The position numbers were made by a program, and so were the translations under genes. From assembly GCA_048939465.1 (NCBI GenBank), contig JBHLPL010000008.1:1-32000 (forward strand): a DNA stretch of 32,000 bases, in the 5' to 3' direction. The stretch is from Promethearchaeota archaeon (lineage in GTDB: Archaea > Asgardarchaeota > Odinarchaeia > Odinarchaeales > JBHLKK01). Below, one piece after another: positions 1 to 32,000 of the stretch (position 1 is the stretch's first letter; the number at the start of each line of letters is the position of its first letter). The notes beneath the pieces were generated by a model that worked only from the letters and a program-made list of their open reading frames with translations, had not been told where the DNA came from and made no database searches.

Positions 1-74
1 TCTGCAGAGATAAGGAACCTGAGTACAAAGAGGTTGAGAAGAATCACTGGGTGGCGTGCCATCTATACGATTAA
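1..74 (+). CDS. 3' end of an oligopeptide/dipeptide ABC transporter ATP-binding subunit (partial)
   Basis: The frame from position 3 reads CRDKEPEYKEVEKNHWVACHLYD* (TAA at 72-74), matching the C-terminal C..P..H.VACH motif of OppF/DppF-type ATPases. Confidence 0.8.
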   Translation, partial: CRDKEPEYKEVEKNHWVACHLYD

Positions 75-232
75 AACAATTCTAATCTCCCTTCCACCTT
101 TTTGGAATTTACGTGTAAAGCCTGTTTTTGTACATGTGTGTCCCTCTTCAGTCAGACATGCTTCTATTTCCGTTCTTAATAAAAGAAAAGGACTCTAAAA
201 AAATGCTAAGAATTTGGCAAAAAACAAAAAGA

Positions 233-240
233 TATAAATA
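233..240 (+). promoter_or_regulatory. Putative TATA box for the 310..2013 gene
   Basis: TATAAATA preceded by an A-rich BRE-like tract, 70 nt upstream of the ATG; GAGGAGG SD before the start. Confidence 0.4.
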
Positions 241-309
241 CTTAAAGAAAACATACTGAACGCCAAAAGTAAGGGTAGAGGAAAGTCTTCTAACTGAGGA
301 GGAAATACA

Positions 310-2013
310 ATGAAAAAGAAAGCAATATTGCTATTAGCAGTGCTCCTCGTTTTAGCCGTACCTTTAGCAATCCCATTAATGCCAGTCAGAGCCCAGAGTC
401 TTCAAATATCACACTCATTCACGGCAGGCTTGTGGGACGGATCCCCATACGTGGAAAAATCAAACGGAACATGGGTCTACCACGATCCCGCGGATGTCTA
501 TGACAATGCTACCGTAGTTACATGCCCGTGGGAAATGTCCCCTTCAGGATATGCACCACTGATACAATATATAAACTTCACAATCTATCCTGAAACCGGT
601 TCAACCGAAAACTACGTCGTACACAATTCTTCAGAAATTGACCCAGATACATTGGAGCCTATTGGACCCCCCGGTTCATCAGGTGATTATAGCTGGAACT
701 TGAGTAAATCGGTAACTGCTGCGTCTGCGGACGTAGGATTCTGGTTCAAACTCCAATTCCACATGGAGCTTACCAACACCTCAACATATGATAGTGCTAA
801 CGTTACAGTCTATTACTCGGATACCATTCCTTGTACAGACCCGAGTGTCACCGTAGATCCTATGGATTCATCTGATTCAGATAATTATGTACGCGGAACA
901 TTCTATATAGACTGGGCAGTGGAACCGGCCTTTGCCGACTGGATCAATGTAAGCGTTCTTCTGACAAATGGAACTGCCATCATTAACCAAGTCTATGACT
1001 GGATGACCTGGCCAGGATACGGATCGCATATTGTTCAGACAATAGGAGACGACGTTACAGATGGGGCTTATACTCTTTCAGTAATCGTCGTCGATAACAC
1101 GACTGACGATGACAATCACGGAGTATCTATAGTCGGCAACTACACAGCGATACTCACGGTTGCTAACAACTACTACACCCTGACTGATGCTAATGTATAC
1201 TTTGCCATGCCTCTGGTCTCCACTGAAAGCGAAGATGCCGTAGAAGGCGTTGTCAACATACTGTTTGAAATCGTGATGGGTTCACTAATCGATGTGGAAG
1301 GTCTGGGTTCAGACGTATTCGCCGATAGCTCTGCCGATGGGGTTACCAGCTGGTCAAACATATCCTGGTGCAACATGACCCTAATCTCACCTAACGCCAC
1401 AACACTGATAGGACCCAATGCAAGTATAGCCTATCTCTATTCAGACTACTGGCTCCCAAGCGGACTGTGGTATTTGGACGCTGTAGGCTTCATGTCAACA
1501 ATCGATACTGCTGAGTGGCCTGATGGAACATGGAGTGTTGAATACTTCGTAAATGACACTTCTGGCCATTCCTTAATTGTCGAAGGAGAGGTTCTAGCTG
1601 ATAACACGGTCCCTGCTGTTGCCATAACCTCGCCTGCGGATGGAGCAGAGGTCACCGGAGAGATATCTATTGATTTCACGATAACTGAAGTCAATCCAGT
1701 GTCAGTTAGCATATCAATAGGTGGTTTGCCGACTGATCTTGTCATCGGGGAACTCAACTTCACAGGCGGTACTAACTCATTCACCTTTGACACTACTACA
1801 GTCGGCGACGGAGAACTGGCCATTGAAATCAACGTTGAAGATAACAACCTGTTGGGCTCTGATTCAATTGCGGTGACTGTTGTCAATACCAGGAATTCAG
1901 CAAACAGCTTCTACAGTCAAGGTATGATTCTTGGTCTCGGCGTAGGCATACCGATATTCCTGCTGATTGGGTACGCACTTGGTTCAGCTCTGATGCGCGG
2001 TAAATTCAAATAA
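310..2013 (+). CDS. Secreted, C-terminally membrane-anchored surface glycoprotein with an Ig-like domain
   Basis: N-terminal signal peptide (KKK plus hydrophobic stretch), D/T/S-rich beta-type body, 17 N-X-S/T sequons, Ig-like motif PAVAITSPADGAEVTGEISI, C-terminal TM helix followed by RGKFK. Confidence 0.75.
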   Translation: MKKKAILLLAVLLVLAVPLAIPLMPVRAQSLQISHSFTAGLWDGSPYVEKSNGTWVYHDPADVYDNATVVTCPWEMSPSGYAPLIQYINFTIYPETGSTENYVVHNSSEIDPDTLEPIGPPGSSGDYSWNLSKSVTAASADVGFWFKLQFHMELTNTSTYDSANVTVYYSDTIPCTDPSVTVDPMDSSDSDNYVRGTFYIDWAVEPAFADWINVSVLLTNGTAIINQVYDWMTWPGYGSHIVQTIGDDVTDGAYTLSVIVVDNTTDDDNHGVSIVGNYTAILTVANNYYTLTDANVYFAMPLVSTESEDAVEGVVNILFEIVMGSLIDVEGLGSDVFADSSADGVTSWSNISWCNMTLISPNATTLIGPNASIAYLYSDYWLPSGLWYLDAVGFMSTIDTAEWPDGTWSVEYFVNDTSGHSLIVEGEVLADNTVPAVAITSPADGAEVTGEISIDFTITEVNPVSVSISIGGLPTDLVIGELNFTGGTNSFTFDTTTVGDGELAIEINVEDNNLLGSDSIAVTVVNTRNSANSFYSQGMILGLGVGIPIFLLIGYALGSALMRGKFK

Positions 2014-2033
2014 TTTAAACACCCTTTCCTTTA

Positions 2034-2040
2034 TTTTTTT
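2034..2040 (+). terminator. Archaeal oligo-T terminator
   Basis: T7 run 20 nt after the stop of 310..2013. Confidence 0.5.
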
Positions 2041-2103
2041 GAATTTTCAGCATGGTAAATCTTTTAACGGTATATCCTTCTAGAATTCTCAGGTGCTAGT
2101 ATT

Positions 2104-2553
2104 ATGGAGAGCCGTAATTCTAACATTGATGAGGACCAACCTACCCTGGTACTGAAGAGCCTGGACCAGGCGGCTAGAATACTCGATGATATTCTGGGCG
2201 CTCTTGATTCTGTGAGCAGAATGAGTGTCTCTCGTCTTATGCTAGGCTCTATCCTTTCCTACCCCAGGGGAATTGAAGAGAAGATGAAATATAAGAATGC
2301 CGCGATGGGTCTTAAGACCGTTAAGGAGCTTATGGACGTAGTTCGCAAGAATCAGGAGTATCTGCAGAATGAAGTAACTGACGACAGCGAATTCTTTGGA
2401 CATCTATTGAAGATCCTTAATGCTGATTTCGACGGAATGATAACTGTCCTTCTTCAATATAAGGGTGCCCGGGCGATAGGGCTTAGGATAAAAGACATCT
2501 TTGAAGAGGTAAGAGAAGTTGCTTCAACGATAAGGCATTTTGTCGAGAAGTAG
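2104..2553 (+). CDS. Hypothetical helical protein
   Basis: 149-aa ORF with protein-like composition filling the gap between the terminator and element A1; no recognised motif. Confidence 0.6.
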   Translation: MESRNSNIDEDQPTLVLKSLDQAARILDDILGALDSVSRMSVSRLMLGSILSYPRGIEEKMKYKNAAMGLKTVKELMDVVRKNQEYLQNEVTDDSEFFGHLLKILNADFDGMITVLLQYKGARAIGLRIKDIFEEVREVASTIRHFVEK

Positions 2554-2632
2554 CACATCGGGTTCTTCTGTAAATGAATGGATTTTCGAAAACAGTTCAG
2601 TTACCTCCCAGGCAGAGTTGGGGCAGTTCTAT

Positions 2633-2852
2633 CTTCTTCTCCGCAAGAAGACTCCACCCGAAAGCGTGAAGATGAATTGCGAGGAGTTTAAATAGTTGTT
2701 TTCACGAGAAGCATATTGAATTGAGTCGAGGTAAAACTCGCCAATTCTCAAATAGGGTGTCAGGGCAGGAACTGCCCGCAGAGCCTGTGAGACATGTCCC
2801 GGTGGGGAATGGATGAAACAGGAAGCTCCATCCGAAGGGTGGGGTAGTTCAC
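2633..2852 (+). mobile_element. Non-autonomous IS200/IS605-derived element, short class (copy A1): left end + TATA + omegaRNA-like scaffold + right end
   Basis: Left end CTTCTTCTCCGCAAGAAGAC-hairpin-GATGAATTGCG; TTTAAATA at 2687-2694; hairpins GAATTG/CAATTC and GGGCAG-GAA-CTGCCC; right end GGATGAAACAGGAAGCTCCATCCGAAGGGTGGGGTAGTTCAC, typical of tnpB-family right ends. Aligns with 8599-8824 and 23304-23524. Confidence 0.8.
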
Positions 2853-2888
2853 AAACCGGTTGTTCTTACTAGTCTTGGTGATTCTGCA

Positions 2889-4856
2889 ATGATCCCGATA
2901 CAGAGGGTAGTTTTATACAAACACGGAGTCGGATACTTCGAAAGGCGGGGAAAGGTCAGAGAAACAGCAGCGTTGAAATTAAGGTTCAAGAAAGCTGAGA
3001 TGAGTGATGTTTTGAAAAGCCTTTCTGTGATGGATTTGGGCGGTGGAAGGGTTTCTACCGTATCCTATGAGGCCGCTCCCACCATTTCGAAACTGCTTGA
3101 GAATATCGCAGTCAATGTACCTGAAACGAGTTCCTTAACCGAGCTGATAAAGCAAATCACTGGTATTGAGGTTGAGATTTCTTTCAACGGAGAGAAAACT
3201 CAAGGAAGAGTTCTGGGAATCGAGACCACCGTGGAAGTGGAGGATAAGGTTAAACGAAATATCGACCACATCGTCCTTTTGAAAGATGATTCAATAATTA
3301 CTGTGAAGCTTTCAGACATCAAGAATCTAGCTATTATGGATGAGGATGTTAAAAGAGATCTAGCGTATTTTGCGGACATCATTTCAGACTCAAAGAAAGA
3401 GGAGCTTAAGTCCGTTACCATTCTTTTTGAAGGAGAAGGAGAAAGAGATGCTGTGATATCTTACATGATTGAGGTCCCGGTCTGGAAAACAAGCTATCGA
3501 TTGATAATCTTTGAAGATCGGACAGTCCTTCAAGGATGGGCTATCGTGGACAATATCTTGGATGAAGACTGGGATGGTGTGGGGCTTTCGCTGGTTGCAG
3601 GACTGCCGATTTCATTTCGTCACGATCTGTACACTCCCCGGTATGTTGTCCGTCCTGAGGTAGAAGTTGAAGAAAGACTTGGGGTGGCTCCAGTAGAACT
3701 TGAAGAAGGGGCTGAAGCTGCTGAGCGGGCCGAGATGAAGGCATATGCGCTGGCAGATAGACCAGCTCCCGTGGGGGGTCCCGGCCTAGCTAAGAAGGCC
3801 AGAGCTTTCCGCAGTGCCATGGAACCACGAATGGACCGTGCAATTGAGACTGTTGAAACCATCGCGGAGGCCAAGGAAGCTGGAGAATTCCTGGTGTATA
3901 ATGTAACTGTGCCTGTTACCGTAAAAAGGAATCAATCTGCTCTTGTTCCCATTCTGACTAGTGATGTGGATGGAAAGAAAGTTCTTGTGTATCAAGAGCA
4001 TGCAAGACGCGGCAATCCGATCATGTGTCTTGAACTGACCAACAATTCCGATCTGACTCTGGAAAGCGGACCGGTTACTGTCTACGATGGAGGTGTTTAT
4101 TCAGGTGAATGCATGCTACCTTTTATGGCGGAGGGTGAAAAGCGTCTCTTACCTTATGCTGTTGATCTGGAAACGACGGTGACTCGTGAGGATAGAATGA
4201 AGGACGAATCCGTCCACAAGGTCATTGTACGGGGACCGGTTGTTGAGAGTCTATATTATAGAGCCCGTGAAGCCAAATACAAAATCAGGAACAAGACCGA
4301 TGAAAACAAGGAGATAATCGTAGAGCACGAAAAAGAGCATGGATTTGAGCCTGTTGATATGGAGAAGCCGAGCGAAGAGACTGCAAGCTATTATCGATGG
4401 AGAATAGCAGTTGATTCGAAAGAGACAACGGAGTTCGTTGTAAAACTAAGAAGGCTGATCTCATCAAGTTTGTCCGTTGTCGGAATTACTTCTTCCGTAC
4501 TTGAATTCTATTTGAGAAACAAATTAATCTCAGAAGAGGAATCTGAATACCTCGGCAAAATAGTCAAACTCTCTGAAGAGAAAACTGGTATTGAAGCGGA
4601 AATAGCTAAGTTAGAAGGTATGCAGAAGAAGATCTTTGAAGATCAGCCGAGACTGAGGGATAACCTTAAGGCGTTGGGCAAAACCAGACAGGAGGACGAG
4701 CTTAGGACGAAATATGTCACAAAGCTATCTGAACAGGAGGACGCTTTAGAGAAGCTCAAAAAGCGAAGAGATTCTTTGTCTTCGAAATCTCACAAGTTGC
4801 AGTTGGAAATTGATGCGGCAATCAATGAGTTTGCGAAGTCTCGACAAGACCACTAG
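2889..4856 (+). CDS. DUF4139/DUF4140-type protein with a C-terminal coiled coil
   Basis: N-terminal VVLYKHGVGYFERRG, central WKTSYRL and LQGWAIVDN..DEDW..V.LSLVAGLP motifs characteristic of the family. Confidence 0.75.
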   Translation: MIPIQRVVLYKHGVGYFERRGKVRETAALKLRFKKAEMSDVLKSLSVMDLGGGRVSTVSYEAAPTISKLLENIAVNVPETSSLTELIKQITGIEVEISFNGEKTQGRVLGIETTVEVEDKVKRNIDHIVLLKDDSIITVKLSDIKNLAIMDEDVKRDLAYFADIISDSKKEELKSVTILFEGEGERDAVISYMIEVPVWKTSYRLIIFEDRTVLQGWAIVDNILDEDWDGVGLSLVAGLPISFRHDLYTPRYVVRPEVEVEERLGVAPVELEEGAEAAERAEMKAYALADRPAPVGGPGLAKKARAFRSAMEPRMDRAIETVETIAEAKEAGEFLVYNVTVPVTVKRNQSALVPILTSDVDGKKVLVYQEHARRGNPIMCLELTNNSDLTLESGPVTVYDGGVYSGECMLPFMAEGEKRLLPYAVDLETTVTREDRMKDESVHKVIVRGPVVESLYYRAREAKYKIRNKTDENKEIIVEHEKEHGFEPVDMEKPSEETASYYRWRIAVDSKETTEFVVKLRRLISSSLSVVGITSSVLEFYLRNKLISEEESEYLGKIVKLSEEKTGIEAEIAKLEGMQKKIFEDQPRLRDNLKALGKTRQEDELRTKYVTKLSEQEDALEKLKKRRDSLSSKSHKLQLEIDAAINEFAKSRQDH

Positions 4857-4993
4857 AAGGAAGCCTTTCCCTTCCTGTTTTGACCTCACTCAGATTCTTG
4901 TCTCCAAATTCTTTTAAGAATAATTCTTTCAGGAAGAATATTAAGGCCGGGAATTTATCTTGGCGTGAACAGCGTTAGTTTGGAGGTCTTGAC

Positions 4994-5908
4994 ATGAGAA
5001 TCTTGACAACGGTTATTGGAAGCTACCCTGTGTGCGGTAACGAAGGTCCAGACGCTATTAGGGCAGCTGTAGATGTTCAGCTTAGTGCCGGCATAGACTT
5101 GATAAGTGACGGACAAGTTAGACATGATATGATAAAATACTTCACAAGTCATATTCCCGGTTTCGAGATAAAGGGGAACGAATCGGTAATAGTTGGTAAA
5201 ATCCATCCGAGTGATGACAAGTCGATAGCCGTAGACGATCTTATGCGGGTCAAAAAATATGTTAAGGGCAGAGCAAAGGTGAAGGGCATAATTACTGGAC
5301 CCATGACTCTTATCTCTTCATGTAAGATCACCAAGGACTCACCTTATGATAACATTTTTGATAGAAGGCTTTATGAGGATGCAGCTGAAGCTCTAGCAGT
5401 GGAAGCGAAGCAACTGACAAAGGCAGGAGCTGATTCCATCCAGGTAGATGAGCCCTTCTATTCTGTGGGAGTCCCTATGGATCTTGCTAAAGAGTGCGTA
5501 GAACTTATTGTTAACAGCCTTCGTGTACCCGTTTCCCTTCACGCATGCGGTGACATAGGAAAGGTATTCGATCGTCTGCTCGACTTCGATGGAGTGGACG
5601 TGCTCAGCCACGAATTTGCTGCCTCCCCCCGTAATCTTGAGGCCGTTACTCGACAGAAGCTTGAAGAGCACGATAAGAAACTTGGAGTGGGCTGTGTAAA
5701 GACGAATACAGAGCAAATTGAGACGCAGAAAGAGGTCTTGACTTTACTCAAGAAGGCAGCTGAACTGGTTGGTTTTGAGAATATGTGGATTCATCCGGAC
5801 TGCGGCTTGAGACTACTGAATTGTGATGTTGCAGAATTGAAGCTTAAGACAATGATGAACGCCACCCGACAATTCATTGAGGAGTCAGACATAGAGTCCG
5901 AGATATAG
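4994..5908 (+). CDS. metE: Single-barrel (core) cobalamin-independent methionine synthase, MetE C-terminal domain family
   Basis: GSYP and DGQVR at the N-terminus, IQVDEP, Zn ligands HACG / E (HEFA) / PDCGL; 304 aa, lacking the N-terminal barrel. Confidence 0.85.
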   Translation: MRILTTVIGSYPVCGNEGPDAIRAAVDVQLSAGIDLISDGQVRHDMIKYFTSHIPGFEIKGNESVIVGKIHPSDDKSIAVDDLMRVKKYVKGRAKVKGIITGPMTLISSCKITKDSPYDNIFDRRLYEDAAEALAVEAKQLTKAGADSIQVDEPFYSVGVPMDLAKECVELIVNSLRVPVSLHACGDIGKVFDRLLDFDGVDVLSHEFAASPRNLEAVTRQKLEEHDKKLGVGCVKTNTEQIETQKEVLTLLKKAAELVGFENMWIHPDCGLRLLNCDVAELKLKTMMNATRQFIEESDIESEI

Positions 5909-5942
5909 TTGTGGCTCTTAGTCCGTTCAATTCTCGGAGAGC

Positions 5943-7121
5943 TCAATCGATTCTAGGAGGAGCTTCCTTTCTGATTTCAGAAATTAGAAGATTGGAATCT
6001 AGGTATATTGTAAACGAGTGATCTTCATGTTTCAGTACCACGGGTACGGGGAATTTCTCGGCCTTTTCTATTTTGGATTTATCAATTGAGAATTGTATTC
6101 TACTACTGCAGTGCGGGCAGACAACAACCTTCGATATTCTTCTCAGAGGCTCTGGCTCTTCTTCGGGTTCTATCTTGAATGCAGTTCGTTTCTTATCTAT
6201 CCAGCTATGTATTGTAACTCTGGCTTCTGCCAAAAAGGACTTGAGATTGCTAAGCATATTCAGAACTGTAGTCTTGACTCGCTGCTTCTTGATTCCAGTC
6301 TCAGACATGAAGAAAAGTGATAGATTGTAACCCGGTTCCGGCTTCTCTAGAACCGTGAAGACCCCCTTCTCGCCCAGCTTTCGTGTGAGTTTGTTCAATA
6401 TGTAAAGGTCAAATTCATCTTTTACAGGAAATGCTAGTGACAAAACTGCGGAGTTGATGGTTTTTTTGGCGACTCCGTCACTGACTTTGAACTCCTGATA
6501 TTTCGCATGTTCGCATATTTCGTCACTAAACACACACGGATAGTCTGGTCCGTGGGTTGGACAGTTGAATGGTTCTAGATTCAATATTATGTCTAGTACT
6601 TGATCTACTCCCATGAGCTTAGGAGGTTCCTTAACATCAATTCTGCAGAACTCAGCGCCTTCCCACATGCTACTGGCGAGTTCAATCTGGTGATTTGGGG
6701 CCAGAGCAGTCGTAATCTGATTCGAGGCAGGGATACATACAAAGTTACATAAGGCCACTTTTGAGAATTGTTTTCCCCTCTCAAACGCAGGGCAGTGTGT
6801 GATCTTGAGTGTGAGATTGCCTTCGCCGAACTTCTTTACATCAAACTCAAAGCCAAGAATTGGCAAACTGTTTTGATAGAATTCTTCTGTGACATCTATT
6901 CCTTTTCCGACTATTCGAAGAGTGTTCTTTATCTGAGACATTAACGCACCCATCGATTTTTCCCTCTGCTCAGAAAGCAGGGTTGTTGCATCGCCCCCAT
7001 ATTTCTTCACGATCTCAGCGATGGCCTCGGTTTGAATTAGGAAGAGTGCATCATGCAAAATCTTAAGCCTCGATTGGATATCCGTTTCGGATACTCCATC
7101 CACTATCGGTCTGTCATCCAT
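5943..7121 (-). CDS. Multidomain protein: V4R-like domain + ARPC4 (Arp2/3 p20)-like domain + C-terminal CxxC domain
   Basis: HCP..LCNFVC..GAEFC V4R-like Cys pattern; [16 protein letters not shown]..KDEFD and [13 protein letters not shown] resemble the ARPC4 motifs [16 protein letters not shown]..ADEIE and RKPVEGYDISFLI; C-terminal VVCPHC..H..H domain. ATG at 7121 preferred because of a GAGGT SD; the ORF is open to GTG 7169. Confidence 0.7.
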   Translation of the reverse strand: [392 protein letters not shown]

Positions 7122-7275
7122 TTCTATTACCTCTGTCGGTGGGTTTGAATCATGTTCAAGCAAATACACTCGATTCTCACTAATAAAGTCTTTCTAACGA
7201 ATATGAGGCATAAGATAGAAAACATTTATTACACAAAATAAAGAGAACTTTATTCAATGATAAGGAGGCAAAATT

Positions 7276-7785
7276 ATGGGAAATCTGAGAATTTTCAGGA
7301 AAGCTCTGACGATGACTACCAGATCAAAAAGGAGGTTCTTTTCTGCTATTGGCATTTACTGCGTTCTCTCGTGGTGGGTTGCGATTTCAATACATCTAGG
7401 AGAAACCGTTCTCGCTATTATGGGAATCCTTGGCGGACTTATCGTTGCAGTTCTGTACGGCTTTGTCTTAACTCAATTTAGAAAGACTCAGATCGCCACC
7501 CTAAAATGCATAGGGTGGGGGAATGACAATATTCGACTTTTGATGATCGGTGAACTCCTGCTAGTTTCTCTCCTAGGATTCATCATAACGCTGGAAATAG
7601 ACATTCACATTTTGGGATTAAGTTGGTATGTTGGTGTAGCACCTGGTATAATAACTCAGTTTGTTTTCTCAGGTCTTTCTCTGGCTCTTACGTTTGTGAT
7701 AGTGATTTTCGCTCAAATGCCAGGAATTATTATCGCTCACTGGAGGACTCTTCAGGTTAGACCCATGGTGGCACTAAAGGCATAG
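7276..7785 (+). CDS. FtsX/MacB-family ABC transporter permease (short)
   Basis: Four hydrophobic segments, the motif RKTQIATLKCIGW..IRLLMIGE and the terminal RPMVALK typical of FtsX-like permeases; directly upstream of an ABC ATPase. Confidence 0.8.
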   Translation: MGNLRIFRKALTMTTRSKRRFFSAIGIYCVLSWWVAISIHLGETVLAIMGILGGLIVAVLYGFVLTQFRKTQIATLKCIGWGNDNIRLLMIGELLLVSLLGFIITLEIDIHILGLSWYVGVAPGIITQFVFSGLSLALTFVIVIFAQMPGIIIAHWRTLQVRPMVALKA

Positions 7786-7802
7786 AATGAGGGGGTTAAA
7801 AA

Positions 7803-8507
7803 ATGTCAAAAGAAGAATCCATAATTCTCGCGCAAGGCGTCTCAAAAGAGTACAAACGTGGGAGAGAAGTAGTCCAGGCGCTAAGAGGCGTGAACCTCGA
7901 AATCAGAAGAGGAGAACTTGTATGTATTTTTGGTCCCAGCGGAAGCGGTAAGACGACTCTACTGAATGTGTTGAGCGGACTGGACCAGCCTTCTGTTGGA
8001 CGTATCATACTGGATGGTACAGACACAAGTGTGCTGGATGAAAGACTCTTCCCCAGAATCAGACGAGAAAAAGTTGGTTTTGTCTTTCAAGATTTCAATC
8101 TAGTACCTGATATGACAACCATAGAAAACGTTGAATCTCCTCTCTGGCCCACTGATACCAAATCGAAAGCAATCGAAAACAAAGCCTTGGCCCTGCTAAG
8201 AGAGGTAGATCTCCTTGAAAGAAAAGATCACAGACCGAAGCAGCTTTCTGGGGGCGAGCAGCAAAGAGCAGCTATCGCTCGTGCGTTGGTTAACGATCCT
8301 ACTGTGCTATTTGCTGACGAACCGACGGGAAATCTCGATACCAAGACTGGTCAGGAAATCATGAGACTCCTCAGAAGAATTAATAAGGAACAAGGAACGA
8401 CCGTCATAGTCGTAACCCACGATCAGAGTCTACTGGAATATTCGGATAGAGCTTTCAACATCGTCGATGGAAAGGTATCGGAAGTTAAGTCGCGTAGGGC
8501 ATCTTAG
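7803..8507 (+). CDS. ABC transporter ATP-binding protein, LolD/MacB family
   Basis: Walker [10 protein letters not shown]-loop GFVFQDFNL, signature [21 protein letters not shown]. Confidence 0.95.
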
Positions 8508-8540
8508 GAGCTCGGTCTCCATTGCTCTACCGCCCCGCTC

Positions 8541-8548
8541 TTTTTTTT
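8541..8548 (+). terminator. Oligo-T terminator
   Basis: T8 run 33 nt after the ABC ATPase stop. Confidence 0.5.
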
Positions 8549-8598
8549 GGTGTTCCTCTTATATCAAGAGTTTTAAGAGCGTAGAACTAAGCTTTTAT

Positions 8599-8824
8599 CT
8601 TCTTCTCCGCGAGAAGACTCCGTCCGAAAGGATGGAGACGAATTGCGAGGAATTTAAATACCTGTTCTGACGATAGACATGTAGAATTGAGTCGAGGTAA
8701 AACTCGCCAATTCTCAAACATAGAGTCTCAGGGCTAGGAAATGCCCGCAGAGAGCCTGCAAGACACATCCCTTTACGGAATGGATGAAGCAGGAAGCCCC
8801 ATCCGAAAGGGTGGAGTAGTTCAC
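8599..8824 (+). mobile_element. Non-autonomous IS200/IS605-derived element, short class (copy A2)
   Basis: Same left end, TTTAAATA (8653-8660), identical GAATTGAGTCGAGGTAAAACTCGCCAATTCTC hairpin, and right end GAAGCAGGAAGCCCCATCCGAAAGGGTGGAGTAGTTCAC as copy A1. Confidence 0.85.
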
Positions 8825-8861
8825 ATCTCTTCAACGAATTACTCTCTGAGAGTGAGTCCAA

Positions 8862-9488
8862 ATGAGTTCTGGCAAAAAATCCATGAAATCCATAATAAAG
8901 AAGATGGATCAGAACATTAACGAGGTCAATGTGAAGCAGATCGATGACATGGTAAATGAGATAATCTATACAAAAGCTAAGGATGGAAGAATCTTTGTAG
9001 CAGGAACGGGCCGATCCGGTCTCGTAGGAAAGGCGTTCGCCATGCGCCTGTATCACCTAGGTTTTGATGTGGTTGTTCTTGGCGAAACCATAGTACCTTC
9101 AGCATCGAAAAGAGATTGTGTGGTGGCGATATCTGGTTCCGGTAAGACGGATTTCACGGTAGACACGGCAGGATTGGCCAGAAAGATTGGGGCTCGCGTT
9201 ATTGGGGTTACCAGCGAGGAGGAATCCCCACTCGCAAAGATAAGCGATATTGTTGTTATTGTCAAAGGTAGAACTAAGGAAATGGTGGATGAATCGAAGG
9301 AGAAATTCAAGTGGGATGCTAGGCAAATAACGGGCCTTCATGCGCCTCTGAGCCCTCTCGGCTCGATGTTTGAACTTACGGTAATGCTATTCCTCGAAGG
9401 GATAATTGCAGCCCTGATTGAGAAGCTGAAGATATCGGAGGATACTATCCAAGAAAGACATGCAAACATTGAGACCATTACGTCTTGA
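8862..9488 (+). CDS. hxlB: 6-phospho-3-hexuloisomerase (SIS domain)
   Basis: GTGRSGLVGKAFAMRLYHLG, VVLGET, AISGSGKT and PLGSMFE..E motifs, ending in RHANIE. Confidence 0.9.
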   Translation: MSSGKKSMKSIIKKMDQNINEVNVKQIDDMVNEIIYTKAKDGRIFVAGTGRSGLVGKAFAMRLYHLGFDVVVLGETIVPSASKRDCVVAISGSGKTDFTVDTAGLARKIGARVIGVTSEEESPLAKISDIVVIVKGRTKEMVDESKEKFKWDARQITGLHAPLSPLGSMFELTVMLFLEGIIAALIEKLKISEDTIQERHANIETITS

Positions 9489-9531
9489 GTACCTCTTGGT
9501 CTGTATTTATCACGTGGTGTCGCGGCTGGTT

Positions 9532-10374
9532 CTATGTCGGAAGAAACTGGCTTACCCATGGCCAAAGCATTCCGATTGCCACAGAGAACAAAAAAACACC
9601 AAAGATGATTTTGAGTTTTTTGGACGAGATGCCCAAAGCTATACGTGGGCCCAAGTATGACCCAATGATGCTACCAATGACAACAACGATGCCTAACACA
9701 ACATCCAGACTACCAAAGACAGCATGTCCCATTGTTCCGCATATTCCTGTCATTATGATAGTAAACGTTGATGTTGCTACAGCTATGTGAATCGGCATCC
9801 CGCAAATGAAAACCATGACAGGAACAATTACGGCGCCTCCTCCGAGACCAAGCAACCCCCCCGCCAGCCCCGCGAAAAATCCTGCAATGAGACTCGGAAT
9901 TATCTGTATAATATACTCGCTCCTCCTTCCATTTGAGTCGATTATTGCTCGTTTCCAAGTGAATCTTTTGGGTGTGCACTCTGTCACCTCCTTTTCTCCA
10001 ACATTTGCCCGTATCATCATGGCCAAGCTGGTAGCCATAAGGACGGCCCCGAAGATTGCTTGGAGTCCTAATGATTCTAATTGAGTGGAGAGCAAGGCTC
10101 CTAAGAATGCTCCAACAGCAGCGGGGAGCCCTAATGCCAGTCCTACTCTATAATCTACCATATTCTTCCTTGCATAGGCGATCGTACCCGAGATCTTGGA
10201 AAAGATTATCATGAACATACTAACTGCCACTGCCGCGTGAATATCCACCCCAAATATCATGACAAGAATCGGGACTAGGAGAGATCCTCCTCCGATGCCT
10301 ATCATAGTAGATATACAACCTACTCCCACAGACATCAGCGAGACTGCCAACGCAATATACCACGGAAATATCAT
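9532..10374 (-). CDS. Sulfite exporter TauE/SafE family membrane protein
   Basis: Two repeated halves with GIGGGSLLVPIL and GLGGGAVIVPVM, and AVA.S motifs. Start placed at ATG 10374 because the in-frame extension to 10401 lies inside mobile element B1. Confidence 0.9.
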   Translation of the reverse strand: MIFPWYIALAVSLMSVGVGCISTMIGIGGGSLLVPILVMIFGVDIHAAVAVSMFMIIFSKISGTIAYARKNMVDYRVGLALGLPAAVGAFLGALLSTQLESLGLQAIFGAVLMATSLAMMIRANVGEKEVTECTPKRFTWKRAIIDSNGRRSEYIIQIIPSLIAGFFAGLAGGLLGLGGGAVIVPVMVFICGMPIHIAVATSTFTIIMTGICGTMGHAVFGSLDVVLGIVVVIGSIIGSYLGPRIALGISSKKLKIIFGVFLFSVAIGMLWPWVSQFLPT

Positions 10375-10379
10375 TCTAT

Positions 10380-10727
10380 CTTCTTCTCCACAGGGCTCCA
10401 TCCGAGAGGGTCAAGATGAATTGCGTTGTGTTTAAATGACTTTCTGGTAATTAAGTTTTGGGTTTGCTGCTCGCAAGAGGAGGGTTGCCCGTGGGCATGG
10501 ACATAAAACTCGGTCTGGGAGCGCAGGTCCTGCGGGCACGTCTTGCTCGACAGCGTGCTTGAGTGCTTGTGGTACAGTAGAGATCGAGCTCACCCGGAGG
10601 TGAAAGCCTTCCTGTGCGGTCATTGATCTAGAGCGTAAAGACCTGTCCTCTGAGGAGCCGAAGCGTCCTCGGGAGTATGAAGCCGAGAGGGAGAAAATTC
10701 CTTGTGAAAGCTAGGAGAAGTTCGCAC
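10380..10727 (+). mobile_element. Non-autonomous IS200/IS605-derived element, long class (copy B1)
   Basis: Left end CTTCTTCTCCA..CTCCATCCGAGAGGG..GATGAATTGCG and TTTAAATG (10431) match class A; the internal ~270 nt aligns with 14183-14539; degenerate right end GAAAGCTAGGAGAAGTTCGCAC. Confidence 0.7.
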
Positions 10728-10863
10728 AGTATTCTCCTAACACATTCTTCCTTCTCCTCTTGAATTTCTGGCAAAAACCTTCAATTGCTACTTAGGCTCT
10801 GTTCTTCACGATCGCTTTAGGCAGAAGAATCCACCAATATCGTTAAATCCTTTGGCATTTTAG

Positions 10864-11913
10864 GTGACATCTGAAATGTCCCAAGACGGAAAAAGCAAGA
10901 AGGAGTTGATTCGGGGAGTCTTCGACGGTATCGTTCCGGAAGAGATTCCACTGAACATCGAGCTGGGAGTCCCTGAGATTGAAGCGCAGTATGGGGACAT
11001 AGTCAATATATCGTGCAGGATTTCACGCTTCCGAAGGTTCTATGAAACCGGTGGTCCCTTTGGAAGGAGCAAAGGAACCATCCGGAGATGGGCAGAACGA
11101 TTTGACATAGATACATATAAGTGGCCTAATCCAAAGGCAATAGGTAAGACCCTAAGAGAAGAGATAGCTCATACTGTGAAACAATTTGGTAGCCGATTCA
11201 TTATCTGCAAGATACTGGGTCCAACTGAAACAGCTGAAGGATTCTGCGCTTCGGGTCAGGATGAAAAGGCAAAGCGTCTTGATCAAGTACAGCACAATTT
11301 CGATTTTGCTATGCTGTCCTTTCTAAATCCTGAATCTGCCGGCGAACTACATAAGAGAGTCACTACCTACATCGAGGAATGTATTCGAACTGCTGGAAGT
11401 CTAATGGAAGTCGATGCGATTAGAATCGCAGATGACGCCTTTGATTACAACCGACCCCTATATCCAAATGGCTTCATAGAAACCGTTTACTTGCCCACTC
11501 ACGAGATTCTTGCCAATCTCATTCATAACACAGGAAAGCTTGGGATTATGCACTGCGATGGAGACATTCTCATTCTCAATGTTGCCAAGAGACTAAGCAA
11601 CTTTTACCGTGGATTTCATCCCTTGGACCTGGTATCCAGGATTACCGCGAAAGACGCGCAGAATTGGATAAGACGCCTAGGGGAAGCCAGAAAAACCCTT
11701 CCCGAATCCGTTTTCTTCACGGGGATTCCAGTTGAATTCCTATATGATTCAAGAGTATCTTCAGAGGAATTATGCGAGGTCTGCAGGAAGGCGATACTGT
11801 CAGTAGGAAAAAGATATTTGGTTCTGAGTACGACTCACCGTCCTTTCCCAGGATCTAGTATTAAAACACAAGGTGTGATAGAAAAAATCGGGTCAATAAG
11901 GAAGCTGATTTAA
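10864..11913 (+). CDS. Uroporphyrinogen decarboxylase / MtaA-CmuA methyltransferase superfamily protein
   Basis: IADD..YNRPLYPNGFIETVYLP and GIMHCDGDI follow the URO-D family pattern DD..P..F..P / H.DG. Confidence 0.7.
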   Translation: MTSEMSQDGKSKKELIRGVFDGIVPEEIPLNIELGVPEIEAQYGDIVNISCRISRFRRFYETGGPFGRSKGTIRRWAERFDIDTYKWPNPKAIGKTLREEIAHTVKQFGSRFIICKILGPTETAEGFCASGQDEKAKRLDQVQHNFDFAMLSFLNPESAGELHKRVTTYIEECIRTAGSLMEVDAIRIADDAFDYNRPLYPNGFIETVYLPTHEILANLIHNTGKLGIMHCDGDILILNVAKRLSNFYRGFHPLDLVSRITAKDAQNWIRRLGEARKTLPESVFFTGIPVEFLYDSRVSSEELCEVCRKAILSVGKRYLVLSTTHRPFPGSSIKTQGVIEKIGSIRKLI

Positions 11914-11919
11914 AAAAAA
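11912..11919 (-). terminator. Oligo-T terminator of the thermosome-rpo6 unit
   Basis: A8 on the + strand (T8 on -) 8 nt past the rpo6 stop, at a convergent gene junction. Confidence 0.5.
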
Positions 11920-11926
11920 GAAGGAG

Positions 11927-12322
11927 CTAGTGTTTCACGGACTTGATAAGCATCTTAAGCGGTATGCTTTGAGACTCACCTGACGGTAGTCTCCTTAGAA
12001 TCATTAGCGGCAAAACACCCGCGTTTAGTTCTTCTTCGGCTACTTTGATGGGGTCCATTTTCCCTTCTGTAATATTGAGGATGATTGGTGCTCCCATGGC
12101 GATTTGGATTGCTCTAGCGCCGATTATTCGACTTTTTTCATATCTTGTTAGAGTGGGTGGACCGATTTCTATTTCCATCTCCTCTTTTGACTTTATGCTC
12201 CTTTTAGCTCTTTTTGGGGTTTTCCGTTTCTTACTGGTGCTCTCGGTGCTCTTCTTAGGGGCTTTCTTGGTTTTCTTAATCTTTTTTTGTGTCTTAGTAC
12301 TCTTCTTCTGGTCCCCCAACAC
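11927..12322 (-). CDS. rpoK: DNA-directed RNA polymerase subunit Rpo6 (K); start uncertain (GTG 12322 or ATG 12178)
   Basis: [41 protein letters not shown] is the Rpo6/RPB6 signature. Confidence 0.92.
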
Positions 12323-13937
12323 CTTCAGCTCCGGGTGGCCCTCCCATTTTTTCTTTACTTGATGCTATTACATCGTCAATCCTTAGAATCATCTCTGCTG
12401 CTTCGCCAGCTGACTTGATTGCCTGCTTCTTAACAGATACAGATTCCCAGACGTCAAGCTGACTCATGTCTCTGACCCCACCGTCGTACACGTCGACGCC
12501 TGTCCATTTCTCACCCTTTTCATGCCTAGCTCTCAGTTCCACTAATATGTCGATAGGATCGAGTCCGGCATTTTCTGCAAGAGTTCTCGGAACGGTTTCT
12601 ATAGATTCCGCGAATTTGGTCACCGCCAGCTGTTCTCTTCCACTGAAGCTTTCTGCGTAGTCTCTTATATCCTTTGCAACCTCGATCTCAGATGCGCCGC
12701 CGCCAGCTACGACCTTTGATTCGTGAATAAGGTTCCTAACAACGCATAGCGCGTCATGAAGCGCTCTCTCTGCTTCTTCAACTATCAACTCTGTTCCTCC
12801 GCGAATCAGTATGCTTACTGACTTGGGATTCTTGCAACCCTCAATGAATACCATGTCATTGTCTGAGATTTTTCGCTCTTCGACCAATTCCGCTTTCCCG
12901 AGATCTTCTGGTGAAATATCATCGAGGTTAGTAACGATTTTTCCTCCGGTGGCTCTGGCGAGCTTCTCCAAATCTGATTTCTTTACACGACGAACAGCCA
13001 GTATTCCCTGCTTAGCTAGGAAATGTTGAACAAGGTCGTCAATTCCTTTTTGACCTAACACAACATTTGCGCCGCTGGCCTTTATCTTATCCACTCTTTC
13101 CTTCAACATGTTTTGCTCTTCTTCAAGGAATGCCTGCATTTGCTCAACCTTAGTTATATTGATTTTGGCGTCAAACTCTGTTTTCTCGACTTCCAATGGA
13201 GCATCTAGGAGGGCTATTTTGGCATTAGTCACCCTCTTGGGCATACCTGGGTGAACTACTTCCTTGTCTAAAATGATACCATTTATATAAATTGTGTCCT
13301 CCAGACTCTCCCCCTGTACCTTTTCGACCTTGATGTTATCAATATCGACTTTGTAGTCCTCACCGACTTTGTCAGCAACCGACCGAACAGCTTTGACGGC
13401 TAGCTCAGCTAGACGATCTCGAGACCCCGCAATAACCTTGGTAGACATTGTAGTCCGGGCAGCCTTTCTGAGCATTTCCTCATTGTCAACTTCGAACTCT
13501 TCCGCGATTTGATCTAGTACTTCAATCGCCCTTTCCGCAGCCTTCCTATAGCCTTCAAGGATTATAGTTGGATGAATATTCTTGTCTAGTAATTCTTCTG
13601 CTCTCTTAAGCAGTTCTCCGGCAAGAACAACAGCGGTTGTTGTTCCATCTCCTACCTCATCATCTTGAGTCTTTGCGACCTCAACCATCATTTTTGCGGC
13701 TGGATGCTGGACATCCATTTCCTTAAGTATTGTGGCACCGTCATTTGTTATGGTTACATCTCCCAGGCTGTCCACAAGCATCTTGTCCATTCCTCTCGGT
13801 CCAAGAGCACTTTTGACCGCCTCGGCAATTACTATTGCAGCATTAATGTTTCCTCGCTGTGCATCTCTTCCTCTGGTTCTTTGCGCACCTTCCTTGAGGA
13901 TCAGCACCGGTGTTCCGCCTAAACCCGATTGCGCCAT
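12294..13937 (-). CDS. ths: Thermosome (group II chaperonin) subunit
   Basis: [41 protein letters not shown]; 547 aa. Confidence 0.98.
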
Positions 13938-14014
13938 TAATCACACACCTCACATGGTTTCTCATTTATCCGATTTTAATCGTAAAAGATTGTTTTAGTA
14001 GCAACTAGAACTTC

Positions 14015-14022
14015 TATATAAA
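14015..14022 (-). promoter_or_regulatory. Putative TATA box of the thermosome gene
   Basis: TTTATATA on the - strand about 78 nt upstream of the ATG; GAGGTG SD before the start. Confidence 0.55.
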
Positions 14023-14182
14023 CCTTACGCTCAAGAAGTCTTATGAACTATTAGAGATACTCTTATTCAAAGCAATAGGCTCCGATTTTAAAGGAATATT
14101 ACTGCGATCAGTAATCACAATCCTATTCCGATAGTTCCCAGAAGAATTCAAAGTGTCAGCCAACCCTATTCTGGTCAATTGT

Positions 14183-14539
14183 CTTTCCTTTTCTACGTGA
14201 GGACAGCCCACCGAGAGGGTTGAGACGAGTTGCGGTATCTTTAAATAACTTTTTCGGCAATTAAGCTTTGGATAGGATGCTCGTAACAGAAAGGTTGCCC
14301 AAAGGCATGGGTGCAAAACCCAGTCTGGGGGTGCAGGCCCTGCGGGTATATCATGCTTGGCAGGGCTGTCCCGTGTCTGCGGCGCACACAAAGGACGTGA
14401 AGCAGCCCGAAGGCGAAAATCTTCCTGTGTATCTGTAGATCCGGAGCACAGAAACCCCCCTCCGAGAAGCCAAAGCGTTCTCAGACGCTAAGGAAAAAGA
14501 GAGGGAGGAGGCCCTTTGCGGAAGCTGGGAGTAGTTCAC
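14183..14539 (+). mobile_element. Non-autonomous IS200/IS605-derived element, long class (copy B2)
   Basis: Degenerate left end (CCCACCGAGAGGGTTGAGACGAGTTGCG), TTTAAATA at 14240-14247, core collinear with B1, right end GGAAGCTGGGAGTAGTTCAC. Confidence 0.75.
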
Positions 14540-14562
14540 AGCTTTGACCTCCGGGCTTTAAG

Positions 14563-15381
14563 ATGAGTAGAATAGTTCCCTGGACAGACGGGGGTAGAAC
14601 TTTGAGTGGAAGTAACAATGTGGGAAGTATCGAAAGCGAATTGCAGAAAAGATTCGACAGTTTCATAGGTGCACTGGACTCCGTGATACGGAAACTTGAA
14701 TCGGGTTTGGAGGACCTAACCTCGTCTTCCGATACTAGGTTGAATGAATTCTCGGGAGTAGTTAATGGTCTAAAAAGCTCATTTTCTGATTTTCTTCAGA
14801 AATCTGAAGAACAGATAGCTAAACTGGTTGAAGATTCGGGAAGGATGAGCCGCGATCTGGAAGGATTGAAGACTGCTGGTTTTGATAAAGTGGTTAAAGA
14901 GTTTGAGAATCTACATACCCAGATGGATAACCTAAATACACAGGTTAGTAATGTTTCATCCCGCATCGAGAATTTCGGAAGGGACATGGGGGGTTTAAGC
15001 GAATCGGAAGAAAAGCTTGATAACGTACTTACAACGGTGTCACGGCAAGCAAGTATGATTGGCACCATAGATGAGAACTTAAACAAAGTGATCCCTGAGA
15101 TCCGCAAAGATGTTGAGCGGGTCATCGATATGACGGCTGCACTGACAACGGAACTCACGGCCCATCTTGACGCTATGAACGCGAAGATTGAGTCTTCTAA
15201 TAAATCACAGGAATCTCTTGAAAAGAGGATAGGGGAGCTTGAAAGCAGGATAAACAACAGACTAGAGAAGATTTCAACGGTCATAGAAAGTAGATTAGAT
15301 GGATTGCGGAAACAATTCGATGAAGATATGATTAGGTGGACAGAAAACACTGAAACAAGAGAGAAGTCTCTAAAGAAGTAG
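14563..15381 (+). CDS. Hypothetical coiled-coil protein
   Basis: 272 aa with a heptad-like L/I/V periodicity over most of its length; no catalytic motif. Confidence 0.7.
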   Translation: MSRIVPWTDGGRTLSGSNNVGSIESELQKRFDSFIGALDSVIRKLESGLEDLTSSSDTRLNEFSGVVNGLKSSFSDFLQKSEEQIAKLVEDSGRMSRDLEGLKTAGFDKVVKEFENLHTQMDNLNTQVSNVSSRIENFGRDMGGLSESEEKLDNVLTTVSRQASMIGTIDENLNKVIPEIRKDVERVIDMTAALTTELTAHLDAMNAKIESSNKSQESLEKRIGELESRINNRLEKISTVIESRLDGLRKQFDEDMIRWTENTETREKSLKK

Positions 15382-15440
15382 GAATGACGGGACCAAAAGA
15401 AAAGGTGTCAACCGCAGAAGCTTCAAAAATAAAGAGTATT

Positions 15441-16664
15441 TTAATACGCACTCGAAAGCAGTTGCACATTTCCTATGCGCACTTTCTTCAGTCCCGCTTT
15501 TTTGGCCACTTCCAAGCATTCATGAGCGTGGTTCCTACTCGTAACGGGCAAATCTGTCATGAAATAGTGAGGAAAGAAACCTAGTAGTGCATAGGGGATG
15601 TTCGGACTTATCTCAGCAATGAATCCTGCAATCTTTTGTACCTCCTCCTTGTCGATGTAACCAGGTATGAGCAGCGTGCTCGCTATCAAAGGGGGAGGGT
15701 CAGGTCTGGCTTCTATCATCTGTCCGAGCCGTTTGAAATTCTGAAGCGTATACTCGTTTGAAACTCCGCACAAAGCAATGTTCAGATTCTCATCAAAACA
15801 CTTCAGATCGAACTTCACACAACCCCCGCTCTCAAGAGAGAGTTCCATTGCTTTCATTGCCAGACTCCAATTCATAGAACCATTTGTCTCCCAGCAGACT
15901 CTAAATATCTGACCAAGTTCTTTTGCATTATTTGATGCTATCTCGGCGGTTTTCAGAGCATGAGGCATTTGAGGAGTCGGATCGCCTCCGAAAAAGCAGA
16001 TGCAGGAAACTTTGTCATTCACCTTGCCCGCTAAGTCCTCTGAACTCATAATCGGTTTTAATTGCCTAGTATTCTCCCTGAAATGCCAGTTTTGGCAAAA
16101 CATGCAGTCGAAGTTACACCCCCCCAAAAATACTGCCAAATTCGCATAACCGTATTCTGGTCCGTTGCGGTTAGCATATTTTGGATAGCCCGCCCCTGTT
16201 CCTGCTGGGCACACCCAGTCTGCCACACAGTTTGTCGGCAACGGGTCATAGTACCATGAGAGTACCCCTCGTTCCGGTATCCCTGCAAGCCTTACAAGCT
16301 TCTCACCGACGTTTGTGACCATACCACAGTATCCTTTTTCTCCGGGTAATATCTTGCATCTGTTTACACAGAATCCACAACTAATGCCCTCTTTGGGCGG
16401 CTGACTCGGCAAATCGTAAAGCCTCTTACTTTCTGCATGTTTCATTGAAGTATAGACCAGAGCCTCCTCGGGCTTATTCCTAAGACAACTAAGACACACA
16501 TCCACACCTCGTGATATGAGAATGCTTCTATTGCCACATATCTTGCACTCTGATTCTGCACAGCCCGGCTCTCTGAATATTCTGTACAAATTCGTTTCCT
16601 CAATATCTTCTGTATCAAGTGATAACCGGCAATGATCTAATAACAGTTTGCTCGATCCAATCAT
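15441..16664 (-). CDS. Radical SAM protein, PFL-activating-enzyme-like, with N-terminal Cys clusters
   Basis: CNFDCMFC (CX3CX2C), FFGGDPTPQ, ETNG, KFDLK, TLLIPG; additional CxxC motifs at the N-terminus. True start may lie downstream of 16664. Confidence 0.85.
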   Translation of the reverse strand: MIGSSKLLLDHCRLSLDTEDIEETNLYRIFREPGCAESECKICGNRSILISRGVDVCLSCLRNKPEEALVYTSMKHAESKRLYDLPSQPPKEGISCGFCVNRCKILPGEKGYCGMVTNVGEKLVRLAGIPERGVLSWYYDPLPTNCVADWVCPAGTGAGYPKYANRNGPEYGYANLAVFLGGCNFDCMFCQNWHFRENTRQLKPIMSSEDLAGKVNDKVSCICFFGGDPTPQMPHALKTAEIASNNAKELGQIFRVCWETNGSMNWSLAMKAMELSLESGGCVKFDLKCFDENLNIALCGVSNEYTLQNFKRLGQMIEARPDPPPLIASTLLIPGYIDKEEVQKIAGFIAEISPNIPYALLGFFPHYFMTDLPVTSRNHAHECLEVAKKAGLKKVRIGNVQLLSSAY

Positions 16665-16865
16665 AAACTGCAGTGCTGTAAAAACCTTTAGGTATTATCC
16701 ACGTCTTTATTCAAAAGATGGCAACGTCAAAAAATAAGACTTAAATCGGAACTTCATGAGGAGACAACCCCCAAAAAGGCTGATATTCATTAATGCAATT
16801 AGTTAAACTTAAAAGGGAGAGTCCATTTAACTAATAGCAAATCAAACAAAGATGAGGAATAAAGA

Positions 16866-17297
16866 ATGGCTGAGGGATTTGTCGGAGCTAAAATCGTTGG
16901 TGTAATTCTAGCAATCGTCGGAGTCCTACTGATCGTAGTTGGAGCAACCTCGTTACTTGCAATCTCAATTCCGGGCTTACCAGCTGAGATCATTACGGCA
17001 CTTGCAGCACTGAGTTCGAACGCCTACATAATGATTGTCTACGGCATCATCGCTATGGGTGTCTCGGTCGGTCTGTTCCAGGCCCAAGAATGGGCTGCTG
17101 GGGCGGCTGCCGTTTTGCTATTAATCGTAGTTGTTTCTTCGGGATTTACATTTTACACTCTCTGGGTTTCTATGGGTTTGGCTGGTATTTGGGGTGCCTT
17201 GACAGGTCTGAGCATACCCGTTTGGATTGATATCGGTGTACTTATAGTATCAATAATCTGCTTGGTCTATCTAGTTACCGCTAGTGGCTGGCGTTAG
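16866..17297 (+). CDS. Hypothetical membrane protein (about 4 TM helices)
   Basis: 143 aa, strongly hydrophobic, followed by a T8 tract. Confidence 0.7.
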   Translation: MAEGFVGAKIVGVILAIVGVLLIVVGATSLLAISIPGLPAEIITALAALSSNAYIMIVYGIIAMGVSVGLFQAQEWAAGAAAVLLLIVVVSSGFTFYTLWVSMGLAGIWGALTGLSIPVWIDIGVLIVSIICLVYLVTASGWR

Positions 17298-17319
17298 AAA
17301 ACCTCATAAATAACATCTC

Positions 17320-17327
17320 TTTTTTTT
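17320..17327 (+). terminator. Oligo-T terminator
   Basis: T8 run 22 nt after the stop at 17297. Confidence 0.5.
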
Positions 17328-17407
17328 AATTGTCTGTTTATGATTCCTGTTTCCCAATTCCTATTTGTACGTATCAAGAGGCTTGGAGGGTAGTCAATCC
17401 GGTTTGT

Positions 17408-18112
17408 TTAATGGGTTTTTGCTGCCATGATATAGGCATCTTCCCCATCCTGATAATATCTTTTGACGACGCTTGAGACTTCAAATCCCAGCTTCTTATA
17501 AAGACTGATAGCCGGAGCATTTGAAACTCTCACTTCCAATATATACTCGGAAGCTCCTCCTTCTTTCATTTCATTCATTGCCCTTTCCATTAATTCGAAG
17601 CCAACACCGTATCCCCTATAGGCATCTTCAACTGCTATTGACACAACGTGCCCCCTCTTGACCCAGGTGACATCAAAACTTGATCTCCCCTTCTCCAGCC
17701 GGCACATAATATAGCCGATTATTTTTCGATCACTAATGAGAAAATATCGTGAACCTTCCAGTTCCAAGAATCTAAACCCAGCGCTCAATGAAGACGAAAT
17801 CTCATAAAGTCTTGATAGCCTATCTTTCACCTGATCTTGGGCAATACCGGTGATTATTGCGTATTCTTCAGCTGTTAGGCCGTTTTTTCTTGTCGTGCGC
17901 AGAGCGTTCAGGATTCCTTCTAGTTCCTTTTCACTGGCTAACAGGAGTTCAGGATCCCTTTCTGCTACAACAAAAAGATTTGGATAGGTTCTGTGAAGGT
18001 TTTTGAAGAAAGAAGAGGGATAATTCTCCGGCAGGAAGGACATGTTGATCTCTACTACTTCATCAATATCTTCCTCTTTGAATTCTCTCAACCGCCAGAG
18101 CCTTTTTCCCAA
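17408..18112 (-). CDS. ard1: Ard1/RimI-family N-terminal acetyltransferase with a ~76-aa insertion
   Basis: LPENYP, GYIMCRLE, GHVVSIAV..YRG.GVG, LEVRVSN.PAI.LY.KLGF and YYQDGEDAYIM match archaeal Ard1/Naa10. Confidence 0.9.
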   Translation of the reverse strand: MGKRLWRLREFKEEDIDEVVEINMSFLPENYPSSFFKNLHRTYPNLFVVAERDPELLLASEKELEGILNALRTTRKNGLTAEEYAIITGIAQDQVKDRLSRLYEISSSLSAGFRFLELEGSRYFLISDRKIIGYIMCRLEKGRSSFDVTWVKRGHVVSIAVEDAYRGYGVGFELMERAMNEMKEGGASEYILEVRVSNAPAISLYKKLGFEVSSVVKRYYQDGEDAYIMAAKTH

Positions 18113-18225
18113 GCCGCCCTCACCTCTTCGGAATCACAAATTAGTAGTAATAACAACATATTTAAATTTTCCAAAGCCCAGTCTTTCCAAAAGACTTTTA
18201 TCATGATTGCTGTTCACTTCAACCT

Positions 18226-19404
18226 ATGGAGTATTTCCGTTATGGCACACCATCTTCCACCGGTTTGGCCTTTCGAGATTTACAAGAGATTGTCGAGTCT
18301 CTGTTTCAAGTATCGGCATCATATTTAGACCACACGCATTATGGCGTCCCCACATTCATCTTGGAGCAAGATCAAGAAACAGAAGAACCATTTGAAAAGC
18401 TTCGAGCAAAACTCGAAGAACACAATTTGATGCCGACCCTCAGGAACGAGAAGAGAACAATACCCACAATCACTTCAGCAATCGCATCAAAGTCTGAAAA
18501 CAGACAAAGCGTAACGCTTCTTAGAATAATGCCAAAGATGGAACGTCCTCAAAGGGATCGCAAGTGGAACCTCATCTTGTTTGGAGCCACTATTATAACT
18601 GTGGCCATTACAGGATATTTAATGGCTACAAGCCCCGACTTTCAATATGTATACGGGGTGTTGTACCCCCCGGTTGGACCATTGGAGGTAATTATTACAT
18701 TCACCTTGGCACTGATTGGGATTGTAGGGTTACATGAATTAGGTCATTTGATTTCTCTCAAGAGACATAAGATCAAATCATCTTTACCTTATTTCATTCC
18801 TGGTCTTCCCTTTTGGGGTCTTCCGACGTTTGGAGCCGTAATAGTCCAGCGAAGTCCTCCCACAAACCGTAAGGAGCTTTACGATATGGGGATAAGCGGT
18901 CCCTTACTTGGTTTTGCAGTCTCATTAATAGTAACAATAGTCGGTATAATGGTTTCTGCAGTGCTCACCCAAACGGATTACAATAACCTTATACAGAACT
19001 TCGAACTGGGGAGCATACCAGAACCCCTGATTTTTACACTTCTTACCGCCCTGCTATTTCCAGGAGGTCATTACATTTACCTTCACCCAATAGGACTTGC
19101 CGGCTGGCTTGGGATGCTCATAACAGCACTTAATCTATTCCCAATTGGCCAGCTTGATGGAGGACATGCAACCAGATCTTTGTTTGGCTCGAACTCTAAA
19201 TATGTTTCCATAGGCGGTGCAGTAATATTATCAGCACTAGGTTATTTTTTCATGGCAATACTTGTGTTGTTTATGGGCGGGATAGATCATCCGGGACCCC
19301 TAGATGACGTATCAAAACTGCCACTCGGTCGGAAGATACTCTCGGTTTCAATCGTAATAATTATTGTACTTTGCACTCCGCCGCTTATACTGAGTTTCTT
19401 CTGA
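18226..19404 (+). CDS. Site-2 protease (peptidase M50) family metalloprotease
   Basis: HELGH zinc motif, PYFIP, GPLLG and NLFPIGQLDGGH. Confidence 0.93.
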   Translation: MEYFRYGTPSSTGLAFRDLQEIVESLFQVSASYLDHTHYGVPTFILEQDQETEEPFEKLRAKLEEHNLMPTLRNEKRTIPTITSAIASKSENRQSVTLLRIMPKMERPQRDRKWNLILFGATIITVAITGYLMATSPDFQYVYGVLYPPVGPLEVIITFTLALIGIVGLHELGHLISLKRHKIKSSLPYFIPGLPFWGLPTFGAVIVQRSPPTNRKELYDMGISGPLLGFAVSLIVTIVGIMVSAVLTQTDYNNLIQNFELGSIPEPLIFTLLTALLFPGGHYIYLHPIGLAGWLGMLITALNLFPIGQLDGGHATRSLFGSNSKYVSIGGAVILSALGYFFMAILVLFMGGIDHPGPLDDVSKLPLGRKILSVSIVIIIVLCTPPLILSFF

Positions 19405-19415
19405 GGGGAACAGCT

Positions 19416-20105
19416 ATGGAAGAATGGCAGAAGCATCTTATAGAATATCTGGTAAAGAAAGAAGCGATACTTTTTGGGGATTTCAAACTGAAAAGTGGCA
19501 GATACTCTCCTTATTTCTTCAATCTCGCCAACGTCATGCGTGATGGAGAAGGAACAATGAAAGCTGCAGAAGCCTACGCAAACGCCATACATTCTTTCAT
19601 TGGACTGGACACCGTTGATTACATACACGGACCTGCCTACAAGGGAATTCCTCTTGCAGGAGCAACTGCGGTTGCTTTGTTCCAGAGGCATCACGTGTCT
19701 AAGAGGTGGGGGTATGATAGAAAAGAACCCAAAACCTATGGAGCCCACGAGTTATGGCTTGTAGGGGACATTCGAGATGGCGATAAGATACTGATAGTTG
19801 ATGATGTGGCAACTACCGGAAGAACAAAGATAGACGCAATGAATAGGATTATGGAGACCTCTGAACGTACAAACCTTCAGTTCACAGGGGTTTTGATCAT
19901 GCTGGATCGAAAGGAAATCAATGAACAAGGGCAATCAACTTCAAGCTATTTGAAGGAACGAGGGTTAAAACTCTACTCTATCCTTGATGCCCCCATGGTT
20001 TTCGATTATATGCATGGTCGTTTGGTTGAGGAAGCAGTCTATGTTGATGAGGAGAAGTACCGGAATTTCCAAGAGTATTTCAGGAAATTCGGTATAAAAG
20101 CCTAG
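19416..20105 (+). CDS. pyrE: Orotate phosphoribosyltransferase
   Basis: FGDFKLKSGRYSPYFFN, GPAYKGIP, DRKE.K, PRPP-binding LIVDDVATTG. ATG 19416 follows a GAGGGG SD; the ORF track opens at 19371. Confidence 0.93.
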   Translation: MEEWQKHLIEYLVKKEAILFGDFKLKSGRYSPYFFNLANVMRDGEGTMKAAEAYANAIHSFIGLDTVDYIHGPAYKGIPLAGATAVALFQRHHVSKRWGYDRKEPKTYGAHELWLVGDIRDGDKILIVDDVATTGRTKIDAMNRIMETSERTNLQFTGVLIMLDRKEINEQGQSTSSYLKERGLKLYSILDAPMVFDYMHGRLVEEAVYVDEEKYRNFQEYFRKFGIKA

Positions 20106-20108
20106 TTG

Positions 20109-20759
20109 CTAGGGGCTCTGCTCTGATCTCTCCTCGCTGTGGCCTTCCTCGATCTTCTGTTCTTCTTCAGTCCCTTCCTGTTCTTTTTCCTTCCTTGCGC
20201 TGAGAACTATGTCAACAATTAGAATTACTAAGACTATAATGATTACGAAGATAAGAAGTGCTTGTGCACCTCCGACTCCGAAAACCGCTCTCAACCATAG
20301 AATGAATAAACCGATGCGAGGAATACTAAACACCGTTTTACCGATGATGTTCGAATAAGGAATTGGCTCGGGATCTGGAAGCGGATTAGTATCGGGGTTG
20401 TCTCCCTTAGTTCGGAAGTACCAGTCGCCGTTTTGCTGGTACTTGTCAATAACTCTGTGTACAACAGGAATGCTTGGATCTATTCCCCACAAGCCAGGAG
20501 TCACGACGAAAAAGACAATGACTTCATCCACACTGATTTGGTCTGGCTGAACATGTCTAACGAAAAGTATATCTCCTTCCCAATATGTAGGATGCATACT
20601 GCCTGAAGTAACGACAACAATTGGGGTCGAGGTACCCATGGCTGCTTGAAGCCCAAAATGGAAGCCATAAACCCCTGCTACAATTACCACGACTATTATT
20701 GCATAAGTGGCAACTTCCTTCTTCCAGGACTCTTTTGAACCTTCTGTATTCTTGGCCAT
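20109..20759 (-). CDS. sec11: Signal peptidase I (S26B, Sec11 type)
   Basis: N-terminal TM helix, VVTSGSMHPT catalytic Ser, VVHRV His, TKGDN..PDP. Confidence 0.92.
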   Translation of the reverse strand: MAKNTEGSKESWKKEVATYAIIVVVIVAGVYGFHFGLQAAMGTSTPIVVVTSGSMHPTYWEGDILFVRHVQPDQISVDEVIVFFVVTPGLWGIDPSIPVVHRVIDKYQQNGDWYFRTKGDNPDTNPLPDPEPIPYSNIIGKTVFSIPRIGLFILWLRAVFGVGGAQALLIFVIIIVLVILIVDIVLSARKEKEQEGTEEEQKIEEGHSEERSEQSP

Positions 20760-20884
20760 TCAATATCCCGGGACCTGTCGATTTTCCACTTCATATGGAA
20801 TTTCTTTCTTTTAAATTGTCTCCCCAGTGCCACCCCTTTTGTCTTTCAATGGAACGTGGCAGCTCCCTTTAAGAAGTATTCTGT

Positions 20885-20931
20885 TTTCTTTTCTCCAAGG
20901 AGATCCTATCCGAAAGGGCGGAGTGGTTCAC
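20885..20931 (+). mobile_element. Solo (collapsed) end of the IS200/IS605-derived element (copy S1)
   Basis: Left-end leader TTTTCTCC-AAGGAGA joined to a single hairpin CCTATCCGAAAGGGCGG and the right-end tail AGTGGTTCAC. Confidence 0.7.
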
Positions 20932-20990
20932 CTTCAAATTAGTAATTCGCTGCTTTTCTGATGATTGATCTTCGTCGGGCCCGTGTGATG

Positions 20991-21443
20991 CTAATGACCA
21001 AATTCCTTCATCAGTATTTTGACGTAAGGTGGATAACAGCATCCTTCAAGTATTTGCTGGAACCCCTCATAGGTTTCGGCGTTCCCATTTTGAGTCGTTA
21101 GTCTTCCTGAGTATATGTTCATGAATTTACGAGAAATATTATCAAGAAGATGGCTGACAGCCTCTTTCGGTAATTTTGTGGAGCAGATCATGGCAAATGT
21201 GATGCCTTGTTTGCTTTTGTGATACACTCTTGCAATTTCGCTGGTTGAGCTCTCTCCTGATTCAAAAGGAGTTGGGATTTTCAGACTCTGTACAGAATTC
21301 TCTAATGTGTTCATGATAGTCAGACTCATCTGGCCCTCAGGCAATGCTGTGTATTTTACTAGACAGTTTCCTTCCTTGCTGAATACATATATCGCCTTAA
21401 TGATTTTTTCATCGGTTTCTTGAAGCCCAGCCATCTTAAACAT
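20991..21443 (-). CDS. Longin-like domain protein
   Basis: IIKAIYVFSKEGNCLVKY (first hairpin), YHKSKQGITFAMIC (later strands) and LLDNISRKFMNIY (helix) follow the longin/sigma-adaptin pattern. Confidence 0.6.
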   Translation of the reverse strand: MFKMAGLQETDEKIIKAIYVFSKEGNCLVKYTALPEGQMSLTIMNTLENSVQSLKIPTPFESGESSTSEIARVYHKSKQGITFAMICSTKLPKEAVSHLLDNISRKFMNIYSGRLTTQNGNAETYEGFQQILEGCCYPPYVKILMKEFGH

Positions 21444-21819
21444 TTCCTTGATTTTGTAGCCTAGCTACATAATTATACGTCACTATACTATAAAAGCATT
21501 TTGCTTGAATTCAATTATTCGCAAGCTCCTTGGTACCTTTGTTGAGATATTCGCAGATTGTGTGTAGAATTATTGTGATTCTCTTATTTAAACTCTGCTC
21601 ATTGCGAAGTTTCATGAAAGAGCGTTGCTAATACTCTGACTGCGTACTGAATAGGTTTCTGAGTCTGAAAATCCCCGATGCAAAAAGATTAATCGAGAAC
21701 GCCAATTCTTTCTACCTTGTTCAATTTTAGATCAGGAAGAGAAAGAGTGAGTGCTCCATATGACGTACAAGTATGAAGCTTAATCATCCTTTTTACCAAA
21801 AGGTTTATGAAAAAAGGTC

Positions 21820-21827
21820 TTTATATA
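21820..21827 (+). promoter_or_regulatory. Putative TATA box for 21860..22156
   Basis: TTTATATA after an A-rich BRE-like tract, 32 nt upstream of a GTG start preceded by AGGAG. Confidence 0.55.
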
Positions 21828-21859
21828 TTCTATAATGGAACCGGATAGATGTTAGGAGT

Positions 21860-22156
21860 GTGTTACGGGTGCCAATTCTGAAAGATTCTCAAAAAATCAA
21901 GCGATTTATCAAACTTGTTTTTGATATGGCTGGTCAGCAGAAAATTCCGATTTTGGATGAAAAAACACTGTCTGAAATTAGAATCAGTGGCAGTAACATC
22001 TGTTGGGAAGTAAGATTCAGGTATAACGGATCAGATGACGGACCTGTCAAAGCCTTTCTGATACTTGCGCAATACTTCCACAGTATAATCATAAAGAAGG
22101 GAGATGTTTTTTACATACCTCACGGCGCAGAGAGCTATAGATTAGAGTCGGAATAA
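21860..22156 (+). CDS. Small hypothetical protein
   Basis: 98-aa ORF with a TATA box and SD upstream; no recognised motif. Confidence 0.55.
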   Translation: MLRVPILKDSQKIKRFIKLVFDMAGQQKIPILDEKTLSEIRISGSNICWEVRFRYNGSDDGPVKAFLILAQYFHSIIIKKGDVFYIPHGAESYRLESE

Positions 22157-22183
22157 TCATCAATTACTTTTTCAAGCAATTTT

Positions 22184-22762
22184 CTACGCTCTACCACCAC
22201 TCATCAGAGTCTTCAGTTTTTTTAGTTCCTTCAACATTTCGGATTTCAATCCACCAACGCTCGTCTCTTCCTCTGCTACCGCTGCGACCATTAACTCCCC
22301 AGGACTCATGGTTGGTGGGGCTGCAACTGGTGGTGCCACCATGGCTGGTGTTGTTGGGACTGCTGAGGGCGGGGCTGAAGCAGAGGGTGGAGCAGATGGT
22401 GGAGCAGAAGGAGGTCCTGATGGTGGAGCCGACGGGGGAACTGCAGAGGGCTGTTCCAGAGAAGGAGGTGCAGCAGATGCAGCAGGACTCCCGTGCAACG
22501 ATGACCAAAGCTCCTGAGGAGACATCATTTCTCCTCTTTTTGCCAGTACTGTGGTCAACACTGCCGTTGAAGTTGTGGTTTCACTGGCAGGAAGTCTTCC
22601 GAGCTCAAGAGTCTCTAGATCTTTCCTTATCCGTTTTAGGCTTTCATTAATATCTTTCGAGGCCTGCGTAATCATTGTACTGTACTTGTCGATAGCCTCC
22701 ATGAAGTAGTCTCGAATGCGAGCTAGGACTTTCACACTTTTTGTGATTCTATCATCCAACAA
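22184..22762 (-). CDS. Hypothetical protein: N-terminal helix/coiled coil, proline-rich PPSA repeats, C-terminal amphipathic helix
   Basis: 192 aa; AVPPSAPPSGPPSAPPSAPPSASAPPSA; C-terminus GLKSEMLKELKKLKTLM. Confidence 0.75.
   Translation of the reverse strand: MLDDRITKSVKVLARIRDYFMEAIDKYSTMITQASKDINESLKRIRKDLETLELGRLPASETTTSTAVLTTVLAKRGEMMSPQELWSSLHGSPAASAAPPSLEQPSAVPPSAPPSGPPSAPPSAPPSASAPPSAVPTTPAMVAPPVAAPPTMSPGELMVAAVAEEETSVGGLKSEMLKELKKLKTLMSGGRA
22370..22450. repeat. Degenerate 12-bp tandem repeat encoding PPSA units
   Basis: GAGGGTGGAGCA / GATGGTGGAGCA / GAAGGAGGTCCT / GATGGTGGAGCC on the + strand. Confidence 0.7.
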
Positions 22763-22927
22763 TGATTCACTCCATTGTTTCCTAATATTTCTTAATCATT
22801 CTATCTTTTTAAATTAACCTATTCTCAAATCGTTCTTTAATTTAACTTACATATTCTTAAGTATAGTTATACAACTCGCAATTAATTCCTTCTATCAATA
22901 AACCACATCTCTTCATAAAGATTTTTG

Positions 22928-22975
22928 CTTTCTTCTCCGCAAGAAGACCCCGGCCGAAAGGATGGGGCGGTCCGC
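22928..22975 (+). mobile_element. Solo (collapsed) end of the IS200/IS605-derived element (copy S2)
   Basis: TTCTTCTCCGCAAGAAGAC is identical to the A1 left end, followed by one hairpin CCCGGCCGAAAGGATGGG and a degenerate tail GCGGTCCGC. Confidence 0.7.
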
Positions 22976-23040
22976 TTCAAAGAATTTCTGTACAATCATT
23001 CTTATTAGCTTTAAAAGTATTATGAGGCATCCAAAAGGCA

Positions 23041-23295
23041 TTGCTTGCTCTGGGAGGCTTACTCTTGGACTCAAATCTTATGCTAATTGGCTTTCTCATC
23101 ATGATTGTGGGTATAGCAATGGTCATGTTAGGCGCTTTCTCATCCTTTGAAAGGGGAAGAAACGCTGAGACTGGAGGAGCCATTCTGATCGGCCCTATTC
23201 CAATAATATTCGGTGTCGGCAGGAAGTTGTTTTTCATCGCTGTGTTAGGTGCCCTGGCCCTCGCAATATTGATGGCCGTGTTCTTCCTGATTTAA
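23041..23295 (+). CDS. DUF131 / TIGR00304-family membrane protein
   Basis: GGAILIGPIPIIFG signature flanked by TM helices. Confidence 0.85.
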   Translation: MLALGGLLLDSNLMLIGFLIMIVGIAMVMLGAFSSFERGRNAETGGAILIGPIPIIFGVGRKLFFIAVLGALALAILMAVFFLI

Positions 23296-23303
23296 GGGTT
23301 CAT

Positions 23304-23524
23304 CTATTGCCCGCAAGAAGACCCCATCCGAAAGGGTGGAGACGAATTGCGAGGAGCTCAAATACTTGTTTTTACGACAAGCTTGCGGAATTGAGCCGAG
23401 CTAGCACTCACCAGTTTGCAGAGACAGAGTTCTAGGGCAGGAACTGCCCGTAGACCCTCCCAGACATATCCCGCTGGGAGCGGATGAAATAGGAAGCTCC
23501 TCATGAAGGCCAAGAGTAGTTCAC
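23304..23524 (+). mobile_element. Non-autonomous IS200/IS605-derived element, short class (copy A3)
   Basis: CCGCAAGAAGACCCCATCCGAAAGGGTGGAGACGAATTGCG left end, degraded TATA (CTCAAATA), GGGCAGGAACTGCCC hairpin, GGATGAAATAGGAAGC and the end GAGTAGTTCAC. Confidence 0.8.
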
Positions 23525-23707
23525 GATGACAAGACACAATCTCGCCTCTGAAATGTAGGAACGCAAATGTTAAATAAGAGCCAAGAATTCTGATTTGCAG
23601 GTTAATCCCCCCTTAAAGATTAAATCGTTGCTAAAGAGGACCTGAGAGAATATCCAGATTTGATACTGAGAACGTGAGAACATGAAAATCCGCTCAGGGA
23701 ATTCAAT

Positions 23708-24250
23708 ATGTCACACATAACCTATAAACTGGCTTTAAGTGGAATATTGGGAGCATTAGGAATTATCCTACGATCTTTCTACCTAGAGATTATTGCAAAT
23801 GTTCAGTTGACTCCTGGAATGATACCTCCTGCTCTAGCTGGAATGTTGATGGGACTAAGAGGCGGACTCATGACCGGATTGATTGTCGGAGTATATGGAG
23901 CACTGATATCCGGAGAGTTTCCTTTGATTCCATTGGTCGGAAATGTGCTTCTAGGGGTAGGACCTGGGCTGATATGTGAGATCGTTGATGACAAGAGAAC
24001 CCTCCTGAAAAGCGTACTGTATATTGTACTAACAGGAGTCGTCGGCGGATTTATACCGACTTTCATTCTTATTCTCGCTCTTGGGCCACCGGCAATTGCT
24101 GCCTTTTCCGCACTGTTCGATCTGGCCAATGCAACGATAGCCGGAGTTATGGGGGTACTCATCTGGCTCTTACTGAGGAATTGGAGCTACGGTTATTCTT
24201 TGTTTAGAAAAGAACCGAAAAGCGAGTCTAACAAGGCTGATGAAATCTAG
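23708..24250 (+). CDS. ECF transporter S component (substrate unknown)
   Basis: About 6 TM helices, LSGILGALGIIL start, PPALAGMLMGLRGGLMTG pattern typical of S components. Confidence 0.7.
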   Translation: MSHITYKLALSGILGALGIILRSFYLEIIANVQLTPGMIPPALAGMLMGLRGGLMTGLIVGVYGALISGEFPLIPLVGNVLLGVGPGLICEIVDDKRTLLKSVLYIVLTGVVGGFIPTFILILALGPPAIAAFSALFDLANATIAGVMGVLIWLLLRNWSYGYSLFRKEPKSESNKADEI

Positions 24251-24326
24251 ATTCTCAATGATGGGGGTAGAATCCGACAAGATATATATCATCGAAGTGA
24301 TAATCTTCCTTGGGGGTTGATTCAGT

Positions 24327-25109
24327 ATGAGAGTTGCTCCAATAGGATTGGCTTCTTCCGGAAAAACGACCTTCATCGCCACATTGTTAATGCTAATTGA
24401 GAAAGATCCTTCGCGTACCCTAAATATAGAATACCCAGAAGATATTCCTAAGCTGAAGTACGTACGGGACATAATAAAAACCAGAATAAGTGGCGTTGGT
24501 CAAAGCTCCACCAATCCAAAAACGATGCACGAACTTCCCATTGTCGTAAACCACAAGAAGAAACGTCTTTTTGATATGACCTTGTGGGATTACAGCGGAA
24601 GCGCTTTGAACCGTTTCTACGAAGGGAAGCACCTAGGTCTAATCGAAGATGAGTTCAAGAAAATGTTGAGATCTGCCGAAGCTTTCATATTCATGACGCC
24701 AAGTTCTGCAACTGAAGATCAAATATACGAATACGATCTGATATACTCACATATTCTGCAACAAGCCAAGCGAAATAGGATTGGTGTATTCCTTATCACA
24801 AAGTGGGATGAGCAAGAGAATAGGCTGGATGAACAGGAAGAAATCACAAATCTAAAAGATACCTATCTGACAACGAGTCTCTTGGCTTCTATTGAGAGGA
24901 GCTGCAAGCGAGCTATCATATGCAATTGCTCCGCGGCTGGAAAGACTTACTTCGAAGAACATGTGGAAATTACTGAATATCTGGATACCTCTGTTGAGCC
25001 ATGGGGAGTGGTTGAACCAATCCTCTGGATTCATAATCCCGACTGGCTGGAAGGTAGGGAGAGGCTGTGGCAACCTTCAGCGAAATATAGACAAGAAATC
25101 ATTCTGTAA
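24327..25109 (+). CDS. TRAFAC-class P-loop GTPase
   Basis: G1 GLASSGKTT, G3 LWDYSG, G4 ITKWD, G5 CSA; 260 aa. Confidence 0.8.
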   Translation: MRVAPIGLASSGKTTFIATLLMLIEKDPSRTLNIEYPEDIPKLKYVRDIIKTRISGVGQSSTNPKTMHELPIVVNHKKKRLFDMTLWDYSGSALNRFYEGKHLGLIEDEFKKMLRSAEAFIFMTPSSATEDQIYEYDLIYSHILQQAKRNRIGVFLITKWDEQENRLDEQEEITNLKDTYLTTSLLASIERSCKRAIICNCSAAGKTYFEEHVEITEYLDTSVEPWGVVEPILWIHNPDWLEGRERLWQPSAKYRQEIIL

Positions 25110-25276
25110 AGGGCTTTTGGTCTGCAAAGTGTAGCCCTTAGAATGTAATAGCCCATTCCCTCCTGTTGACTGGAGGTTCTGACCGTATTTCTCATCGGAT
25201 CCTGCCTTGGATCGTCCAGACAGAGTTTTTATATCTTTGTTTAGATATGGCAAGTTGATAATTGCAGGTGGAGAGA

Positions 25277-26011
25277 ATGGATCTAAAGGATAAAGTCGCT
25301 CTGGTTACAGGTGGAAGTGGAGGTATTGGCAGAGCAGCTTGCCTTGCGCTTTCGAGAGAAGGAAGTCATATCGCTGTCAACTTCAACGAACATAGAAAGC
25401 GAGCGGAAGAAGTTGTTGAGGAAATTCAAAGCGCTGAAGGCAGGGCAATATGTGTTAAGGCAGATGTCTCCAAGAACACGGAAGTCAATCAAATGACGAA
25501 AGTCATCATGGAAGAGTTTGGGCACATTGATGTCCTAATTAACAACGCAGGAGTATTAATTAATCAGCCATCTATTTTGGACATTTCCGATGCTGACTGG
25601 AACCGAACGATAGATGTTAACCTCAAAGGCACCTTCAACTGTTCAAAAAGCGTTGTTCCTCACATGATTAAACAGAGAAGTGGAAGAATAGTCAACGTTT
25701 CGTCGATTGCTGGAAAAATGGGTGGGACTGTCGGGGTACACTACTCGGCATCAAAAGCAGGTGTTATCGGGCTCACAATGGCGCTGGCAAGAGAACTTGC
25801 ACCCTATTCTATTACAGTCAATGCTGTGGCTCCAGGTGTTGTGGACACTGAATTACTGCCGTTGGGTTTCAAAAAGCGTGCAAAGGCTTCCATTCCGCTG
25901 GGTCGAATTGCGTCACCCGAAGATGTGGCAGACGCGATTCTCTTCCTAATACGGAACGGGTATATAACGGGAGAAGTAGTAAATGTGAATGGCGGCCGAT
26001 ACATGGATTAA
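25277..26011 (+). CDS. fabG: Short-chain dehydrogenase/reductase, FabG-like 3-oxoacyl-ACP/CoA reductase
   Basis: TGGSGGIG, NNAG, YSASK, NAVAPG, PLGRIASPEDVA, VNGG. ATG 25277 follows a GGTGGAG SD; the ORF track opens at 25262. Confidence 0.9.
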   Translation: MDLKDKVALVTGGSGGIGRAACLALSREGSHIAVNFNEHRKRAEEVVEEIQSAEGRAICVKADVSKNTEVNQMTKVIMEEFGHIDVLINNAGVLINQPSILDISDADWNRTIDVNLKGTFNCSKSVVPHMIKQRSGRIVNVSSIAGKMGGTVGVHYSASKAGVIGLTMALARELAPYSITVNAVAPGVVDTELLPLGFKKRAKASIPLGRIASPEDVADAILFLIRNGYITGEVVNVNGGRYMD

Positions 26012-26147
26012 GCAAAGAAGGGACCATCATTTATCGAGTCACCCAAAAAATAATATTTGAGTGTTAACGATTATTCTTAAGAAGACACCTTGTCGAAAGC
26101 TGAAGGCTAGGGTGTCTTCAGTTTAAAAGACTAATGAGGGTGGTTTT

Positions 26148-27071
26148 TTGAAAATCCTCGAATCCACGGCAGAAAAAATCAAGAACCTAAAGATACAAGG
26201 AGCAACGAACGTTGCAGTAGCTGCTCTTGAGGCTTTAACGTCATATATCAAAGAGGCTGAAATATCAGGCAAGGAAGATCTACTGAAACGTCTGGATTAC
26301 GCAAAGAGGATACTATTCTCTACCCGCACAACGGAGCCCGCCATGCGCAACGGTATCCGCTCCGTGATATATCAGGTGGAGCTTTCACAAAAGACAGACC
26401 TAGGGGAGCTAGTAGGGTTGGCCTGTGAGAAGGCAAAAGAATTCATTGCAGATCTGAAGAAAGCCAGGCAGAGAATTGCAGAGATTGGAGCAAAGCGAAT
26501 TACTGATGATATGGATGTAATGACTCACTGCCACAGTTCGGCAGTAAGTTCTATTCTTAGAGAAGCCTGGAGCCAAGGAAAGAAGTTCAGAGTCGTGTGT
26601 ACAGAAACAAGACCCCTTTTTCAAGGAAGAATCACATCCAAGGAACTGACTGAAGCAGGAATACCTACAACTATGGTTGTGGATTCAGCCATGCGATGGG
26701 TAATAAAAACCAAGGAGATAGACTTTGTCATCGTCGGAGCCGATGCAATAACCTCTGAAGGGGTTATCATAAACAAAGTCGGAACGAGACTCCTAGCGCT
26801 TGCTGCCAAGGAATTTGATGTTCCTTTCTACGCTGCAACCCCTCTTGTGAAGTTCTCTCCAGAAACTGTGGCAGGAAAACTCGAAGAAATTGAAATGCGC
26901 GGCTCAGATGAGCTGTGGAACAGTCCCCCTCCGGGCCTCAACATCGAGAATCCAGCCTTCGAGACGGTTGCAAGAGAGTACATAGACGGATTTATCACGG
27001 AAGAGGGCATCTTTCCCCCTTCTTATATTATTGCTGTCGTTTCAAAAAAGTACCCATTCATGCTTGAATAA
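26148..27071 (+). CDS. Ribose-1,5-bisphosphate isomerase (eIF2B-related family)
   Basis: IQGATNVA, TRTTEPAMRN, MTHCHSS, ETRPLFQG, GADAIT..NKVGT, NPAFE; adjacent to AMP phosphorylase. Confidence 0.9.
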   Translation: MKILESTAEKIKNLKIQGATNVAVAALEALTSYIKEAEISGKEDLLKRLDYAKRILFSTRTTEPAMRNGIRSVIYQVELSQKTDLGELVGLACEKAKEFIADLKKARQRIAEIGAKRITDDMDVMTHCHSSAVSSILREAWSQGKKFRVVCTETRPLFQGRITSKELTEAGIPTTMVVDSAMRWVIKTKEIDFVIVGADAITSEGVIINKVGTRLLALAAKEFDVPFYAATPLVKFSPETVAGKLEEIEMRGSDELWNSPPPGLNIENPAFETVAREYIDGFITEEGIFPPSYIIAVVSKKYPFMLE

Positions 27072-27094
27072 TCATCTTATTGGGAGGTGTCTCT

Positions 27095-28612
27095 ATGCCT
27101 AGATTCGCCACAAGAATCCTGGACATGGAGCTTGACGAAAAGGTAGTACTTAACAGAAAAGATGCAAAGAAACTCAAGGTAGATAGTGAATCCCGTCTTT
27201 TTCTCAAATCAAAGAAAAGCGGCACTCTAAAGGAGATAATCCTCACAGATAGCCTGGTTCAACCGGGTCAAATAGGACTGACGCCACAGATCCAAGCGAC
27301 GCTAGCGGCAAAAGAAAACGAAAATATTGATGTCTCTGCAAAAGATGAACCTAAGTCTTCCCCCTATCTCTCACGAATGCTCGAAGGAGAGAAACTGACA
27401 CGAGACGAGATTTTCGCCATCGTTCATGATATCGTATCAAAGAATCTTTCAAAAGTAGAGATGTCAGCTTTTATACTCGCCCAATACTTCCGGGATATAA
27501 CCATGGATGAAGTTGAGGCTCTAACTCGAGCAACTGCGGAAACAGGTCACGTAATTGATTTTGAAGAGCCAGTCTACGATAAACATAGCATTGGAGGGGT
27601 TCCTGGGAACAAGGTTTCATTGCTCATCGTTCCGATTGTGGCTGCTGCGGGCTTACCAATACCTAAGACAAGCAGCCGGGCAATCACATCCCCTGCAGGC
27701 ACAGCAGATACTTTTGAGGTCTTGGCCCCAGTCGAGTTCTCCGCGGATGAGCTGAAAAGACTGGTAAAGAAAGTCAGAGGGGCACTGGTCTGGGGGGGTA
27801 CTCTGAATATCGCCCCGGCAGATGATATTCTTATTGATGAAGTTGAACACCCGCTGAAAATAGATCCTGTTTCACAGATGCTTTCATCCATTATGTCGAA
27901 GAAGCTTGCAGTGGGAATTGATGCATTAGTCCTTGACATTCCTATAGGAATGGGCACTAAAGTGCCAAACAAAGACATAGCGACAGACCTTTCACGGAAA
28001 TTCGTTGAATTGGGAACTAGACTAAACATTAGAGTTGAGATAGGGATAACCTATGGAGATCAACCCGTAGGTCATGCAATCGGACCCGCACTGGAAGCAA
28101 AGGAAGCCTTAGAATCACTTATGGGGGGCAAGAAATCAACCTCTCTTGTGGAGAAATCCACATCACTTGCTGGTATATTGCTTGAGATGTCAGGGAAAAC
28201 AGCCAGAGGTCTAGGACATGTCCTTGCCAAGGAGATACTAAACAGTGGAAAAGCCTTGCAGAAAATGAAAGAGATCATTGATGCTCAAGGAGGGAATCCC
28301 AATATCAAACCTGAAGATATACAATTGGGAGATCACCGTGTTGATATCCCAGCCCCCGCCGCAGGATACATAGTTGAAGTCGACAATCTCGACATCAACA
28401 AGATAGCCAGAGCAGCCGGTGCCCCCGATCACAAAGGGGCAGGATTGCACATCTATAAGAAGAGAGGGGGGCACGTAAAGCGAGGTGAACCGTTAATAAC
28501 GATATACTCAGAAACCGCATCGAAGTTAAGAGAGGCACAGAGCCTGGTGGTGAAGCTTAAACCAATCACAATTGAAGGTATGCTCCTCAAACGCGTCTCC
28601 GCATACTATTAG
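27095..28612 (+). CDS. deoA: AMP phosphorylase
   Basis: N-terminal double-psi-barrel-like extension, DKHSIGGVPGNK, KTSSRAITSPAGTAD, SIMSKKLAVG, GAP..KGAG. ATG 27095 follows GGAGGTG. Confidence 0.95.
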   Translation: MPRFATRILDMELDEKVVLNRKDAKKLKVDSESRLFLKSKKSGTLKEIILTDSLVQPGQIGLTPQIQATLAAKENENIDVSAKDEPKSSPYLSRMLEGEKLTRDEIFAIVHDIVSKNLSKVEMSAFILAQYFRDITMDEVEALTRATAETGHVIDFEEPVYDKHSIGGVPGNKVSLLIVPIVAAAGLPIPKTSSRAITSPAGTADTFEVLAPVEFSADELKRLVKKVRGALVWGGTLNIAPADDILIDEVEHPLKIDPVSQMLSSIMSKKLAVGIDALVLDIPIGMGTKVPNKDIATDLSRKFVELGTRLNIRVEIGITYGDQPVGHAIGPALEAKEALESLMGGKKSTSLVEKSTSLAGILLEMSGKTARGLGHVLAKEILNSGKALQKMKEIIDAQGGNPNIKPEDIQLGDHRVDIPAPAAGYIVEVDNLDINKIARAAGAPDHKGAGLHIYKKRGGHVKRGEPLITIYSETASKLREAQSLVVKLKPITIEGMLLKRVSAYY

Positions 28613-28736
28613 GCTTCGCAATACTTTTTCCGCATCCCTTTTAAATTTCTGCACAACCTAAATATTGCCAAAGACTATTATCGTTCTGGTCAGATCAAAC
28701 TCAGTGTTGCTGATTGAGAGCTGAGGAGGAAATCTT

Positions 28737-29960
28737 TTGAAAATACTCATCTATGAGCATCTGTCTGGTGGTGGTCTCGCAGCAGAGGAAGCGGCAGTTT
28801 CGCAGCTTAGCGAAGGATTTGCGCTGCTAAGTACTCTGGCAGAGGACTTTCAGAAACTGAAGCAGGATGTGTATGCCACTCTTGACTATAGAATCGCAAA
28901 TTATACACCTCCTATAGAGGCGAAGATTGCGACTATCCTCAGACCCCAAAACGATTTCTTGGAAGTCTTCAAATTCAATTTAGCCGAGGTAGAGGGTGTC
29001 GTTATAGCCGCCCCCGAGTCAAGAAGCTGTCTCTTGAACCTTACCAAAGCTGCCGAAGAAAGCGACAAGGTCATATTTGGATCATCATCAGAGGCAATTC
29101 GATTAACGTCTGATAAGAGAAAGACCTTCAAAGTCGCCTCAGACCTAAACTTGCCCGTACCGGAAGCTAAATTCGTATCCTCCTCTCTCGAAATCGGAGA
29201 GATAGGCGCAATAGCGGAAGAAACAGGATTTCCGTTAATCTTCAAGCCCCTAGACGGAGCCGACTGCAGGGGAATTACTATTGTAAGGGATAAATCGCGT
29301 ATACCGTCCGCAATTGATAATTTGAAACGAGAATCCACACTTGAGGACTTCATGATCTACCCTTATGTTAAGGGAACAGCAGCAAGCGTAAGCCTGATAG
29401 TTAATGAAGACGGGGCCTTTCCAGTAGGCCTCAGCGCTCAAGAGCTCTCCCTATCTGCTGAAGGAAGCCTAAAATGTGAAAGCGGATATGTTCCACTAAA
29501 ACACTCGCTGAAGGAAGAAGCGCTAGAACATGCCAAGCAGATGGCTCAAGAGGTCAAGGGCCTTGGAGGCTTAGTAGATATTGATTTCGTGTTAAGTGAA
29601 CGTAAGGAACCCATCTTCATGGAGATCAATGCGAGAATTACAAAGAGCTATCTTGGAATTAGAAGGGCAGTGGCTGGAAACTTGGCCGAAATGATATTTG
29701 ATGCGGTAGTCAGCCGAAAACTTCCTGAGGAAGTGTCTTTGTTGAACACGGCATTCTTTTCAAAAATCCCCTTGAGAATAACAAAAATGTCTATTGCCCG
29801 TGTTAAAGGTTTGGCAGTCTTGCCTGGCATAGTGGGACCACCTTTCCCGTTTAAGGGAAATCCGACAACAGCCGTCGTTGTTTCGGAAGGAGAAGACCTC
29901 ACCGAAGCGAAAGAAAAGCTTGATTTCAGAAAGAAAGCACTGCAAGAGATGTCTGACTAG
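28737..29960 (+). CDS. ATP-grasp ligase, MfnD (tyramine-L-glutamate ligase)-like
   Basis: MKILIYEHLSGGG start, AAPE, SDKRKT, IFKPLDGADC, ASVSL, IDFV..MEINARIT..Y.G. Confidence 0.7.
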   Translation: MKILIYEHLSGGGLAAEEAAVSQLSEGFALLSTLAEDFQKLKQDVYATLDYRIANYTPPIEAKIATILRPQNDFLEVFKFNLAEVEGVVIAAPESRSCLLNLTKAAEESDKVIFGSSSEAIRLTSDKRKTFKVASDLNLPVPEAKFVSSSLEIGEIGAIAEETGFPLIFKPLDGADCRGITIVRDKSRIPSAIDNLKRESTLEDFMIYPYVKGTAASVSLIVNEDGAFPVGLSAQELSLSAEGSLKCESGYVPLKHSLKEEALEHAKQMAQEVKGLGGLVDIDFVLSERKEPIFMEINARITKSYLGIRRAVAGNLAEMIFDAVVSRKLPEEVSLLNTAFFSKIPLRITKMSIARVKGLAVLPGIVGPPFPFKGNPTTAVVVSEGEDLTEAKEKLDFRKKALQEMSD

Positions 29961-30099
29961 AATTGTGGACCACACATCTATTGACATCATATGTGATTTT
30001 TTCAGGATTTTGAATCCCGGTTTTTCGTGTAGACGTTCTTACCAAAAATAGAGATAAAGACAGCGGAAAGGGTTTTGGCGGAGTCAGAACCCTTCCTAC

Positions 30100-31206
30100 C
30101 TATCCAGGGACTTTTTCCCATTCTTTGATCGTTTCTTGAAGTTCTTTTCTGAGGTTGGAGTCGAGTTTTTGAGTAGGTGGTCTGTTGACTAGTCGGCGAT
30201 GGAATGTTCCCATTTCAAAGAGGGCTGGGTGAAATCTGTTCGTTTCTTCGAGCTGTTTGCGAACGGTGTCAATTGCTTTGGCTATCTCACCAGCAGGTGC
30301 ATCTTCTTCGACTTTCTTGCTGCATTCTGCTAGCGCTGTGGGATAATCCAGAGTTTTTGTAGCCACCGGTTCCTCTAATCTGGGAGCTGGGGTTGCCTTA
30401 ACACCGGCAAGACTCTGGATGCTTGTTTGTATTCCTGCGACATTTTGGGTCACCGCCGTCAGGTCGCTTTTCATATCTGTTACTTCATCACGCAGAGCTG
30501 TGAGGCTTTCAATGGCAGAAGAGACTCTGTCAAAACTCTCTCTCAGTGTGGATATTATCTCTCCCATGCCGCTAAGCTCATTTGCGGATGATTTCAAATC
30601 CGAAATGTCTAATCGTTCCAGCTTTTCTTCAAGACTTGCTATTCTATTGATCAGCTCACCGGAAGTTTCCAGTCCTTCTCCTTTCGGTAGAGACGACAAG
30701 GATTTAACCCCCTCCTCTATGCCCCTAATTCTCTCTTCGAGCGCAGATATCTTCTCGATTTCTTCGGGTATCTCCTTGAATCTCTCCAGTGATTCTATTA
30801 GGTTCTTGATCTCACCTGTACCCGTTCCTCCGGCTTTTGATTCTGCAAGAAGAGTCTTAATATCAGATATGATCGGGAATAGGTCTTTTACGACCTGAAT
30901 ACCTTCTTTTATTTCTCCGACAGAAGCCGCCAGTTTCTCGTAACTAGCCCCAACGTCCTTAACGGATTCCGGAACTATTTCTGTCTCGCTGATTCTTTTT
31001 AGCTGTCCTGCTATATCCTCTAGAACTGGCATGATTCCGCCTAGATCCGGGGAGGAAGCTACATCACCGCCTCCGCTTAATCCGATCTTTTCTGCTAGCT
31101 CGTCTATGGTGCTTTTTAGGCTGCCAACTTGCCGGATTATATAACGTCGTCCTTCGACAACCTCTTCGAGTTTCTTGTTAATATCTTCCAGGACATTCTG
31201 TCCCAT
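30100..31206 (-). CDS. Hypothetical long coiled-coil protein with a C-terminal helical domain
   Basis: ATG 31206 follows a GGAGGT SD; the extension to 31446 does not look like coding sequence. Heptad-rich body, Pro-rich linker, compact C-terminal domain. Confidence 0.75.
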   Translation of the reverse strand: MGQNVLEDINKKLEEVVEGRRYIIRQVGSLKSTIDELAEKIGLSGGGDVASSPDLGGIMPVLEDIAGQLKRISETEIVPESVKDVGASYEKLAASVGEIKEGIQVVKDLFPIISDIKTLLAESKAGGTGTGEIKNLIESLERFKEIPEEIEKISALEERIRGIEEGVKSLSSLPKGEGLETSGELINRIASLEEKLERLDISDLKSSANELSGMGEIISTLRESFDRVSSAIESLTALRDEVTDMKSDLTAVTQNVAGIQTSIQSLAGVKATPAPRLEEPVATKTLDYPTALAECSKKVEEDAPAGEIAKAIDTVRKQLEETNRFHPALFEMGTFHRRLVNRPPTQKLDSNLRKELQETIKEWEKVPG

Positions 31207-31518
31207 TCTTAGACCTCCAAGAGCATAAGATGCTCTTATATAATTCTTTACTAAATACACATTTAACTTTGTCGGAGTGACTCGGGTAAAGCAAAAGTGT
31301 AGAAAATGGACTTGAAGCACTGATATTACGATGTGAGCCATGTATTCTTCGCAGTTTAAGGTGCAGAAACCGTTCTTACTCAGACTCTCGGAACAAGCTC
31401 GATCCAGGCAAAAGATCGACTGCGACTCTTCCCGCATTCTGAACAAGATATAGTTTTAAGGAATAAACGAGTAATTTTGATTAGTGATGTGTGTTGAAAT
31501 CATTCAGGAGAGACTGAG

Positions 31519-31998
31519 ATGGCCGGAAGAACGATTGGTGCTCTCTTTTTGTGTCTTGTGATTACTTGGTTAATAACTTACTTCGTTGCTCTAGGAAACA
31601 CCTTGGGCGATCTTCAGGCGATCCTAGGTCAGCAGCAAGAGATACTCAATACTTTGCTGGAGATAACGATAGCTCATTTCTGGATATATCCTTCCCTGCT
31701 CTTGGGAGCGTACGGGATGCTTATTGCGCTGATTGCTGGCGGTCTTATTGGAGGTCTCATAACTCGCAACCCTAGGCGTGCTGTACTGATGGCGGTGGCG
31801 TATCTTATAATCGTATTTCTTGTATGCGAAACAATTCTGGTTGTTGACGGGATCGAGCTAACGTCTGCACTCTCTTATCTGATTCAAATCATCGGGACGA
31901 ACACGCTTGAGATTGCCCTGGGTCTGGTGATTATGTCAGCAGCCGTTATTCTGCCAGCGGTCATCGGAGCGACTCTGACGCAGCCTCCTGCCGTCTAA
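31519..31998 (+). CDS. Hypothetical membrane protein (about 4 TM helices)
   Basis: 159 aa, hydrophobic, GGAG SD upstream. Confidence 0.7.
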   Translation: MAGRTIGALFLCLVITWLITYFVALGNTLGDLQAILGQQQEILNTLLEITIAHFWIYPSLLLGAYGMLIALIAGGLIGGLITRNPRRAVLMAVAYLIIVFLVCETILVVDGIELTSALSYLIQIIGTNTLEIALGLVIMSAAVILPAVIGATLTQPPAV

Positions 31999-32000
31999 AG

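Follow-up and report, generated by a model that had tools for sequence, protein, structure and literature searches.

Gene-less IS200/IS605 derivatives retaining a promoter and an omegaRNA-type scaffold in an Asgard-lineage archaeon

The five ORF-less cassettes dispersed over the 32,000-nucleotide stretch of Promethearchaeota DNA analysed here (the window) are very probably non-autonomous IS200/IS605 elements of the PATE/MITE kind, which arose by internal deletion of tnpB elements, would be mobilised by TnpA and, in family A, would provide omegaRNAs that TnpB uses in trans for the elements' own retention. The original prediction had cast them as a dispersed guide-RNA library used by a TnpB encoded elsewhere; both the guides and the distribution of the copies oppose a host-level role for such a library.

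Results

Gene-less elements in the window

Seven elements lie in the window, each on the plus strand: five cassettes and two 47-nt mini elements. Common to the cassettes are a left end, a TATA box (TTTAAATA, with the variant CTCAAATA in A3), hairpins and a right end finishing in ...GTAGTTCAC, which is degenerate in B1 (GAAGTTCGC).

2628..2632, plus strand: TCTAT, target pentamer (TAM) abutting the left end of A1
2633..2852, plus strand: cassette A1 (family A, 220 nt), identified by a 91% right-end match to the C2 tnpB element and its score with covariance model R1; 19-nt left arm, left-end hairpin 2652-2671, TATA box 2687-2694, stem 1 from 2718, core omegaRNA-type scaffold 2757-2852
2853..2872, plus strand: flank of A1, putative guide of its omegaRNA by position only
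8599..8824, plus strand: cassette A2 (family A, 226 nt), identified by R1 score and synteny with sister species G001 and G002; TAM TTTAT 8594-8598, TATA box 8653-8660, stem 1 from 8684, core scaffold 8725-8824
10380..10727, plus strand: cassette B1 (family B, about 348 nt), identified by its match to a fourth tnpB type at the 3' end; TAM TCTAT 10375-10379, TATA box 10431-10438, degenerate right end GTTCGC
14187..14539, plus strand: cassette B2 (family B, 353 nt), identified by family alignment; TATA box 14240-14247, right end GTAGTTCAC intact, TAM and start of the left end lost
20885..20931, plus strand: mini element, 47 nt; left arm, one hairpin, tail TGGTTCAC
22929..22975, plus strand: mini element, 47 nt; degenerate tail GGTCCGC
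23304..23524, plus strand: cassette A3 (family A, 221 nt), identified by R1 score and absent in sister species; TAM TTCAT 23299-23303, TATA-like CTCAAATA 23357-23364, stem 1 from 23388, core scaffold 23429-23524

All five cassettes of the original prediction are present on the plus strand, although B2 begins at 14187 by family alignment rather than at 14183, and the two mini elements had been missed; the four TYYAT pentamers and four flanking sequences that it quoted are correct. Its description of the cassettes as ORF-less also holds. Element lengths run from 47 to 365 nt with no transposase or other protein gene inside, and the cassettes contain no credible ORF, only mechanical ones on the minus strand and, in family A, a remnant of about 20 codons from the tnpB C-terminus. 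Mean column identity is 82% for A1, A2 and A3 and 81% for B1 and B2. The whole genome (1.96 Mb) contains about 60 family members in at least five length classes.

Descent from tnpB elements

Subterminal imperfect palindromes at both ends of the elements are related to the ends of the C2 (tnpB) and C105 (tnpA and tnpB) elements of the same genome, which bears out the assignment of the cassettes to IS200/IS605 derivatives; the left tip is separated from the left-end hairpin by 19 nt, and the corresponding distance on the right is 8 nt. The C2 element consists of a left end, a 383-aa tnpB and a right end. Positions 5-61 and 128-220 of A1 match its two ends, the latter at 91%, and family A, A1 included, keeps TnpB codons 361-383. 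Judging from these matches, family A (about 220 nt) derives from the C2 tnpB element by deletion, its right part corresponding, as had been proposed, to the omegaRNA region at the tnpB 3' end and right end. The internal TATA box would be the tnpB promoter, now joined to the scaffold.

Lack of any tnpB with matching ends in the genome had been named as a point that would count against the original prediction; C2 is such a gene, with an intact RuvC triad. Its product aligns over the full length with ISDra2 TnpB (E 1e-60), with conservation of D191, E278 and D361 (the RuvC D-E-D triad) and of the zinc-finger cysteines. Among three species, in which the tnpB element occupies non-homologous loci, dN/dS is 0.14-0.18 (about 0.15), and synonymous change is suppressed in the tail of tnpB that overlaps the RNA. 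The genome has one tnpA, on contig C105 (full-length Y1_Tnp match, E 6.5e-37), and the C105 element has a right end of the same type as the cassettes.

In family B, the part from position 140 to 348 matches a fourth tnpB type at its 3' end. This type is intact only in G001 and G002, and an intact cognate tnpB is absent from the present assembly (91% complete). By this match, family B (about 350 nt) derives from a different tnpB type than family A. For families B, D and E the matching tnpB type is one in G001 and G002, and for family C it is the C55/C70 tnpB. As B1 and B2 each have a damaged end, both are most likely decaying fossils. Some family-A copies have an altered loop or tail and could be dead.

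Insertion motif and empty sites

Of 62 genome copies, 38 have TYYAT, the proposed insertion motif or TAM, immediately before the left end, where chance would give about 1.5. Elements sit 3' of TTTAT, TTCAT or TCTAT without target duplication, and exact empty sites for A1 and A2 occur in both sister species, where the TAM is joined directly to the flank, as expected of such a motif. At the A1 site, ...GGGGCAGTTTTAT is followed directly by the A1 right flank, positions 2853-2872 being homologous to the DNA immediately after the TAM. At the A2 site, synteny with G001 and G002 breaks off precisely at 8598, and the sequence of the empty site is ...CTTTTAT followed by AGAACTTT... Neither sister species has A3 at the orthologous site, as judged by alignment for G002 and by length difference for G001. 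The synteny gap of G002 is 49 nt shorter at the mini element 20885-20931, and the mini element 22929-22975 is absent there. In the sister species about 170 nt of other DNA replaces B1; the right flank of B2 is preceded in G002 by GTTTTTAT, and about 85 nt including that TAM are missing to the left of B2 here. These comparisons indicate that A1, A2 and A3 were inserted after the split from the sister species. Four metagenomes contain no present-day presence/absence polymorphism at the cassette sites. The existence of 47-nt single-hairpin copies implies that the ends alone are enough for an element to spread.

Constraint and structure of the scaffold

The scaffold at the right end of family A is 97 nt long. 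Across 24 family-A copies, identity is 0.64-0.65 in the spacer and linker, about 0.69 in the end hairpins, 0.85-0.94 in the scaffold stems and 0.95 in the tail. The distance from TATA box to stem 1 is exactly 31 nt in A1 (2687 to 2718), A2 (8653 to 8684) and A3 (23357 to 23388), as originally observed; of 24 family-A copies in three genomes, 20 retain this distance, with the spacer itself the least conserved part. Family A also carries stem 1 as a conserved 5' hairpin. Curated Rfam models gave no relevant match over the whole window at E up to 1, and covariance model R1 scores 99.5 bits for A1 (2757-2852), 74.5 for A2 and 81 for A3.

Absence of significant covariation had likewise been named as telling against the prediction. 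When the cassettes' scaffold is aligned with tnpB 3' ends of Sifarchaeum, Borrarchaeum, Methanoperedens and Methanosuratincola, compensatory double changes occur at 15 of 25 pairs, and none of 1000 shuffles reaches the observed values. By this alignment, covariation in the scaffold is strong among tnpB elements from several archaeal phyla. The right-end hairpin covaries as well (0/500 shuffles). Taken by itself, family A has conserved internal stems whose covariation does not exceed that of shuffles, so the support for structure comes from the wider tnpB clade. A candidate pseudoknot would join a loop reading GAAC, GGAC or GGGC to the invariant tail GUUC; its support is conservation and A-to-G changes that preserve pairing, a capacity shared by all loop variants but one, and double changes are not seen.

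Discussion

The mechanism that we infer for these elements makes use of two proteins encoded elsewhere in the genome. Each copy would keep two subterminal hairpins recognised by the Y1 transposase TnpA, the archaeal TATA promoter that normally drives tnpB, and the omegaRNA 3' scaffold ending exactly at the right end. Acting in trans, the C105 TnpA would move these copies in single-stranded form and place them 3' of TT(T/C)AT without duplicating the target. Transcription of family A from the TATA box would produce an RNA of about 135 nt, whose last 97 nt would be the scaffold for C2 TnpB and whose 3' extension, the flanking DNA, would be the guide. Once loaded in trans, C2 TnpB would cut nothing but the empty site (TAM plus flank) left by excision, whereupon the element would be restored by recombination with a sister copy, so that the guide would serve the element's own retention and not a host function. 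On this reading, family-A copies probably still provide TnpB with omegaRNAs in trans, with homing to their own empty sites as the outcome.

Alternatively, all cassettes could be dead MITE/PATE remnants, neither transcribed nor used and tolerated in intergenic DNA. The degenerate right end of B1, the loss of the left-end start and TAM from B2, and the missing family-B tnpB would all fit such a view, as would the pairwise identity between copies of only 72-77%, the lack of excision polymorphism in the metagenomes and the weakened TATA box of A3. However, neutral decay does not predict a scaffold far better conserved than the spacer, the linker and even the TnpA hairpins of the same copies, nor a TATA-to-stem distance so widely kept. 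The cognate TnpB and a TnpA moreover appear intact, and A1, A2 and A3 postdate the species split. We therefore regard inert relics as an unlikely description of the set. Going beyond retention, family A could be a satellite lineage that parasitises TnpA and TnpB and is selected for a minimal "TATA + omegaRNA" unit, in its strongest form with family-B RNAs cross-used by a non-cognate TnpB or with an RNA role beyond homing. We consider this very unlikely; were it true, some 18 guides would let a single C2 TnpB patrol many loci at once.

A domesticated repertoire, in which the host keeps the cassettes as stand-alone guide RNAs for an active or dead TnpB in regulation or defence, appears highly improbable. 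It could draw on the excess of scaffold loci over cognate tnpB (about 18 to 1), on the constraint on the scaffold, and on the position of all five window cassettes just upstream of a co-oriented gene. Yet the guides are simply insertion flanks, the DNA adjoining each copy, and the genome contains no TAM-flanked second copy of them, that of A1 included; where a copy is present, GTTCAC rather than a TAM stands before the flank, which is therefore not a target. Genome-wide, the downstream gene lies in the same orientation for 26 copies and the opposite for 32, as if at random, and scaffold-less 47-nt copies have spread in the same way. The damaged ends of B1 and B2 and the absence of their cognate tnpB also speak against a library. 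Stand-alone guide RNAs are known from TldR and other nuclease-dead domesticated TnpB proteins (10.1101/2023.11.30.569447), and the physical separation of guide RNA gene and protein gene is shared with these. Here, however, the TnpB appears catalytically intact, with its RuvC triad retained, and lies inside a mobile element, while the guides are arbitrary flanks of lineage-specific insertions that are missing from the sister species.

Equally remote is the idea that the cassette TATA box drives or modulates a downstream host gene with the structured RNA as its 5' leader: the right ends in the window do lie 23-183 nt upstream of co-oriented ORFs (at 2889, 8862, 10864, 14563 and 23708), but the same lack of orientation preference genome-wide, downstream genes that are unrelated to each other, and sister species that carry the same genes without a cassette all oppose it.

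Returning to non-autonomous elements, PATEs of the IS200/IS605 family have been described in Geobacillus stearothermophilus (Meers et al. 2023, 10.1101/2023.03.14.532601), where omegaRNA serving the element's own retention was already proposed for bacterial PATEs, and an IStron-derived PATE is known from C. difficile (10.1101/2023.11.20.567912). The elements described here resemble PATEs and MITEs in lacking a protein gene, in sharing ends with tnpA/tnpB elements of their own genome, in their likely mobilisation by TnpA in trans and in that many keep a putative omegaRNA, dependent on TnpB in trans. They differ in their Asgard-lineage host, in the archaeal TATA promoter about 31 nt ahead of the RNA, in falling into several deletion classes from at least three tnpB types, in the 47-nt single-hairpin minimal form and in the numerical excess of gene-less copies over cognate tnpB (about 17 to 1). 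Borrarchaeum-like genomes, in contrast, have many copies of the same scaffold directly beside full-length tnpB.

The ISDra2 TnpB-omegaRNA complex of Deinococcus radiodurans (PDB 8BF8/8EXA/8H1J; Nakagawa et al. 2023, PMC10097598) offers a second comparison, in which the RNA is alike in layout. Besides the full-length protein alignment and shared D-E-D triad, the two have in common an RNA (predicted here) that stops at the right end and includes the dispensable C-terminal tail of the gene in its span; the tetraloop of the right-end hairpin occupies -20..-17, a helix strand (that of stem 2 on the 3' side) about -35..-31, and a 3' strand at -6..-3 (GUUC here, the candidate pseudoknot) can pair with a hairpin loop. 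The differences are the TAM, TT(T/C)AT here and TTGAT in ISDra2, the shorter core (about 90-97 nt) with a short stem 3, and the candidate pseudoknot partner, here a loop at about -84..-81 in a 6-bp hairpin.

The gene-less PATE/MITE concept is already published (Meers et al. 2023) and known in bacteria; what is described here, in an Asgard archaeon, is not a new kind of system. It does provide a clean natural example, in this lineage, of IS200/IS605 shedding its protein gene and retaining a promoter-driven guide-RNA module, with exact empty sites, parent elements and region-specific constraint documented together. For annotation, a single element family accounts for many contig breaks in related genomes and for some 60 intergenic repeats in this one. 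For tool building, a compact and naturally trimmed candidate is offered by a 383-aa TnpB with a TT(T/C)AT TAM and a scaffold of about 97 nt whose conservation extends over several archaeal phyla. For the biology of TnpB, these elements support selection on the omegaRNA at the level of the element, even where the TnpB comes from elsewhere.

Two related repeat families and their genome-wide census

When the five stretches were read and aligned, they resolved into two related repeat families, A and B, both on the + strand. Two 47-nt copies (minis), absent from the original prediction, also lie in the window.

Elements in the window
2633-2852, + strand: A1, family A, ~220 nt
8599-8824, + strand: A2, family A, ~220 nt
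10380-10727, + strand: B1, family B, ~350 nt
14187-14539, + strand: B2, family B, ~350 nt
20885-20931, + strand: mini, 47 nt
22929-22975, + strand: mini, 47 nt
23304-23524, + strand: A3, family A, ~220 nt

In both families the left arm spans 19 nt and leads into a left hairpin with the consensus CTCCATCCGAAAGGGTGGAG; a TATA box (TTTAAATA) and internal stems follow, and a right hairpin and the tail TAGTTCAC close the element. Re-reading confirmed the 31 nt between TATA box and first stem, the flank sequences, all four TYYAT pentamers and B1's degenerate end. The window contains no tnpB, and three ~407-aa ORFs considered as TnpB candidates proved to be a radical-SAM protein, an ATP-grasp protein and one unknown. 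Scanning the entire window against Rfam (E up to 1) returned no relevant family, and a tRNA scan returned zero tRNAs. Two coiled-coil proteins (14563-15381, immediately downstream of B2, and 30100-31446) matched numerous Pfam families weakly and below threshold (Baculo_PEP_C, DUF1664 and others).

The assembly comprises 1.96 Mb in 152 contigs (91% complete), the window being contig C137. Using BLAST and iterated nhmmer, we found ~60 elements with these ends, in several length classes.

Element families in the genome
Family A: ~220 nt; 14 full copies plus partials
Family B: ~350 nt; 11-13 copies
Family C: ~296 nt; 7 copies; ends CTAAACCACCTC...GTAGTTTAC
Families D/E: ~292-315 nt; smaller groups
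Mini: 47 nt; 11-15 copies; only left arm, one hairpin and right tail

Almost all of the elements (61/62) are intergenic, and TYYAT adjoins the left end of 38 of the 62 copies, against ~1.5 expected (TTTAT in 23 of these 38, TTCAT in 11). A DNA-level search for family B across the class gave matches only within the genus. The minis (consensus CTTCTTCTCCGCAAGAAGACTCCATCCGAAAGGGTGGAGTAGTTCAC) each stand behind a TTTAT-like motif and occur beyond the window on contigs C5, C16, C23, C29, C68, C73, C77 and C88; their single hairpin seems to double as both ends. In the sister species G002, most family-B matches lie at contig ends, and these elements are apparently a major reason why assemblies are fragmented. 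All seven window elements, across 32 kb, are on the + strand, and single-orientation runs are also seen on other contigs. Such runs would fit the lagging-strand bias of IS200/IS605 elements; GC skew in the window gave no usable replication signal and is uninformative as a test of strand polarity.

Parent elements

Several tnpB genes and one tnpA are encoded in the genome, and parents with matching ends were found among them. Contig C2 carries an intact 383-aa tnpB and C105 a tnpA+tnpB element; a further tnpB, of the type from which the ~296-nt family C descends, is divided between two contig ends (C70, 1-1001, and C55, 5721-6043). The C2 element begins after TTTAT, shares its left end and TATA box with the cassettes, and terminates in ...CAGTTCAC. 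A1 (positions 128-220) matches its right end at 91% identity, and codons for TnpB residues 361-383 persist in family-A copies; similarly, family C retains 30-40 codons of the C55-type tnpB. Comparison of family-A positions ~69-111 (stem 1 and spacer) with the 5' and 3' parts of the C2 element gave no significant match. Family B contains no coding remnant of any tnpB of this genome, because its parent is a fourth tnpB type, found in sister species. The matches of families B, D and E cover the left end and last ~180 nt of this type. Both other species of the genus carry the type intact (L099, 417 aa; L102), and this 91% complete assembly has remnants of it only.

The alignment with ISDra2 TnpB spans the whole C2 protein, in which the RuvC triad (D191/E278/D361) and the zinc-finger cysteines are conserved. 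C2-type TnpB is found at non-homologous loci in the three species, with dN/dS of 0.14-0.18. Among the C2 gene and its orthologues L092 and L093, synonymous differences amount to 0.36-0.48 in the gene body but 0.06-0.24 where the tail overlaps the omegaRNA scaffold (L001:1705-1770, the last ~21 codons), a clear mark of constraint on both coding and RNA.

The tnpA of C105 matches Y1 transposase in full, and the right end of its element is of the same type. Immediately upstream of this sole tnpA+tnpB element (82-1856 of the locus) lies a complete mini-like unit (8-54), followed by a second left-end hairpin behind a CTTAT motif; a mini may here be nested at, or fused to, the left end of the autonomous element.

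Insertion sites and boundaries

Both A1 and A2 are missing from the syntenic regions of the sister species (77-80% identical), and at both sites the pentamer runs straight into the flank. At the A2 site the synteny match ends at 8598, and the sister sequence reads ...CTTTTAT followed by the homologue of the A2 right flank; at the A1 site it reads ...GGGGCAGTTTTAT and then the A1 flank. These empty sites place insertion immediately 3' of the pentamer with no duplicated target, and set the right end at precisely ...GTTCAC. A3 and both window minis are likewise missing from sister-species synteny. B2 has lost ~85 nt on its left side, TAM included, and the B1 site is rearranged relative to the sister species; both copies are probably fossils. 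In the sister species G001, a separate mini lies ~60 nt upstream of the empty A1 site (L042, contig C49), which suggests independent, recurrent use of one intergenic region.

Contigs of four metagenomes contained no empty-site joints across 4000-23999, the cassettes being present wherever covered; apparent deletion joints between 8713 and 23434 were other family-A copies. In the mangrove metagenome X3, summed contig depth reached 78x at 13338-14004, against ~8-10x elsewhere. This peak falls within a 547-aa minus-strand ORF (12294-13937) and is probably a conserved gene segment common to other organisms.

Constraint and covariation of the RNA scaffold

Column identity was compared by region across 24 family-A copies from the three species. 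As one genealogy is common to all columns, the differences reflect region-specific constraint.

Mean column identity by region, family A
TATA-to-stem spacer: 0.64
Linker: 0.65
TnpA hairpins: ~0.69 (right hairpin covaries)
TATA box: 0.81
Internal stems: 0.85-0.94
Tail: 0.95

Covariation of the internal stems within family A did not exceed shuffles, and that of family B was marginal (score reached by 3/500 shuffles). The family-A stems are too invariant for covariation to show, and we therefore added same-clade tnpB genes of other archaea, aligning their last 97 nt with the A cassettes. In order of closeness, these relatives were same-genus sequences (labelled Hodarchaeota), then Sifarchaeum, Borrarchaeum and Promethearchaeota, then Methanoperedens and Methanosuratincola. 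Compensatory double changes appeared in 15 of the 25 predicted pairs (for example GGGCAG/CUGCCC vs CCGCAG/CUGCGG and CCGUAG/CUACGG); none of 1000 shuffles reached the observed values, and slid controls were far lower. CAGGAAGC and UAGUUCAC were invariant. The covariance model built from this alignment scored 74-100 bits on the three window A copies; it matched 18-21 sites genome-wide and gave hits in 33 of the 151 phylum genomes sampled. In Borrarchaeum-like genomes many scaffold copies immediately adjoin a full-length tnpB; here ~17/18 are gene-less.

The minimal ISDra2 scaffold has 116 nt and four stems, with a last-hairpin tetraloop at -20..-17 and a pseudoknot in which -5..-3 pairs with a 5' loop, and the tnpB C-terminal tail overlapping the RNA is dispensable (PMC10097598). 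The A scaffold resembles it in its right-hairpin tetraloop at -20..-17, in a helix strand at -35..-31, and in a tail GUUC (-6..-3) predicted to be pairable with the first core hairpin's GAAC loop. The variants GGAC and GGGC of this loop are still compatible with the pairing but include zero double changes, and the candidate pseudoknot is therefore a lead only.

Guide library or element retention

PATEs often encode omegaRNAs that need use in trans (Meers et al. 2023, 10.1101/2023.03.14.532601). The proposal of a mobile promoter or leader was rejected, as orientation relative to the downstream gene is unbiased genome-wide (26 same, 32 opposite). A search for guide targets gave no TAM-flanked second target in the genome, partial matches being at chance level only. 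The original prediction was right about descent, promoter, omegaRNA and TAM. Its framing of the copies as a dispersed guide library is not supported, and nothing calls for a host function, because the guides lack TAM-flanked second targets, orientation is about random, copies are lineage-specific and the nuclease is intact.

The published IS200/IS605 mechanism is instead the most economical account. TnpA would move the elements as single strands, an omegaRNA with the flank as guide would direct TnpB to the scarless empty site, and recombination afterwards would restore the element. The cassettes are archaeal PATEs carrying omegaRNA modules, a kind of element already known.

Follow-up and report, generated by a model that had tools for sequence, protein, structure and literature searches.

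We found that a single gene in the window, the 32,000-nucleotide stretch of DNA analysed here, encodes a three-domain protein in which a homologue of ARPC4, a core subunit of the seven-membered eukaryotic Arp2/3 complex that branches actin filaments, is embedded between an N-terminal domain with the predicted fold of Bet3 and V4R proteins and a C-terminal putative zinc domain. We hold this architecture and the homologies described below with high confidence. ARPC4-like proteins have already been listed for Asgard archaea (PMC7522288, PMC7444086, and a 2026 preprint) and are counted there among the eukaryotic signature proteins. In the literature we found no description of the function of these Asgard proteins, of the cysteine knuckle that they carry, or of the fused form. 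The ARPC4-like family is known in Asgard archaea and the fused form appears to be undescribed, in line with the first-pass annotation, which did not recognise the architecture as one already described.

The gene, its product and the host genome

The gene occupies positions 5943 to 7121 on the minus strand and comprises 392 codons and a stop if translation begins at the ATG at 7121. Starting instead at a GTG at 7169 would extend the same minus-strand open reading frame to 408 amino acids (5943-7169). A GAGGT at 7133-7129 on the minus strand, 7 nt upstream of the ATG, may represent a Shine-Dalgarno-like motif, and the orthologues from Odinarchaeum, the sister family (377-383 amino acids), start near the position equivalent to this ATG. 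Because the GAGGT precedes the ATG and the Odinarchaeum proteins begin near it, we consider the 392-residue product likelier than the 408-residue one. The reading frame was unbroken in all seven genomes searched from its order, including the closed chromosome of Candidatus Odinarchaeum yellowstonii LCB_4, where the orthologue is OdinLCB4_000280 (WEU40407.1) and is annotated as 'hypothetical protein'. When compared with two congeneric relatives, at 83-84% protein identity, the window gene showed a pN of 0.08 and a pS of 0.74-0.78, at which synonymous sites are saturated. Between those two relatives dN/dS was 0.07 overall, with values of 0.12, 0.05 and 0.02 for the three domains. The stretch 5943-7121 is a real gene, and all three of its domains are under strong purifying selection.

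The host assembly (1.96 Mb in 152 contigs, 91% complete) encodes a thermosome and was grouped in one order with four genomes of 1.3-1.4 Mb, among them the closed LCB_4 chromosome. The NCBI labels of the close relatives, whose proteins are listed as hypothetical, read 'Candidatus Hodarchaeota archaeon' or 'Promethearchaeota archaeon', in conflict with a placement beside Odinarchaeum.

The protein had no match in NCBIfam. An AF2 model of the whole protein had a mean pLDDT of 85.4 and a pTM of 0.69, and a two-copy complex prediction of the full protein scored 0.29 against a mark of 0.42, a value that speaks neither for nor against dimerisation. Word-index searches returned only two close whole-protein relatives and no stand-alone relative of the N-terminal domain; exhaustive and genome searches found more. 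A related-locus search with the single protein returned one locus.

The middle domain is homologous to ARPC4

The ARPC4-like domain spans residues 169-319 (positions 6165-6617, minus strand), with support from a family profile, Foldseek and VIA-align. Against the Pfam ARPC4 model (PF05856), the window protein scored 14.5 bits over its whole length (E 0.028) and 16.6 bits for the domain taken alone (E 0.006), which does not reach the gathering score of 22.2; this sub-threshold match placed residues 220-302 on profile positions 65-151 of 167. An exhaustive HMMER search, together with a six-frame search of 301 Asgard genomes, recovered a family of stand-alone proteins of 150-210 amino acids that match residues 166-320. 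Similarity to these stand-alone Asgard members reached E 1e-10 to 1.5e-22 in the whole-library search and E-values down to 5e-28 in the genome searches. Thirteen of the 19 aligned family members matched Pfam ARPC4 individually (best E 3.5e-12). The profile built from all 19 matched the solved ARPC4 chains 3dwl_F, 9dlx_F and 1k8k_F, which comprise those of fission yeast and cattle with 9dlx_F as the third entry, at E 3.5e-13 to 9e-13 and covered ARPC4 residues 57-166. The blocks aligned in this way were INS...D-E-I-E, P-x-E-G-Y-D-I-S-F and the C-terminal helix.

Structural comparison gave the same assignment. The best PDB matches of the AF2 model were ARPC4 chains (Foldseek E 3e-6, TM by target 0.64-0.70), and VIA-align superposed model residues 170-319 on residues 10-168 of the ARPC4 chain with a Z of 14.6, an rmsd of 2.8 Å over 148 of 166 residues and about 20% identity, as opposed to a Z of only 8.7 for ARPC2. 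Given the E-values of the family profile and the structural match at Z 14.6, the middle domain is homologous to ARPC4 and the likeness is not due to chance. These comparisons show it to be an orthologue of the stand-alone Asgard ARPC4-like protein, with the fold and core motifs of eukaryotic ARPC4. The first-pass annotation had aligned this region by eye along nearly the whole subunit, and the alignment held at both ends: the N-terminal helix that it matched lies inside the structural alignment, and the long C-terminal helix is aligned by the family profile. The motifs that the family has in common with ARPC4 are strands of the fold core and not known interface residues.

The domain also carries a putative cysteine knuckle, seen in the alignments at residues 187-205 (C187, C196, S199, C203 and H205; positions 6507-6563, minus strand). 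In the family, its consensus is C-x8-10-C-x2-C-x3-5-C, and it lies ahead of the ARPC4-homologous core. The third cysteine is replaced by Ser199 in all three members of the window's genus, in which H190 and H205 are conserved; judging from the alignment, these histidines could substitute for the missing cysteine.

The N-terminal domain has a predicted Bet3/V4R fold

The N-terminal domain (residues 13-167; positions 6621-7085, minus strand) was assigned to the Bet3/TRAPPC3/V4R fold and to the PF14196 (ATC_hydrolase)/DUF6125 type. In VIA-align, its model superposed on Bet3/TRAPPC3 with a Z of 11.1 (148 residues) and on TRAPPC3 of Thorarchaeota with a Z of 9.3, followed by the V4R sensor domains of MopR, PoxR and DmpR (Z 8.4-9.3) and the V4R protein MJ1460 (Z 8.2). 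As modelled, the domain is a two-layer α/β fold of the V4R/Bet3/H-NOX superfamily, about 150 residues long. Four cysteines (C110, C125, C129 and C159; C-x14-C-x3-C-x29-C) are invariant in eight orthologues.

Pfam V4R (PF02830) did not match the protein at E≤10, and a V4R search of the host genome matched two other loci and not the fusion gene. The TRAPP Bet3 model (PF04051) had no match anywhere in the host genome at E≤10, and a sequence profile of the N-terminal domain retrieved nothing significant from the PDB. On PF14196, the window protein scored 17.3 bits, below the mark of 28.1, and an orthologue of the Odinarchaeum type (P0004) passed that mark with 29.0 bits. Stand-alone Asgard relatives of the domain, found with a domain profile, reached 47-51 bits on this model, with MetOD1 as the second match, and the nearest clusters in the ESM Atlas were PF14196/DUF6125 both by features and by shape (TM 0.67-0.74). 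By sequence, the domain appears to belong to the PF14196/DUF6125 group and not to Pfam V4R. At one locus of the host genome the V4R model and the PF14196 model both match, which fits a kinship of the two families. The first-pass annotation, which had called this a V4R-like domain from its cysteine pattern, was thus right about fold and superfamily, and the four cysteines proved invariant, but its family has to be amended.

The ESM Atlas also contains fusions of the PF14196/DUF6125 fold to HTH and methyltransferase domains, in keeping with a sensor module. Thor TRAPPC3, whose structure was solved by Tran et al. 2024 (PMC10933270), is reported as a homodimer with a cavity and a zinc ion held by four cysteines as in PoxR, and the authors argue for ligand binding by Asgard TRAPPC3/V4R proteins.

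The C-terminal domain carries a putative zinc site

The C-terminal domain (residues 328-384; positions 5970-6140, minus strand) was delimited from a family alignment and the model. It carries a putative zinc site formed by C335-x2-C338 and H365-x2-H368, followed by YLDS, and was modelled as a five-stranded β module with a pLDDT of 80. Across the family the motifs follow the order CPxC, FPVP, HxDH and YLDS, the window protein having C335-P-H-C338 as its version of the first. Both cysteines and the first histidine are invariant in the 16 sequences of the family; in the two members that lack the second histidine a cysteine stands nearby, a pattern expected of metal ligands. The CPHC and two histidines noted in the first-pass annotation correspond to a conserved, putatively metal-binding motif of the C2H2 type.

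No Pfam family covers the domain, it lacks a clear relative of known structure, and its sequence profile found nothing significant in the PDB. Fold matches were weak (SoxD, Z 4.5; LysW, Z 4.4), as were sequence matches to the Trm112-like and Rpo12 zinc ribbons (E 0.01-0.1). The same domain also occurs as a free protein of 65-100 amino acids in other Asgard lineages.

The fusion was found in one order only

The three-domain reading frame was present in all seven searched genomes of its order, which belong to two families, and was found in none of the others among the 301 Asgard genomes. ARPC4-like sequences were found in 94 of the 301 (about one third). None were found in family f6 (0 of 76 genomes) or family f12 (0 of 19), and family f9 had one weak match among 68 genomes. 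Labelled relatives came from Freyarchaeota, Njordarchaeales and Wukongarchaeota, and family f13 has a second architecture, in which an N-terminal ARPC4-like domain is followed by an extension of about 200 amino acids. Among the same genomes, stand-alone genes for relatives of the N-terminal domain occurred in 51 of 76 genomes of f6 and 33 of 68 genomes of f9, and stand-alone genes for relatives of the C-terminal domain in f6, f9 and f12. Outside this order, each of the three modules has a gene of its own, and these genes belong for the most part to different lineages.

We rejected a Rosetta-stone argument from the fusion, since the free N-like and C-like genes are found mainly in f6, f9 and f12, where the search for the ARPC4-like family gave one weak match in all. 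None of the free N-like and C-like genes lay within 1.5 kb of an ARPC4-like gene, and in the cases compared the free N-like and free C-like genes did not share contigs.

Proposed mode of action and rival explanations

We propose that the whole protein acts as an adaptor coupled to a ligand or a lipid. Each of the three modules would hold a structural zinc ion, a suggestion made because Thor TRAPPC3 binds zinc through four cysteines (PMC10933270). The N-terminal domain would, like Bet3, PoxR and MopR, have an internal cavity that takes up a lipid or a small hydrophobic ligand. The ARPC4-like platform would dock on a partner, and the side of the filaments of the cell's single actin is favoured for this role by analogy with the contact that ARPC2 and ARPC4 make to the mother filament. 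A non-enzymatic role as adaptor or sensor seems fairly probable to us. The fuller reading, a three-module adaptor coupled to a ligand or lipid, is on balance the best explanation of the protein as a whole. Actin is put forward more tentatively: by this analogy its filaments may be the most likely single partner.

In Arp2/3 structures such as 1k8k, 6w17 and 8e9b, ARPC4 and ARPC2 serve as a scaffold for actin-family proteins and contact the mother filament. The host genome has one actin-family gene, the actin, which scored 445 bits on Pfam Actin; with this as the single member of the family, neither Arp2 nor Arp3 was detected there. Searches of the 91%-complete assembly for ARPC2, ARPC3 and ARPC5 (PF04045, PF04062 and PF04699) gave no match at E<0.05. 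Because these subunits are missing, we infer that membership of a canonical Arp2/3 complex is excluded. Using the genome's actin in tblastn, we found no actin gene in the 32,000-nt window. Nor was there one within 10 kb of any of 20 ARPC4-like loci, which came from at least 12 families and were each examined as a 20-kb neighbourhood. The sole tie of the protein to actin is homology.

These observations bear on the strongest competing explanation, an adaptor or regulator that has nothing to do with actin. On that account the ARPC4/ARPC2 fold would be an old docking module that eukaryotes later recruited into Arp2/3; in Odinarchaeales it would bind another partner under the control of the ligand-binding N-terminal domain. 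The lone actin without any other detected Arp2/3 subunit argues for this explanation, as do the missing genomic linkage to actin and the restriction of the conservation with ARPC4 to fold-core motifs. The patchy phyletic pattern of the ARPC4-like family points the same way. Actin genes have been published for Lokiarchaeia and Thorarchaeia. The search for the ARPC4-like family gave 0 of 76 and 1 of 68 genomes in the two largest Asgard families covered, and if those encode actin, then actin does not need this family in order to function. However, the characterised relatives are limited to ARPC4 and ARPC2, and both touch actin-family proteins and the mother filament, and our data suggest no alternative partner. 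We therefore regard an adaptor unrelated to actin as a serious competitor, though a somewhat doubtful one.

A second alternative draws partly on the genes around the fusion. In both the window and LCB_4, the gene has a convergent MetE-like gene on one side and, on the other, a divergent pair that encodes a small FtsX-like permease and an ABC ATPase; a gene for a TauE/SafE sulfite exporter lies nearby. Together with the name of the N-terminal domain's sequence group, ATC_hydrolase, the MetE-like and TauE/SafE genes would suit a catalytic N-terminal domain, a thiazoline or related hydrolase in sulfur amino-acid metabolism, with the ARPC4-like and zinc modules serving for assembly only. But these neighbours are on the opposite strand and so are not co-transcribed with the fusion gene, which looks monocistronic, and the synteny is limited to two families of one order. 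Moreover, the characterised members of the fold (Bet3, PoxR, MopR, DmpR, H-NOX and Thor TRAPPC3) are binders and not enzymes, and the Atlas fusions to HTH and methyltransferase domains are sensor-like. An enzymatic N-terminal domain is accordingly improbable.

The neighbours of stand-alone ARPC4-like genes vary by family. A gene of the IFT52-GIFT/ABC_transp_aux type is found near them in nine loci, and other loci have radical SAM, aminotransferase or RNA cyclase neighbours; no neighbour was conserved across families, nor any beyond five loci in the comparison of 20 neighbourhoods.

An artefact, whether a coincidental likeness to ARPC4 or a spurious fusion created by assembly, a missed stop codon or a frameshift, has already been refuted and retains next to no probability: although the window protein alone falls under the Pfam ARPC4 threshold, the profile E-value of about 1e-13, the Z of 14.6, the same unbroken frame in seven genomes (one a closed chromosome) and strong purifying selection on all parts stand against it.

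Significance of the fusion

Natural fusions are rare clues to function, and this one indicates that, in one order, the ARPC4-like module acts jointly with a putative ligand-binding domain of the Bet3/V4R fold and with a zinc module. The two flanking folds each have links to eukaryote-like systems, namely TRAPP and small zinc adaptors. Should the proposed adaptor prove to bind actin, it would provide the first functional evidence for what the Arp2/3 scaffold did before eukaryotes; should it not, the cytoskeletal label of ARPC4-like genes would need revision. More speculatively, and in our view unlikely, the fusion could record an ancestral coupling in Asgard archaea between a lipid or ligand module of the Bet3/TRAPPC3 fold and a filament-side binder of the ARPC4 fold, a device from before Arp2/3 that linked actin to a membrane or metabolite signal. 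If that were so, the origin of the ARPC2/ARPC4 core would become testable by experiment with a protein from the closed Odinarchaeum genome. Tubulin, FtsZ and roadblock proteins of Candidatus Odinarchaeum yellowstonii have already been expressed and solved, so that actin binding, the zinc sites and the ligand pocket are directly testable with the LCB_4 orthologue.

Comparison with known systems

The middle domain resembles eukaryotic ARPC4 (p20-Arc, PF05856) in its fold over nearly the whole subunit, in its core motifs and in its long C-terminal helix. Unlike eukaryotic ARPC4, it is embedded in a three-domain protein of 392 amino acids, carries a putative cysteine knuckle where ARPC4 has a loop region, and comes from a genome in which ARPC2, ARPC3, ARPC5, Arp2 and Arp3 were not detected. 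With the stand-alone Asgard ARPC4-like proteins it has 23-36% identity and three of the four knuckle cysteines in common, but those are single-domain proteins, whereas here two extra domains flank the module and, in the window's genus, the third cysteine of the knuckle is a serine.

The N-terminal domain, as modelled, has the two-layer α/β fold of Thorarchaeota TRAPPC3 (7yh2 and 7yh3), Bet3/TRAPPC3 and PoxR/MopR/DmpR, and like Thor TRAPPC3 and PoxR it has a cysteine-rich putative zinc site. It differs from TRAPPC3/V4R proteins in apparently grouping by sequence with PF14196/DUF6125/MetOD1, and from TRAPPC3 in being fused to other domains instead of forming a free homodimer. The C-terminal domain recalls the zinc-ribbon proteins LysW, Rpo12/RpoP, Trm112-like UPF0434 and SoxD, in that a CPxC knuckle opens a β hairpin. 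In contrast to those proteins, it has HxxH as its putative second ligand pair, and the YLDS strand together with the FPVP motif sets the Asgard family of C-terminal domains apart.

Proteins resembling the terminal domains of the fusion

The metagenomic protein P0008 (317 aa) begins with a DUF7948 domain, and its final 59 residues share 69% identity with N-domain residues 41-99 of the fusion; it probably derives from a chimeric or truncated contig. We also observed weak matches to PF14196 at two further loci of the window's own genome (G000:C131:315-470 and G000:C118:8328-8606), one of which is matched by V4R as well. These loci may represent paralogues of the N-domain type.

Relatives of the C-domain occur as a family of free proteins of 65-100 aa that carry CPxC, FPVP, HxDH and YLDS motifs (P0016, P0017, P0019, P0020, P0023, P0027-P0030, P0033 and P0034). 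These small CPxC/HxDH proteins correspond to no Pfam family, and they are common in Asgard families in which no ARPC4-like protein was found.

Other contexts of ARPC4-like domains

An alternative architecture, labelled Njordarchaeota at NCBI, begins with the ARPC4-like domain and continues into about 200 aa of linker and helical extension, which have no Pfam match. It is found in P0021 (361 aa) and, listed as genome, contig and position, at G012:C1:1288494-1288973, G023:C1:1320564-1321040 and G034:C142:2603-3082. Stand-alone ARPC4-like genes are adjoined by a convergent gene in nine loci from two Asgard families. This neighbour, at 215-1444 (+) in locus L010 and with equivalent ORFs in L011-L018, has matches to ABC_transp_aux and, at E 1e-18, to the GIFT domain of IFT52.

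Genomic surroundings of the fusion gene

Two long ORFs of the window, 2889-4856 (+) and 10864-11913 (+), which encode 655 and 349 aa, had no Pfam match at E<=0.001. NCBI labels the close relatives, including locus L033 (JBHLKK010000049.1), either 'Candidatus Hodarchaeota archaeon' or 'Promethearchaeota archaeon', and a search across genomes assigned the window's genome to the order that also contains Ca. Odinarchaeum yellowstonii LCB_4. These two genomes share a conserved arrangement of the genes that flank the fusion gene: in both, a small FtsX-like permease and an ABC ATPase lie divergent to the fusion gene and a MetE-like catalytic-domain protein is convergent to it (window 4994-5908 and 7276-8507 (+); LCB_4 locus L008, 181-1386 and 2634-3548 (-)).

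Follow-up and report, generated by a model that had tools for sequence, protein, structure and literature searches.

Gene-less IS200/IS605 elements of an Asgard archaeon probably carry an enlarged, stand-alone TnpB omegaRNA

Introduction

Two related segments, B1 and B2, lie in the window analyzed here, the whole 32,000-nt stretch of archaeal DNA. The original prediction saw in them a longer class of structured RNA set between insertion-sequence ends that also occur in a shorter class, with an omegaRNA-like fold that might represent an undescribed family or serve a different effector. The locus therefore raises the question of what kind of element these segments are, what RNA they encode, and which protein that RNA would serve.

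Results

B1 and B2 belong to a family of gene-less elements

B1 and B2 align end to end at 65% identity (Table 1). They are members of a repeat that stands far above chance in the host genome (BLAST E down to 1e-56), where this Asgard archaeon has 12 two-ended copies of 342–400 nt each, all gene-less and of the IS200/IS605 type called PATE. Each copy combines IS605 ends, a TATA box, and an RNA-like core of ~270 nt. The TATA box occupies the equivalent place across the B copies and also lies upstream of tnpB genes bearing these ends. The elements exist as first predicted, with small corrections to their boundaries: B1 ends at 10725 rather than 10727, and B2, whose start was set by the register of the family, begins near 14187 rather than 14183. 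The observation that B1 and B2 share both ends and the TATA box with class A (~220 nt) also held, B being ~125–130 nt longer. All three plus-strand frames are broken in most copies, and the sole protein similarity is to TnpB C-terminal tails. No gene was found inside or beside any B element, and no neighboring gene common to the copies was found. As in PATEs, which have no terminal inverted repeats, an inverted repeat of at least 20 nt between the ends is absent.

Table 1. Features of B1 and B2, in positions of the window
Feature	Copy	Position	Strand	Details
Target-motif position	B1	10375–10379	+	TCTAT here; family consensus TTTAT
Target-motif position	B2	14182–14186	+	degenerate
Whole gene-less IS605-type element	B1	10380–10725	+	346 nt; 76% to consensus, the most diverged intact copy; model R2 231.9 bits
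Whole gene-less element	B2	14187–14539 (start approximate)	+	~353 nt; 84% to consensus; model R2 262.2 bits
Left end with subterminal hairpin	B1	10380–10416	+	left-end profile match E 1e-12
Archaeal TATA box	B1	10431–10438	+	putative transcription start near 10460
TATA box	B2	14240–14247	+	putative transcription start near 14270
B-specific 5′ domain	B1	10460–10523	+	small tetraloop hairpin, middle region, strand 10513–10519 complementary to 10668–10674
5′ domain	B2	14270–14333	+	strand 14323–14329 complementary to 14480–14486
OmegaRNA core	B1	10527–10595	+	P1 10527–10551; P2 10553–10558 with 10590–10595; P2a; pseudoknot strand 10584–10589
OmegaRNA core	B2	14337–14408	+	P1 14337–14361; P2 14363–14368 with 14403–14408; P2a 14373–14385; pseudoknot strand 14397–14402
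B-specific two-hairpin insert	B1	10596–10638	+	covarying
Two-hairpin insert	B2	14409–14451	+	within 14409–14508
Stem P3	B1	10642–10694	+	outer part common to clade D, interior remodeled; p about 0.005 versus clade-D RNAs
Stem P3, remodeled interior	B2	14455–14508	+	within 14409–14508
Right end	B1	10695–10725	+	subterminal hairpin; terminal hexamer 10720–10725 closes pseudoknot
Right end	B2	14509–14539	+	terminal hexamer 14534–14539
Predicted guide (host flank)	B1	10726–10745	+	predicted from TnpB architecture
Predicted guide (host flank)	B2	14540–14559	+	predicted from TnpB architecture; next start codon 14563

TTAT stands just 5′ of seven of the 12 copies, as against 4.8% of random 12-nt windows, and is degenerate at B1 and B2. 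This target motif and the terminal TTCAC are the TAM and TEM of ISGst2. Profiles of the ends match B1, B2, and a tnpA+tnpB element with the same type of ends (G000:C105:999-2845), whose IS200-type tnpA is intact. B1 is not present at the orthologous site in the congeners G001 and G002, and neither G001 nor the ~200 nt of G002 sequence compared has a B element at the site orthologous to B2. The exact empty-site junction is not visible in these congeners because the intergenic DNA is too diverged. At other sites of the host assembly, the predicted guides have no match preceded by TTAT.

The RNA core is homologous to that of clade-D TnpB

The middle 70 nt of B and its 3′ stem are homologous to the omegaRNA of clade-D TnpB, terminal pseudoknot included. 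In a 10-pair hairpin that aligns without gaps between B and clade D, seven pairs covary and 92% of cells are paired, with 45 two-sided cells against 18.0 in shuffles. Local alignment of B with clade D gave p = 0.002 against shuffles, RNAs intermediate between the two forms were found, and a covariance model built from B alone matches clade-D tnpB 3′ ends at E values of 1e-9 to 1e-19. The clade-D proteins exceed the cut-off of NF040570 (guided_TnpB) and have the rearranged RuvC-II of the TnpB2 type seen in TvTnpB (PMC10530073), an assignment based on motif inspection (G247 at RuvC-II, E298 about 50 aa downstream) rather than on a tree. The omegaRNAs of these TnpBs (P0001, P0007, P0036) have P1, P2, P2a, the pseudoknot hexamer, the outer part of P3, and the right end in common with B. 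They are ~175 nt long (~145 nt in the short form) and overlap the tnpB ORF, whereas the B RNA is ~270 nt long, overlaps no ORF, and has a putative promoter to itself. Thus the omegaRNA-like fold proposed at the outset, larger than that of class A and conserved in structure, stands, but the ancestry of its core is that of clade-D TnpB omegaRNA and not an unknown one. The suspicion that these segments are degraded coding fragments is rejected for the whole element, although the core does retain a trace of the clade-D C-terminal reading frame.

Classes A and C of the same genome resemble B in the kind of ends, the promoter, and the logic of the terminal pseudoknot. Class A matches the 3′ end of a tnpB of the assembly (C2), as does class C (C55/C70), but B matches no such tnpB; the expectation that B and class A go with different effectors was correct in that their TnpBs differ. 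Derivation of B by expansion of the class-A RNA was rejected, there being no cluster link, an alignment p of 0.06, and no match of the B-alone model to any class-A copy in the window. Identity as an IscB omegaRNA or element, in which the RNA begins at the element end with a 5′ guide, was rejected as well, since the promoter and a G–U bias favor the plus strand toward the right end and HEARO gave no match; an RRXRR search also found nothing, but its controls were equally silent.

Additions to the core recur in other Asgard families

By sequence comparison, the B scaffold adds to the clade-D core a 5′ domain of ~65 nt, a covarying two-hairpin insert, and a remodeled 3′ stem. The two insert helices have seven two-sided changes each, a count reached by 0/1000 and 3/1000 shuffles, respectively. 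Covariation does not rise above shuffles in the fold of the 5′ domain or in the long-range helix that would tie this domain to the 3′ stem (88–91% paired), and the right-end hairpin has none. Profile searches found no B 5′ domain outside B elements. In a set of 37 comparisons, this domain faintly resembled the clade-D core at one locus (p = 0.002, not significant at the others), and 13 nt of it matched a hairpin of a class-C omegaRNA (p = 0.006).

Covariance models applied to two sets of Asgard genomes, of about 150 and 80, with only 12–23 candidates scored per genome in the large runs, found B in just three Asgard families, as ORF-less homologs. Those of another family are 54–63% identical and keep the insert helices by compensatory changes; Jordarchaeum holds relics, with a decayed copy at a fixed site. 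A 22-nt pattern had true matches only in G000, G002, and G028 among 400 Asgard genomes, the other inspected matches lying in unrelated, mostly coding DNA. Exact patterns, an insensitive method, gave one true match in genome contigs (the Jordarchaeum fragment), 22 chance-like matches in metagenome contigs, none of which extends into a B element, and no B match in viral contigs, phages, and plasmids. The absence of a catalogued family, suspected from the start, was borne out by a covariance search against Rfam 15, which had no match over B copies at E ≤ 1 in the window or E ≤ 5 in the homologs (11 loci scanned); the families without a match include HEARO, IS605-orfB-I, RAGATH-18, the sotRNAs, group I introns, and SRP.

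These additions bear on the identity of the effector. The B RNA could partner a protein that has escaped recognition, such as a TnpB derivative that has diverged or lost its nuclease activity, a Cas12f-like protein, or a host factor that the B-specific domains recruit, so that the clade-D core would record ancestry only. The age and conservation of the additions, attested by the insert helices of the other family and by the Jordarchaeum relics, are consistent with such a partner. So is the outcome of a non-exhaustive search among ~270 clade-D-related proteins and the fetched loci, in which no tnpB with B additions at its 3′ end was found, and so is the content of the host assembly (91% complete), which has clade-D tnpB fragments but no intact gene. 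However, B has retained every part that a TnpB binds (P1, P2, the pseudoknot, P3, and the right-end hairpin), and these parts covary with clade D. Moreover, clade-D tnpB genes or their remains occur in G000, G002, and G028, where the best B copies are found, and a neighbor gene common to the copies is lacking. We therefore consider a different effector unlikely.

Conservation of the fold rests on helices other than those first proposed

The original prediction based its case for structural selection on four hairpins. Structural conservation as such holds, but other helices carry it. In an 18-sequence alignment, the four hairpins had seven two-sided changes against 6.2 in shuffles, and 207/500 shuffles scored as high. 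All of the quoted motifs are present in the sequence, with the B1 loop hairpin at 10590–10603, one base from the position given; the change read there as compensatory has its partner changes at 10553–10558, in helix P2. The GAGGA-type helix pairs in only 64% of cells. The GCAG/CTGC hairpin is fully Watson–Crick mainly in B1 and B2 and sits inside a longer, different hairpin, P1, and the AAAAC motif ascribed to class A as well is not the majority state there. The TGCC/GGCA hairpin is compatible with the data, being 82–84% paired, but does not covary.

Among the G000 copies, core helices defined from clade D have 10 compensatory cells against 4.8 (p = 0.006). Tolerated C>T changes in stems (64/515) exceed disruptive G>A changes (29/516; p = 1e-4), an excess missing in loops; A>G against T>C shows no asymmetry. 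Because the structure was partly drawn from these same sequences, the pairing percentage is biased upward; for the pseudoknot, which joins the six terminal bases to an internal hexamer, it is 85%, with five two-sided changes against 1.6 and 12/1000 shuffles as high.

The present copies might nonetheless be inert relics, their inherited fold decaying and their covariation a product of ancestral sub-lineages and a hand-picked structure. The copies are only 64–82% identical pairwise, with long terminal branches, and several are deleted or degraded. Substitutions are only slightly rarer in stems (rate 0.14) than in loops (0.18), and B1 folds no better than its shuffles (z = −0.8), with B2 at −1.8 and a near-consensus G002 copy at −3.3. 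Yet the tree of G000 copies is nearly star-like, so that changes are mostly private, and the pair is kept in 18/22 double changes; the core helices, which were defined independently, score above shuffles. B1, in particular, has private compensations in P2 and in the pseudoknot, both strands of which changed together, and the G002 copies are 95% identical to the consensus. General inertness has, in our judgment, a small probability. It concerns present activity and is compatible with the origin proposed below. The host-genome copies probably date from an old burst, and many of them may have lost function.

Discussion

We favor, with a probability of about 0.7, the explanation that the class-B elements are non-autonomous members of the IS200/IS605 group (PATEs), each carrying a stand-alone, enlarged TnpB omegaRNA. 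The elements would be moved by TnpA, and a TnpB of the clade-D type would be loaded with their RNA in trans. A Y1 TnpA, for example that of G000:C105, would mobilize B in trans. The left-end promoter would drive transcription of a scaffold of ~270 nt and on into the flank, which would serve as the guide. Clade-D TnpB, or an unsampled sister, would act in trans, binding the core with its pseudoknot and cutting the empty site left by excision. We propose that repair of this cut restores the B copy, and that compensatory changes accumulate because copies with misfolded RNA are lost more often. The additions are peripheral (5′ of P1, between P2 and P3, and inside P3) and probably stabilize or protect the free RNA rather than touch the nuclease.

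It is very improbable that the host keeps B copies to supply neighboring genes with movable promoters, structured leaders, or antisense units: B2 does stop 23 nt short of a start codon (14563), and B1 does start 5 nt from the start of the opposite-strand tauE, where congeners have ~170 nt more upstream DNA, but downstream genes lie in both orientations and 0–340 nt away, the window copies are not common to congeners, and the fixed-site copy of Jordarchaeum has decayed.

The trans-loaded omegaRNA may have a deeper history. Tentatively, B could be an ancient omegaRNA lineage that is free-standing by nature and never moves together with a nuclease gene of its own. Its extra domains, among them a 5′ domain that a long-range helix would lock to the 3′ stem, would allow synthesis from its own promoter and either capture of TnpB from other elements or recruitment of a different effector. 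It would then be a specialized TnpB parasite across Asgard families and not a passing deletion product.

The B family may be useful in several respects. First, the natural series from ~145 to ~270 nt of scaffold on one core marks sites at which an omegaRNA tolerates insertions, which is useful for guide engineering. Second, B would show how an omegaRNA is elaborated once free of overlap with the tnpB ORF, a transition that also figures in accounts of how tracrRNA-like scaffolds arose. Finally, the B copies offer a cheap test for copy-by-copy selection on trans-acting guide RNAs.

It is useful to compare B with known systems. Gene-less omegaRNA elements are already known; it is the larger RNA form of B that matches no catalogued family. 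The omegaRNA of ISDra2 TnpB also forms a pseudoknot of the last scaffold bases with an internal loop (PMC10097598), has its guide 3′ of the right end, and is about as long overall (247 nt). Only 116 nt of it make up the functional scaffold, however, and its 5′ part is disordered and dispensable (PMC10097598); the likeness is one of architecture, and no sequence similarity is claimed. The palindrome-associated transposable elements (PATEs) of Haloquadratum walsbyi (PMC3119063) and the ISGst-related PATEs of Geobacillus stearothermophilus, which often encode omegaRNAs for use in trans (10.1101/2023.03.14.532601), provide another frame. Like B, PATEs have near-terminal palindromes, are too short for a transposase, differ from copy to copy, and use an IS605-type target motif. 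B differs in that its core does not derive by simple deletion from any of the tnpB elements found, that its 5′ domain, insert, and remodeled stem are absent from the sampled tnpB 3′ ends, and that the B form recurs in three families. The stand-alone omegaRNAs of OMEGA systems, as summarized in PMC10691335, are mobilized although they carry neither effector nor transposase, and the same genomes contain effector loci as well. According to the same summary, their function in trans has been demonstrated; for B it is predicted, with clade-D TnpB as the candidate effector.

Results

Class B is a gene-less IS200/IS605-type element with an omegaRNA-like core. Its two copies in the window, B1 and B2, proved genuine and related, with 65% identity to each other. 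The limits in the original prediction were corrected to those in the table, with the left edge of B1 retained. An end-profile search of the host genome (G000; 1.96 Mb, 91% complete, the window being its contig C137) found ∼60 two-ended elements, whose size classes are A (∼220 nt), D (250–313 nt), C (295 nt), and B (342–400 nt). Class B comprises 12 two-ended copies, two degraded full-length copies, and several fragments. Its ends match those of an autonomous element carrying tnpA and tnpB. TTAT lies directly 5′ of 7 of 12 B copies, against a 4.8% background, and the right end terminates in TTCAC. No ORF was found inside the B elements, and neither B1 nor B2 is present at the orthologous sites in congeners, where the flanks are too diverged for a clean junction. 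By its ends, target motif, and missing ORF, B fits the published description of a PATE (PMC3119063).

Coordinates of class B copies, relatives, and neighboring features (positions without a contig or locus refer to the window)
Feature	Position	Observation
B1	10380–10725	Neighbors are tauE, on the minus strand, and an ORF of 349 codons with no Pfam hit
B2	about 14187–14539	Flanked by a thermosome-like gene and a coiled-coil ORF
B1/tauE junction	10374–10760	tauE start codon (opposite strand) 5 nt from B1 start
349-codon ORF	10864–11913	Divergent from tauE; start kept in both congeners
B2/coiled-coil ORF junction	14539–14563	Start codon 23 nt past B2 end
Longin-like ORF	20991–21443	PF13774, E 2e-4 (below cut-off); consistent with an Asgard host
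End-only elements, ∼50 nt	20879–20931, 22923–22971	One shared hairpin plus left and right terminal sequences
Autonomous element	C105:999–2845	tnpA + tnpB
B copy	L019 (G000:C48:18818–19217)	∼50 nt extra within insert
Internally deleted B copy	L020 (C125) and C4 end	On two contigs; flank matching
Gene-less clade-D/B intermediates	L105, L115, L085, L089, L048, G000:C77:14661–14942, C96:11989–12278	P1 or P2a B-like, 3′ half D-type
Class-C tnpB omegaRNAs	L024 (G000:C55), L136, L140, L143	Conserved tetraloop hairpin; 13 nt common to B 5′ domain
ORF-less element	L163:1600–1860 (G028:C1)	Left end, TATA, ∼200-nt core unlike B, right end
Jordarchaeum relic	L234:770–1030, L236, L235, L237–L239	Decayed; apparently further shortened in other four species

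An omegaRNA-like fold with compensatory changes, as originally proposed, is borne out through other helices: the insert hairpins, P1, and a pseudoknot. The hairpins first singled out are features of B1 and B2; their motifs are present, and across 18 sequences they gave 7 two-sided cells versus 6.2 after shuffling. A 13-helix model pairs 83.6% of cells, and its two-sided changes number 55 versus 29; such percentages lean high because the model was drawn partly from the same sequences. The two insert hairpins (0 and 3 of 1000 shuffles as high), P1, and the pseudoknot (12 of 1000 each) have the best support, and P2 is weaker (68 of 1000). In the pseudoknot, an internal hexamer pairs with the element's last six bases. 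Three parts set B apart: a 5′ domain of ∼65 nt, ∼45 nt inserted between P2 and P3, and the P3 interior. A 7-bp complement joins the 5′ domain to the P3 interior (88–91% paired; RNAalifold picks the same pairing), with covariation not above shuffles; the remainder of the 5′ domain has competing folds that could not be told apart. Single-copy folding ranged from z = −3.3 (strong) to z = −0.8 (B1, no better than shuffles).

The G000 copies form a nearly star-like tree with terminal branches of 0.03–0.43. Among these copies, core helices defined from clade D, a TnpB group with rearranged RuvC-II, show 10 compensatory cells versus 4.8 (p = 0.006), B-specific helices 5 versus 2.5 (p = 0.07), and the right-end hairpin zero. 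In stems, C>T, a change tolerated by a G–C pair, is twice as frequent as G>A (p = 1e-4); loops have no such excess, and no difference is seen between A>G and T>C. With caveats, these sequence patterns favor a degree of selection for the + strand fold since the burst of copies.

B had been taken for an expanded class-A-type RNA. Its core instead goes with class D: the middle is common to D, not to A, and a covariance model built from B copies alone matched clade-D tnpB 3′ ends (E values 1e-9 to 1e-19) but did not match any class-A copy. Class D is the 3′ end of a tnpB of a third type. The congener G001 has this gene intact (P0001), and it is widespread among archaea, both Asgard and other. The B/D alignment includes a 35-nt ungapped stretch containing a hairpin with two-sided change in 7 of 10 pairs. 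When B, D, the intermediates, and the tnpB genes are taken together, this hairpin is paired in 92% of cells, with 45 two-sided changes versus 18.0 shuffled, counts inflated by kinship of the sequences (slid controls ≤14). The P1 sequence closest to B belongs to the subclade of G028, a genome from another family, and B retains a trace of that subclade's clade-D reading frame. The 13-nt likeness to the class-C hairpin may mean either that the 5′ domain is a mosaic or that the two RNAs converged on a stable tetraloop.

B is present in G000 and its congener G002; it was not found in the 78% complete G001 assembly. G028 has three copies (56–63% to consensus); none contains an ORF, and two have the left end and TATA. 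Jordarchaeum carries relics, and one of them occupies the same position in G040 and in G031 (Candidatus Jordarchaeum madagascariense, of the same phylum as G000), where its neighbors are a ubiquitin-like gene and an E2 gene. Searches of further Asgard genomes and of viral, phage, and plasmid collections found no B. Its occurrence in G028's family and as Jordarchaeum relics, besides G000 and G002, indicates that the form is old. The host is an Asgard archaeon.

Discussion

Which protein serves B? None of the fetched loci showed a tnpB whose 3′ end bears the B additions, none of ∼270 clade-D relatives has a B-like protein tail, and B has no other kind of gene linked to it. Clade-D tnpB survives in G000 as fragments and in G002 and G028 as near-complete copies with a stop within the match; the G002-type gene is intact in another assembly. 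Two readings follow: B is an RNA that natively stands alone and borrows clade-D TnpB, or it is what remains of an unsampled tnpB lineage.

The ends, target, ORF absence, homology, and covariation are observed; the steps joining them are drawn from IS605 biology. TnpA acting in trans would peel and paste the element. A left-end promoter would yield a predicted transcript of a ∼270-nt scaffold plus a guide from the flank. TnpB, also in trans, would then cut the empty site, and recombination would restore the copy. Because B2 ends just 5′ of the coiled-coil ORF, read-through from such a promoter would enter that gene. Upstream of tauE, ∼170 nt including an AT-rich TATA-like stretch in G001 and G002 are missing from the window, and B1 may have replaced this promoter region.

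It is useful to compare B with known systems. Its target motif and right-end terminus are the same as the TAM (TTAT) and TEM (TTCAC) of ISGst2 (10.1101/2023.03.14.532601), and its pseudoknot is of the same kind as in the ISDra2 omegaRNA (PMC10097598). Clade-D proteins exceed the guided_TnpB cut-off; the RuvC-II glutamate position is glycine, with an alternative glutamate ∼50 residues downstream, the TnpB2 pattern (PMC10530073) as judged by motif inspection only. The window's end-only elements resemble the 52-bp terminal-only PATEs of Haloquadratum. Overall, B is best read as a PATE carrying a stand-alone omegaRNA, a kind already described. What is new is that no cis-encoded nuclease has so far been found for it, that its enlarged scaffold, as suspected, belongs to no Rfam family, and that this scaffold persists in three Asgard families.
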